Assembly: GCF_037042905.1 (NCBI RefSeq)
Contig: NC_087255.1
Location: 19,902,001-19,966,000 of the forward strand
Origin: Lytechinus pictus
Lineage: Eukaryota
Reading direction: 5' to 3'
Length of the DNA: 64,000 nt
Part shown: positions 1 to 64,000 of the stretch, piece by piece
Layout of the letters: each line of letters opens with the position of its first letter
How positions within the stretch are numbered: position 1 is the first letter of the stretch
Translations under genes and position numbers: made by a program
Notes under the pieces: model-generated
The model's input: the letters and a program-made list of their open reading frames with translations, nothing else
Database searches by the model: none
What the model was told of the DNA's origin: nothing

Positions 1-508
1 GAAACAATTATTGTATTTCCATAATTTCATTAAATAAACGTGTTTTCACCGGTTTCCCACAGAAGCTATCCCATGGTTAACAAAAGACTTAATGCATGGC
101 TGATCGTCAAAAAAAGCGGAATGTCAAGTGAGTTTGAACGCTAGCCTGCAGAACCTCTTCATTTTCTGAAATTATTGAAATTCAAGCCTTATTTCAAATA
201 ACCAGAACTTTGTTATTTCTCGACCATTTTCTGTAATTGAGGTATCAAATTAAAAAGCAGATATTGAACTTTTTAAAAATGTGGTTTTCTTTTTGAAACC
301 CAGATACAGCCCACCAAATGACTTTTTGCTATCCCCTCTTCAAATTGTTTTTGCTCACTCATAAGTGGATGAGAAAGAATCTAAGTAATTTATGATGAAA
401 GAGGAGATTCTAAGCTTTACAATGGTAGGTCATTTGTCTATTGTATTTGTGATTAATTTATGATTAATCATCGATAAATCTCGGTTTCGTTTTTTGTGGG
501 ACGCACTG
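1..508. mobile_element. End of a Tc1/mariner-type non-autonomous element
   Basis: Terminates in ...GGGACGCACTG followed by (TA)n. The other end lies outside the window. Confidence 0.55.
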
Positions 509-3189
509 TATATATATATATATATATAGATCTAAGCCTATAAGGCCTATGTCATCTATGTAAGGGTACCGGTAATTTGACGATGCCAATTCATTCTGAG
601 CAACGTGAATGCTTACGATCGGCACTGGTCGAGGCTAAGTCCACGCGCATGCGTACTCTCAATCCGAAGACGCAAGTCATGAATATTCATATGTTGGTCC
701 AGAACTCGGTGGGAAAAATAATTTCGCCCCCCGCGATGGCCCTGTTAAAATGTAGAAATTTAATTTACAAAAGTGCACCTTTGGAGCCAATAAATTAAGG
801 CAAAAAAAAACACCTTTAAAATCACTCTTATTTTGACGTGAATTTTTTTTTTTCTTTTTTTTGGGGGGTGTCCATTTTTTTACCAAAATCCTGCGCATCC
901 CTAGCTCCTCAAAAATCTTAAATGTCATAGCATTTGTACATCAAATTTTCATAAAATTTCGGCTTTTTTAAATAAGTAGGAATTATGTTAAAGAAGACCC
1001 CCCCCCCCCCCCCCGATCAGGGCCCCGAGACAGAGGCAAATAAAATATTGTAAAAAAAAAGAAAGAAAGCTACAAATGGATTAAAATAGGTGGATGTGAA
1101 AATCAGAACGCGTTCGAAAAAAAAGAGAAAATCACAGAGGTACAATAAATGAGAGAGACAGGGACAAGACAACAGTTCGCTTCTTCAATAACATAACGAA
1201 CCTCTAATCTCCGATGCAAATACTTTTAGCATTATTTTTCAGCAAAAATTCTTTGTATAAAGATCGTGGTGCAGTGCATCTGCAGCCAGCTGGGCGCTGC
1301 GCTGCAGGCCAACAAAGTGAAGAAACACTGCTCACAAGTAGAAAATTTTACGTTGGAAGAGCGCATTTGATTGGCTAATTCGGCTCAGTAGGGGAGTGGC
1401 CTAAAGGGACTTAATTGAGCGCTAATAGAGTTTTCAGAATACGAATTTGGAGGTATTAACGTCATCTTGCACCCCCCCCCCTTGACTCTGGCCAAAATCA
1501 AGAGCTTTGTTTATGTATACCCCCTCCCCCCGCCTGCAGTAGGTATATAGGTAGAATTCCATAACACTAATCCAAGGAGCAATTGATTATCATATTCATG
1601 CATTATTGGTTCAAATACTGCGATCCTCCAGGGGCAGATCCAGTGACGCCCCCTTTATGATTTTTTTAATTTTTTTTTTGTATGGTGGTGACCTTTAATC
1701 TGTTCATTTACAAAATTGTATTCGATTTATATTACTTTGTATTATATTTGAATGGAAATGAAATAAAGAATTGAAAAAAAAAATCTTTTTTTTTTGTTGC
1801 CTGTTGCAAACTTGAACTGACCAATTCACCTCCCCCTGAATCTAGCCTAGATCCGCCCTGCTACAGAGAACGTCAGCACATGCCTCCCTTAAACCAGTAT
1901 TAAACGATGATAATACTACTAATAATAATTATAATAATTAAAATAATAATAACAATAATTATAATAATAATAATAATAATAGTAATAGTTTTATTTACCC
2001 ATAGTAGCCACTTCAGTTAGGAAACTGCTCTACCAGCGGGCCCTGCATAGCATAATAGTGTTATTATTATCCTTCTCCAATCTTGTGCTGAGCGCCTATA
2101 GCAAGAAGGCAGAAGGTTCAATTTTTGCATGTCTTTTCGATGAGAACTCAGGTTCACTACAAATCATCATGTACACTATCTATGCTATCTGATCGTGCCA
2201 ATGGGTGTCGATCGGTGTTCATCGTGGAGGTGGGTGACTCATATAGAGGGGGCAGGGCAGTGGCGGCACCAAGGGGGCAGCATGGGGGTATTCACCCCTC
2301 CCCCAGTCAGGATCGTTGCCACCCCAGTTGCCCCCCCCCCCCCCGAATTTTTCAAACTGAAATGAAATTTATAGTAAATGTTGTCATAAGCATCCTACAC
2401 AAGCGGTAAAGTGCTCCAAAATAGCATTTTTTTACTCTTCAAATTTTGAAATTTTATCATCCTGTTTGTTAGTCCCCAACACTAACAAAAGTCTGTTGTG
2501 GCTAATGGTTTGACTTATCTGACTAAAGTGTGTAATTATTCCATCATGTTATAGATTTAAAACTGATTTACGATGCTACGTTTTACCATAAAAACATAAG
2601 CACTTTTTCATAGACAAGCATCTGGAATCAATTTTTCTTAAGTATGGGGTAATACCTATTACCGGGATTTTATAACATTTCACATCAGTTCATCATCTTT
2701 TACAAAGAAATAGACTGCATCTACAAGGCACACAGCTATTTTGAGATACTAAACGTACTCTCGTCTAATAAAATTATTCCTTCCCTGGAAAAATACATAT
2801 TTATGAAAAATAAAGTACAAAAAGAAAGCAGAACTCAAATATGGATGAATTTAATGCGAGCGCGAACCACGAGCTGAATTTTTTGAAAAATACTTTAGAT
2901 AAACGATTTTGAGGACTTTCATGGGTTTTCATGGTTGCTTCCCTTTTATACATTCTTTTGAATTTCAATTTTGAATTTGTTTTGTATGTTCTCCATTTAT
3001 AATATGAAGGGACACACCCCATATATGCGCTTGGTTGCGGAGATGAGTAAATTCTGAGGTAATGTCATGCATAAAGATATGAACATGAACATTTTATTCT
3101 TTTCTCATTTTTTTTTCATTCTCCTTCTTCTGTAACTATTAAAAATGTTAATAATTACTATATGTGGTTTGCGCATATTATCACATGAT

Positions 3190-3407
3190 TATTAACGTCC
3201 ATGCGCTTCCAAAGCACTTGGATGTTATTAACATTGACTTTAACCCGGCAGCTAAGCGTTTCAAGGAATAAATTCCTGCCACATATCTATTACCTAACTT
3301 GGGTTGAGTGCAGCACAATAATTTCTAGAAATTACGCCATGACCAGTCGAATCCACGACTCACTGTTTTAAATTTAGAAGACGGATCCACTAGGCCATAA
3401 TGCTCCG
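3190..3407 (-). mobile_element. Degenerate tRNA-derived SINE
   Basis: Minus strand reads TGGCCTAGTGG (A box) ... GATTCGA (B-box-like) then a tgctgcactcaaccca core related to the copy at 48273. Confidence 0.5.
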
Positions 3408-3504
3408 AATAAGTCTGAAGGACGTTTCATCAATAACAACAAACAAACGGAAACTATGAGGACCCCCCAAAAATCAATGGTCACCATGCGTATAATTATG
3501 ACTA

Positions 3505-4207
3505 ACGTGTTTAAAAAAGGACTGGGGAATGATTCCCCCCCCCCTCAACGCTTCACGCGATATTTCCGAAACGCAAAAAAAAAGCGCCGCAAAATTTTAT
3601 GACTTTTTTCTTTGCAGTCTCGCGCTATATACTTTTGAGACCAACTTTGTGACATAACGGGTATATATAGCATCACGATACCACATGACTTTTTAGGAGA
3701 CAATGTCATGCCTAAAATGGCTCATTTTTATACTTTGTGTACAAAGTCTATGGGAGATGAAATTCGTAAAAAGGTGATTATTTATCGTTCTGATTGATCT
3801 GCTTAATTGATTTAGTGTTTAATTCAGCTGTTAAATTATCGGTAATAATTTCCTTTGAACGTTGAAGAAAACAAAAGGTGAAAACACAAAGACATTCATA
3901 AGAAATTTTTCTTTGTGGAAACCTTTAAATTAGATTGCAAAGATGACATCTGGAAGAAACAAATGAGGTAAAATTGGGTGTCAAATATGCAAATAAAGTT
4001 TTTCACGAATAAATTTGCATAATGTATTCATAATGAATAAAAAATAATTATTTTCAGAATTGTTTGTTTTATACTTGCTTATAGTTTATGTGGTAAAGAA
4101 TGTGCGCCCCAAATTTCGCGCGAATGGCAGCCGAGATCAGAAGGGGGCCATCATGCCCCCTCCAAATCCTCAATACATCTCAAATAGCCCAGTCCTTTTA
4201 GGGTTAA
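3505..4207. mobile_element. MITE-like element with imperfect TIRs
   Basis: aaaaggactgggg at left and cccagtcctttta-gggttaa at right. A related partial copy lies at ~49832-50040. Confidence 0.45.
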
Positions 4208-4299
4208 TATCTATTTTGTAAATAGACCTCTCTCCCACAATATTCCAGAAATTGATAAGAGATTCTAACACTTTAAAAAAATCCCATTCCTAAACTATT

Positions 4300-4773
4300 T
4301 TCTTTGCCCCGATCACTGAATATAAAAGTTAAGAACATTGTAAATAATCTAAAACCTAAAAAAGTTCAGTCTGCGATGAATTTACAAATTTTGTCATAAA
4401 ACGAGTAATTAAGGAAATTTTAACTTGACTTTTATATTTAACCAACCCCTGGAAACTGGCATGGTTCCTCAAAATAGATAAAGTTTTCCTAGGACTCCCA
4501 GTATTTAAAAAGGATGATAGACGGATTGTCATGTCAGCAACTATCGCCCAATTTCTCTCCTTACTTCCTGTCAATTTAATGAATTTTCTACCTGATATTT
4601 TATGCGATTTCCAATCTGTGTTGAAAAACATTCTACCACAGTACTTTCTTTTGTTGATAAGATGGCAAATGCTATTGATAATTCCTTGCACACCATTTGT
4701 ATATTCCTGAACCTCTCCAAGGCCTTTGACAAGGTCAATCATTGAAATCCTGCTTTATAAGTTATTCCATTAC
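4300..4773 (+). mobile_element. Degenerate LINE reverse-transcriptase fragment
   Basis: Broken frames give PVFKKDD, SNYRPISLL and IFLNLSKAFDKVNH..LLYKLFHY, typical non-LTR RT motifs. A possible continuation (NTGILNKLKYY) lies at ~5520-5600. Confidence 0.75.
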
Positions 4774-5410
4774 ATAGGCGGATCCAGGGGGGCGAGAGCC
4801 CCCACCCCCTATTGGCGGAGCAAAAAAAAGGAAAAAAAGGAGAAAGAAAGACAAAAATAAAAGGAAGGGGAAAGAGAGGAGGAAAAAATAATAGGAAAAA
4901 GAGGAAGAAGATGAGTAATTAAAATAATGTGAGGGTATGACTTGGAAAATTGAAAAAAAATTCTTTAATGTCACTATATAAAATTTTCGCTCGCGCTGCA
5001 TGCTCAATGAGACACACTGTACATATCTTGCTTGATAGGCTGGTATGGATTTTAAAATATCAAGTTTTGAAGTCAATATACAAAACATATTTCAGCTGGG
5101 ACATCGAGCTTTCATTACTTTTTTTTATTTACAAATCGATTTTCAAAAAGTTTATTTTTATTGTCTGAGTATCAAAATTTATCACTATATCATAGGCGGA
5201 TCCAGGGGGGGGGGGGGCGAGGGGTCCGCCCCCCCCCCATTGGCGGAGCAAAGAAAAAGAAAAAAAGGAGGAAAGAAAAAAAATGGAAAAGAGAGGAGAA
5301 AAAAGAAGGGGAAACATAAATGGAGGAAGACGAGTGAATAAAATGAGATGAGGGGAGGACTTGGAAAAAAAACAAATTCTTTGATGTCACTATATAAAAT
5401 TTTCGCTATA
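4774..5410. repeat. Two tandem copies of an interspersed repeat (ataggcggatccaggggg...aaaattttcgct)
   Basis: Copies start at ~4774 and ~5192. A third related copy lies at ~8342-8860. Confidence 0.7.
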
Positions 5411-5443
5411 TTGATCATGAATTATCATGGAAATGTCATATTG

Positions 5444-5444
<1 letters not shown>

Positions 5445-5512
<68 letters not shown>
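5445..5512. repeat. (TA)n(TG)n compound microsatellite
   Basis: Directly visible. Confidence 0.95.
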
Positions 5513-5515
<3 letters not shown>

Positions 5516-6504
5516 CTATCCTCTGGAAACACTGGTATTCTAAATAAACTAAAATATTATATTTCTCACTTGTTGCATCACATCAAATCCCTTATTATCC
5601 AAAAATAGAATACTTAAAATTTCTGATTTTATGCATTTCATGTTGGACCATTCGTGTTTTAGCTTTTAAAAGATGAATTGTATGATATATTTGCGCCTAT
5701 GTTTCAAAGGAATAATCTAGTCCACACGTATCCCACCCGGCAAAAAGCTTTTGGAGGATGCATGTTTTTGGAACGGTCTTCACCACGATGTGTATATAGT
5801 ACCTGACTAAACATTTTCAAACGTGAATTGAAATTGATTAATTCTTACAATTTTCCTGTGTAGGTTATATAGTAACTTTTAAAAATATTGTTAACACGCT
5901 CTGGCTGAGTAATGTTATAGTGGCAAACACGTTTTTAAAATGTACACTCTTTAAATACCGACAATATTCTCCATAGACTTCATATTTTGGGGGAACCTGC
6001 AGACTGAACAAGCGTTGCTTTTTTTGGCAGGTCCCATCACATTTCACCATATTTCAACTTGTTGTCTTTGATTTCAAATTGCTGTATTATACATTTCTAG
6101 ATGAATGATGCCATGTCTGATTTGTACACCATGCTCATTCTTCTGATGATATATTGTTTTTTGTATCATGTTAATGTAAAATATGTAAAACAAAGTCAGT
6201 TATCAAATACATACGACAACCAATGCTAGCATCATGATCATCTTAATTGTACTCCCTCTTTATCATCATACTTGTCATATGATTCATCATATTAAAGTAT
6301 TATTATGTTCGACCTTAAATTATGAGAGGGGCGAAAATACAGCACAGGCAACCCCCTCCCCCTTCTCAAATATTGAGGGATTATATCCCCTATCTCGATA
6401 ATCGTGCGTGATTATCGATTTCGGGTAAAGATCACATTTTTTTTCGAATAATGTACTGTCCGAACACAAATATTGACAAAAGCTAATTAAGTGCGTTAGG
6501 GCAC

Positions 6505-6512
6505 TATATAAA
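6505..6512 (+). promoter_or_regulatory. Candidate TATA box for V1
   Basis: TATATAAA about 50 nt upstream of the V1 ATG. The AT-rich background weakens this. Confidence 0.4.
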
Positions 6513-6558
6513 GGCCTATGTAAAGACCTTTTTTGTTAAATCGTTCGCTTTGGCAACA

Positions 6559-7398
6559 ATGGCGTCAATCTGTCCAATAGTTCTTCTTGTGTTTTTTCAG
6601 GTTGTCCAAGGTGGCAAGATCCTGATTTTTAGTGGATACGGTGAGGGCAGTCATTTCATGACTGCTGCTCATGTTGGGAAGGAGTTGATGCGTCGAAACC
6701 ACAACGTCACTCTGCTAATTAGCAATGCGTACGAGCACAGAGCAAACGAAACCAAATACAAGGATTTTAACTTTGAAAAATTCAAGCACAATGTTCCCCC
6801 AGAAGAGGTTCGAGGTCGCCTTGAGCGATTATCAGAGTCGATATTCAAAGGGAACTTCCTGCGGGATGTCCTTTGGAATATGACAGACCTTATGGGTGAG
6901 ATAGTCGATGACTGTGAAGCATTATTCAACGATCAGGTGCTTCTACAAAGACTCCTTGAAGCAAAGTTCGACGTGGCTTTCGTTGATCCCCTATGGCCAT
7001 GTTCGTTGCTTGTTGCCGAGTATGCCGCCAAGAGACATGTGTCCTTTATGGCTACCACATGGAATGACAACATTGCCCGCGTGAATGGCAATCCTTCAAA
7101 TGCTGCCTTTATAGGGGAAATGAACACCGGTTTCACCAATAAGATGACACTGACCGAGCGCGTTGCCAACTGCATCATGATTATGGTCTCAAAATGGATG
7201 GCGACATTTACCAATTCTTATACCCCTATCCAACATGCTCATGGAATTTGTCCAGATCTCAAGGCAGAAGATCTCTACCAACGGTCACAGCTGCTTCTAG
7301 TCAATGTTGATTTCGCATTGGAGTATCCGATTCCAGTCATGCCACATCTGATTCCTGTTGGTGGCCTGTCTACTGGACCTGCAAATGACCTAGCTCAG
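6559..7398 (+). CDS. UGT: UGT variable exon V1 (signal peptide + aglycone-binding domain, 280 codons; 522 aa with constant exons)
   Basis: ATG in gcaacaATGG, hydrophobic leader, GKILIF..GEGSHF motif, FVDP, NVDFALEYPIPVMPHLIPVGGL. Ends CAG|GTTAGT, 840 nt, phase 0. Confidence 0.93.
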
Positions 7399-7861
7399 GT
7401 TAGTATTGCATGATTAGCATATTAGATTGGGCGAAAATGTATTTTTGATATGGAATCGACAACCCTGTTCAATGTTCACACACTGCTTGGAAATCTTTGG
7501 AAATCTGAGTTTGGCCATTAATTTCCAATTTTACACAATGCATATTTGACATCATTCAAAAGATTATTTTTTATCTTTAAAATGATACCATGCTTGTTAT
7601 GATCATGCCATCACGAAAAGAGCAGGATTAAAAAGTGTTGGATGAGGTCTGAATTGAAAAGCTGCAAAACGAGCAGAAATAGTCATGAAGGGTCAATATA
7701 AAGAACATGTTTCTTTTGTCTGTGTCAATAGAGATGAAAATCCATTCAATTCAAGCCCCTGCTTCTTCATTTGTTTATGTTTTGTTGTGGTTTATGTAGT
7801 GATGGTTCTGTAAGATAACATGGTTTGAGTCGTGGTTTGAAATACCCATGCATGTTTGTCT

Positions 7862-9904
7862 GGGGATCAGGACAACTACCCCCCGGACAATTACCCCCGG
7901 ACAACTACCCACGGACAACTACCCCCGGACAATTACCCCCGAGGACAATTACCCCCCCCCGGACAACTACCCCCCGGACAATTACCCTCTGAGGACAATT
8001 ACCCCCCGAGGACAATTACCCCCGGACAATTACCCCCCCGGACAATTACCCCCAGACAATCATCCCTGGACAATTAACCCCGAGGACAATTACCACCGAG
8101 AACAATTACCCCCCCCCCCCAGGACAATAACCCCCTAGATAAAGGGGGTGCACAGAGTCATACGTCGGCCGTACGTTTGACGTAAGAAGTACTCGAGGCA
8201 TTCTCGAGTATCTAGGAATCTAACGAACGCCGTAAGAAAGCTGTAAAAGTGAGCTCCATCTGCAAATCTTTACGAAACCCAGAATTCGATCATAATTTGT
8301 ATGTCACCGTAGCATAAGATCATTCGTTTTGGCAATCTTCGCAGTGGCGTAGTATACGGGGGGCCAGGAGGCACGTGCCCCTCCCTAAAATTTGGTTTGC
8401 CCCCCTAAATAAACTGACGGAGCAAAAAAAGGGGGGAGAAAGAAAGAAAGAAAAAAAAAATAATGAGAAAGATAGAAGAAAAAAGAAGAGGAAAATGAGA
8501 GGAGAAAGAGGAGTGAATAATATAAGGTTAAGGGAAGACTTTTTATGTCACTATATAAAATTTTCGCTCACGCTTCCCGCTCGCATTGCCTTTTCGATGA
8601 GATTCATATCTTGCCCAATATAGGCTGATATGGAGCTTGAAATATCACGTTTTGAAGTCAATATACAAAACAGATTTCATCTCGGATATCGAGCTTTCAT
8701 TATTTTTTTATTTACAAATTGATTTTTTCAAGTGCTCTGTAAAATGTCCGTTTTATGGTCTAAATATTAATATTTATAGCTCACGCTGCTCGGTCGCATT
8801 ATTTGATTTGCATAGGCCTACTTCTTTATAAATTCTTACAAACCGTCCTTAAAATGCACCTTAAACGAATTGTATACTATCATGATTGCCAATTTGTATG
8901 GAAAAAAACACTGTATTTGATTATGTCATATTGTTTACAATTTAGTAATTTTGTTACTTAATTTCCTTCTTTAATGTTTAATTGCTTTCATCCGAGAATA
9001 TAACACACAAAAACACCTTGTAATTTTACCATTTAGAGTCAAATGGTAAAATTACAAGGTGTTCTTGTATTATCTTTGCATAAAGTTTTTTAGCTTACTG
9101 TATTTAGTTATAAAGCCACATCTTAATCTGGAATGTGCACCAATTGTTTCATAATTCTTAGCTTCTTGTTAGTTGAATTGTTTTAGAATAACAGGTTTAT
9201 AGGTCCTTCTTGACAGTGTTAGTGTTGTTAGTTGTGTTATCGACTTTGAATATTTCTACGTATGAAGGTGTCTTTTTTACGTTTTATCTTTTTGCCCGAT
9301 TTCTTTCCTGAAATTAAACCAAAAATAAATTTTAAAATCAGATCAGTTTGAATCAGAGATATTCAGGTTTTGTGATTATTACGACTAATCGACGGTGTTC
9401 AATTGTTCTATGAAAACTTAGTATGAGGGCCAGTTTACACATTTTCTGATGTATATATCCCATATAACCCATAGCCAAATGGGAGGTTTCGGGTGCAAGC
9501 CCCCCCCCCCCCCCCCCCCATTTTTCATGATGCAGAAGGCGCCGCTAAACAAAAACAAAAAAGTAAGAAAAAGGCGGAAAAAGGAAAAAGAAGAAAGTGA
9601 GAGAACAGGAGAAAGAGCAATATAAAAGAGAAAGAAAAAGTTATTAACGTAAGATAAAGTAGAAAATATTTCCAAAACCTGTGCCACCGACCAAAACTTA
9701 CAATGGGTCCCGCTTAATTCTAACATTGATGCCGGAGAGAAGGGTGGATTATCTGGGGGTGATTGTCGGGGGGTAATTGTCCTCGGGGGGGGGGGGGTAG
9801 TTGTCCTCAGGGGGTAATTGTCCGGGGGGTAATTGTACTCGGGGGGGGGGGGGTAATTGTCCGGGGGTAGTTGTCCGGGGGGGGGGGTAATTGTCCTAGA
9901 ACCG
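7862..9904. mobile_element. Foldback-like element with inverted terminal arrays of a ~15-bp unit
   Basis: (GGACAAYTACCCCCC)n at 7869-8137 and its reverse complement at 9748-9897, with matching inner boundaries (ccccctagataa / ttatctggggg). No clean TSD. Confidence 0.75.
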
Positions 9905-10167
9905 TTTGTTTGTTATGTGTTTGATTGTGCAGAGGTGTGTTTGATTCCACGTTAATGTTGATGTTAAGGCGCATGAAAACAAAAGAAACCGCTGAGAAAC
10001 TAACTCATCACCACGGAAAAAATAACTGTGACTTTCAATATTGTGTCATTTTGCAACTTTTGAATTTTGACCTTGCCCCACATTTCAAGGCACTGCACCT
10101 CCATGTGAACCATAATCATATCATGTAGGGTATCATTCAAAAGAAAATTAAATGATCTATTCATTTG

Positions 10168-10316
10168 TAGTGTAGTAGGTTTCACGGTACACCATGTATT
10201 CTTTCTTGGGCATATGTTGGTCCTGAAAAGGACCACCCAATCTTTGGGTGGTCCTTTTCAGGACCAACATATGCCCAAGAAAGAATACATGGTGTACCGT
10301 GAAACCTACTACACTA
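10168..10316. repeat. Perfect palindrome, 73-bp arms with 3-nt loop
   Basis: 10168-10240 is the exact reverse complement of 10244-10316; the loop is TCT. Confidence 0.95.
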
Positions 10317-10453
10317 TTCTTCTTCGCCATGGAAACCTTCAGAAATTATACTATTCATTTGTATTAATCACAAATTGATATTTACTAAAACCGAGGAGAG
10401 ATTATCGATTAAAGTCAGATTTCCAAACTTTTTTTGAGGAGTTTATATGTATA

Positions 10454-10798
10454 TATATGGCGATTCCATGCTAGAAAAATCAGCTTTTCACAACATTTTT
10501 CAACCTGCTGTCCAAACGAACGAAGAACTTTAATTTGCTATGTGGTAATAGGTGAATTAGAGCTTAAAATGTTGCGTGTCGTACGGGACATTTCTGCGTC
10601 CCGTACGACACACAACATTTTCACCTATAATTTACCCATAATCATTTTTTTGTGTTGGTTATTAGTTTTTCACATGACTACCTACTATAGCTTTATCATT
10701 GACAAAAAATAATATTTTATTGCTCAAGCATTTGGCTAGGAAACTAGATATTGTTGTCAAAATGTCCCGTACGACACGTATGGAATCGCCCATATATG
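10454..10798. mobile_element. MITE with TIRs and internal hairpin
   Basis: Ends tatatggcgattccat / atggaatcgcccatata. Internal inverted repeat gtgtcgtacgggac...gtcccgtacgacac. Confidence 0.6.
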
Positions 10799-11713
10799 TA
10801 TACAAATATCTGTAGCGATTATCTATATTACTTCCGAAACCAATAATATCATATATGGTTATTACTACATTAACAATTTCATTAATAATCACATTATCAA
10901 TGATTATAATGATATAAAATAACAAGCATTTCAGGAGGTAGAACAGTATAATAATTATAGTGAATAGCTCCTGCGCTCAATCGATCTACACAATATTCAT
11001 TTTGTTATTATTTGTACACATCGAGGTTTTTACCTGACTGCTAAGAAAGCACGAATGCCTGTGAGCAAGCAACCGGGGGACCAACGGCTTAAGGTCCTCT
11101 CCGAGGGACCTGGTAATGAGGATTATTATCATTATTATAACATTCAAATAATGACAATAAGATTTACATTTATGGAAAGCACATTCATTATAAATACTTT
11201 GCATTATAACATAGACACCCCCGTTCATTTTTTTTTAACAAAGGCTACTCGAAATTGAACAAGAAACCCATTGACATGGTGCACTGAGGCACAATTTGCA
11301 CGCGCCCGTGAATTGGACCGTCAAGCTGATCGATCATCTTTTCTAATACCGTCGTGAAATTTAATCCATACGATTTACAAAAGAAGAATAATGTATGCCC
11401 AATCTTCGGAAAGCCTAGATATTGTACCAATATCGGCTACAATCTAATTCGATACGTGAAAACGTAAAAAGACTCAAGTCTTTTTTTCAATTTTGCTTTG
11501 CCTCATTGAATTGAACGTCACCCTTCACCTCAAAAATCAATGAAGTGTTATGTACATGTCCCGAGGTACACGTGTATGGCAGTTGAATATTAGGTCAACC
11601 GGGTATATGATTTTGTTTTGTAATAACGTAACTGATATTGACATGACCAAAGTCCGCAGCATCGATCAAGCCACAATTAAAGGCTGAAGCGGTTTGAACT
11701 ATAATATGCACAA

Positions 11714-12565
11714 ATGGCTACTCTCTATCCAGTAATAATGGCTGTTCTTGGATTAGGCCTAATAGAAGTATCCTACGGAAGTAACATCTTAATTTTTAGT
11801 GGATATGGCGAAGGAAGTCATTTCATGACTGCAGCTCTAGTTGGAAAAGAGCTGATACGTCGGGGTCATAATGTAACAGTGCTGATTAGCAATGCATACG
11901 AGCACAGGGCAAACGAAACCAAATACAAGGATTTACGCTTTGAAATCTTCAAGCACAATGATCCTCCAGAAGTTGTTCGGAATCGTCAAGAGCATTTTGC
12001 AAAGTCGGTATTCGAGGGAACCGCCATGACAGAATTTTTCATGAACATGTCGATCGTATTGGACTGGTTCGTCGATGATTGCCACGCATTGTTTAATGAC
12101 GAACCCCTTCTAAAAAGACTTCGTCAAGCAAACTTCGACCTGGCTTTCGTTGATCCTGTATGGACGTGTTCGTTGCTTGTTGCGGAATACGCTGCCAAGA
12201 GACATGTTTCCTTCATGGCTACCACATGGATGAACTTCATTCCCCGCGTGACTGGAAACCCTTCAAACACTGCCTTCGTGCCAGAGTGGAGCACCGGTTT
12301 CACAAATAAGATGACATTTGCTCAGAGGGTTATTAACAGTGTCGCCCTCGCGTTTTCGGTGTGGATGACTTCTTCCACTGATTCCACCTCCATTATCCAA
12401 CAAACCCACAGGATTTGTCCGGATCTTCAGCTCTATCAGCTCTACCAAAGGTCTCATCTTCTCCTGGTTAATGTTGATTTCGCCATGGAGTATCCAATCC
12501 CAGTCATGCCTCATGTGATACCAGTTGGTGGTCTGTCTGCGGAACCAGCAAATAATCTTAGTCTG
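11714..12565 (+). CDS. UGT: UGT variable exon V2 (284 codons; 526 aa with constant exons)
   Basis: Intact paralog of V1 (GEGSHF, FVDP). Ends CTG|GTTAGT, 852 nt, phase 0. Confidence 0.93.
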
Positions 12566-14829
12566 GTTAGTATTTTATTATATGGCACTTATACACACAC
12601 CCTCACACGCCCACACATTAGCTTTAAATTTTTAGGCCAATATGGTAGTGAGAGCCTGCAAACACAATAATAGTAATAATGATAATAATAATCTTAAAAA
12701 GAAGAAGAATACCCAATACTTGTAGATACTTCCCATCTTATCCTCAAGGCGCCTTTTCAGAGCAGTTCAGAGAAAGAAAAGACAAAAATTCCATTAGAGG
12801 TTCGACTTCGAACTTTACGTATGAGTACTTTATTGTTGTCTATCACAAGGCACATTTATACAAACCGCGTAGCCAGGAATTAATTTTTGGAGGGGCGGTT
12901 AGGGTAAGTTCACGCAAAGCGTGCCAACACTTGCAGAGCGCTCCCTAATAGGGGGAGCTAGGGTGCAGGGACGGGGAAGTATATTCCCTCCCTGTACTGT
13001 CGTCTCGCTCATATAGCACGGTATATGAAGCAGATACTTGCTAAAATTGCTTGCTGAAAAGTGGAAGAAATAGCATATGCATATGGGGCCTCGGAAATTA
13101 GCGTAGTGTTATAACCCGCTCTGACCAGAAGAACAGATATTTTGTGTCGATGCAATTAAAAAAGTACTTTTAATACTTTACACAAATGCATACTTTATAA
13201 TTTCTGAAAAAAATACACAAGGCCTATAGGAAAAAACGGAATAGAAAAATGGTGTCGAAAACAAATAGGAGAGGCAATTGCGATATTTCCCGCGTGTGGC
13301 GCGGAAGAAAATTTTAAGAGAGTGAAGAAAGTGTCGTTTTTTAATCATTTGGTCAAAAAACAAAACAATAATCTATACCCTAATATTGTTCCCCTTCTTT
13401 CGCTTTTTCAATTTCTCCTTTTTTTTAAGGACGTTTTGGGGGCGAACGCCCCTCTGCCCCCCCCCCCCCACGTCTACGCGCCTACAGTGTCTTCAGATTT
13501 CCCATGAACGTAGGATCTTAAACTTCGTTAGCGTTGGTAGCATTATGAATCAGAGATTTATTGTAACAGGGGGAAGTTCCATTGACAATATGAAAGACCA
13601 AAAGGGGCAACAAGTGAAGACTTTTCAAGACAGGGGTGATGTGACATATACTTACTGGATATAAAGTTACAATGCGCACATCTGCATTTTGTATCTTCTA
13701 CAGTTTCCCAATTTGAAAATCTGGTAAATTATAGGCTATTACCAAAACTGAGCCGCGAAGAAATAAGTGTGTGTGCCAATTTTCATGTTGTTGAGCGACT
13801 GACATATTTACTTATAAAATCCAATGTTGCGCAACTGATTTGATTTGCGACCTGATTTGCGACCTGATTTGCAAAATAATGCTCATTGGACATGGTCATG
13901 GCCGATGATGGGAGTCAAAAACAAAACCAAGGTTGCGACATGAAATTATTGATTTTCGACTAGGAATTGTGTATACTGGAAATGGCATCAATGTCTGAGT
14001 TGATGAGTTAAAATTTAGTTTTCAAGAAAGAACACCATTCTTTGGTGTGTTTTTTATCATCGGATACAGACCCATAATGATAGTTGGATGACGTTGTAAA
14101 TTCAGATGGGTATTATCCGGTAAATGAATGGGGTGATACAAAAATATATTGAGATGATATTTTCAAACACTGGGAGCACTCCAAAACCAATGTGACCATA
14201 TGGTTATTTATGTTAGACTAGTAATGTCTTCCTTGTGCGATGTTTTATTGTGTTGAGATATGAAGTGTTCAAATACTTGAAGCATTGCATTTTACAGCGT
14301 TTATCGTGATCAATGTGCATATTAGCGCGCGAGCGAGTGAACATATTTTCAGGAGTTGGACAATCGCATTTCAAGAATAACGTGAATCAAAATGTCATGT
14401 ATTTCATTGGCACAATTCAAAGGAGGGTTTTGACGAATGGCTGCTATTCTATTTTGCTAAAAGAGAGAGGTTCTATGGTATCAAATGATAGTTTACAATT
14501 AGAAAAAATCCTGTAAATTTATATATTTGTAATATCCTGAAGATTTTTCCACATGTTAACATTGGTACAGATCCATTTAAGCAAATGACAATATAACTGT
14601 CGAAAAATATTTCCGCTTGAGTGAGCACCACTTACTTTTGAAAAGTTAGTGAAAAAAGATTTGCGCAGATCTTTAAAATAGTTATGCGAATAAAAGTAAA
14701 CCTTAATCATGAAGAACACGTGGAATTTAGCTCGTAAAATTGATTTGAAGATATCTTCTACCTTTATTAACTTGTTTCCTTGCCCAAAACACTTCGAAGA
14801 GTGCATTGCACCCCACCCCACTCCCCACA

Positions 14830-15464
14830 CACCGAGGCCATCGTGACGATATTTACTTTACACTGAACTGTGATTTACATGAAACGGCTTAGGCTTGATT
14901 TTTATTTGTTAATTATTGTCAAGCTTGGGTAAAGTGTGGAGAAAAAAGTACTAAATGAAAAATGAAATGTAAACCCACTTTAAATTAGAAGAAATTAGTG
15001 AAGAATGCTGGAGATGTCTGATATAAACTTTTGTTCAGATTCAGTTATGTCCTGATCGAGATCCAGCCTGCACACAAAAAGGGTAAAAGGTTGTGCTTAC
15101 TAAGTGTTGAAATTTCAATTTGGGTGGCAAAATTGTTACAGAATGCTTGAATGTATCCGTTTTATTTCAATTGACTAAAATTGCAAGGGAAATGTATGAG
15201 AAATGTTCCGCAGAGTAAGTTTGATTTCGCCCTTTTCCCTCGACATAGCGTGAAAACGAGCATTTTTGCGCAAACAGATTTCTGCGAGCTTTACAAAAAT
15301 GGACAGGGCTCACTCAAGTGTAGCATTCTGTCAAAACTTTTACTTTCATTGTAAAGATGAGACCCAAACCCAAGAATATATGTGAAAAAAATTACCCACA
15401 TGCTGTATATTTTTTAATTCCCATGGCTTTTTCAATGTGTAAACTTTTTTTTTGATACGCACTG
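14830..15464. mobile_element. Truncated Tc1/mariner-type element upstream of V3
   Basis: Ends ...TTTGATACGCACTG-TA. Left boundary approximate; no partner TIR found. Confidence 0.45.
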
Positions 15465-15672
15465 TATATTCGAACCGCTACATCTCGGGCAAAATGTTTA
15501 GTGTATGTCTGTCGCACACACGAGTCTAGCCATATTTTTGACATTATTGTGAGTAATCGGTTCATTGTATGATTATCAACATATCTTTATGAGGTCAAAT
15601 ATTTGCATTATCGGTGTACGCGGGTTTATGCACTTCCCGCTGGTATCAGAATGAGCACGAACTGTTGCAACA

Positions 15673-16515
15673 ATGGCTGCTCTCACAATTATTGTTCTTC
15701 TGCTTGGATTTCTACAAGTCTCTCGAGGAAGCAATGTTCTGATTTTTAGTGGCTACGGTGAAGGAAGTCATTTTATGTCTGCTGCTCTTGTTGGAAAGGA
15801 GCTTATGCGTCGTGGCCATAATGTCACTGCAATAATAAGCAATGCTTACGAGTACAGAGCAAACGAATCCAGATACAAGGATTTCAACTTTGAAATATTT
15901 AAGCACAATGTTCCTCCTGAGGAAGTTCGGCTCCGCCGAGAGCGTTCCAAAGAGTCGATATTTAATAGAACCTTATACAAGGAGGTCAATTTCGTCAGAT
16001 CATCCATAATGAATCGACTTCTTGATGATTGCCAAGCGTTGTTCGATGACAAGCCACTTCTACGAAGACTCCTGCAAGCAAAGTTCGATGTTGCTTTCAT
16101 TAATCCTATTTGGCCGTGCTCGTTGCTTGTTGCTGAGTATGCCGCCAAGAGACACGTGTCCTTTATGGCTACCACTTGGATGAACAACGTTCCTCGCTTG
16201 AATGGAAATCCTTCAAACACTGCCTTCGTTCCAGAGTGGAGCACTGGTTTCACGAATAAAATGACATTTATCCAGAGGGTTATCAACAACTTTGCAGCCA
16301 TGCTTTCGGTATGGATAACTTCTTCTTCTGATTCTCACACCGCTATCCAACATGCTAACGGGATATGCCCTGATCTTTGGACCTCGCAGCTTTACCAGAG
16401 GTCACAACTGCTTCTGCTTAATGTGGATTTCGCTCTAGAGTTTCCGGTCCCAGTCATGCCACATCTAATACCGGTTGGTGGCCTGTCTACTGGACCAGCA
16501 GATGATTTAAGTAAG
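15673..16515 (+). CDS. UGT: UGT variable exon V3 (281 codons; 523 aa with constant exons)
   Basis: Intact paralog. Ends AAG|GTCAGT, 843 nt, phase 0. Has FINP where the others have F(V/I)DP. Confidence 0.92.
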
Positions 16516-18664
16516 GTCAGTATTGTACAGTAAGATCGTGTACAAGAACACGAAGAGAATGTGATAACTCTACAAAGCACATAAAGAGCCTTACACTTTT
16601 TCAAGAAGAATTATATATTTTTTTTTTTTTTTTTTTGGGGGGGGTGTCACAGGTCGATATTTTTCTGTGACGTAAATGACTGCATACTTAAAGGGGCGCT
16701 GGACTTAGATCACAGTGGATCTCCTGTTTAAGGTTAATACATTTATCATTTCGTCATAAATACGCCTAGAAATGATATCTAAAGCTGATGAAACGTTAAA
16801 ATTAATTCAGAACTCTAAATAACTCTAATTAAGAACAGTGCCGCATAACATGTATTCGGTCGTGAATACATGGACGATGTATTATATCTCAACGTCATTG
16901 GTAAGGCAAATGACATCAGTAACTCAATTATCACTTTTATTGAAACCTGGGGAACTTAACATTTCTTATATACCGACCACTCTTCCTAAAGGTTGCTAAG
17001 ATAAGATAACCGCCATTAGTTGCGCCAGTGTAGGCCTATCTGAAGCACGTATCGATTGTATTCAAGTAATAATTGGTCCAAGGTATACAATTATAAAAAC
17101 ACACCAGTTATAAAATATTTTCACAATCAATGTACGTGGGTTTACGCACGTTTCCAATGATATCACACTATCCATTGCAATGGCTGTTTTCACGTTTACT
17201 GTTCTTCTGCTTGGATTTCTACAAGTCCCTCGGGGAAGCAATGTTCTGATTTTTAGTGGATACGGTGAAGGAAGTCATTTTATGTCTGCTGCTCTTGTTG
17301 GAAAGGAGCTTATGCGTCGTGACCATAATATCACTGCATTAATAAGCAATGCTTACGAGTACAGAGCAAATGAAACCAAGTACATTGATTTAAAGTTTGA
17401 AATCTTCAAGCACAATGTTCCTCCTGAGGAAGTTCGGGTTCGTCATGAGCGTTTCACAGAGTCAATATTCAGAGGAACCTGGTTGAGGGATATCCTTTTG
17501 AACGCTACAACCATAATGAATTGGTTTATCGACGATTGCCAGGCGTTGTTCGATGACAAGCCACTTCTACAACGACTCCTTGAAGCTAAGTTTGACGTGG
17601 CTTTCATTGATCCTTTATGGCCATGCTCGTTGCTTGTTGCTGAATACTCGGCCAAGAGACATGTGTCCTTTATGGCTACCACATGGATGAACAACGTTCC
17701 CAGCGTGAATGGAAATCCTTCCAACGCTGCCTTCGTGCCAGAGGGTAATAATGGCTTCACAAATCACATGACTTTGATCCAGCGGGCTCTGAACTGTATC
17801 ATGGGCATGGTCAATAAATGGACATTGAAGATGAGTGATTCGCACACCGCTCTCCAACATGCTAACGGGATATATGCCCAGATCTTCGGACCTCGCAGCT
17901 TTACTAGAGGTCACAACTTATTCTGCTTAACGTGGATTTCGCTCTAGAGTTTCCGGTCCCAGTTATGCCACATCTAATACCCGTTGGTGGCCTGTCTACT
18001 GGACCAGTAGATGATTTAAGCAAGGTCAGTATTGGACAGTAAGATCGTGTACAAGTACGCGAAGATCAAGGCACATAAAGAGCCTTACACTTTTCAAGAA
18101 GAATTTATTTTGGGGGCGGGGGTTGTCACATGTCGATATTTTCCTGTGACGTAAATGACTGAATACTAAAAGGGGCACTGGACTTAGATCACAGTGGATC
18201 TTTTGTTAATAAAGGTTAATACATCTATCATTTCGTCATAAATACGCCTAGAAATAATATTTAAAGCTGATGAAACTTTAAAATTAATTCAGACTCTAAA
18301 TAACTCAAAATAAGAACAGTGCCGCATGACATGTATCCTGTCGTGAATATATGGACGATATATTATATTTCACGTCATTGGTAAGACAAATTGCATCAGT
18401 AACTCAATTATCACTTTCATTGAAACCTGGGGAACTTAACATTTCCTATATACCGACCACTCTTCCTAAAGGTTGCTAAGATAAGATAACCGCCATTAGT
18501 TGCGCCAGTGTAGGCCTATCTGAAGCACGTATATCGATTGTATGCAAGTAATAATTGGTCCAAGGTATACAATTATAAAAACACACCAGTTATAAAATAT
18601 TTTCACAATCAGTGTACGTGGGTTTACGCACGTTTCCATTGATATCACACTATCCATTGCAACA
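16516..18664. repeat. Duplicated inter-cassette spacers of the ~1.5-kb UGT tandem unit
   Basis: 16516-17179 and 18025-18664 are highly similar along their length; a third diverged partial copy lies at 20010-20390. Confidence 0.9.
17180..18024 (+). pseudogene. UGT: UGT variable exon V4, disabled
   Basis: 845 nt (843+2). Extra TA at ~17871-17874 (gggatatatgccc vs gggatatgccc) and CAG>TAG at 17905-17907 in the ancestral frame. Donor AAG|GTCAGT retained. Confidence 0.88.
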
Positions 18665-19512
18665 ATGGCTGTTTTCACGTTTACTGTTCTTCTGTTTGGA
18701 TTTCTACAAGTCTCTCGAGGATGCAATGTTCTGATTTTTAGTGGATACGGTGAAGGAAGTCATTTTATGTCTGCTGCTCTTGTTGGAAAGGAGCTTATGC
18801 GTCGTGGCCATAGTGTCACTGCATTAATAAGCAATGCTTACGAGTACAGAGCAAACGAATCCAGATACAAGGATTTCAACTTTGAAATATTCAAGCACAA
18901 TGTTCCTCCTGATGAAGTTCGGCTCCGCCGAGAGCGTTCCAAAGAGTCGGTATTCAATAGAACCTTATACAAGGAGGTCAATTTCGTCAGATCATCCATA
19001 ATGAATCGACTTCTCGATGATTGCCAAGCGTTGTTCGATGACAAGCCACTTCTACGAAGACTCCTGCAAGCAAAGTTCGATGTGGCTTTTATTAATCCTA
19101 TTTGGCCGTGCTCGTTGCTTGTTGCCGAGTATGCCGCCAAGATCAGAGACACGTGTCCTTTATGGCTACCACTTGGATGAACAACGTTCCCCGCTTGAAT
19201 GGAAATCCTTCAAACACTGCCTTCGTTCCAGAGTGGAGCACTGGTTTCACGAATAAAATGACATTTATCCAGAGGGTTATCAACAACTTTGCAGCCATGA
19301 TTTCGGTATGGATAACTTCTTCTTCTGATTCTCACACCGCTATCCAACATGCTAACGGGATATGCCCTGATCTTCGTACCTCGCAGCTTTACCAGAGGTC
19401 ACAACTGCTTCTGCTTAATGTGGATTTCGCTCTAGAGTTTCCCGTCCCAGTCATGCCACATCTAATACTGGTTGGTGGCCTGTCTACTGGACCAGCAGAT
19501 TATTTAAGCAAG
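18665..19512 (+). pseudogene. UGT: UGT variable exon V5, frameshifted near-copy of V3
   Basis: 848 nt (843+5). ATCAG inserted at ~19142-19146 (aag-atcag-agacac vs aagagacac). Donor AAG|GTTAGT retained. Confidence 0.85.
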
Positions 19513-19524
19513 GTTAGTATTGTA

Positions 19525-19992
19525 CCCGGGGGGGGGGGGGGAACTTCCATTGACGAGTGCATACCATGCGTTACCATGGGGATTCGAAAAGCATCCCAAA
19601 CAAGTATTTTCCACCCCTTAACAAGTATTGGCGTATGAAACCCTACCCTTAACAAGTATTGGAAACAAAACGGTACGCTTGACAAGTATTCATTAAATTT
19701 ACCCCCTAAACAAGTATAACGATATCTTGTTATATCACGGACGTGATCACGGGCGGTGGCTTTACCTTGACTTGTATTGGGTTTAGTACCACCCCATACA
19801 CCTCGCTCAAATCGGACCCTAAACACGAGTGTTGGACCAAAAAAGTACATCCTTTTTAAAAGTATTTTAGTCTTTTCATACCCTCGCAAATCGGTCCGTA
19901 ACCACGTAGTTTTCCCAGCAAAATGTATTACCCTTTTACATTATTTTAGTGTTTTTTACACCCTTATTACGTTACGAGCGTAACGTGCCCTA
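19525..19992. mobile_element. Truncated copy of the CCCGGG-ended MITE
   Basis: Colinear with 41401-41934; right TIR missing; starts 12 nt after the V5 donor. Confidence 0.85.
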
Positions 19993-20389
19993 TGTGTATA
20001 TCAAGAAACGTGTTAACAGGTGGATATTTTCCTGTGACGTAGATGACTGAATACTAAAAGGGACACTGAACTGAGATCACAGTGGATCTCGTGTCAAAGT
20101 TTATTTATCTTTTTGTTATAAATACATGAACTAAGAAATAATATTCAAAGCTCATGAAAATTTCAGAACTCTAAATAAGAGCAGTTGAAATGTCGATGAG
20201 GTTGTTTAATTTGTATATAGATAAATGTTCTTTATTTATCGTATAACATGTATTAGGTCGTGAAATATGGATGATAAACTATATCATATTTCAACGTCAT
20301 TGGTAAGAAAAATGACATCAGTAACTCAATTATCATTTTCACTGAAACATGGGGAACTTAACATTTCTTAAATACCGACCAGCCCCTCT

Positions 20390-20533
20390 TCATCCGCACC
20401 TCTCAGCTTGACCAAAGGTCACAACTGCTTCTGGTTAAATATTGCTTTCGCATTAGAGTTTCCAATTCCAGTCATGCCGCATCTGATACTGGTTGGTGGC
20501 CTGTCTACTGGACCATCAAACAGTCTTCCTCTG
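20390..20533 (+). pseudogene. UGT: UGT variable exon V6, 3' remnant only
   Basis: Encodes FALEFPIPVMPHLILVGGLSTGPSNSLPL then CTG|GTCAG. Directly fused to a copy of the inter-cassette spacer (20010-20390), so the start and ~700 nt of exon are deleted. Confidence 0.85.
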
Positions 20534-22537
20534 GTCAGCTTTTCATTTTTAGGTGTTTCTCTCCATTTGAACCACGTAACATTCATAACGTTTTCGCAAC
20601 ATCCTTCCATTGCATTCAATGTTTTGCAGTTACGTAGGGAAATGAATTAAACCACGGAAATATAAATTTTATACATAAAACTAATCACCCCCCTTAAGAA
20701 TTATACCGGATTGTAAATATTAAAAGGATTTGTGCATTAATGGGAAGGAGAGAATGAGGTGTCACAATTTAATCTATTTATTTGCAGCCACATAAAGTTC
20801 GTGTCAATTCAGAAGGCGCAGAGACATAAGACGTCTCAGTTCAGAATATCGCAGACAGCTGCAGGGGATGGGGGATGTGTGGCTTTTTAACATTCCAATA
20901 TAACATCTGTGACCTATTGCAGAAAAATATTACAATTAAACACAACGCGATCTAAATATCACACGTGTCGTGATTTTTAACCAATCGAAAGCGCGCATTC
21001 TGGACTTGCGAATGAAGTTAAAACGCAATGAGCTCCAGCGAGCAAGCAAAATGTCATCTTTATTACAAAATCCAAGTTTGTGATAGATTTTGACATAATT
21101 TTCAGAAATAATCATATTTCACCTTTATCCCTTTTTTTTGGGGGGGTGGTTGGTCATATTTTCGTTTTTTTAATTATCAAGACAACTCGTTCTAAAATAT
21201 ATATATCCACTTAATCAATACGAATCTCATTCGTAATTAAGTTTATGCAGGGTTCATGTATCTTATTATGACGACAGCCCGTTCTAAAATATATATTCAC
21301 TTCATTAACAGAAATTCCATTCGTACTATAGTCAAGTCCACCCTTATATACAAAAGTTTCTTAAATAAAAAGAGAAAAATAAAGAGCATAAAACTGAAAT
21401 ATTCAGTATCGACATCGGATGTTAGTTCAGTAATTTATGCTTGCTTTTCTTGAAAATATAATGCACAAAACAACGAAATGCAAATGAGGGAATCTGGATG
21501 ATACCGCTCTTCTATATATCGTTATCTGAATTATACACTATCTCTCTTTTTCTTTCCTTCTTTTTTTACAGATTTAACCATAACGAGACACTTCATCAAA
21601 ATGTTTACTTCGTTGCGATTTCACAGGTTCACGAAAGAATCAAACTTTATTTCACATCATGGTGAGGAGAAAACAAAAATATTTGTAATTCATCTGATAA
21701 AAATGCAAAGATATAGTGAGTGGATGACATCGTAGATTCCCTCATTTGCATACCGAGCGACCAGAAAGTGCATGCCTGTTTTGTGAAAATGAGCGAAACT
21801 TTCTCATTTAACATCTGACTTGGATGAGATTTTCAGTGTTAGTTATGAGCTCGTTTGATATTTTTATTTAAAAAAAATGAAATAAAAATCTGCTGTTTTA
21901 GGGGGTGGGTTCTTGCATGGACTTGCCCTTTAAGGATAAAATATAATATATTGTACATCATATTTTTAATAAGTTTCAATCCATCACTATAATCATGATA
22001 AGGGAAATGAACGTACATACGTTATTAAAGGTGTTTAAAACACGTGGGACTTAATAAGCTCAACCATTGTTTGCTATTCAAGATGCTGTAGAGGCTTTAA
22101 ACTGTTGAGCACACATTACGAACGTATACGTGCACCTTCAAAGCATTAAAGATTCATTTACATTACAATGACTTCTTTTTTCATTCACGCCATTGTCCAG
22201 TGAATCGGAATTTCTCTCTGTAAATACACCGATTCTTCTGCATGTGCTGACCCTTATCCTTCAAGAGGCGCAGTTGTGTGGGGGTTTTCGGTTTCTTTCC
22301 CCTTTCTCTCTCATGCATCACACTCTTCTGGTTTTGGTTGTGAAAGAATAATTAAGTGAAGGTATAATAGTGATTTATTTCCCTTGATGATGATGATAGC
22401 TGACAGGAGGAGTATTTGACTAGGAGCATCTGTACATTGGTTGCCTACGTTCTTGCCGTGATAAACGATATACATGTACATGGTTTAATTATCTTGGAGA
22501 ATTGAAATGCAAGATCAGTGGCTTAACTGGAGTAGAA

Positions 22538-23428
22538 ATGGATAGAACTGGATCTAGATCTCTGCGAAATAACTTTTCTTACCTCATATTTGTGACCCTG
22601 ATTGTCCTTCCACGAAGGGGATACTTCTGCGATGGTGCTAATATCTTTGTATTCGCCTCGTACGGAGAAGGAAGTCGCTTTATGGCGCCTGCTAGCATTG
22701 CTGCAGAACTCACAAACAGGGGTCACAACGTCACAGCTCTGATCAGCAACGCTTATAGCTACCGACAGGACGACGAACTGTATAAGAATATTTCTTTCGA
22801 AATCTTCACGCACAAGGTCCCTCTCGACGTCGTTAAAGAGCGTCAGCTCCGTATTCCACGAGCAGCCTTTGACAAGTCGACTTCATGGAAGTTCGACTTC
22901 GTGAGGAAAATCAACAAAATTGCAGCGGAGCACATCGAGGATTGCGAAGCCATTCTCGATGACAAGGAACTTGTCAAGCGGCTGCTCGATCGTGAGTTCG
23001 ACCTCGCAATCATCGACCAGTTCTGGCCGTGTTCGATGATCTTGGCCGAGCACGTTGCTCGTGGGCATGTCGCCATGATGCCGACAGCCTGGATGAATGC
23101 GATCGCACGCCTAAATGGAAACCCTACCATTTTCGCAATCGTCCCTGAGGTCAACACCGGGTTATCCCCGCAAATGACATTCAGACAGAGAATCAAGAAT
23201 TTCTTTCATTCATTCCTTGTCTCTTTCTCCAAGTGGGCAGTTAATAAACTCACACCTGTAATGAGAAAGTATGACATCTGCCCAGGATATTACCCATCCG
23301 ACCTCTATCAACGAGCTCAGCTGGTAATATCCAATGTCGATTTCGCTGTAGATTTTCCTATTGCTACCCAACCGCATATCATTACTGTTGGTGGATTAAC
23401 AACTAGACCTTCAAAGTCATTGTCTCAG
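22538..23428 (+). CDS. UGT: UGT variable exon V7, divergent (297 codons; 539 aa with constant exons)
   Basis: Intact ORF with GANIFVF..GEGSRF, IIDQFWPC and NVDFAVDFP. Ends ...SLSQ CAG|GTAATT, 891 nt, phase 0. Confidence 0.9.
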
Positions 23429-23806
23429 GTAATTCCCAACTAAAGGACATCTAACAAGAACATTTATATTGCTAACATGATCAGTCCATGAAATTTTCAT
23501 CATTCTGCGCAAAAGCCACATTTCAACAGCTTATATAGAATTCTATACATAAACAAGAAAACAACTTAATAATAACGTTCTGCAATATCTTAATATACTA
23601 TTAAAGCATTACCAAATTTTAAAGGTTTTGCATTAGTCATCATCCTAGAAAACACCACATGACAATCTTACTATCCCGTTATTTGCTCTGAAGTTTAATA
23701 TGCTTAAGCATAAGTACACACAATGGCAAAGCTCGTTTTTACGGGCGCGGGTTCAGAAGGGACACAGATATAGGGTGCATCTTCGGCCATGAGCCACAGC
23801 TCCCTT

Positions 23807-23960
23807 ATACCTCGGTCACATTTGCTCTACGGCGAGTCAAAAACAGCCGTTCAATATACAAACCACCCATATTATGTATTATGTAGCTCGTACATAAAAT
23901 GTTAAAACGGCTGTTTTCGACTCGCCGTACGGCCGCCGTAGAGCAAATGTGACCAAGGTA
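23807..23960. mobile_element. Short MITE
   Basis: TIRs tacctcggtcacatttgctctacggc / gccgtagagcaaatgtgaccaaggta. Confidence 0.75.
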
Positions 23961-24148
23961 TTACTTTAAAAATCCTGGACCAAACAACAAACAGAAACAA
24001 AAAGGCATTATCTAGATTTTTTAGCTTCCCTAGTGTTCCCTTCAACATATGTTCAACGTACGTTTTCTTGGGCGCAGGCTATGTTGGTGTAGTTAGTTTT
24101 GAAGTGATAACAATAGGGTGCTATGACCTATTACCGTTGCCCCCCCCC

Positions 24149-24182
<34 letters not shown>

Positions 24183-24861
24183 AGAAGATTATGATGTTGA
24201 ACAGAAGAAGGAGATGATGTATTACACAGGAAGAACGCTGTTTAAAATTTTATTCAACGCTGTTTATTATATGAATTTCACAGTAGTTGTTACAGTTTAA
24301 ACAACTATGCTTAATTTATTGAGAATTAAAATGAAAATTTAACTTCGTTGTTTGGGTTTTTTAAACAATTATTGTCAGGTTCATATGGTAAACAGCTTTG
24401 CAGATGTTTTTTTACTGCGTATATAATCAAAATACGTAAAGGTCTACCTCTACAGAAAATATAATACTTACGTTTTCCTTTCGTTGGTATATTGACCCCA
24501 TTGTAGATTTTTAAACATTCTTAGCTTAAGCACGATTGATGTGCAAATTGTTAGATCTGACGACTCCCCTAGAGTTTGATTGGCTCCGAAGTTCCTGTGA
24601 TAACTGTCGGATAAAACATCCGACAAATCCTGTCATGAAACGCTTCCCAGCTTGATAATACTATACAAACATGTATTTTTATCAATGACGAGGATAGTAA
24701 CAAATTATGAGAATATGGTATGTCCCGAATCTTTCCATATTGCAGGCTTCTTGTTTTGTTTTTGTATTTTACTTTATAAGTTATGTTTCCTACGCTTAAC
24801 CATTACTATGCAAATATTATGTTGACGATGTTTTGTATCTCTCTCTCTCTCTCTATTTCAG

Positions 24862-25087
24862 GAATTAGAAGAGTATGTCCAGAGTTCCGGGGATGACGGG
24901 ATCATCATCTTCTCGCTTGGGACCTATGTGACGTACATGAAGGAGGAGCTCATCGCTGTCTTTGCCAATGCCTTCGCGCGACTTCCGCAGAAAGTCATAT
25001 GGCAGTTCAAAGGGACACCACCGGCTGTTGTTACCAAGGTGCCCAATATAAAGACCATGGAGTGGTTACCTCAAAATGACTTGCTTG
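24862..25087 (+). CDS. UGT: UGT constant exon C1
   Basis: (CT)n tract then tttcAG|GAA. ELEEYVQSSGDDGIIIFSLGT...WLPQNDLL(G). Donor G|GTAAGG. 226 nt, phase 0 to 1. Confidence 0.95.
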
Positions 25088-25194
25088 GTAAGGACAAGCT
25101 TCTGTTTCAGGGTCCATCAGTGGTAGGAGTACTAGTATGTGGTGGTGCCGTTATGAATAGTAGTAAAGTGAGTGGTATAATTAATATTAGAAGT

Positions 25195-25224
25195 AAAGTA
25201 GCAGCAGGAGTAGTAGTAGAGGGA

Positions 25225-25261
<37 letters not shown>

Positions 25262-25363
25262 CAGTGGTAGTGTAGCTATAGTAGTACAGTGAGTGGTATA
25301 CTTAGTAGTAGCAGTAGAAGCAGCAGCATCAGCAATAGTAGTAGGCCTAAAAATGGAACTAGT

Positions 25364-25399
<36 letters not shown>

Positions 25400-25443
25400 G
25401 TAGTAGTAGTATATAGTAGTAGTAGTAGTAGTTGTTGTTGTAG
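25195..25443. repeat. (GTA)n/(CTA)n trinucleotide microsatellite in the C1-C2 intron
   Basis: Directly visible. Confidence 0.9.
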
Positions 25444-25691
25444 TTTCAGAGCAGAACAAAATAAAGCGTACTTGCGTCCCGTTGCTTAAATTTAGGCAAG
25501 TCATGTGCAAGGTCAACCAAAGCATTAATAATAATAATAGTCTCATGAAAGTCACAAATGCGCGCCACTGATTTGTTGCGTTTAATTGTGAACGTTTTCT
25601 TTCTGTGATTCTTTGTAATACTGCCTTTTAGTAAAAGAATATTTCATTAGATATCATGCCATTATATATTCTCCATTTTTTACTGCCACAG

Positions 25692-25911
25692 GCCACAACA
25701 AAACCCGGGCGTTAATGTACCAAGGGGGCAATAACGGTCTCTACGAGGCGCTTTATCACGCCGTACCCATCGTGGTCATACCCTTGATCGGCGACCAGCC
25801 CGACGTCGCAGCTCGGGTGACGAGTAGAGGCATGGGTCTCAAGCTCGACATCAAGACCATTACCTCAGAGAAGATCGTTGACGCCCTCAATGCTGTCATC
25901 CATGAGAAACA
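25692..25911 (+). CDS. UGT: UGT constant exon C2 (UGT signature, UDP-sugar binding)
   Basis: cacAG|GC. GHNKTRALMYQGGNNGLYEALYHAVPIVVIPLIGDQ. Donor CA|GTGAGT. 220 nt, phase 1 to 2. Confidence 0.95.
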
Positions 25912-26879
25912 GTGAGTATCTTGAGCAGAAACATGGGGGCTAGACGCTATCCCCCCTCCCATTTTACACACATCGCGGGGAAAAGACGTCGTTCTTCGTT
26001 TTCTACTTTTCTAGCCTTTTTACCCCTCATCTGTCGTTTTCTGAAATTCCGCTGTAAGACCATGAAACTTGCTTGATCTTTCAAAAGTCTTTCAATGAAC
26101 TTTCAAAGATCCCCGAGGTCTTATATGATTACTGTTTGATTGTTCAGTGGTCTTCGTGGTCTCCGTGATCTCAAAGACTTTTTTGAAACTTTTTGAAACA
26201 GTCCTTCAGCGTTCTTGCAGGAAAGTGGTCTTTTAGTGGTCTTTCAGCGGTCTCTTGATCGATGAACTTTCAAAGTTCTCATTAGTCTCTCCATGATCTT
26301 TCAATAGTCTCTCATTTTTTTAGGGGATATCTCTGAAAGTCAGTCTTTCAGAATTCATGTAGGGGTCTAGGTGAGTCTTCCAGAGGTCTTGGTTAGTTTT
26401 TTCAGAGAAGTCGATCAATCTTTCAACAATCTCTGGCAGTACGCCATATAATCATTCAGTGATTCCTTAGTGGTATTTCCTGCTGGAAATATTGTTTTTG
26501 GTTTTTATGTTATTTATTTTATTGATATATTCATATTTCAATTTTCAGGGATTTTTCAGAGCCATTCCATAGAGATCCCAAATTTCAGTGATCTCGGAGA
26601 CTGCTAAAAGACCTTGCCAAATTATGGTATTTCAGTAGTCTTTCAATGGTCCCTTTCTATGGAATGGGGGCCTGACTAAAATGATTTTCAAGCAAGAGAT
26701 TACTTGGTTTTCTTGAGGGGGAGGGGTGAAGAAAAGCAAGATTGAATTTAGGAAAGGAAAAATCATTTCTCTCTTGTAATACTAAGTGTTGTTTGTTGGG
26801 GATGTGCTCTCATGATTTTTTTGCATGTGGTTAGTAAGTATGCCTGTCATAATTACATTTTAATTTCTCATAATTCCAG

Positions 26880-27162
26880 ATACAAAGAAACGGTGCAACA
26901 GCTGTCCGCCATTTTCCACGACCGCCCGATGAGACCAGTCGAAAAAGCCGCATTTTGGATCGAACACGTGATCAAACACGGTGGTGAATACATGCGATCA
27001 CCTATTCATGACTTAACGTGGTATGAGTATTACCTCATCGACGTCGCCGCCTTCTTCCTTCTCGTGATTGTCGTGCTTGTCGTTTTTATTGTGTATTCAT
27101 GTAAATTTGCCTTCAGGTGCTGCAAGAGAGTTTGTGTCGGCAAGAAAGCAAAGACTGAATGA
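26880..27162 (+). CDS. UGT: UGT constant exon C3 (TM helix, dilysine ER-retention tail)
   Basis: ttccAG|A. YKETVQQLSAIFHDRP..AAFWIEHV..LTWYEYYLIDV, hydrophobic TM, ends KKAKTE-TGA. Phases sum correctly. Confidence 0.95.
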
Positions 27163-29467
27163 TGACAGTTTTCAAGGTGATAACATTAATTATGATAACT
27201 AATGTCCAAATGTTGACGCAGTGTCTGGGGGAACGTTTCATGAAGACTTATGTTAGTGATTTTTCACCGACAGTTGTTACAAGCGACTGAAAATCCTTAC
27301 GTGTGATTGGCTGAGAGCAAATTAGTCGGTAAAAATCAAGGACAAAACTCGTCATGAAATATTCCCCCTGTCTGGCAGAATTAAATGCTATATTATTCCT
27401 GCAATAGAAATGAGTAGTTTCACAGTGTATTTTTTCCAAGATTTAACAATCACTTTCAGGATAGTTATTTTGTATTGCTTATTCTGTTCGCTGTAATTTA
27501 TTCTAAGGCAATTCCAATCATAGTTATGCAAGAAGGAAAAGGGCGAAGTCGATAAATAATTTATCGTTTAATATATGTCTTTTCAGAGCAATAGCAATAA
27601 TACTTAAAATGGTTGACTTTTTTTCCTTTGTCATCTGTGGTCTCAAGAAGGGTTCTAATTTGAATAAACTTGCAAAACTATCTTTAAACGTATATGAACT
27701 TAAATTGAAGTATTTCTTTCTACCAAATTATGCAAAAATGAATATGTTATATACCTCTTCTCAATCGAATGTCTCCTATTGGAACAGATTTATGTGTTCC
27801 CATTAATATATAAGGATACCGGATATTTTCTATATCCATTACCAAGACACGTTCAAAAGTCTCGTCCTAGGCGTTGACGCAATCGGAATTTCACAGAGGT
27901 TTCCCCAACAGTGCCGATCTATCTTGGACAATTATACATATGGTGACAGTGCGCTTCGCGGGATCCCCCGATGTAAGCCGCTGCTAAGTTGCTCACGCCG
28001 ACATTGGGATTATGACGTCATGGAGTAAAATGAATATGTGTATCATGCCATCGTTGACATGGCAATTAGTAAACAGTAAAAAGTCAATAATTATAGACCT
28101 ACGATTTCATGAATTGGTAGTTTGTTTTTCGGATGCTGGTGAGGTATGTTCACAAGTAATTGTCTGTATTTCACTTGATTATACATAACGCTCCGAATTG
28201 GACATTACAGGCTAATATTCTAATATGTGTTTTATTTACCTTTAATAGGCATTCACTTTTTTTGTTTACAAAGGTTAGTTTCTATACAGGAATAGCTTGT
28301 TCTGTAATCACGTTTAATTTGTGCAGAATTTTAATGATGTCATGTCATCACTCTAAAGCACAAAAGCATACTAGAATAGAGAAATGGTTAAAGTGGTGCC
28401 AATGTTATTTTAGTCGCTTTCGACGCGAACCAAGTCATTTTCTGACTATAATAAAATGATAATGACTATACATCTAGGTTTCGTCCAGCTGATATTAACC
28501 AATTATATTTTATAGTTATTATTTACAGCGTATGACTTTATCACTTGATTTGAGCTATTAATAATTTTTTTATTTCTCTGTTATGACCAAAACCTTGCTT
28601 TAGTGTGGGGCAACTGTCAAAACATCTTTAGAGTTAACAATCTAAACCTTTTTATTGTGATCGTATGACGTGCAATTGTAATTGGAGTTAATATCATGCA
28701 TAAACATGACAGTAATATTTTAGGTTAAATTCAATTGTAATTTAGAACTGTAGAATGAATTTGTGCTTTCAGAACTTATCTGACAAAACCCTTTTCTCGC
28801 CGTGGTGATTTTTTGATTGATTTTTTCTACAGTACAAGGATGTATTCTGAAGTACAGATGATATGTGTATTTTTCTTGTTGAGTCTATGATTCAATAAGG
28901 AAATAATATTTGAACTCAGAAACACGCACTCATCATTTTATCAATGCTAAGTTTATTCTTTCATTTTGATTAAATTTTACTTTTTTACTGCAGTACTAAA
29001 ATGTTCCATGTGAGGTTTTATTGAAACAACTGCTTGAGAGTAAATTAACATAAACTGAGAGATGGGAAGAGGAGACAGGGGCCCGGGGGGGGGGGTAAAG
29101 GGTAGAAAGGGAGAGGGAAAGAGGGAAAATAGATAAATAATATAACGTCATACAAATATAGAACATAGTAAGAACATGTAACATAGAGTTAAGGAAGTGG
29201 AAGAAGGGGGTATTTATGTGAGGGAGGATATGTGTGAGGGTGCATGTGTGTGTGTGTGTGTGAGAGAGAGAGACAGGAGTGAATAAGAAAGTGATGGGGA
29301 AATGGGAAAGAAAGGGAGTGTGTGTGGGTAGGAGAGGGTGTGTGTTAAAAAACGTAAAGAAACCGTCGGTGGGAAGGAGAAATTGACAGACTGAAGAAAT
29401 GACACGAGACGAAAAGTTGCTTATAAATTTAACGATCAAGCAAAGAGAAAACCACAAAAGCTTTCAT

Positions 29468-29822
29468 TGGCCCGAATTCACAAAGGTGGATTCTGCAAAA
29501 TCCACGGATTAATCCATGGATTTTGCAGAATCCACCTGAACTAAGGTTTAAATTAAACCCTGGTTTAAAGTTGTTGTTTAACTATGGAAAGCCAATTTGG
29601 GCACAAATTCCTAACAGTACACATTTATTTTATTAACTCATTTGAAACTCAAATTGCTCATAATTGTCTGGGAATGATAACTACAGTAGTCTGAATTATT
29701 TTCCTTCATTATGAAAGCAAGTGGAAACAAAATAGTAAACACAAGAGATATACAATGTAAACATAATTTTTGATTTTTTGGCTCCCCATAATTTTAGCAC
29801 AGACCGTGGTCTAAGTTAAACC
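29468..29822. mobile_element. MITE-like element with internal palindrome
   Basis: Ends ggcccgaattc / gaatacgggcc. Internal ggtggattctgcaaaatcca...tggattttgcagaatccacc at ~29487-29536. Confidence 0.55.
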
Positions 29823-30184
29823 AGACTTCAGAATACGGGCCGATTGTGTCGCAATTTGCGAACATTATATAATTTTGTGACATCACCATCCACCGCGCGC
29901 CCCTAGGCGCGTTTTGATTGTGACGTTTCATACGTTCGCGCTTAGTTACATGAAACTTTCAATACATTATTCAAACAGCATAAAGTGTACTTCCCGCTAA
30001 AATAAGATATTTAATCATTTTCACGTACCGCGTGCCAATTGTCAGTGCCAATTGCGTTCTCATGAAATATTAATCCCTCCTCATATTATATTATAATAGG
30101 CTTAGGATTTTTTTTACGATAATGGATATTAAGAAAGAACAATCATTGAACATAATTTTGTGAGATTACCTGACTGTGCTAAAG

Positions 30185-32460
30185 ATGGAGGAAATGATGG
30201 AGAAGATAATACACTTTGATGAAGAGGAAACGGAAGTGGACTGGACAAAAGAAGAATCCTTCCTGAATCAACCACAAATATGGCCAGCATTCTCCCATGC
30301 TGTTGCTACCGAGTTATGCCTAGAAACAGGGGCTGGTTCATTGAGTCCTGTACCGAAACTTGAAGAATATTCAGAGGCTTTTAAGCCATTTCAGGTGAGA
30401 ATAGAGCCTGGCAAGTATAGTTGAAATATTTTGTAGGACTATAGCTCCAAACTCTTTGCAAGATTATCATTCGAGTTATATTTTGTTTAAAAATTACGTA
30501 AAAATGACCTTCGAATTGTGATGTCATGTAAAGCCCCCTCTCCCGTCTTCAAACTCATTCCGCGACCCCTGAATAGCTTCCAAGAGGAAATTTCCCTTGT
30601 TTTTTTTACCCCTCCTCCTCCCTCGACATTCAGCATTCAGAAGAAACTTAAACCAAAACCCATGATAGAGTAAATCAATCTTATTGGAAACAGTGAAATG
30701 AGAGGAAACACGTTTCATCTATATAGATCAGTTACGAAATAAGAGAGTTATGGACACGTTTAGAAACTAAATTCTTGCATCACTTTCTGCGGGGATCCTC
30801 AAATTGGCGAACATGCTTCAAAATGGTTACTTTTGTGGACAAGTTGACAACCCTCTATTGTTTTGTTTTGTACACATATTTTAAGATTTCTCCCATTATT
30901 TTACATGTTTCAGATTATCTCGATCATCCTGACCTTGACATTTGTAGTGTGAATTATATTTTCCCATGACATTATGTTGTGCTCGGAAGAAGACAAGACC
31001 GTGAAGACGCGGTTTCGATGGTAGTGGAGAAAATCTGATTTTTTTTACAAGACAAAATAAGGGAGAGGTATTTTACGACTATCTTTTATTGCAATATTTA
31101 GATGTTTTATACGGAAAACGACCTGACGGGTACAACGATTACAAAACTAAAGAAACGTCAGACTAAGATCGTCGAGGAATACCAAACCGACATCGAAAGA
31201 GGACGAGGGCGTGGTCAAAGGAGACTTCGTGAAAGCAGGATGATGGGGCGACTGAATAATCTTAGCCTGCCGTTTCGAAGAAGGTATAGAATTTAATCGA
31301 AACGGTAGGCCTATAAACAATGGTCCATTGATAATAGAGCATTGGTTATAGGTCTACCGTTTCAATTAGCAAAAAGAACGCGAGTGACGGGGGATTGAAA
31401 TCACTCAGTCGTCAAAATCAAAAAGGATAAATCCTTTTTAAGCCATTTTCAGCTTTCTGTATCTACAATTTTGACGACTGAGTGATATCAATCCCCTGTC
31501 ACTCGCGTTCTCTGTACCTATCCACCCCATCTTCTTCCTATTGCATCAAAATAATTACCTACCCGGTACCTGTCACAACAATCAAACTCAGCTCCTTTTA
31601 CCTTCACGTATACCCCCTCCATATTTGATTTAACCTTTTCATATCCTGTATTGTTGTCTCCAATATCTTTTCCTTTTATAAAATTGATTTAATCGTGAGT
31701 AGTAATTATCAAGAAAAAGGTGCTACAGTACTGGATGTTGAAAAATGAAGCACGAATTGGTGGGAGGAATTTCAAAGAATCACATTATGTTGAGATCCAA
31801 TAACTATTTCATCATCTGGTAATGCGTATGCAAATATTTCCTTTATGTATGCCAATAATACAAAATTATGTAAATAGTACAACTAATAGATATTCTTTTG
31901 ATTACCAAAGAAATAAAATTGCGATGGTATGGCTCAATCTAAACATAGACTGATTTCATTCTTGATGTTTCAGACATCTGCCAGAAATTGAAATCAATCT
32001 CGAAGACATCACGTACGTTCCCAACATCGTTGCGAACTTGACTTTCGACCAATCAACGTCCAGAACGCGCAAAATCTCTTCATCTTCGACACCAACTGGT
32101 CTTGTACACCAGCCGTTTTACCAGAACGTTCAGACACGGAGTATGAAACTGGTTTTGGAAGATGTGTACGCGAACAAGTTCGACGCGAGGAAGCTGCTGG
32201 GATGCCGGCTGAGTCTAGGGAGGAGGCGGCCGTGGCAAGGAAGGGCTTCGGTAAAAATGATTCTGGAGACATACATTGCGTCAAGGGTGGTGTGTCTGGT
32301 GCAGTATTCTACGACCTTTCCTGGGCATGCGCACAAGGTTCCCGAGGAATGGAAACGGAAAGTCGAGATCCAACACTGTCCAATCGCGTTCCGATACGCT
32401 CTTCTAAAACGAGATAGAGATGGAATTATTGATGACGTCACGAAACCAAGCACAGAGTAA
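30185..32460 (+). CDS. Tentative 3-exon hypothetical protein (292 aa), no family recognised
   Basis: Exons 30185-30394 (CAG|GTGAGA, phase 0), 31102-31283 (ttAG|ATG ... AG|GTATAG, phase 2) and 31974-32460 (tttcAG|A) join into one open frame of 879 nt. The exons are GC-richer than their flanks. Confidence 0.45.
31375..31511. repeat. Inverted repeat / small MITE
   Basis: agaacgcgagtgacgggggattgaaatcactcagtcgtcaaaat pairs with attttgacgactgagtgatatcaatcccctgtcactcgcgttct. Confidence 0.8.
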
Positions 32461-32607
32461 TAAACTACGTCGACTCGAAAAAAAAAAGATACTGCATGTC
32501 GGAATCTAATTCTGATATTGCCAGTGTCGTTATAAGGCAGGTAATCCTAAAGGGCCCGTGCTCCATACGGAGTAAAATGTATTATATAGACGACGACATT
32601 TCGGGAG

Positions 32608-32672
32608 ATAAAAGCGTATACACATACGCATAAAAGCGTATACACATACTCATAAAAGCGTATACACATACA
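32608..32672. repeat. 22-bp tandem repeat x3
   Basis: ataaaagcgtatacacatac(g/t)c units. Confidence 0.85.
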
Positions 32673-34292
32673 CTCGCATCCACATCATTACGCCATTGGT
32701 TTTGACACTATAACAAAATATTCTCCATTCATGATCATTCTAAGAAATAAAATTCATTTGAATTATATATTTGAATACAAAAAATATAGGCCTAGCACAG
32801 TGAAATACGAGTGAATTATTTGTTTTCATGTGGAATGGCAGATAAGAGTTATTTTTGATTAATGACTTGGTAAGGATCAAATAGTGGACCTTTAGAATAA
32901 TCGAAAATTTCCAATGTTTTTTATAGATTCCGAACAAATTGTACGTGGTGTGCTGCCCAAGAAAAGCTTAATAAATGTTATCACTGTTTCCATTTTAATG
33001 TAAGCCTATGAAGCTGGGCCCTAATTTGGATATTGGTAATCATAAGAATCTCCATCAGCATGCATAAGATACAAGATTTATTTCACAACTTATTACAATG
33101 ATAGAAATGGGAAAATACATTATCCTATTTTCATAAAGAATCTCGTATTTCGAATGAATTCAAACGAAAAAAAATGCATCGGGCAAATGAAAACGATAAC
33201 TGTGTTGGTAAAATAAAGGACCGAAAGTACAATTTTTAAGACTAATCAAGGGGCAAACATTTCATTCATAAATAATAATTCTAAGGAAATATAATATGCT
33301 TGAAAAAAAAATTATCTGACTTAAATCCAAAATTTGTTTTATCTTTTTGCGTAATTGATAAGGACATAGTACTGTTCAGTTGTTTGAATGATTAAACTTG
33401 GCACACTAATATTGAAGTCGTGTTTATTTCTTGTTTAACAGTGAAAATTATTAGGCCATCACAATTTGTCATAATGAGAATTATGTCATCTGCAATATAA
33501 ACACTGTGCACTTTACCGTTGCAAAATAATGTACAAGATTCCTTGCACCGACCACATATTTCCATCACCTTTGTACTATAGAGTAGGCCTATGCAGCAAA
33601 CTGCAATAGTAATTCTTGAATAATATCTATAGAATAATACTAATCCTAGTTTAAAATATGGTGGGATAAGGATTAAAGCCAATGTTAAAATATGTCATTA
33701 TTATCAATTCAGGGTAAATTAACTTCAAAGAGTTAAACGAAACTAATAAAAGCATCTCGTATTACTAGAAATAAGGAGATTATAGAAGAATGATGTAAAA
33801 TTTTCGAGTATTTTTACTCTGTTTCAGTATCTTGCTTTTAAAAAAATCCTATTTTCTCATAACGTCTTTCCTAAAAGTCCCATGGGGTGCACCGTTATAT
33901 GTGCATAATAATGAAAGGTGGTACACCATTATGCGTGGCAGTCGGCACTGGCCCTGCACAGTAATAAAATGTTATGCAACGCTGTTAACTATTATCACGG
34001 ACCTTCTTAGGTCTGTGCTATTATGAAACCTTACAGTAGTTGATAAACAGTTGAAACAACATTGCTTAATTTTTTTTAGAATTGAATATTGAAATTTAAA
34101 CTTTGTTGTGTAAAATTCTAAACAGTGATTTTTATATCTTTTTAAGCTACTGTATAAAGATTCATAATCCGAGTTATGTAAGTAAATAATAATAATAAGC
34201 AGCGTTTTTTTTTTACTGTGTGATTATGGAGGAAATGTGTCCATGAGGTCATACAACATCGTATTGGATCCTAGGCTGAACATACCGGCCGA

Positions 34293-37200
34293 CTATAAAA
34301 CAACATATACTGACGCATCAACATTCCCGACAGACCCAACAATCGATTCGTAAGAAGGCGCTGCTATCGTTTCTCTGACGTTCGTTGGTGATGTAGAGTT
34401 TGTCCGAAAGTTAAATTGCGGATCCAAAGCTTCGCTGTATGACGGAGGCGGGGGCACTGAGGAAATATCCCCATACGCTGGCGGTGACTGGGGATCCGTG
34501 CCTCCAGATCGCTCCGAACCCCGCGTGACTGAAGGTGTTCCTTCTAACGATACCTCTTGTTGATAGGTTTGAGGATTTTGTTCCGATGGCGCCTCGCCTG
34601 TCCCCGTTTCCTCACTACGCGCCACACCCCTGAGACATTTGCAGGATACGACGAACAGCAGCGCACGCCCTAAGGCAGAGATACCCCTGGAAATGCGCTC
34701 AAAGATCCTAGCCACCACATTCCTTATACATGATGCTATTTCACCAATGCAACTCCCACACTGACAGTTGTTGTTGTTGTTGTTGTTGGACCGCCTTCGT
34801 GTACAACAAAAGACGACGCCGATTCCGATAATAACAGCGACAGCGGTAGAAAATATATTTGTTGATGCATCGTCGTCACCAATGAGAAACTCGGCCCAGT
34901 ATCTGCCTCCGGACCCATCTAAGGGGATCAAAGAACGAGAGGTAATAGACTTATGATTTTGAATGTTATTTGACAGGGGAAATGGGGCAACCGCCCTATC
35001 AGGATGAGCGGAACGTGTTTTTGTTTTTGTTTTTTTAATGTTGGGGTTAAGCCGAAGGGGGGGGGGCTCACAATTAGACGGAGGGGTGGGATAGTATTTA
35101 AGGGTGAGGTATCGATCGTGAAACTTCTTACCCCTGTTTTACAATGCAAAATATATATGACGTTACATTGCGGTCGATTTGCCCCCCCCCCCCCCCCGCC
35201 CAGCCTCCATCAAAATACACTCTCTCCTTTTGCAAGCATGATAAAGCCTACCATTTTCTCTATCATGCTTATACAACTTATTTCTAACTGGTATCACCTT
35301 CAATCAACAGATCAATATTAATACTATCTTTTTATATATATATAGTTCATTCAATGGAAGAGCATTTAAAAGGAAACAGTGATGAAGTGGCTAGATGTTA
35401 TAATAACATAAATAAAATATATACTTAGGCCTATTTGTTTATATCAATCGTCTTGTTCTAAATAAGGAAAGAGGTCAGAATTCCGTCCATTTGATATTTT
35501 AAAAACTATGTTTGATAACAGTTTCGGGCTTTTTTTTCAAATAAATCATTGATTTGAATGAGAAAAATATCATACCCTTCGTCTTCTTGCAGATGAACTT
35601 TAATTGTTCGTCGCAGTTTGCAAGTTGCCACCGTCCATTTCCGTTTATGTCAATTGCTGAACAACCCGAGGTTTCTCCAGACCTATTATCAAAGCTGAGG
35701 AAGGAAACAGAGGTGAAAAGGGTCCATTGATTATCCTTTTCCGGTGGCGATCTCCCCCCCCCCACCCCCGAATTAGTACTTTTGCACCCGACACGTGGGG
35801 CTGTTTTGTAGGCCTTAATTGAATCAGACTACAATTCTTTCTTTCTTGGCCATGTATTTTTTCCAGAGTCGTGCTTCAATTTTCAATCAACACCAAAATC
35901 CTTTGAAAATTCGTTCTTGGCGAGCGAGACTCGAACATGCGTCAATGAACCCCGCCAATGAACTTGACAAGGATTTGCTTATATACTGCTTGAGCAACAC
36001 CGATCGAACTGATAGATGGGTCAGAATTACGCTATAACCCAACATTTCATAGCCCCATGAATATTCACAGGCGTAGTCTGACTAAATATTCCCTATCAAA
36101 TCGTCATTCCCATAGACGTATTCATGAAAAATTTACGGGTATGGTATACTGCCCACACGCGTCGGGTACACAAGTACTGACGGAATAAAACCGCTACCCG
36201 AGGGGGGGGGGGGCTCGGATTTGGAAAGCGTGGGGGTGAACGGCTCCAAAATCTGAAACACTACCCTTAAGAACTGAAGTTGCTCTAAAAATAAACCCCA
36301 AAACGGCCCTCTGTAAATGCTCGAAAACTGGAATTTAATAGAAAAAAGGAGGAATGCGTGAAATTTGAGACGCCTAAAATGAGGGGTTTAAGAACGGGGG
36401 AATGCAGGTTGGTCAATAAAAAGGGGTGAAAATTATATCTTGGGGAAATGCTTGCAAGACCTTTATTGTCTTAAAAGAAATTATTGATTAAAGCAATTCA
36501 ATTTCTGTAAAGAAAATCCTTCCCTCTATTTGCCTAAAAAAATAACCAACAACTTTTTAAGACAAAACAATGTACGAACGTATAAATGCCCATTCGTCGT
36601 TACCGTCAATATATTCGAATGATCTAGTAAGAATTACTCACTTGTAAAACAAAGGACTCAAACCATCTAGCCATTGCCAATCACTGTTCAAACCCAACCA
36701 CACGAGTGATGCTGTCTCGTTTTGAAAAGAATCTGGAAGAAAGGAAATTCATTTAAACTTAATGTTGTCATCAATACTATATTTTTTTCTCTCAATTCTA
36801 AAGAGACATTAGCGAGTTTTAGCCCCGCGACGCAGAACATTCTTAGGAACATAGAAAATATATTGTCAAATGCCCTTCATGACAATGAGCAACCATGCAA
36901 GAAGTCTTTGTCAAAAAATGGTGAATCAAAACAGCAGTTCCGTCCTGAGCAATTTTTCGTCAACTCCAACACTCAGGACGAACTGCTGTTCCAGTTCACC
37001 AACTTTCGACAAATACCTCCCAGCTGTTCTTTGTAATTTGAATGGCATTTTCAATGCATTTACTGTGTTTTATAATTCGTTATAAATCTGCGTAGCGATG
37101 CGAAAACGCGCTATTGTAAAAGCGGCCGCGGAACGGTCAATTAGATCTAAACAAGCTTGGTAAGAAACAACATAATTGAGATACAAAATAATAAATAAGT

Positions 37201-38718
37201 AGGGCCTGCATATTTTTTCTTAGCCAGATTTCCAAGTGAGAACTGATGTGAAAGGTAAGTACATGTATATCTATTTTTTTCTTTTACAGATCCCCCATTA
37301 CCTTTCCACCTCGCTAGTTGATAGTACAATGGATGCCATATTTTAAAGAGCATACGAACTAGCTGCCTATATAATAGTAGCCCCTGCCACCTAAAGACCC
37401 CAACAACTCATATCTGACCAGGTTCAAGGCATATTTAAATGATAACACACCAATTCACTACTCACTACATTCATATCGCAATAATTATGTTACAAAATAG
37501 CAAAACATGTACTTTATATTTACTCATTTTTTTTCTCTATACACAAGTGAAATCACTTGCATAATTATTCTTTTATCTCAAAAAGCATATTCTAAAACCT
37601 GCTATTTATAACACATAGTCAATGTATTGACAATGATAATGTTTAGGTATTATCTCAAGTGTGACTAAGCAATGAAATCATATATATAGTTATCTTACCC
37701 ACAATAAAATTGTTTTCGTCTTTATCGACGACAGAGGAGAGGAATCCACCATCGAATCCACAGCGTAATATTGATTGTTGCCATGGTAACGGATCGTATA
37801 ATTTATAGCAGTAGCCAGACCTTTCAATCCAGCCGGGAGGACAGTAATTCGAATCTGGAGATTGGATTAAAGACAGCATCAGTAAAACAAAATAAAAATA
37901 ATTAGGATATTAACAATAAACCTTTTGTAATTCTGAAAAGAAAGTAACGAAAAGTTCAAGAAGATATTAATTACCGAATCTTGAATTTTCGTAAAATATA
38001 TGATCTGTTTCTTTTTAAAATATTTTAATGAATACATTTAAATCAGTGGTAAAACGGAATATTATAACTTGAGTTTTCTCATATAATTCAAGAGTCAACT
38101 TCAAAATGTCGACGTTGCGAAGATTTCCAGCAGATTTACTGTTCCTTTTTCAGTAAAATACATAAGATTACGATTATTCTTAATCAAAATTTATCACAAT
38201 GTTTCGCGTTAACCCACTGATTTCCACATAGTATATCCGAGATAAGTAGTCAGCTATCAAGTACATTAATTCTAGTTGAAAGAGTGCCCAACACCTGATT
38301 TTATAGTAACTATACATGTAATGCAATATTCATACCAAAATGGGTAAAATTCAGAGTATATCCAAATCCTGTTTGTCCATCGCTATCACTCATAAACTCT
38401 CCATATATGTTTGGTCCACTGCTTGTTATCGTGATCGGGTTCAGCTCAGAGCACAGGTAGGCGATGATTCTGGCAGATGAATTTGTACCTGAAAAATAAA
38501 GGCGGTGTCGATGGTTAACAAAATGGCTCTTAGACACTAGCGTACCTAAGGGGGGGGGGGGCAAAAACTCATGCAGGGGACGTATCCCTGCCCCCCCCCC
38601 TGACGAATCACAACTAAGAAATAAGAACTAAGAAGTCTTTTTTTTTTGGTTGAAGACCTTTTTTTTTTATTCTCAATTTTTTTTTGGTAAGAAGACCTTT
38701 TTACTACTACTACTTCTT

Positions 38719-38754
<36 letters not shown>

Positions 38755-40146
38755 ATACTACTACTACTACTACTACCACCACCGCCGCCGCCACCACCAC
38801 TACAACTATCACTAGGCTATATAGTGGTGCCAGGATATTCTGATGAGTTTAGGGAAGGGGGCAAGACGATCTTTTCTCCCGAATTTAATAGAATTGAACA
38901 AAGCATAATTTTTTTATTCATTCCCTCATCTCTTCTTTCTTTATATTTATATCGCCCCCCGTCCTTTTTTTTTCTTCACTATTTGAAAAAGTCATAGGGG
39001 TGGTGTCCCCTGTGGAGCCGCCCCGAGTAGGCCTTACCATCTTGTATCACTAAACGATCATTTGCACAGCAGCAAGAAAAGTCCTTGTACACCACTTCTA
39101 GCTGTATCCTTCCTGCAGGCATTGGGCTACTGATGAGCCAAGAGCAGGAGGTGTCCTCGGGGTACGAGTTGGGATGGTTTGGAGAGAAGATTGTCTGAGT
39201 GTCGTTCGAAGCTACAAGGCTTACAGTCCGGCTTTCACATTGGGCTGTGAAGGAATCGAAAATAGACATATATAGGTCCATTATTTAAACATGACTTAAC
39301 ACATGAAAATGAAAATCCATATTTTATGTTCGAAATGGGTATCTGTATAATTGGAATACTCCGAAAATTCAGATTGTCCAATGATCCTGGTCCCGACAGC
39401 CATTGTGCGGCGCCAGAACTACGTTAATGGCTCTTTCACTTAAATCGTTTGATGCCAAACAGGGTAGCAGCAACTTCATCTTCTAACGTCTAATTTATGT
39501 CTGACGCGGCATTCCTTGATTTGACTCCCATCACAATGATGTTCAATAACCTCATCCCAAGAGCGTCTGGTAGAAGTGATCGAACTTACCATCACGATAC
39601 GACATGGGGCATAGCCAGCGAGATAGAGGTGAGGAGGGAAANNNNNNNNNNNNNNNNNNNNNNNNNNNNNNNNNNNNNNNNNNNNNNNNNNNNNNNNNNN
39701 NNNNNNNNNNNNNNNNNNNNNNNNNNNNNNNNNNNNNNNNNNNNNNNNNNNNNNNNNNNNNNNNNNNNNNNNNNGATAATGTCTGTTTGAACTGAAAATT
39801 GAGGCTGTTAAACTTTTGAACAAAAATTTGTTTTTGCTTTTGTTTTTATAATGAAAATCAGAACAGTTCTTTCAGTCAGCTTACCTTCACAGTGACTAAG
39901 CAAAGTTGATAAAATTACGATGCTACTACATTGTAGGATTATTGTTTTCCAGGCTTCCTGCAGTAGTTCGAGAAAAAAAATCGACACAAATCTTTCAGTT
40001 TAAATTGTCTAGGCCTATAAGTCAGAAAGGAGTCACATTTAATACGGAACTATTTGAGACAACACCAACCTGGTGGACTGTACTTTCACGGATGATGATG
40101 ACGATGGTGAATGATGATGATGATGAAGAAGAAGAAGATGATGATG

Positions 40147-40178
<32 letters not shown>

Positions 40179-40669
40179 GATGACAAATTATCATTAAGGA
40201 CGGAATGACGATGACAATAACTCGATAAAGAATGAAATGCTGTTGGTCATCATGATAACTATTCATCGGCCGTTTATGCTGTTTTATTATTGATTTGATG
40301 ATATCATTACAAGCAAGAGTTATATATACCGGAAGTCGTAGGCCCTACTAATATCATAATGATCAGTACAGCATTCTGTAAAATCTATATAGGTCTATCT
40401 TTTAAAGTTCAGATTCTTTTTATACGCACGTTATAGAGTTGTTCACTCTATTTTGGGCCAGGTGATGATTATCATCTTATCAATAAAAATCAATGCTGTA
40501 AACGGTATAGTAGGTCTATGACACAAATCTTTAACAAATAATATCTGTACAAAACAACCATAATTTACACAGTATCCTCTTTAAAAAAGAAATAAAAGAA
40601 ATTTCCATATTAACTAACCTGGTTAAGAATCCTGCCTTTGAAGACCGTCGCTGTTTTCCTACTCTGCAT
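34293..40669 (-). CDS. Type I membrane protein: signal peptide - CUB - C-type lectin-like domain - TM - Cys-rich/PY-motif tail (~491 aa)
   Basis: Exons on -: 40669-40619, 39957-39885, 39244-39038, 38488-38336, 37854-37699, 36732-36642, 35694-35576, 34918-34293. All GT-AG and phase-consistent. CUB motifs SPNHPNSYP..CSWLI and FMSD..GF; CTL motifs CPPGW..GYCY, VWLGL, WQWLDG, C..LKFICK. The first two exons are less certain, and an N-gap lies in intron 2. Confidence 0.82.
39642..39774. other. Assembly gap (133 N)
   Basis: N run. Confidence 1.
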
Positions 40670-41400
40670 TCTTAAACGATGATTGTTGGAAATGGTTGGA
40701 AAATCAAAAGCCAGTCACCAAAGATTTCCAAAGAGGTACATAAGATATTAAAGTAAACATAATTATAGACGACACGAGAAAGTGTTTTTTTTTTTTCGTT
40801 ATTATTTCGCACAGCCGAATATCTTATACTGAACAAACGCGAATATGCACTGATGTCCTATGCATAATTATGTAGTCCTTCTGATATGCATGCGAGCTGT
40901 ATGTTCACACATTTTAGAATACAAAACTTTGTAAATTATGAAGACGATCATCTCGACCGATGAATCCGAGGATGCTTATCCACAATATCCTTTCGCTTAT
41001 TAGCTTTTAACAAGATAGGCCTATATTTAAAAATTTAAAAACATCCTTGAGCCAGCTTCCAGTTTGGAATGGGTATGGATACCCGAAATCTAGTCACTAT
41101 ACAGTATTGTGCAATACCGGTTGCCGCAGTGCTGATTCTACACTGTCATATGAGCGCCCATATACGTTATTGATTTCATTGCTTGCCTTTTATCCCTATA
41201 GGTCGGAAAAGCTTCAAGTGATTGTGTATGTGCTGTGGAAATAATGCCTATTGTTATTGAGATAACCCGACGTCACACTATAATGCGATATGGTTTGGTG
41301 AACAGGAAAGTCATTTATAGTTTCCTGGGAATTGTTTTGTTTTTGTTTTTTTACTTTGCGATTTCCCTTTTTTTTGGGGGGGGGGGTACGTGTAAATTCC

Positions 41401-41934
41401 CCCGGGGGGGGCCACTTCGATCCATTGACGAGTGGATACCATGCGCGACCATGAGGTCTCGAAAAGCACCCTAAACACGTATTTTCCATATTCTGAAAAT
41501 GCACCCCTTAACAAGTATTGGCGTGTGAAACCCTACCCTTAACAAGTATTGGAAACAAAACGATACTCTTGGAAAGTAGTCCCTGAAATGAACCCCTAAA
41601 CAAGTACAGCAATATTTTATTGTTATATGTCACGGGTCCGTTGGTCGTCGGTTTTACCTACATTGGTAAATCGGACTCTAAACACGTAATGTTTGGGGCA
41701 AAAAGGACATCCTTTATAAAACACATTAAATTTGTTTTATCATCCCCGCAAATTTGACCCTAAATACGTAGCTTTCCTAGCAAAATAGATACCCTTTTTT
41801 CATTATTTTAGTGTTTTTGACACCCTTATCACGTTACGTACGTAACGTGCCCTTTCTTGAAAAAGACATCCTTTTTACGTGTTTTTTTGGTCGCGCATGG
41901 TATCCACTCGTCAATGTAAGTGGCCCCCCCCGGG
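41401..41934. mobile_element. Complete 534-bp MITE with ~50-bp TIRs and 8-bp TSD
   Basis: TAAATTCC flanks both sides (41393-41400, 41935-41942). TIRs cccggggggggccactt..cattgacgagtggataccatgcgcgacca and its reverse complement. Confidence 0.92.
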
Positions 41935-44900
41935 TAAATTCCATAATGTTAGACCCGACATCTGGGCATGACTCTAAATAGGGTAAACAGTACTACGCCC
42001 GTGGCCTTTGCCAGAATATCCTATAAGTTTTCCCTTTCAACTGTTCCTCTCCCGCCCCCTCTCCTCCCCCACAGCTCTCTCTCTCTCTCTCACTCACACA
42101 CTTACACACACACCCTCATACACTCTCCCTCTCTCCGATCCCCCTCTGTCTCCATGAACCTATATAGCTGCTACTGCATAAACATAGGCCTAAAGGGGCA
42201 AAGTCAACTAAAAAGCACTGGGTCGCTTAATTTCTAACAAATTAAGGCACACATTAGCCCTGGGTTTCTTTCTCCACTCTATTTGAGTTCCGATTTAAGT
42301 TGTGGGGGAATAGTTCCTGGATCTCCCAAAATCTGTGAAATGTTCGGTTTAGCCCGGCCCTGTTTTCCCATTTCCGCCATCATCCGTGCATCCGTGTATT
42401 ATGTATATGCAGAAGTCATGTCGGACAAATAGTATTATATAAGCAACGGTGTAAAGTAATTTTTATAATGTTCTCCTTCCACCTTTTTGTTGCGTTTCAG
42501 CATTCATTGGTAGAGCATGATGGGGAATGGAACCCCCCCCCCCCTTACCAAATTTGACACGAATCGGTGGTTGCCCAATGTTTAGCCATAGGCATAAATC
42601 ATTTTCATATTTTACATATTTTTCTTCCATCTTGTTGGCAGTCTAATTCCTTGTTCGATTTCTTTCTTTTTGTCATATTTCCCCTTTCACACAAATAATA
42701 TCATGCCAAAGTTAGATCTTCATTTTGACTCAAAGATATACAGAAATTCCAGTTTATGCCGCATTTCTCTCAAATATATTTAATTAATTGATATTTAACC
42801 TGGTTATTGTAATTGAATTAAGGTTGGGGTGTAAGCAAATCTTAATCTTTAATTTCAATATCTGTGTGCGTTTTAAATAGTTGTATATACATGTAGTAGT
42901 AAAATGCATTCATTAAAACAAACAACAAATAAAATAAATTCGTTATTAATCAATCATCTGGCAGCCCGAAGGCTACATGAAGCTTACATTGATAAAGATT
43001 TAAGTTATAGTTACATTATTTACATTTCGAAAGTCGTACAATTACTGTAACAGTTAAAATAAACACGATTCAGTAATATATTAAGACTATAAGAACTTAA
43101 TACGAATTACAACTTAATATCAAGGGATGAAAGAGTAGTGTGAAGAAAGAGAGCAAGGAAAAATATAAATGAAAGAGGGAACGAGAGAGAGAGAATAGGA
43201 GCCCGGCATAAGAGAAAGGGATGAACCATGGGGTGGGGAGATGTGAACGAGATGGTTTGAATGAGTTGGATGAAGAAACGATCGAGAAGAAAATAATACG
43301 CGAAGTGTGAGTAGGCCGGTAAGAGTAGGCCGGTGTTGCAAGAAAATATTTGCGATCAATTGCAAATATTCTGTTGCAATTTTACAACTGATAGATCAAC
43401 GTTAGCTGTAGCAAATCAGATTAAACTTCTTGTTTCAAGGAGCAGATTAGCAATCAATCACTTATTTGCAATTAACTGCAAGACATATGATTGATTTAGG
43501 GACCAAAAATAGACTTGCAATTGATCGCAAGTCTCTTGCAACACCCCATTAGGGATGCTTCACAAATAAAAATACAGTATACTTGGTGAATTAGTGGGGG
43601 GGGGGGTGAAGGAGGGAAAAAAGAGAGAAAAGATTGAGGGAGAAACCCCGCCCCCCCCCCAAAAAAAAAAAATAATAATAATAATAATATTTTTTTTTAT
43701 AACTGCATTCAATGTAATATTAGATATATTTGTATCAGTCATATGCACAATATTAATCATAATGTATAGCATAGTAACACCGGCCTATACCAGGGGCGGA
43801 AATCTCTCCCAAATGATAGGGGGACAATTAAGGGCTAGAAAATTTGACAAGCAAAAAAAAAAGGTTATCACCCCAAATTTAAGGTCAATTCGACGAAAAT
43901 AAATTTGACAAGCAAAAAAAAAAGGTTATCATCCCAAAAGTCCTTAAATCTATAATTATGTTATATATATATTATATTTTGTCTTGTAGTATTTTCGACC
44001 TTGTTATGTTATGTTTATATGTTTATCATATTATGTACAATTGTGAAACGGAAATGAATAAATCAAATCAAATCAAATCAAATCAAAGGTCATTTCGTCC
44101 CAAAATACATGTTTTATTTCGATTTTGAATGATGTATTTCTTACCATCATAAACTAAAATCCAAAAATAGTAGGGGGACATTTGATATTGTGTCCCCCCT
44201 ACTATTTTGACTAGGGGGACACGTCCCCCCTGGGATTTCCGCCCATGGCCTATACAGAAGCACAGTGGAAAATAAGGGAAGGAAAAACAGACAGGAAAGA
44301 AAGAAAATGGTGAAGGAAGAAGAGAGGGATCATACAAAGCATTCATAAAAAAATGCAATTATACATGAAAAATGAAGATTGAATAAAAAAAAACACCTGC
44401 GTGTCCATGAACAAATTATGCTTCAGGGTTTATTGGGTTTTTGTTTTGTTATTGTTATTTTTTTCACCACGGTGGAAAAAAAGGATTGGATTCCCATATT
44501 TAGTTTCATTTGAGTATTGCTTTAAATGAAATTTGGGGATTCAAGGAAATCTTAGCTTATTTTTTTTTTAAGTTTGTTTTTTGCTTGTGTTTTAAATTAT
44601 TTTTTCAGGGTTTACTTTTGTTAATTCGTTTTTGTTTTTTTTTCTCCATGGTTAAAAGGGATTTGGTTCCTTTTCTCATTAAAAAAAATTACTTCGACAT
44701 TGCCTTGTTTTGAATAAGTTGGGAAATTTTAGTTATTAACAAAATGATTATTTCTTTCTAATTTTGTTTTTGGCTTTTTCATATAAGTTCTTCAGCGTTT
44801 AATCGTTTTTTATGGTTATTTTTTGCTCATGTGCTTGTGTTTTTCGTTTTTTTTTTTTTTTGGTGACGTTTTATTTGACTTTTTTTCTCCATGGTAAAAA

Positions 44901-45039
44901 AAAGGGATTGGCTTCCCTAGCCTTTTCTTATAAATTTCAGCTGCACGGCCACCATAAGTATAGTCGCGTCCAAAAAATGTTTGTTTGGTCGTCGCTAAGT
45001 CTAGGATTCTCGAAATAAACAAAAATAGAATGAGTTGAT

Positions 45040-48000
45040 ATGGAGCAGTATGAGAAAATTAAAGTAGTTGGAAGAGGGGCATTTGGGTATGTTAATTTCA
45101 TTTTATGTCATTACTTATTAAGAAAATGTTTCTTCATATTTTCGATCGAGAATTTAGTGTGTGGTCCCGTATGCTCATTTTTGTGTCCCCACAACAAGCA
45201 CAACGGCCGTCAAATAAACAATAGTGGGTTTTCGCCCAGCGTCGTACGACGTAGAACGTACGTGTGCAAAAATCGCCAACTTTCATGGAAACAGAGGCCC
45301 GAGCGTTCTTGAGCTCAAATCACGGACGGTTCTTCCGCAAATTAGCGGGCGTCCGCATTAGAACGTAGGATTTGTCAACAGCCGTCAACAGCCAATCAGA
45401 TCGCTTGTAGAGCGAGCAAGCTGAGCCGATCGATGTAAACACATTCGCCCATCGCGTGCATGCACATGTTGTACTCTACTCTGACTACACTGATAGCTGA
45501 AAGCTTCAAAACATGGACTCGAATGCGAGTTTTTCGGTGAGTACCATTTCAATTATACTAAAATCAAGCTAAGTATAATTTCAAAATGTTACAGTAGAAG
45601 TTTAAACGAGTATGATTATTGAAATATGATTGAAAAGCCGTTGCATGGCTCGGTCGACGACGCGACTGCAAGACACATGGCACTGCCAGTTGTGTGCACA
45701 TAGTAGGAACATATACAATGCACATGTTGGCGTGTCAACATTACATGCCAACCATGCCAGCCGGTCGATCCGGCCGCGTTCAGCGATTTGCGAAACTGCT
45801 TACAAGCGAGAGTTGAGCGCGACGGACGCACGAACAAAGAGATCGTTCTACGTCGTAGATAGCGTCGTACGACGCTGGGCGAAAACCCACTAATGACATG
45901 ATAATATGTCTGATCTCTGATTCTATGATGAACAAGGTTATGATATAACCTTGTTCTCTGTTACTGCTCCCTGTGTGGTGAAATAAGGTTGGCATTGTTT
46001 GGCTTATTTTCTCTTTTTCTTTGGGACAAATGCTGGATTTTTTTTACACTGTCGGTTTCCTTTTTTACAATTAGGCCTAGGCCTACAGCCATTTCAGACA
46101 TTAGGCCTATTTATAACTTGGCTCTTTTAGTCTTAAGTAAATTTGATTCTTTAATATTTTTTTCCTTAATTGAAAAATGACAATTCTTGCCATATTACTT
46201 TCCACCAAAAGGCAATAGAGGGCGTACACAAAAATATGCCCAAAATTCAAGTTTCCGAGCGCTCTGCCTCTGGACTGGTGAATACAAAACTTACTCCCAA
46301 GTCACTAATTAAAACTAAATTGCAATTGTATGGAAATTAGTATTTTTGGTCACAAAAGACAAGTTAAAATGTGTGATGTGTACAGCATTTGCATACCATA
46401 GTCCTACCTGTAGATTCTCCACAGGCAGGATGGTTGCAGTGAGCAAGTGCAATAACTGATGATCAAGAGATAAGTGATTGATCACACTTAAGATAGTGAG
46501 ACGTGGCGTTATGTGTAGATTCTGATATAATACAGAAACAGAATACCTGCAGAATGCCTAATTTCATTGCCCATACTTTCATCGCCTTATTATCCTGATC
46601 ATGCTGATGCACTTTTTGTATTCTCCGACTGCTCCAATTCTATAATAATCCATCCTCTGAGGATTCTCTTTATTTTTTCAGTACCGTATACCTTTGTCGC
46701 CGACTGCACGACAAGAAGTTGATCATCATCAAACAAATTCCAGTAGAGCAGATGACCAAAGATGAAAGACAGGCAGCTCTGAATGAAGTGAAAGTTTTGT
46801 CCATGCTGGATCACCCAAACATTATTGAGTACTATGAAAACTTCCTGGAGGACAAAGCCCTCATGATTGTGATGGAGTATGCTGAAGGTTTGTTAGATAG
46901 CAGGAGGAGGAAGAGGAGGAGCAATATATAAATATGAAAATACCTATGCAACTGATAATAATTTATTAGTTTTAAATCATTCTAATTATTTTTTCTTATT
47001 TCTCTTGTTGGTAAACATCCCTAAGTGTCCCACTTCACTTGATGAGGAGGAGGAGGGTGATGATGATAGTGAGGATGATACTGATGAATTATGAATGATA
47101 ATGATGAATTATGATGATGATGATTATGATGATGATGGGGATGATGTTGGTGGTGGTGATGGTGGTAATGAGGATGATAATGATGAGGGTGATGGTGATA
47201 GGATGACAATGGTAATGACGATGATGGTAATGAGGATGATGTTGATGACGATGATGGTAATGAGGATGATGTTGATGACGATGATGGTAATGAGGATGAT
47301 GTTGATGACGATGGTAATGAGGATGATGTTGAGGATGATGTTGATGACGATGATGGTAATGAGGATGATGTTGATGACGATGATGGTAATGAGGATGATG
47401 CTGATAAAGATGATCTAGACTATGAAGATGATTGTTATGATGATGATGACAATGATGGAGATGGAGGATGATATTGATAATGGCCTATGAAGAAGAAGAT
47501 GATGGTGGTGGTGGTGGTGACGAATGAGGAAGATGATAGGGAGGATGATGATGTAGAGGAGCAGGGAGTTTATCATGATGATTGAAATGAGAATTGGTAT
47601 ATTGATGAAAGGCAATGATAGCGATAATGGGAATATTAAGCATTCATCTATTATCGTCCCCTTTTTTTTTTTTTACAAAAGGTGGCACTGTCTTTGAATA
47701 TTTACAACAAAGAGGAAATGCTCTTATCGAAGAGGATGTGAGTATGATTAATGTTTTCTGTAATAAATGTTGATGCACACACATGTGATTGACCTTGTGA
47801 AGCTAAGTCACTCTCTTAAAGTAGTGGAGCTGGTTTGTACGACTTAAGTTGTTCTTTCATTCATAATAGATTATATTGTACTGCATAACTATATCCCAGA
47901 TTTTGCTTTCCATTAAAATTGCCTCTCCATGATGTATGTAAAAAATAATCCCTTTATTAATTGTTATAAATAATAGCTTTAACATTAATTTGTTCCATTT

Positions 48001-51000
48001 TGCACTTATTTTTATATCTAAATGCACATGTAATTATTAAATTCCCTTTTAAGGGAGCTTCAGTCATTTGTATGTTTTTATAGTGGCTTTACCCATGCAA
48101 CATTTCACAGTCACTTTCCCAATTCTTTAATGTTTTGTCTAGATGTAGAAGTGGGAGGATTAGAAGGGAGATTACTCCCTCTGTAAGAGGCTATTATGAT
48201 AAGGTGTCTTTAAAGTAATAATTTTATTGCTCAGATCCTTCTTTCCATGAACATAAATAAAGCTCATTAAAGTGCCGTGGTGTAGCGGTTTTGTTTCTTG
48301 CCTTTTAATCAGAGGGTCGTGTGTTCAAATTCCACTTCAGCTAATAGCGTCCTTTGGCAAGGTGTCATTTCACATTTTGCCACTCTTCACCCAGGTGTTA
48401 AATTGATACCCCATATGATGCAAAAGCGTTTGTAGTATGCCTTGCAATTAAGTATTGGAACTCTTGTATGAATGCTCCCCAGGGAGCAGAGATTTTATGC
48501 CAGCATGCAGGGATGATTGGAGGTAAATAATAATTAGAAAGTAAGACATTTAGAAACACAAATTATTAACTGCTATCTAATTAATATTATTATTATTATC
48601 ATCATTATTATAAATTTTCCCATTTCAACCAATAGGAGGTATTGCGTCTGATGGCACAGATATTGCTGTCCATGAAGCACGTCCACTCAAAACAGATACT
48701 CCATAGAGATCTCAAGACACAGAATATCCTTCTCAATCGAGATCATGACGTCATCAAGATTGGAGACTTTGGGATCTCTAAGATTCTCAGCAGCAAGAGC
48801 AAGGCTTTCACTGTGGTGGGGACGCCCTCGTACATCTCTCCGGAACTCTGCGAAGGAAAACCGTATCCTTTTATGTCCTTCAGTGGCAGTGTAGGAATTA
48901 CACGAGGGCGATGGGCGATTTTTTTTTCCCCTCATGACAGCCCAAATCACCCCTAAAATTCCCCCAAAATGCGTCCTTCGGGGTGACCATTCTTTCTAGA
49001 GTTGCCCCAAGATCTGTTTCAAACAATAATCAAGATTATTTAGAATATCAATATTCTAACTATGGCAGAATAATGATATTTGCTTTTAATGCATAATTGC
49101 TTATTGCCCATAAAAAGTAGCCCTTAAAATGAAAGAATGGTCTCCCCAAATTATGCAATCGCCCCAATGTGGAAAAAAGATATCCCTAAAAAAAAAAAAA
49201 TTATCAACCTTTTCCTCGCTATTGTTGACTACCTTTCAATGGCCCTAACTTGCTTCTGTCAAGCAACACACGAACACAAGAAATAGTGCTGAAATATAAT
49301 TTTTATTGAACTCGTTCATAATCTAATCATATGCTTTGTATTTTGATACACCCAGATTTGTGTAATTGCTTTGAAATTAGTGTTTTCATTTGATTCATCA
49401 TGAATGTATAATCAGTCACTCCACTTTTGAAAATAACCCATGCTTAGTCTTGGGTTTCGGAATCCATACAGGACACCACAAAGAGTTGACTAAAAGGCCA
49501 TGAATAGATGTTATAAGGTGCAATTTGAATTCATAACTCATTATTGCGAACAAATATTATACAAGAGCCCAGTCAATTCCTTGTTTATAAAGCAATTTAC
49601 CAGCAAGTACAATAATTTGTTTCACTGATTTCTTGTCAGTATTCATTTTCTTCGAAATGTCAAGGTCAGTTTTTCGTTGGACCTATTATTCGTAGTATCT
49701 CTTTCTTTAACTTTAAGTTTTGATGAAGGTACAATCAAAAGAGCGATATGTGGGCAGTTGGCTGTGTACTTTATGAGCTACTTACTCTCAAGAGGGCATT
49801 TGAAGCAAATGTAAGTATCTCATCAAAAAGGTTTAACCCTATCTAGGCCGGGGTATTTTGGGAGATCATATGACCGAGGGGGGGGGGGGCCTCCCAGGCC
49901 CCCCTTTGAGATCTCGGCCGTCACTCGCGCGATCGTGCCAAAAATTGGCACTCAGGTTGTCTTGGACATAATCTAAAAAAATTCTATATTTATTTCATCC
50001 AAATTGCTATTAATTGATTATGCTAATTTATGCATAATTAGTATTCATCTTTTGCTTTGTAATATGTGGCATGTGATACCAACTATTTAAAATGTTCATT
50101 CACTGTTTTGCTCTAGAATCTACCAGCATTGGTGATGAAGATCATGAGGGGTTCTGTGGCCCCTATATCAGACCGATATAGCGACCAGCTCAAACGTCTC
50201 CTCCTTCGCATGCTGCATCTTGATCCTGATAAACGACCTACAATCGACCAGGTCATGGCAGAACCTATCATCTTCAAGGCTGTCGTTGAAGTCTGCATGA
50301 CGATGGGTGCCGTCAAGGTACACCCTAAGTGAGTGTCATCATTCAGTATTTTTATACCCCTGCCAAAATCAGCGTACAGTCGGGCGGTCGTTTGGTCCAT
50401 TGCAAATCTTGCCCATCGAACTACTGCCTCAGTTTTTAAAAAAATTTCATGAATTTGTCTCACACATTGGTTTTGAGGTAAAGATGTGCGAGACTAATAT
50501 TTTGTGTGTGTCGGAAATTGTGTTGCCATAGTAAAAACATATTATATCCCCAAATTAGGTAAAATTTTTCAGTTTTTTTTTTTTTTGAGTCTGTTTAACA
50601 AATTTGGATTGATGAATATTTATATATATATTTTTTTAAATCCAGGGCCCATCCGACCATTGCCTCAAGACCACCCACAGGATCCCAGCGTAGATCAGTC
50701 TCAAGAGTCAGCAGTGCTAGGTCTTCCTCACACAGATGTAAGTTTGAAAACGTATTCTAAAGTTTGGCCTAATTTTCTCCATTGAAGTTTTCAATAATCA
50801 GTTTTGACTTCAGATTTTGACATTGCATCTTTCGCATTGACACTTTTGTTTTTTACAAGCTAGAACCCTTCCGTCCATATGTAACATGTCTGTAATTATC
50901 ACTTGTGAATTTTCTTCTGGTGGCTACTTTGACAGGTGATCTGGCAAATTTGACAGATCACCTGAAAAAAAAACACAACTGTATAGTGCAGATACAACTT

Positions 51001-54000
51001 TTTGCCATATCTCGACAAGCTCACTTGCTCAGTGGCAGAGGGTGTATATGTGAATACACCTTTGTGCCGTGAATCGGAAGCACAACACAGATATGGTAAA
51101 AAGGTGTTTGTTGCATATACACCTTTTGCCTTATTTTGCTTAGCTCTCTAGCTCAATTTTGCATGTTATGTTGGCAATAAGAGGTACATGTAGTATGTGC
51201 AGACTAGCCATAAGCTGTAAGGCGATTTCAGATAGACCAATATATTGTAAAGAGATGGATGTTGTATACCCGTATATGCCCCTTTTGCCCCCATTCTGTG
51301 GCGGAGCTTGCTTGCTCAATCATTATGTTGGCAGAAAGGTGTATCTGGCAGATATACCATTTTACTGACAACTGTAGAGAACTCATGAGACTATCTGTAA
51401 GATGCACCCTTTTACCATTGCATGATGGGTGGAAATTGAAAAAATGGCTGTATATACATGTAGCTCATGCTATCTTAAAAAATGAATTTTCTGCAAACAT
51501 TTAGAGTTGGATCAATGAAAAGAGCAACTTTGAACCCCCCCCCCACATGTCAAAACCTGAAAAAGTCAAAATTTTGAGATACATCCTTTTAGCATGTGAT
51601 GGCCAATCGCCTCTGAGGCCGCCTTTTCCCTATTGCAGACATCAAGTCACTGCAAATAACACTTGTTGTATTTTTATTTTTCTCACTTAATACACAGCTA
51701 ACATCATACTCGAGAGCAGCGGCAGTGGAGGGCTTCCTAAGCCCCGCCCACATTCCTTGATCTACTGCTGGGGGAATGGTATCCCATCACCCCTCAGGCT
51801 GCCTCTGCCCCATGCAGACACCAAGGTACTACAGGTCTCTATCGGGAGATCGCAGAAGACTGGTGTGACCCACAATGGCAGGCTCATTATCTGGGAGGTA
51901 ATATCTCATTTCAACTCATCACAAGTGTACAGAACGCAGAAATTGCTTCAGTAGGAGTGGGTGTTTAATTTAGGAAAGTGATGGTCATTTTTTCATAGAG
52001 CCTCAAATAGTACCCTCTATTGTATTCCTGTATGTAACCTTCCAGAGGCCCTTTTGTTGATTTTTTTTTCTTTAATTCAGCTACTCCATTTTAGCTTTAA
52101 ACATAATATTGTTACCTTTATAGTTTTCTTATCATGTAGATCAAAATGCAGTGCTGGTCGATATTTGATTTCAATGTAAGTTGATTATAGCCAGCAAAAT
52201 ACTGCCGATAACATGATATATTGCCGAGTCTGAAAATTCATTATGTACGTTCATTATGAGCTGCTATTATTTGTGTGTTATCCTTCCCAGTCGCCATCAA
52301 AAGGTACAGACTCTTGAATCACCTGGTGCAGTTAACCAGGTGATGCGACATTTGCTTCGGTCTTAATATGTTAGAAGACAGAAGTTTTCAGTTTGGATTA
52401 TAATAGAGTTTTTCAGATTAATGTAAAGATGAGCATTAGGGTTTATTTAGTTTTGGAGGTTAGGTTTTATATTTGGTTTTAAAACGTGCAGAACTTCCAT
52501 CGGAGTAATTGTTGCCGGAGCAAATGTCATGGAACCAGTTGACAAAATGGTACCGTTGTACCTAACAAGGTACCATTGTATTTTATTTTTAGTAGTTGAT
52601 GTTGGTTCTACATGTATGTATGTTAATCCTTCACAGTCACCATCAATTGGTACAGACTCTTGACCAATTTGTACCGTTGTACCTACCAAGGTACCATTGT
52701 GTTGATATTTTTAGTAGTTGATGTTGGTTCTATGTATGGTAATCCTTCACAGTCACCATCAATTGGTACAGACTCTTGACCAATTTGTACCGTTGTACCT
52801 ACCAAGGTACCATTGTGTTGATATTTTTAGTAGTTGATGTTGGTTCTATGTATGGTAATCCTTCACAGTCACCATCAATTGGTACAGACTCTTGATTACC
52901 CGGTGCAGTTGACCAAATTGTACCGTTGTACCTACCAAGGTACCATTGTGTTGATATTTTTAGTAGTTGATGTTGGTTCTATGTATGGTAATCCTTCACA
53001 GTCACCATCAATTGGTACAGACTCTGGATTACCCGGTGCAGTTGACCAAATGGTACCGATGTATGTACCAAGGTACCTTGAAGGCCAGTCTGCTGTCTCT
53101 ATTCAGAGGGTTTCATGTGGTGACCTGTTTGTTGCTTGCCTTACAGGTAATGATATACAAATAATGCACAGTTGATAGTGACATGAGCACTCTACAGAGT
53201 GGATTTGGCACGACATAAGTCAATTTCATCATTATTATTTTTATTATTATTAGTGGTGAAGCAGTATCCTCAAGGGTATTTTAAAAATGTGCTTTTGCAT
53301 AATATTGGGAATAGGTAGGTTCTTATACACATAATCTGCATTCATGGGAATCAGTTTTAATTGTCAATATCTATAGGCAGGTGGCTGCTATAGACAGGCT
53401 TTTATACACACAAGCTGCTTTCATGGGAAGGAGTTTTAGTGGTCACTATAGGCAAGTGACCTCTAAACACAGATTCTTATACACCCAATCTGCCTCCATG
53501 GGAAGCAGTTTTAAGTAGCTATAGGCAGGTGGCTGCTATACACAAATTCTTATACACACAATTTGCCTCGATGGGAAGCAGTTTTAGTGGTCACTATAGG
53601 CAGGTGCCTGCTGTAGAGAGGTTGCCACTAACACAAGTTTGACTGTAGCTGAAGTCATTTTGTTTTCAATGCTTCATTTGATCCACAGACAGGGGAATCT
53701 TGATGACATTTGGAAGTGGCGCCCATGGCTGCCTGGGTCATGGTAACTACCAGGATCTCTCCCAGGCTAAGATCGTCGAGGCGCTGCTGGGATATGAGGT
53801 GGCGCTGGTCTCTTGTGGAGCGTCACATGTCATGGCAGTGACCAATGAGCATGAAGTATTCTCATGGGGGCGGGGAGATAATGGTAAATAGAGATCACTA
53901 TCATAGCAGAGGAGTTATAGAAAGTGTAGTATAATAATTTGATGCCTTTAAAAACAAATTGAATTTATGAAGACGTTGTCATATGAAATGCAAAATCAGA

Positions 54001-57000
54001 CTAGTATTTTTTTCATCAAATAATGAATGAGAATAATAGTTCAATTCTTGGTAACCACATGACACCATAATGTTAAATAGCTTCCGAATCGAAGCTAAGG
54101 AAAAATAGCTAGTACATCCAGCTTGCCAAGGAAGTGATAGTTTGCCTCGTCACCTGAAATCAAGAGATGAATATATGCTTTATATTCCACATCTGGAACC
54201 ATTATAAACAAAGAAAGCGATATCCACACGTCTCTACAAGAAGGAAGTTTGATTTTTTAAAATCAAGGTTTCCATTGAACGAAAATCTATTGAGTCGATT
54301 ATGCTTGTTTAATATGCTAGTGCGTATGTAAACTGCAACAAAAGTTGACAAAAGTTCCATCATCGCAAGTGATGATTGATGTGGAAACTACCTTTTAACA
54401 TGTGATTCTTAGTATGTGCAATATAATGTTTTCTAAACTCATCTTGACAGGTCGTCTTGGACTTGACAGTCAGGAATCAGTGTCATCTCCTCAAGCAGTG
54501 TTACTACCCCCTCAACATCAGGCTAAATCCGTCTGCTGTGGGGTTGACTGCTCTATGATAATCACAAGTGAAGGCGCAGTCATCGCTTGCGGCAGCAATA
54601 GGTAAGATCACCATTAATTTCTGTCTCACCTGCGAAGCAGAGTGAGACTATAGGCGACGGCGGCGTCAACACCAAATCTTAACCGAAGGTTAAGTTTTTG
54701 AAATGTCATCATAACTTAGAAAATATATGGACCTAGTTCTTGAGTTTCACGTCACATGACCAAGGTCAAAGGTCATTTAGGGTCAATGAACTTTGGCCAA
54801 ATTGGGGGTATCTGTTGAATTACCATATCACAACTTTGAAAGTTTATGGATCTGTTTAGGAAACTTGGACATAATAGTAATCAATTATCACTAAACATCA
54901 TGTGCAAGTTTCAGGTCACATGATTAAAGGTCAAAGGTCATTTAGGGTTAATGAACTTTGGCCATGTTGGGGGTATTTGTTGAATTACCGTCATAACTTT
55001 GAAAGTTTATTGTTCTAGTTCATAAAACTTGGACATAAGAGTAATAAAGTATCACTGAACATCCTGTGCAAATTTCAGGTCACATGACCAACATCAAAGG
55101 TCAATGAACTTTGGCCATAATGGGGGTATCTGTTGAATTACCATCATAACTTCGAAAGTTTATGGATCTGGTTCAGGAAACTTGGACATAAGAGTCATCA
55201 AGTATCACTGAACATCTTGTGCGAGTTTCAGGTCACATGACGAAAGTCAAAGGTCATTTAAGGTCATTGAGCTTTGGCCATTTTAGAGGTTAATTATTAG
55301 ATTGCTGTCATTACTTTCAAAGTCTATAGATATAGTGTATAAAATGTGGATATAGGGGTAATCAAGTATCACTGACAAGTTTTAGGTCACATGATCAAGG
55401 TCAAATATCAATGAACGTAGTATTGTATCATTATAATATATGAATAGTGTTTTTTGTGAATAATTATTTTATAGTAGTTTTCAAAGTCAGCACTGCTGCT
55501 ATATTGAATCGCGTGATGCAGGTGAGACCGCCAGAGGCATTCCACTTGTATTGTATTTGTATTAATTATAGGGGAAGTGTACCCTGATAATAAGTTTATA
55601 GTAAAAATAGCAGGAAAAGGGTAGAAATATTCGTGAAGGGTTGAGGAAAAAAAATTGTTAAAAAAATAGCAGAGAAATAATTAAAAATAAACAAAAAATA
55701 AGTTATTAGAATTTTATTTTTGATGTCATATACGAGCGGCTGCCCCATATGTCATGTTATACAAAATGCATGAATGTATGGTTCATGATGACTAAAAATT
55801 GTTTTCTTACAGTAGCTGGTGTGAAATCATTTGTACTGAACTGAAGGTATAATGAAAACTATTTCCATATTTTGAGAAAAGACATTGTTCAATTTTCTTT
55901 GTTTATTGGAAATTCATAATAAAGGAAAGCTGCTTGCATATAACGTCACAATTTATAACTTTTTAATCTATGATGGATTTTCCTCAAACTATCACCAATG
56001 TTTTTTTTTTATTATTTTCTGCTACTTTTTCCATAAGATTTTTGTCAGGGTGAACTTCCCATTTAAGACAGCATGCAATGTGTAACATCATATTTTATAA
56101 AAACAGGTTCATGGATATTATGCCAAGGCACTGGAGGCGAGTGCCTCGTGCTACTCGCATATTGTAAATTCCGTAAAGTGTACTGCATTGCTACAACACA
56201 CATCATAAATGTGCGTTATTATTGTTGTGTTGTCATGGTTATTTGTCTTGCTTTGCTATCCCATATATCTTTTCACCCAGGGACGACTTTAAAAAAATAC
56301 ACAAATTGCTATTATAATTATTATACAAGAGCCCCCCCCCCCACCCCCTTGGGCAAAAGAATCACATTTTTATCCAGTCGCCCCACCTCACCCTGGATCT
56401 GCTATGTGTATAGATGTGTCTACAATACTGTGAATAGCTTGTCAGAAACTTTTCCAAATGGAAATTCCATGGGGGGGGGGGACAAAATAGTATTAAAAAA
56501 ACTTGTCAGGGATCCCCCCCCTCTCAGATGCCCTGATAGATACCATTGTCTCCTCTAAACTATTGGCTGTATTTGGATTCAGTTGTATAGGAGCGAAAGA
56601 CTACCGGTTGGGAGTGGCAATTAGGGTGAGGAGGCGGTGCCAGTATTGTATTATGTCAGTGCATTAATGTCTTCTATGAGAAAATTCACAAGTTTGGAAT
56701 TGGTTCAATTTTGATGAGTTGGCAATCCCCCCCCCCCCCCTAAAATGCTAACAAAATCAGAAATAATATATATTTGATGTTTTGGGGAAGTGGTAGGTGG
56801 AATTATCCCCCTATGCTGCCCAGCCCTTTACCCCCTTCCTCTCCCCTCTATCATTTTCCCCATATGTCTTGTACATAAACCTTTGCAGATTTGCTTACCC
56901 AATACTACCCTTCCCCATGTATGAAATTCAGCGTTTCATTACATGCTCTATTGAGTGTCCAGCCTCCCCTTTGTAGTGCCTTTGGTATTGATAAGATTTC

Positions 57001-59390
57001 ATGTCACAATTCATGTGCACATCAGCATTTATTACTCACACTGAACACTTTGTGAAACACCCCCCAGGTCAAACAAGTTAGGCTTGGATCAGAGTGACCA
57101 GCAGATTGAGGAGGTGTTTTCACTCACTGTTGTTACGACCCAACCTCTTCCACAACTCAACATTGCATCAGCTGCCATTGGTACATCTCATTCAGCTTTC
57201 ATTACTTGTAAGCATCAGGCATTCATTCATTTTTCATTAGAGACTCTGTCAAGTATATTTACAATTACCTTAGTATTTTCAACTTTTGAGACAGCACATT
57301 TATAACATGTACAGCTACAGTACATACCATAGTCACGTACTGTACCTTGTATTAAATATACATTCATATATGTATTCTTTTTTTTTTCTATGCCATAAAA
57401 ATGTATGGCTTATGTTTGTTGTTGCTGGAATATTAACTCTTTTTTTTTTTTTTCATTGATTTGTTTATGGGGGTTTTTCAGTGTGTGTTGTATATGAAAT
57501 AGGTGTTTCCCTTTTTACTTCAAATTCCATCAACTGTTTGTTGCAAATTTAAATAAATTGGGAATGACGTTGACCATGCCACAGTTGATATATTGAAGTG
57601 ATAGTCTTGGTTCCTGCTGTTCACGTACTATTATCTTGAACCTTACTGTATATAACAATTATATATAATGCTATAAACTACTCGCAGGATAGATTAATTG
57701 TTTTTAGATAATTAAGAGTTTGGTTTTTTTGGTCTGTTTGGGAAGCCAGTCATCATTCTATATTTGCCACATATTATAGAGAATACCTTCAGAATTTATT
57801 TATTGCCTTAGAAATGGTGGCAGGAGCTTTAGTCAGAATAATAATAATCAAAATTTTATGGAACTACGTCAAGGATATATCATGATATAGTTATGCCCTG
57901 CGTGAAAATGCTGTAGTATTACTTTTGGCCCTGTTACATAAACCTTGAACCTTGAAGAAGTACTCTCCCCAAAAGCGTACACGCTGTCCTGGAGAGGGTT
58001 GTGCTGTGTCAGGTGCAGTCAGTGCTTCAGTTGATGTGGTGATCCTGTGGTGGTATTCTTGGTGCACTATATACAGTGTGCTAGGTGCAGTGTGCGGGTG
58101 GTACATGTGTGTGTCTCTCTTACAGCACCTGAAGGGGAGGGGAGGCAACATTTTATTGTGGCACTGCGTTTTTACGATTGATCATACACAATAATCGATG
58201 CAATCAATCGTAAAGTCAACTCCCCGATCAATTGCTAATAGCTTGAATGCATGCTCTTAACTTTTTATTTTATTTTAGATGAAGGTGACTGTTATACATT
58301 GGGTTCTAATCAGTTCGGACAGCTCGGCTGCAGGACAGACCATACAACTCCCAGAATCCCATGCAAGCCAAGCTTTCCTGATGGTGTCATTCTCAGCCAG
58401 GTCGACTGTGGAGACATGTTCACAGTTGCCATAGCAACAGGTAGAAATCCATCTCGTTTCGCTAAGATCTTTGTATCTGAGCTATATATTGATATTTAGA
58501 TTAATGTCAATTAAGTTTTTCTCACTTTATTCATTTTGGCATGTTGTATCCCCTGCACAAATAAATTCACTTTCATTTTCTGAGAAAATGCAACTTTTAA
58601 AAATTTATATCACACAACATATGGAGGGGCTGCTTGTTTGTGATGTCACAAAATCAAAACTTTAAAAATTCATTAAACAACCACCAATATTTTTTCTCAA
58701 TTTGTTGTGCTTTCGTTGAAACCAACCTATGGTCAGGGTGGACTTTCCCTTTAAGATGGAGATACATTTTATTTTACATGGTCCCTAAATTATTATTTTT
58801 CCCCTTTTTTCAGATGACAAAGTCTATTCATGGGGTAAAGGAGCCAGAGGACGAATAGGGCGCCCTCTCCAGGACACAAGTGTACCACTCGAAGTCCATT
58901 TAGATGACGAGGATATTAATGTCTTATCTATTTCCTGCAGTCATAGCAACACGATTGTGGCATCAAAATGTAAGTAGGTACTAGTGCTGGTCTATATTTC
59001 AATATTTAGTTGATATTTGCCAGCAAAATATAGCCAAAAACATGATATATCGTCGAGTCTGAAAATCATTATGTTCATTATGAGCAGGGAAGGATTAAAT
59101 GAAAGGCTTTCATCGATAATTGTCCAAAGCAAGACTTTGGGTACCAACTTTATACAAATTTCTGTGTTGGATTACCGCAATAAAGAACAGCTTTTTGGTC
59201 GATAAGTGGCAATTAACTTTTTATAATCAACAATATTTTGGTCATATAGTGTTACAGCAGTATATCAACATAATCAACAAAACCATTATCAAATATTCAA
59301 TATTTTTTCAATATTGCATTGTCAGACATTGATTTATTAAGAACATTTTTTTTTCTCATCCTTATTACAGACAAGGAGAGTGATGTGTGA
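45040..59390 (+). CDS. NEK8: NIMA-related kinase 8 (kinase domain + RCC1 repeats, 696 aa, 15 coding exons)
   Basis: Exons 45040-45086, 46682-46887, 47682-47737, 48636-48862, 49729-49810, 50117-50328, 50646-50737, 51698-51897, 53002-53146, 53689-53883, 54451-54601, 57068-57207, 58279-58440, 58814-58969, 59371-59390; total 2091 nt in frame. Motifs [65 protein letters not shown] and RCC1 repeats match NEK8. Confidence 0.95.
45223..45891. mobile_element. MITE in NEK8 intron 1 with ~30-bp perfect TIRs
   Basis: AGTGGGTTTTCGCCCAGCGTCGTACGACG at left and its reverse complement at right, flanked by AAT on both sides. A 3-bp TSD suggests PIF/Harbinger-like (inference). Confidence 0.85.
47040..47620. 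repeat. (GAT)-rich low-complexity tract with 30-bp higher-order unit in NEK8 intron 2
   Basis: gatgacgatgatggtaatgaggatgatgtt repeated about 6 times. Confidence 0.9.
48273..48420 (+). mobile_element. tRNA-derived SINE in NEK8 intron 3
   Basis: A box TGGTGTAGCGG, B box GTTCAAATTCC, then gtcctttggcaagg...ctcttcacccaggtg core. Confidence 0.65.
48863..49728 (+). other. U12-type (minor spliceosome) GT-AG intron in NEK8
   Basis: 5' site GTATCCTTT. Branch-like TTCTTTAAC at 49703-49711, 17 nt from the exon. No polypyrimidine tract before the AG. Confidence 0.85.
52277..53075 (+). repeat. Tandem duplications of the NEK8 intron 8/exon 9 junction
   Basis: atccttcacAG|tcaccatcaattggtacagactct repeated with AG ending at 52636, 52752, 52868 and 53001, plus an older copy at 52290. 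Confidence 0.9.
53320..53647. mobile_element. MITE remnant with ~75-bp internal tandem repeats
   Basis: Repeated catgggaagcagttttagtggtcactataggcaggtgg; ends tttgactg-ta. Confidence 0.6.
54618..55549. mobile_element. Non-autonomous element with subterminal inverted repeats and ~140-bp internal tandem array (Helentron/HINE-like)
   Basis: gtctcacctgc near the 5' end (with a local gtgagac hairpin partner) and gcaggtgagac near the 3' end. About 5 units of ggtcacatgaccaaggtcaaaggtcatttagggtcaatgaactttggcc. Confidence 0.6.
55571..56065. mobile_element. MITE with GGGGAAGT-type TIRs and TTAA-like flanks
   Basis: ggggaagtgtaccctga / tcagggtgaacttcccatttaa. Related sequence lies at ~21460-21930, 58580-58753 and 63650-64000. 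Confidence 0.55.
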
Positions 59391-62300
59391 GATTGAACCA
59401 ACACATATTCCAGCATTGATACTCCTCCCAAGATGATTACTCTGCGACAGCTCCTCGTTTATTTTCTGAAGTATCCACCTTAAAGACTTTCTTGAAAAGT
59501 TGGTTTTAGCATAAGATTCATTTTTTTTATCCTATTGTTTGTTTAAATCAAATAATAAAGACATATGCAGTGATGCTTTGCATTTTGCATTTTATTAGAA
59601 GATGATTGTACATTGCAAAACATATACAACTGTTGATTGTAATCACTAATCAAAAAAGAAAACAAAATCTGCATCTGGGGTCAACGAACAAGAAAATATG
59701 GGCGTAATTGAAACACTAATGGAAAAAAAATATTCTGATGTTTTGGTCAAAGGACTTATTCAGTTATTGATTTTATGTCTGAAGTGCTGTTTCAGTAATT
59801 TATTATCAAGCATCTCCTTTTTAGCTATGTGAAATATTTGATGTAAGACAACCAGTACTACATGTTTATATGATTTTCCTTTGTTGCATTGATGTGATGA
59901 GTGTGGATTTCCCCCTTCCCCTAGGGGGGGGGGGGTAGTGTCTTAAGCTAATTATACTTTTTGTACATTAGGCAGTCATATACTTCACTACATGTAATAC
60001 AACCTTTCACATGAACAAGGAAATACCAAAACAAAATCTTTTCAAAAGGTCCTTCCTTTTAGAGGGTGGGATGTAGATACCATATTTTATTGCAATTTTG
60101 CAAAATGGTAGTAATATGAATCATATTTGCATTTTTTGTTTGTGGTGTGTAAGTATTTTGAAATTGCACAAAATATTCACATTGAAATTTTCCAAAATAT
60201 TCAATATCTCACTTGTAATGATATTACTTAGCTACATCATACATGATTCTGGATAAATATTGGTCTTTGGAATATTTTCTTCTTGTATTTGTGGTTTCAT
60301 TGTATGCTTGTTGTTTTGGGCACAAGGGAAGTCTAGATGCAAGAGTAATATATATCTTTTCCTCCTTTCTTTGATTAAAAAATGAATGTGAGTATGGTTT
60401 TATTGTGTTCAAACATTATACTTAGTACATTTTTTAAAGATGCGTATTCGTTCTTGTTAAAAAAATATGCTTGAAGTATTTATGATGAAATATGTCCTCA
60501 ATCATTTGGTTACCATGATGAAAATCATAGGAATGTTTCTTAATACTGTCTGTAAAGCTACCGAAAAGATTGTTTAACTTCATTCAAGATCAAAATATTA
60601 TTTTTTTATATTGCAGCTAATGCTCGAATCATAATTGCAAACCTTTAGGTCAGACAGGAATCACCTGAGATTTTGAAGCTAATCGGTCACTTAATTTCTG
60701 TGTTAATTGATGACTGCAGTCATTCACCAACTAAACACTGTAATCCAAGGAGGAACAGTAATCACTCCTTTACTTTAATTGCAAAGTATGAAATGATGCT
60801 CATGAAATAAGATTTTCAGGGTTTCCTCTTGAAAAATTATTGCTCGCAATAATAGCATGTACGGCCAAAGGCCCGCAGCTTAGATTTTTGTAAACCTCCA
60901 TAAAGTAACTCAATCCCTAAATTTCAAAGCAGCTACATTTCACAAGCCTATTTTCCATCCAGATAAATAAATTAAAACAAAGTATTATTTTGGTACCAGC
61001 TTGGCAACATTCATTCATATTTGTTGTCCAGTTGCCAAGACGATGCCAAAAATAAAGCGTCAGTGTACCTGTGTATTTATCAAACACCTTGATGTATTTT
61101 TATATAAATTGTGCAACTTTTTTAAAGACCCATACCAGACCCAAAATTGAAATTGACAAATTGTAAATCAATCTAAAGTTCATCAACTTGAACACACAGC
61201 AATGAAAGGCTTATGCATATTCACTGCTTCCCAGCTTAGTATTTTGCTTTGATAGCTCCAATTATCGGTTCAATTTTTATTCTGCTTTTCATCGGCCTTG
61301 GATCTGTGATGTCATTCTGTATTAAAGGCATTATGATTCCATAGATTTGTACACTGAAAACTAAGTGAGATTCATGCTTCTAGATTCTGCTTTTGATTTC
61401 GTCACTTTGATCATATAGAGATATTATTAGTATATTTTCATGTATGTTTTAATTGATGAAATCTATAGCTTTGGACTGTTAAGTCTGCTATATTTCATTT
61501 TCCACTTATTTGGGAAGCTTTCCAAGTCTATCTGCATTCAGATGATGTGTAACACCTCTTCCTGACATAGCAATTTAGGCAAAATAACAGGCAAACAAAG
61601 AAATTAAAAAAAAAATATTGTGAAGAGCTACAGGTCTCTATCCATTTATATATTGAAATATTTCAGCGCTACTTTCCTCTTCAAATTGATTATAAAAATT
61701 GATTTCATTACCTTGTACAAAACTAAGGAATCACAACCCTTATGTGATGTCACATCATTCAGGTCATTATGAAGATCATTAAAGCCTTTTGTCGAATCCT
61801 GGTAATTTGAGATTTTCTGAAGCAAAATATTCGGCCGTCAAACAGGGAATGTAATATGTACTTATTTGTAATTGTGTGCTTCCACTAATGACACCATCCA
61901 AATTGTAGAATTTGTCTTCCATCCCATCAAAACAAAGGTTTGCATTGTCAAAGGAAGTTCTTCTTGTAAATGTTCAGTATTTAAAGAATTTATATTTTAA
62001 TATGTTTATAATTATGCAAAGTGCAATGAATGAAATCCTTTACTACCATGTATAATATTATGTTGGACCAACTGATTTTTATTGTTAGATTTTGTTTATA
62101 AGTTTACCAATCAATGATATATTTTAGATTGCACTTCCTCAAGTTTTATGATATATACATGTATCTGATGATGAACTCAAATTTTGAAGATGAACATTTT
62201 TTACCAGACAAATTCAAGATTACAGGGTTTTTTTAAGTCACATTACCATTTTCAAATGAAAGGCTGACCACTCTCTGTACCTATGCAATGTTTTTATGTA

Positions 62301-63003
62301 ATTTATTGTACTATTAACCTTATCTATCCTTTTTGACCAAAAGATATATTTATAATAAATATACCATCTTTTACAAGAATTGTTTTATTATATTTTTTGT
62401 TTACAGTACCGGTAATTAGGAAATGTGAATATCATGAATAGGATTTTTTTTTTTTTTCCTGTATGTGTGATTTTGCCAAGGCCAAATCCCTTGGGACCAC
62501 AAAATCTGCTACACTCTGGCAAAATTTGACTTGCAGGATGTAAATACTAGTCTTTTTGCATTTTTGGCCCTGTCTTACAAAGATTTACGATTGATCCAAT
62601 CAACCACAACTATAATTAGCCAGCAACGTCAACATCTAAATGCACGTTTGTTCAAAATATTTTCTAGATGTGATGTATAATCATGCATTCATTGTTTTCT
62701 TGAAAGTTCAGTGTGCTTCTCTTTGTTTACCAAGGAAATCATGCAAATTTCCTGAAGCAAAAATTATGACATTGTTGGATTCCATATAGTTTAAGATGAT
62801 CAGATCAATTGTAACACTTTGTAAGACAAAACCCTGGTCTGAAAAATGCTTTGACTTAAGCAATTATCCTTCCTTCCTGCTTAATAATCTCGGTATTTGA
62901 TCGTTATTCAATGTTTTCGGGTTTCAAGCTCGATATTACAATTTCAATGAATCCAAAAATCGTTTATTTTTTGTGTAAAATCGGAACCGGCTAGACATCC
63001 GAT

Positions 63004-63375
63004 AGGCGTTTCATAGAGCCGTTTGAAAGTTTTCAGGGGTGTGAGTTGTCACAAATAAAAAGATCTGAAAAAAGCTGAAGAGTGTTGAAAAAGTCTGAAA
63101 TAGAAAGAGCTCCCATACTTTTTGTACAGAGGAAGGCCAAAAATAAGCTGAAATTAAGCTGAAAATCAAAACAAAAAAATCTGAAATCAGATAAAAATCT
63201 GAACTCTCACACCCCTGAAGTTATGAGCAACTTTACGAAGGACTGGTGATCCTTTCTTGTGGTAAATGACATTGACCACGTTTTCAGTGATATCAATTCA
63301 TTGCTCAAGAAACGATCACCAGTCGTTAGTACATAAAGTCGCTTGTAACCTACAAACAGCTTTATGAAGCGCCCA
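63004..63375. mobile_element. MITE containing a nested second MITE (63035-63217)
   Basis: Outer ends ggcgtttcata / tatgaagcgcc; inner ends caggggtgtgag / ctcacacccctg. Confidence 0.6.
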
Positions 63376-64000
63376 CCAGGATGGAATTCTCCAATTTAAG
63401 AAAGCCATCCACAGGATCACCCCCAACAATTGTTCTCAATGTATTCTTTCATTATTCCCTTGAATGTTGTTTTTTCTCCCCTCTCTATCTCTCCATCTCT
63501 TTCTTTTTTTCTATCTTTCTCTTTCCCTCTCCATTCCCCCCCCCCCCTCTCTCTCTCTCTCTCATTTTCATATCAAGCCTGTTCCAACCACTTCTAACAA
63601 AACAGTTAAAGGACAAGTCCACCCCAACAGAAAGTTTATTTGAATAAAAAAAGAAAAATCCAACGAACATGATACTGAAAATTTAATCAAAATCGGATGT
63701 AAAATAAGAAAGTTATGACATGTTAAAGTTTCGCTTAATTTCACAAAACAGTTATATCCTGGTCAGTATGCAAATAAGGAGACTGATGACATCATCCACT
63801 CACTATTTCTTTTGTATTTTATTATATGAAATATTCCTATTTTCTCCTCATTGTCAAGTGAAACAATAATTCCTCCCTTAACATATGGAATTAGCATTGT
63901 TTAATACTATATGGTTCAGTCAAGTTGGTCCGTATTGTCAAATTTGTAAAAAATGAAATAATGTATAATTCAAACAATAAAAAACTAAAGAAATAGTGAG

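What the first reader, a model, noticed from the sequence alone, without database searches (positions are those of the whole stretch)
6559..27162. UGT1A-style variable/constant exon-sharing locus in an apparently invertebrate genome
Seen: four intact and three disabled exon-1 cassettes all end at the same donor position, phase 0 in the intact ones (7398, 12565, 16515, 18024, 19512, 20533, 23428). I found no C-terminal UGT exons between them, and a single constant set starts at a phase-0 acceptor at 24862. Each intact cassette has its own ATG and signal peptide, and V1, V2 and V4 have no usable acceptor just upstream. Established: vertebrate UGT1A and the clustered protocadherins use promoter choice plus splicing of one variable first exon to shared constant exons. 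Inference: this locus makes at least four enzymes (522, 526, 523, 539 aa) with different acceptor pockets on one UDP-sugar-binding/TM module. I know of no description of this in echinoderms. It could be ancestral to deuterostomes or convergent. More cassettes could lie left of the window.
Basis: partly seen in the sequence, partly recalled or inferred. Interest (0 to 1): 0.92.

Follow-up and report, generated by a model that had tools for sequence, protein, structure and literature searches.

The report
Sea urchin UGT exon-sharing gene cluster
This sea-urchin (Lytechinus pictus) locus really does carry seven alternative first exons in front of one shared set of three constant exons of a detoxification enzyme (UGT). 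That is the layout of the human UGT1A locus, it arose independently here, and it is already implicit in RefSeq isoform models of related urchins and amphioxus.

Summary
There are seven tandem UGT N-terminal cassettes: V1, V2, V3 and V7 are intact, V4 and V5 are frameshifted, and V6 is a fragment. Each ends at a phase-0 GT donor. The window holds only one constant set (C1 24862-25087, C2 25692-25911, C3 26880-27162). The joined products are 522, 526, 523 and 539 aa.

The genome is Lytechinus pictus. RNA-seq reads show V7->C1->C2->C3 directly. I did not see a V1-V3->C1 junction, but four lines of evidence support it:
- In two runs the constant exons are much deeper than V7 (21.8 vs 0; 50.9 vs 5.7), and V1-V3 words are present in those runs.
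- Their constant-exon contigs stop exactly at the C1 acceptor.
- V1-V3 have dN/dS of 0.20-0.33, like V7.
- L. variegatus RefSeq joins the V1 orthologue to the same constant exons (522 aa).

The S. purpuratus orthologous locus has four nested products with one shared 3' end. L. pictus has at least two more such clusters. Amphioxus has a 4V:1C cluster.

Intron positions match mammalian UGT1A, but the V exons group by lineage. So the exon structure is ancestral and the arrays look convergent.

I found no paper describing this; a 2007 paper calls the organisation vertebrate-specific. It is a new member of a known kind, of moderate interest.

The parts
6559..7398 (+). Variable first exon V1. It is intact and encodes 280 aa: ATG, a hydrophobic signal-like N-terminus and the UGT acceptor-binding domain. 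It ends at a phase-0 GT donor. A TATATAAA box lies at 6505, 54 nt upstream of the ATG.
   Evidence: It is 95% identical in protein to the L. variegatus exon that RefSeq isoform X2 joins to the constant exons. dN/dS is 0.33.
11714..12565 (+). Variable first exon V2, intact, 284 aa, ending at a phase-0 GT donor.
   Evidence: dN/dS is 0.20 against the L. variegatus orthologue, which carries a 1-nt insertion. RefSeq XP_054765162.2 uses this donor but splices it to a mini-exon at 14989.
14989..15021 (+). Small exon ('KKLVKNAGDV', then a stop) that the L. pictus RefSeq V2 model joins to the V2 donor. Its acceptor is weak (AG preceded by only 50% pyrimidines).
15673..16515 (+). Variable first exon V3, intact, 281 aa, ending at a phase-0 GT donor.
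   Evidence: dN/dS is 0.27 against L. variegatus cassette 26232-27074.
17180..18024 (+). Pseudo-cassette V4. It has a 2-nt insertion and a CAG>TAG change. The GT donor is retained.
   Evidence: Its orthologue in L. variegatus lies at L009 21741-22550.
18665..19512 (+). Pseudo-cassette V5, a recent copy of V3 with a 5-nt insertion (AGATC) that shifts the frame. The GT donor is retained.
20317..20533 (+). Cassette fragment V6: only the 3' end of a V exon, still followed by a GT donor.
22538..23428 (+). Variable first exon V7, the one nearest the constant exons. It is intact, 297 aa, and 42-46% identical to V1-V3. Its 5' UTR starts at about 22220-22300.
   Evidence: RNA depth begins at about 22300 and a contig starts at 22220. 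The joint 23428->24862 is carried by 16 and 21 reads. It equals residues 1-297 of RefSeq XP_054765166.2.
24862..25087 (+). Constant exon C1 (phase 0 in, phase 1 out). It corresponds to mammalian UGT1A exons 2 and 3 together.
   Evidence: (joint to C2).
25692..25911 (+). Constant exon C2, 220 nt. It carries the UDP-sugar signature region (GHNKTRALMYQGGNNG...GDQ) and corresponds to UGT1A exon 4.
26880..27162 (+). Constant exon C3: transmembrane helix, C-terminal KAKTE (a KXKXX-type tail) and the TGA stop. The 3' UTR continues past 27300.
   Evidence: The contig covering it runs over the end of the stretch that was laid.

Best explanation
This is a multiple-variable-first-exon ('variable/constant') UDP-glycosyltransferase locus of the sea urchin Lytechinus pictus.

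Four intact first exons (V1, V2, V3, V7) each supply an ATG, a signal sequence and the aglycone-binding N-terminal half of the enzyme. One downstream set of three exons (C1-C3) supplies the UDP-sugar-binding half, the membrane anchor and a KXKXX tail. Transcription starts at one cassette. Its phase-0 donor is spliced to the single phase-0 acceptor of C1, and all cassettes in between are skipped because they have no usable acceptor. The locus would then yield four ER-membrane enzymes of 522, 526, 523 and 539 aa with different acceptor pockets on a common donor module. V4, V5 and V6 are decayed cassettes left by birth-and-death turnover.

Shown:
- the anatomy of the locus;
- the V7->C1->C2->C3 splices;
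- expression of the constant exons far above V7 in some samples;
- purifying selection on V1-V3;
- the same architecture, with annotated isoforms, in L. variegatus and S. purpuratus.

Inferred:
- direct V1/V2/V3->C1 splicing in L. pictus;
- one promoter per cassette;
- the enzymes' substrates and sugar donor.
For: Anatomy:
- Seven cassettes and one constant set.

RNA evidence:
- The joints 23428->24862, 25087->25692 and 25911->26880 are all GT..AG. They are carried by 16/21, 6/19 and 18/22 reads in runs X19/X20, and by contigs in X1 and X17.
- In X1 the constant exons have depth 21.8 and V7 has depth 0.
- In X17 the constant exons have depth 50.9 and V7 has 5.7.
- In both runs the constant-exon contig stops at 24861, the C1 acceptor, as expected at a branch point in the assembly graph.
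- The same runs hold 0.23-0.39 of the sampled words of window 6520-16519. The V1-V3 exons make up 0.25 of that stretch.

Selection, L. pictus against L. variegatus:
- dN/dS is 0.33 for V1, 0.20 for V2, 0.27 for V3, 0.28 for V7 and 0.06 for the constant exons.

Related species:
- L. variegatus RefSeq isoform X2 (522 aa) is the V1 orthologue joined to the same C-terminus as isoform X1 (539 aa, V7 type).
- S. purpuratus has four products of 524, 531, 522 and 583 aa with nested starts and one common end. Its locus has four V exons and one C1-C3 set.
- The donkey UGT1A locus, used as a control, gives the same nested pattern in the same tool.

Cassette starts:
- No strong acceptor and an in-frame stop upstream of each ATG.
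- TATA-like boxes upstream of V1, V4 and V5.
Against: - No read or contig joining V1, V2 or V3 to C1 in L. pictus was actually seen.
- L. pictus RefSeq models V1 and V3 as stand-alone 284- and 286-aa products that read through into the intron. It models V2 as spliced to a mini-exon at 14989, not to C1.
- The argument from where the contigs stop is indirect.
- No TSS data exist for V1-V3.
- The L. variegatus V2 orthologue carries a 1-nt insertion.
Confidence: 0.85

Rival explanations
1. Only V7 plus C1-C3 is a working gene. V1-V3 are stand-alone truncated genes, or 'short-form' transcripts that end in the adjacent intron, as the L. pictus RefSeq models have them. They make no full-length enzyme.
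For: - RefSeq XP_054765161.1 is V1 plus 'VSIA' and a stop. XP_054765163.1 is V3 plus 'VSIVQ' and a stop. XP_054765162.2 is V2 joined to the mini-exon at 14989.
- In runs X19 and X20 the V7->C1 junction reads (16; 21) account for essentially all of the constant-exon junction reads.
- Short-form variable-exon cDNAs are known from zebrafish Ugt clusters (PMC2819257).
Against: - In X1 the constant exons are expressed with V7 at zero. In X17 they are about 9 times deeper than V7. V1-V3 words are present in both runs.
- dN/dS of V1-V3 is 0.20-0.33, the same as for V7. A lone N-terminal half has no UDP-sugar site and no membrane anchor.
- The V1 orthologue is joined to the constant exons in L. variegatus RefSeq. 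All four cassettes are joined in S. purpuratus.
Confidence: 0.1
2. Assembly artefact. Each cassette really has its own constant exons, and these were collapsed or lost in this assembly.
For: Tandem repeats are prone to collapse. The C14 array of near-identical 2.57-kb units shows that such arrays exist in this genome.
Against: - There are no N runs in 6559-27162.
- The cassettes are 42-68% identical in protein, so they are not collapsible copies.
- Two independently assembled genomes have the same many-V, one-C layout with conserved flanking genes.
- In Diadema, where related genes are whole-gene duplicates, the constant exons are plainly visible.
Confidence: 0.02
3. The variable/constant array is ancestral to deuterostomes. 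It would be orthologous in organisation to vertebrate UGT1A, not convergent with it.
For: - The V|C1, C1|C2 and C2|C3 intron positions and the phase-0 boundary match donkey UGT1A exons 1|2, 3|4 and 4|5.
- Amphioxus also has four V exons in front of one three-exon constant set.
- Diadema has another nested cluster.
Against: - In the V-domain tree the echinoid cassettes nest inside echinoid-only clades, and the chordate sequences group apart.
- L. pictus has at least three separate clusters, each with its own constant exons.
- The closest Diadema relatives are whole-gene duplicates. The sea cucumber and hemichordate loci examined are single genes.
- Within vertebrates the organisation is gained and lost by lineage (PMC2819257).
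Confidence: 0.1

Closest known systems
Vertebrate UGT1A locus (multiple variable first exons and shared constant exons). Donkey locus L013 was used here as a control.
   Same: - A tandem array of first exons of about 285 aa, each with an ATG, a signal peptide and the acceptor domain.
- A phase-0 donor at the same alignment column (...Q|E[FL]E..Y).
- A single constant set encoding the UDP-sugar domain, the transmembrane helix and a KXKXX tail.
- Pseudo-cassettes interspersed among intact ones.
- V exons evolving faster than the constant exons.

   Different: - Three constant exons, not four: C1 equals exons 2 and 3 together.
- A compact locus of about 21 kb, against 67 kb or more for the donkey locus.
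- The V exons are not orthologous to vertebrate ones.
- Promoter choice has not been demonstrated.
- The sugar donor is unknown.
Zebrafish Ugt1a/1b and Ugt2a/2b variable/constant clusters (PMC2819257)
   Same: Compact clusters that arose in one lineage by tandem duplication of the first exon. Short-form transcripts of the variable exons have been reported there. The truncated RefSeq models of V1-V3 may reflect the same thing.
   Different: A different phylum. The zebrafish isoforms were cloned as cDNAs. Here only the V7 isoform is supported by reads.
RefSeq isoform sets of the orthologous urchin genes: S. purpuratus 'UDP-glucuronosyltransferase 2C1' (XP_030852173/4/5) and L. variegatus '2C1-like' X1/X2 (XP_041476122/3)
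   Same: The same locus with the same flanking genes, the same exon boundaries and an identical shared C-terminus among isoforms.
   Different: Cassette numbers differ: 4 in S. purpuratus, 6 in L. variegatus and 7 in L. pictus. The V3/V5 duplication is specific to L. pictus. In L. pictus RefSeq splits the locus into short genes.
Clustered protocadherins
   Same: The same logic: a variable first exon joined to shared constant exons.
   Different: An unrelated protein family. Their stochastic promoter choice driven by CTCF and enhancer contacts is not implied here.

Membership tests
UDP-glycosyltransferase, animal ER type (Pfam PF00201 UDPGT) | An N-terminal acceptor domain and a C-terminal UDP-sugar domain that together cover the whole profile | tested here: met
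   The V exons match profile positions 2-263 (E 3.6e-33 and 2.9e-26). C1, C2 and C3 match positions 264-336, 338-409 and 411-493.
UDP-glycosyltransferase, animal ER type (Pfam PF00201 UDPGT) | Signal peptide, C-terminal transmembrane helix and a dilysine-type tail | tested here: inconclusive
   A hydrophobic N-terminus is visible in each V exon. C3 shows the hydrophobic run VAAFFLLVIVVLVVFIVY and ends in KAKTE. These were read by eye; no predictor was run.
UDP-glycosyltransferase, animal ER type (Pfam PF00201 UDPGT) | Glycosyl transfer to small lipophilic acceptors | not testable with these tools
   This needs an enzyme assay. The sugar donor (glucuronic acid, glucose or another) is unknown.
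Multiple-variable-first-exon (variable/constant) cluster of the UGT1A/Pcdh type | A tandem array of similar first exons followed by a single constant set | tested here: met
   Seven cassettes and one C1-C3 set. There are no C-type exons between the cassettes even at E<=10.
Multiple-variable-first-exon (variable/constant) cluster of the UGT1A/Pcdh type | Each variable exon is spliced directly to the first constant exon | tested here: inconclusive
   Met for V7, with 16 and 21 junction reads. For V1-V3 the support is indirect: constant-exon depth far above V7, contigs that break at the acceptor, and the L. variegatus X2 and S. purpuratus isoform models. No junction read was seen.
Multiple-variable-first-exon (variable/constant) cluster of the UGT1A/Pcdh type | Each variable exon has its own promoter or TSS | tested here: inconclusive
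   V7 coverage begins at about 22220-22300 with no upstream joint listed. V7 is absent from X1 and present in X19, X20 and X17, which shows separate regulation. TATA-like boxes lie upstream of V1, V4 and V5 only. There are no CAGE or 5'RACE data.
Multiple-variable-first-exon (variable/constant) cluster of the UGT1A/Pcdh type | Variable exons lack an upstream acceptor, so they cannot be internal exons | tested here: met
   No AG with a pyrimidine tract of 75% or more adjoins any ATG. The few candidates lie about 180-195 nt upstream. An in-frame stop lies upstream of every ATG. This was a simple scan, not a trained splice-site model.
Orthologue of the vertebrate UGT1 cluster | V exons and constant exons group with vertebrate UGT1 in a tree | tested here: not met
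   In the V-domain tree the cassettes lie in an echinoid clade (support 98/97). Vertebrate UGT1 and UGT2 group together (98/93), with amphioxus as their sister (98/94). Only the intron positions are shared.

The most novel reading that the evidence does not exclude
The first-exon array may not be a vertebrate invention. It could be an old, recurrently renewed deuterostome way of diversifying UGTs. On this reading the ancestral deuterostome UGT locus already had several alternative first exons on one constant module. Birth-and-death turnover then erased orthology, so that urchin, amphioxus and vertebrate arrays only look independent.
Probability: 0.1. Interest if true: 0.7.

Novelty: new member of a known kind. 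Interest (0 to 1): 0.5.

Why it matters
The variable/constant organisation of UGT genes has been described as vertebrate-specific (PMC1885805). This locus and its counterparts show the same solution in invertebrate deuterostomes, on the same ancestral phase-0 intron. The counterparts are the S. purpuratus and L. variegatus orthologues, other L. pictus clusters, a Diadema cluster and a 4V:1C amphioxus locus.

That makes UGTs a good case for studying how an intron placed at a domain boundary repeatedly leads to exon-array diversification of a chemical-defence enzyme.

On the practical side, it shows that L. pictus RefSeq splits this gene into truncated models. UGT counts in urchin 'defensome' surveys will depend on whether cassettes or genes are counted.

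Tried and rejected
- Direct junction test. A MITE-like repeat at 23800-23965 filled the table and 147 rows were hidden. The junctions were therefore not seen.
- Protein databases. Searches with V1, with the V7+C protein and with a paralogue found no L. pictus protein joining V1-V3 to the constant exons, and no Logan-derived protein spanning the junction.
- More cassettes to the left. None were found in 20 kb.
- Constant-exon relics between the cassettes. None were found.
- Rfam on 21301-27300. Only sub-threshold hits in a low-complexity (GTT)n run, taken as chance. No tRNAs were found.
- Literature. Seven searches found no description of UGT exon sharing in invertebrates. A Spodoptera paper (PMC9209448) concerns ordinary alternative splicing, not a first-exon array. 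The 2006 urchin defensome paper is not held, so this point remains unchecked.
- Earlier notes of this scan. None lie near this place. Two notes on other UGT loci of this genome did not bear on this reading.

Full report
**1. What is in the sequence**

ORF listing and tblastn show seven tandem copies of the N-terminal half of a UDP-glycosyltransferase on the + strand.

| Cassette | Coordinates | State |
|---|---|---|
| V1 | 6559-7398 | intact, 280 aa |
| V2 | 11714-12565 | intact, 284 aa |
| V3 | 15673-16515 | intact, 281 aa |
| V4 | 17180-18024 | disabled |
| V5 | 18665-19512 | disabled |
| V6 | 20317-20533 | fragment |
| V7 | 22538-23428 | intact, 297 aa |

- Each cassette is followed at the homologous codon by a GT donor. 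The intact ones end in phase 0.
- V4 carries a 2-nt insertion and a CAG>TAG change. V5 is a near-copy of V3 with a 5-nt insertion.
- The C-terminal half is encoded once, by C1 24862-25087, C2 25692-25911 and C3 26880-27162.
- A tblastn of these 242 residues against the whole window at E<=10 finds nothing else.
- There is no assembly gap in the locus.
- Pfam UDPGT is covered end to end: positions 2-263 by the V exons and 264-493 by C1-C3.
- Every ATG has an in-frame stop upstream and no convincing acceptor next to it.
- V1, V4 and V5 have TATA-like boxes 54-91 nt upstream.
- V1-V3 are 65-68% identical to each other and 42-46% identical to V7.

**2. Whose genome**

The window is C11:19902001-19966000 of an 812-Mb assembly. 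The 539-aa V7+C product is identical to RefSeq XP_054765166.2 of Lytechinus pictus. That protein lies on a contig of 35,715,200 bases, the length of C11.

**3. RNA evidence**

Two raw, stranded RNA-seq runs (X19, X20) and two sets of Logan contigs (X1, X17) were laid on 21301-27300. The three introns appear as GT..AG joints:

| Joint | Reads in X19 | Reads in X20 |
|---|---|---|
| 23428->24862 (V7->C1) | 16 | 21 |
| 25087->25692 (C1->C2) | 6 | 19 |
| 25911->26880 (C2->C3) | 18 | 22 |

- Contigs in X1 and X17 carry the constant-exon joints. One X17 contig also carries the V7->C1 joint.
- Strand counts show that the RNA comes from the + strand.
- In X19 and X20, V7 supplies essentially all of the constant-exon transcripts.
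- In X1 the constant exons stand at depth 21.8 and V7 at zero. In X17 they stand at 50.9 against 5.7. Most constant-exon transcripts in those samples must therefore begin elsewhere.
- In both runs the spliced constant contig stops exactly at 24861, one base before C1.
- The cassettes share only the final G before the junction: CAG in V1 and V7, CTG in V2 and V6, AAG in V3-V5. A stop at that base is what a de Bruijn assembly does when several different exons, one of them ending in CTG, flow into C1. This step is an inference.
- The same runs hold 0.23-0.39 of the sampled words of 6520-16519. The three V exons make up 0.25 of that stretch.
- I did not see a V1, V2 or V3->C1 junction read. A repeat crowded out the loose-end table, and no further laying call was allowed.

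**4. Evidence from relatives**

- L. variegatus RefSeq has two isoforms of one gene. X1 (539 aa) is the V7 type. X2 (522 aa) has an N-terminus 95% identical to V1. Their C-termini are identical.
- The L. variegatus locus (L009) has six cassettes, all orthologous to L. pictus ones, and one C1-C3 set.
- The S. purpuratus orthologous locus (L010) has four V exons and one constant set. It has four annotated products (524, 531, 522 and 583 aa) with nested starts and one common end.
- The same tool gives the same nested picture for the donkey UGT1A locus, used as a positive control.
- Between the two Lytechinus species, dN/dS is 0.33, 0.20 and 0.27 for V1, V2 and V3, 0.28 for V7 and 0.06 for the constant exons. 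V1-V3 are therefore under the same purifying selection as the cassette that is demonstrably used. The variable half evolves about 4-5 times faster than the constant half, as in vertebrate UGT1.
- L. pictus RefSeq, by contrast, models V1 and V3 as 284- and 286-aa products that read into the intron. It models V2 as spliced to a 33-nt exon at 14989.
- These models may be an annotation split. They may also reflect real 'short-form' transcripts like those cloned from zebrafish Ugt clusters (PMC2819257).

**5. How general it is**

- Searching the L. pictus genome gives at least 75 V-type matches against 49 C1-type matches.
- On C3 (79.72-79.74 Mb), four intact V exons and some fragments precede one constant set. 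RefSeq isoforms X1 and X3 use different V exons with the same constant exons.
- On C14 (14.404-14.430 Mb), ten near-identical cassettes with a 2.57-kb period precede one constant set. They keep a K|GT boundary at the homologous place.
- Diadema antillarum has another nested cluster. Its closest relatives of the window's genes, however, are two complete four-exon genes in tandem.
- In Branchiostoma floridae, four V exons precede one three-exon constant set, with two RefSeq isoforms.
- The one sea cucumber locus and the one hemichordate locus examined are single genes.

**6. Ancestral or convergent**

- In a protein alignment the urchin V|C1 boundary (..LAQ|ELEEY..) falls in the same column as the donkey UGT1A exon 1|2 boundary (..LPQ|EFEAY..), and both are phase 0.
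- C1 equals exons 2 and 3 together. C2 (220 nt) equals exon 4. C3 equals exon 5.
- The four-exon scaffold, with an intron exactly between the two Rossmann-like halves, is therefore shared by urchins, amphioxus and mammals.
- The V-domain tree puts all cassettes of this locus in an echinoid-only clade.
- Two lineages of cassettes, the V7 type and the V1-V6 type, both predate the Lytechinus/Strongylocentrotus split.
- A single-V paralogue on C8 nests beside the V1-V6 group. Chordate sequences group apart.
- Several clusters within L. pictus have their own constant exons. Within vertebrates the organisation is known to be gained and lost.
- Taken together, the arrays are best read as independent products of first-exon duplication on a shared gene structure. 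Birth-and-death turnover means that an older origin cannot be excluded. I give it about 0.1.

**7. Known or new**

- The kind of system is well known in vertebrates.
- The urchin and amphioxus cases are already implicit in RefSeq isoform sets.
- Seven full-text searches found no paper describing them.
- Li, Zhang and Wu 2007 state that these organisations are vertebrate-specific (PMC1885805).
- I could not read the 2006 urchin defensome paper.

**Verdict**

The mechanism is familiar, its recurrence within vertebrates was already known, and the gene models already exist in databases.

Noticed in passing
G000:C14:14404102-14430430 (loci L001-L003), minus strand: Ten near-identical UGT first-exon cassettes repeat every 2.57 kb. 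Nine have long open frames and one is truncated. They lie upstream of a single constant set and belong to a different UGT subfamily, about 25% identical to V1. It may be a very young exon array or a partly collapsed or expanded repeat.
   Followed up: partly
G000:C3:79717001-79739133 (loci L006-L008), minus strand: A second variable/constant UGT cluster: four intact V exons and some fragments in front of one constant set. L. pictus RefSeq isoforms X1 (P0170) and X3 (P0190) use different V exons and the same constant exons.
   Followed up: yes
L012 (Branchiostoma floridae CM022890.1) 961-12667: Amphioxus has four tandem UGT first exons (72-100% identical) followed by one three-exon constant set. 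The intron positions are the same as in the urchin, and two RefSeq isoforms share one 3' end.
   Followed up: partly
L016 (Diadema antillarum) 1-21368; L011 10001-24697: One Diadema UGT locus shows nested products with a common end, which indicates exon sharing. The closest Diadema relatives of the window's genes are instead two complete four-exon genes in tandem.
   Followed up: partly
window 6559-16533 and 14989-15021: L. pictus RefSeq splits this locus into truncated genes. XP_054765161.1 is V1 read through by 4 codons. XP_054765163.1 is V3 read through by 5 codons. XP_054765162.2 is V2 spliced to a 33-nt exon at 14989. This is either a mis-annotation or real short-form transcripts.
   Followed up: partly
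window 23800-23965: A MITE-like inverted repeat in the V7-C1 intron (arms ...GGTCACATTTGCTCTACGGCGAGTC... / ...GACTCGCCGTACGG...AGAGCAAATGTGACC...). Depth in RNA contigs reaches the thousands, reads come from both strands and there are many loose ends. It is a multi-copy transcribed element.
   Followed up: no
L009 13273-14125 (L. variegatus): The L. variegatus orthologue of V2 has a single-base insertion relative to L. pictus, yet dN/dS is 0.20. This is either a very recent loss or a sequencing error.
   Followed up: no
window 25190-25290 and 25352-25464: A (GTT)n-type microsatellite in the C1-C2 intron gives a poly-Val ORF and sub-threshold Rfam miRNA and leader hits. These look like chance matches.
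   Followed up: yes
window 38979-39281 (-), 39642-39774, 45040-48956 (+): A CUB-domain exon lies on the minus strand downstream. This is syntenic with the CUB/lectin gene that flanks the L. variegatus and S. purpuratus loci. The window's only N gap is at 39642-39774. Exons resembling a NEK-type protein kinase lie further right.
   Followed up: no
G000:C8:38735523-38748632 and C8:28029924-28033019: These are the two closest paralogues (V 60% and C1 77% identical). Each shows one V and one C1. In the V tree this type sits beside the V1-V6 group and inside the cluster's diversity. It was probably spun off from the array.
   Followed up: partly

Follow-up and report, generated by a model that had tools for sequence, protein, structure and literature searches.

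An alternative first exon of a sea urchin UDP-glucuronosyltransferase locus is conserved, expressed and spliced with arginine in place of the catalytic histidine

The sea urchin Lytechinus pictus carries, in an independently evolved array of variable exons, a conserved, expressed and correctly spliced UDP-glucuronosyltransferase (UGT) isoform that lacks the catalytic histidine. The isoform is encoded through V7, one of the variable exons (V exons) that precede the constant exons C1 to C3 in the window analyzed here, a stretch of 64,000 nucleotides (contig NC_087255.1, positions 19,902,001 to 19,966,000, forward strand). We put at roughly 0.55 the probability that V7 joined to the constant exons (V7+C) is a selected and active UGT isoform of a UGT1A-like locus, serving acceptors that need no general base. 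We rank this reading above that of a non-catalytic partner, and the latter above ordinary O-transfer with another proton sink. The catalytic His deprotonates the acceptor hydroxyl and so acts as the general base for O-glycosylation. To our knowledge, the His-Asp pair is treated as near-universal among inverting GT1 enzymes, and the only well-studied natural His-less exceptions in animals that we know of are human UGT1A4 and UGT2B10, which have shaped thinking on N-glucuronidation. These two enzymes carry Pro (UGT1A4) or Leu (UGT2B10) at the His site and N-glucuronidate amines.

The replacement can be read directly from the DNA: codon 47 of V7, in frame from the ATG at 22538, is CGC (Arg) at 22676-22678, in the context F-A-S-Y-G-E-G-S-R-F-M (Table 1). 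A six-frame motif scan of the window found G-E-G-S-R-F once only, at 22664, and G-E-G-S-H-F at 6640, 11807, 15757, 17264 and 18749, corresponding to V1 through V5, all five of which use CAT as the His codon. Both the replacement of His by Arg in V7 and the G-E-G-S-H-F of V1-V5 had been reported in an initial annotation of this DNA, which further described V7 as otherwise intact, as the most divergent cassette and as the one closest to the constant exons. These descriptions hold as well: the frame is open from 22538 to 23428, with 297 codons, no stop and an end at CAG before a GTAATT donor at 23428 in phase 0; identity to the other V exons is 43-46%; and C1 begins at 24862.

Table 1. Coordinates of V7, its key codons and the constant exons within the window
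Feature	Position	Strand	Evidence
V7 5' untranslated region, with approximate transcription start	22200..22537	+	RNA coverage, contig starts
V7 variable first exon: 297 codons, putative signal peptide and acceptor-binding N-domain	22538..23428	+	Pfam, RefSeq, RNA
Arg47 codon CGC, catalytic-His position	22676..22678	+	Sequence; RNA/contig runs; L. variegatus and contigs L001-L003
Asp160 codon GAC, dyad partner, I-I-D-Q-F-W-P-C, retained	23015..23017	+	Alignment; model strand end
Constant exon C1	24862..25087	+	tblastn; splice joint 23428 to 24862
Constant exon C2, UDP-sugar signature	25692..25911	+	Joints 25087 to 25692 and 25911 to 26880
Coding portion of constant exon C3, with envelope helices, putative transmembrane helix, K-A-K-T-E tail and stop	26880..27162	+	Sequence; model helix 493-531

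Joined to C1, C2 and C3, V7 encodes a protein of 539 residues identical to XP_054765166.2, annotated as 'UDP-glucuronosyltransferase 2C1-like [Lytechinus pictus]', in which the V7 exon accounts for residues 1-297. The exon alone matches PF00201 (UDPGT) with an E value of 2.9e-26 (92.8 bits against a cutoff of 19.5), and the record of the full protein carries both PF00201 and PF06722. An AlphaFold2 model of V7+C, made from a 48-sequence alignment, reaches a pLDDT of 91.3 and a pTM of 0.85. Its best Foldseek matches are GT1 enzymes (TuUGT202A2, OleD, YojK and UGT51; E values of 1e-19 to 1e-22), and its C-domain has TM scores of 0.93-0.96 to human UGT2B7, UGT2B15 and UGT2B17. The predicted fold is the GT-B fold of GT1, with two Rossmann-like domains. 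No animal UGT N-domain was matched by sequence in the PDB, where only human UGT2B C-domains (about 47% identity for C2) and distant GT1s were found. The UDP-sugar signature of the C-domain (W-x-P-Q-x-D-L-L ... H/Q-G-G ... E ... D-Q) is present. At 25719-25742, C2 reads M-Y-Q-G-G-N-N-G, with Gln where vertebrate UGTs read His (T-H-G-G); this Gln is common to nearly all echinoderm UGTs aligned and is therefore a trait of the clade and not of this gene. Sequence and model together predict a hydrophobic N-terminal helix at residues 7-28, a C-terminal helix at 493-531 and a K-A-K-T-E tail fitting KxKxx.

Within the model, strand beta1 spans residues 35-39 and helix N-alpha1 starts at residue 46, so that Arg47 is the second residue of the helix and is predicted to occupy the canonical base position of GT1 enzymes. 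The proposal that this residue stands at the position of the catalytic His is also borne out by alignment with the vertebrate UGT1A1-like motif D-G-S-H-W. Misalignment of the motif was considered and rejected on the same grounds, the column being S-H in the vertebrate motif and in 120 of 137 representative proteins, and Arg47 falling at the start of N-alpha1 in the model. The catalytic His expected there is absent from V7 and Arg47 stands in its place; by analogy with UGT1A4 and UGT2B10, which are His-less members of the family, this absence would bear on mechanism and not on homology. The partner residue Asp160, which closes strand 156-160 in the model, aligns with an Asp conserved in 64 of 72 echinoderm N-domains and with the Asp of the vertebrate UGT1A-like T-D-P.

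Among the variable exons tested, the translations of V1-V4 and V7 match the Pfam UDPGT profile over positions of about 9-263. Frame changes disrupt both V4 (17114-18018) and V5 (18596-19635), while V6 (20429-20530) has shrunk to 34 codons that correspond to the 3' piece of a V3-type exon. We rejected V6 as a lost His-bearing sister exon of V7, as it shares 77% identity with the V3 ortholog of L. variegatus and only 45% with S. purpuratus X4. A tblastn search with an intronless paralog of the same genome as probe placed one set of constant exons in the window, downstream of the seven V exons and remnants, and the boundaries of C1-C3 were read from the sequence after this placement. V3 (16102-16104) and V5 (open reading frame 18596-19177) read F-I-N-P-I-W-P-C, in which the dyad Asp has become Asn and the catalytic His is kept, the converse of V7, where the His is lost and the Asp kept. 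The L. variegatus locus (L054) has broken copies at about 9385-10303 and 17866-18674 and a remnant at 23964-24068, in places that match V4-V6. A minus-strand open frame of 281 codons at 34296-35138 has no Pfam match. On another chromosome, a tandem of about ten near-identical UGT N-domain exons with the motif P-E-Y-S-H-P-K-S (G000:C14:14406000-14431000, covered by L050 and L051) may be a second variable-exon cluster.

Expression was assessed by mapping RNA from three studies to positions 22000-27400, as two stranded raw runs (X19 and X20) and two contig runs (X1 and X15). In the stranded raw RNA, where a first mate on the minus strand denotes plus-strand RNA, V7 is covered on its sense strand at a depth of 15-28 and the introns are empty. 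The joint from 23428 to 24862 (GT..AG) is crossed by 16 and 21 raw reads (37 together) and by one contig in each contig run, and the joints 25087 to 25692 and 25911 to 26880 are also seen in RNA. The claim that V7 is a first exon joined to the constant exons is thereby confirmed in both reads and contigs. In X19 and X20, the V7-C1 joint counts (16 and 21) are close to those of the C2-C3 joint (18 and 22), so V7 is present in most transcripts of the locus in those two samples. In X1 the depth over V7 is about half that over the constant exons, and in X15 about a third; this 2-3 fold excess of the constant exons implies that other first exons are also used. Across the RNA samples covered here, V7 is a major first exon and may be the main one. 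RNA coverage starts in the 22181-22361 bin (approximately 22200-22360), contigs start at 22198 and 22367, and the RNA runs contain no splice joint entering V7 from upstream, which together indicate that V7 has its own transcription start. The splicing seen in reads is V7 to C1 only; use of the other V exons is taken from NCBI isoform models of related urchins, namely X2-X4 for S. purpuratus and, for L. variegatus, an isoform of 522 aa with the gene end in common.

No alternative base was found at 22676-22678 in the four RNA and contig runs of the three studies, and the variants listed within V7 are one synonymous and four conservative changes (I69V, D78E, R216K and T239A). A one-base deletion at 23063, in a GGG run of V7, appears in 3/30 and 3/35 RNA reads of two runs and reflects either an artefact of the reads or a low-frequency frameshift allele. 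Two intronic segments also attract reads. In the V7-C1 intron, a short dispersed repeat at 23800-23965 has very high RNA and contig depth (more than 10,000 in the contig runs), with reads on both strands, numerous variants, joints of the 'opposite strands' type at 23896/23903 and loose ends into many flanks, and looks like a transcribed interspersed element. In the C2-C3 intron, reads of opposite orientation (first mate on the plus strand) cover 25982-26343 at a depth of about 3, with a contig depth of 130-160 and three linked variants at 26071, 26086 and 26097; this segment is either an antisense transcript or another repeat.

The Arg at the V7-type position is kept in at least three urchin species. 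The L. variegatus protein XP_041476122.1 is identical to the L. pictus protein at 516 of 539 residues and uses the same CGC codon, and its locus has several V exons, some of them broken, followed by the V7 ortholog and then by C1-C3. A protein from genomic Logan contigs (P0001), 77% identical to the V7 exon protein, reads G-E-G-S-R-F, and CGC is found in all three Strongylocentrotid-type contigs (L001-L003). S-R-F occurs in all ten distinct V7-type sequences, including the S. purpuratus-type P0158 and six distinct Logan sequences. P0158 (UniParc UPI0002228EA3) is an old S. purpuratus-type model of 674 residues, in which an X4-type His exon is followed by a V7-type Arg exon and then by C1; it is a mis-prediction that fuses two alternative first exons, and it still records their order. 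The initial annotation had called for the Arg to be checked in reads and orthologs, and the Arg came through: the four runs contain no His, and the CGC codon recurs in L. variegatus and in L001-L003. An error in assembly or sequencing was accordingly rejected as the source of the Arg, as was a private allele; we found no point in support of either, and the invariant runs, the CGC codons of other urchins and the ten V7-type sequences leave both a negligible chance.

A tree of 28 echinoderm N-domains places the four V7-type rows in one clade (support 100/99), with the His-bearing X4 exon of S. purpuratus as its sister (97/96). V1-V3 and their orthologs form a separate clade with lineage-specific duplicates, and the Diadema proteins, all with His, branch apart. 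Since the V7 clade has a His-bearing sister, the change from His to Arg occurred once, on the V7 stem, before the split of Lytechinus and Strongylocentrotus. This split dates to about 50 million years ago. Pairwise dN/dS for V7 is 0.28 between L. pictus and L. variegatus and 0.20 (dS 0.88) between L. pictus and a Strongylocentrotid contig; between L. pictus and L. variegatus, V1 gives 0.33 and V3 gives 0.29. By these ratios, V7 with its Arg has been under purifying selection since the change. Of 29 columns with at least 80% conservation across the 72 other echinoderm N-domains, 26 are retained in the V7 clade, Asp160 among them, and the only exceptions are L37F, H47R and P276A. A pseudogene or decaying exon was rejected, given the intact frame, the dN/dS of 0.20-0.28 and the expression and splicing of V7.

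Arginine is rare at this column. His is found in 69 of 71 other echinoderm N-domains. The L. pictus genome has at least 77 N-domain matches, most of which were retrieved; about 55 cover the column; 51 of these have His, and Arg in clean alignment is seen in V7 alone. Among the best 150 representatives, out of 858 hits in a library of 1.8 billion proteins, 137 cover the column, with 120 His, 8 Arg and 9 other residues (one Pro). The Arg bearers of this set fall into at least four lineages, or independent origins: the urchin V7 clade; P0081, an ENA protein whose nearest relatives have His; the hemichordate Glandiceps talaboti (XP_077986674.1); and a supported clade of five divergent proteins, including two from Lingula. 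The six full-length Arg bearers from outside the urchins are stand-alone proteins with their own C-domain, and all six have an intact WxPQND...HxG...E...DQ donor signature, with the Asp kept in five. The combination of Arg with intact donor sites in stand-alone UGTs argues that Arg at this site is compatible with a working transferase. These Arg-type invertebrate UGTs (Lingula anatina XP_013390324.1 and XP_013412569.1, Glandiceps, P0081, P0091, P0128 and P0143) share Ser-Arg in the same column with V7 but belong to unrelated lineages, with 27-30% identity to V7+C, and the full-length proteins are products of stand-alone genes whereas V7 is an array exon. P0081 is a 319-residue N-domain product, the Lingula-type Arg group is an old clade of its own, and Glandiceps is without the dyad Asp. 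Our literature search, which covered subscription journals thinly, turned up no account of UGTs with Arg in place of the His and none of variable-exon UGT loci in echinoderms. The V7 isoform is already present in RefSeq under a generic name, and its Arg-for-His feature is new to the literature searched.

The arrangement of the locus resembles that of known clusters. The initial annotation had suggested a possible parallel to UGT1A4 in an independent array, and in layout the parallel stands, since V7 supplies a His-less isoform within a variable-exon UGT array. As in V7, the His of UGT1A4 and UGT2B10 has been naturally replaced within the UDPGT/GT1 family, with the Asp partner and donor site kept, and UGT1A4, too, comes from a single variable first exon within a locus of shared constant exons. 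In contrast to the uncharged Pro and Leu of the human enzymes, however, the Arg of V7 is cationic, and the change in V7 is independent and took place in echinoderms; human amine specificity cannot simply be carried over to V7. Vertebrate UGT1A-type clusters with variable first exons include human UGT1 and zebrafish ugt1, ugt2 and ugt5 (PMC2819257, PMC1885805). Like the urchin locus, these clusters have tandem acceptor-domain first exons of about 290 codons and common donor-domain exons, with distal exons that duplicate and decay by lineage and a proximal exon that is the most divergent and is retained one-to-one. The urchin locus has three constant exons where the vertebrate clusters have four, and its exons group with echinoderm UGTs, which points to an independent origin. 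The one-to-one orthology and promoter-proximal position of V7 recall UGT1A1.

In the reading that we prefer, V7 would serve as a promoter-proximal alternative first exon which, spliced to the three shared exons, gives a 539-residue, putatively ER-anchored GT-B glycosyltransferase. Arg47, with an assumed contact to Asp160, would provide no general base at cellular pH, and the isoform would therefore be specialized for acceptors that can attack the UDP-sugar without deprotonation. On chemical grounds, the positive charge of Arg47 would favor nucleophiles that are already anionic, such as carboxylates and very acidic enols or phenols, and neutral amines would be a second option. V7 has one-to-one orthologs while V1-V5 turn over by lineage, and this contrast suggests that its substrate is endogenous and conserved. 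Retention of Asp160 over a dN of about 0.18 may be a weak sign of activity. As the C-domain is common to other isoforms, its conservation says nothing on the activity of V7 itself, and purifying selection would also be expected of a structural or regulatory subunit without catalysis.

These last considerations touch on the reading that V7+C is catalytically dead and acts as a regulatory partner, tuning activity in hetero-oligomers with His-bearing isoforms or other UGTs. V7+C would then resemble the inactive splice variants of human UGT1A. UGT oligomerisation and dominant-negative UGT1A variants are established and speak for such a role, as do the missing general base of V7, the sharing of the whole C-domain with other isoforms and a purifying selection that fits a binding function. 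We nevertheless consider a dead partner unlikely, as Asp160 and 26 of the 29 conserved N-domain columns are kept, as V7 equals the constant exons in abundance in two of the RNA runs, leaving little active partner from the same locus there, and as Arg with Asp recurs in stand-alone UGTs with intact donor signatures, which would be unexpected of dead enzymes. Distinctly unlikely, by comparison with the human enzymes, is an amine (N-)glycosylating isoform as a functional parallel to UGT1A4 and UGT2B10, although V7 too has lost its catalytic His within a variable-exon array. V7 has a cationic Arg where the UGT1A4/2B10-type mark is an uncharged Pro or Leu, and on chemical reasoning its charge should disfavor tertiary amines in their protonated form as well as a quaternary ammonium product. 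The initial annotation had tied loss of the His to N-glucuronidation; UGT1A4 and UGT2B10 are indeed His-less, but the link is not strict, for O-glucuronidation has also been reported for His-less human UGTs (PMC8781437, PMC4401096), so that His loss alone does not predict N-specificity.

The same reports, together with the retained Asp160, could be turned in favor of ordinary O-glycosylation by V7+C, with Asp160, water or the substrate taking up the proton and Arg47 only reshaping the pocket. This is very unlikely in our view: His in 120 of the 137 representatives and in 51 of about 55 L. pictus paralogs implies a strong need for it, and an Arg fixed since before the Lytechinus-Strongylocentrotus split suggests a specific role over a neutral swap. 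A wider reading, possible but tentative, is that Ser-Arg with the dyad Asp constitutes a recurrent and so far unrecognized catalytic variant of animal UGTs, with at least four origins, in which the guanidinium would bind and orient a nucleophile that is already an anion, be it a carboxylate or a highly acidic enol or phenol, and no neutral hydroxyl would be deprotonated. The urchin array would have captured this variant as a conserved, promoter-proximal and highly expressed exon for an endogenous acidic metabolite; the hemichordate would since have lost the Asp, and the other origins would be urchin V7, P0081 and the old Lingula-type clade.

An inactive V7+C would provide a case of a pseudo-UGT under selection, and an ordinary enzyme would mean that the catalytic His is more dispensable than assumed; interest would rise further if Arg-type UGTs are a distinct catalytic class. 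L. pictus is genetically tractable and V7+C is small enough for heterologous expression, which makes the question directly testable. Together with the Arg-type UGTs of other phyla, V7 offers a natural experiment on the switching of acceptor chemistry in the UGT family, and it raises the question of whether the array architecture favors such switches.
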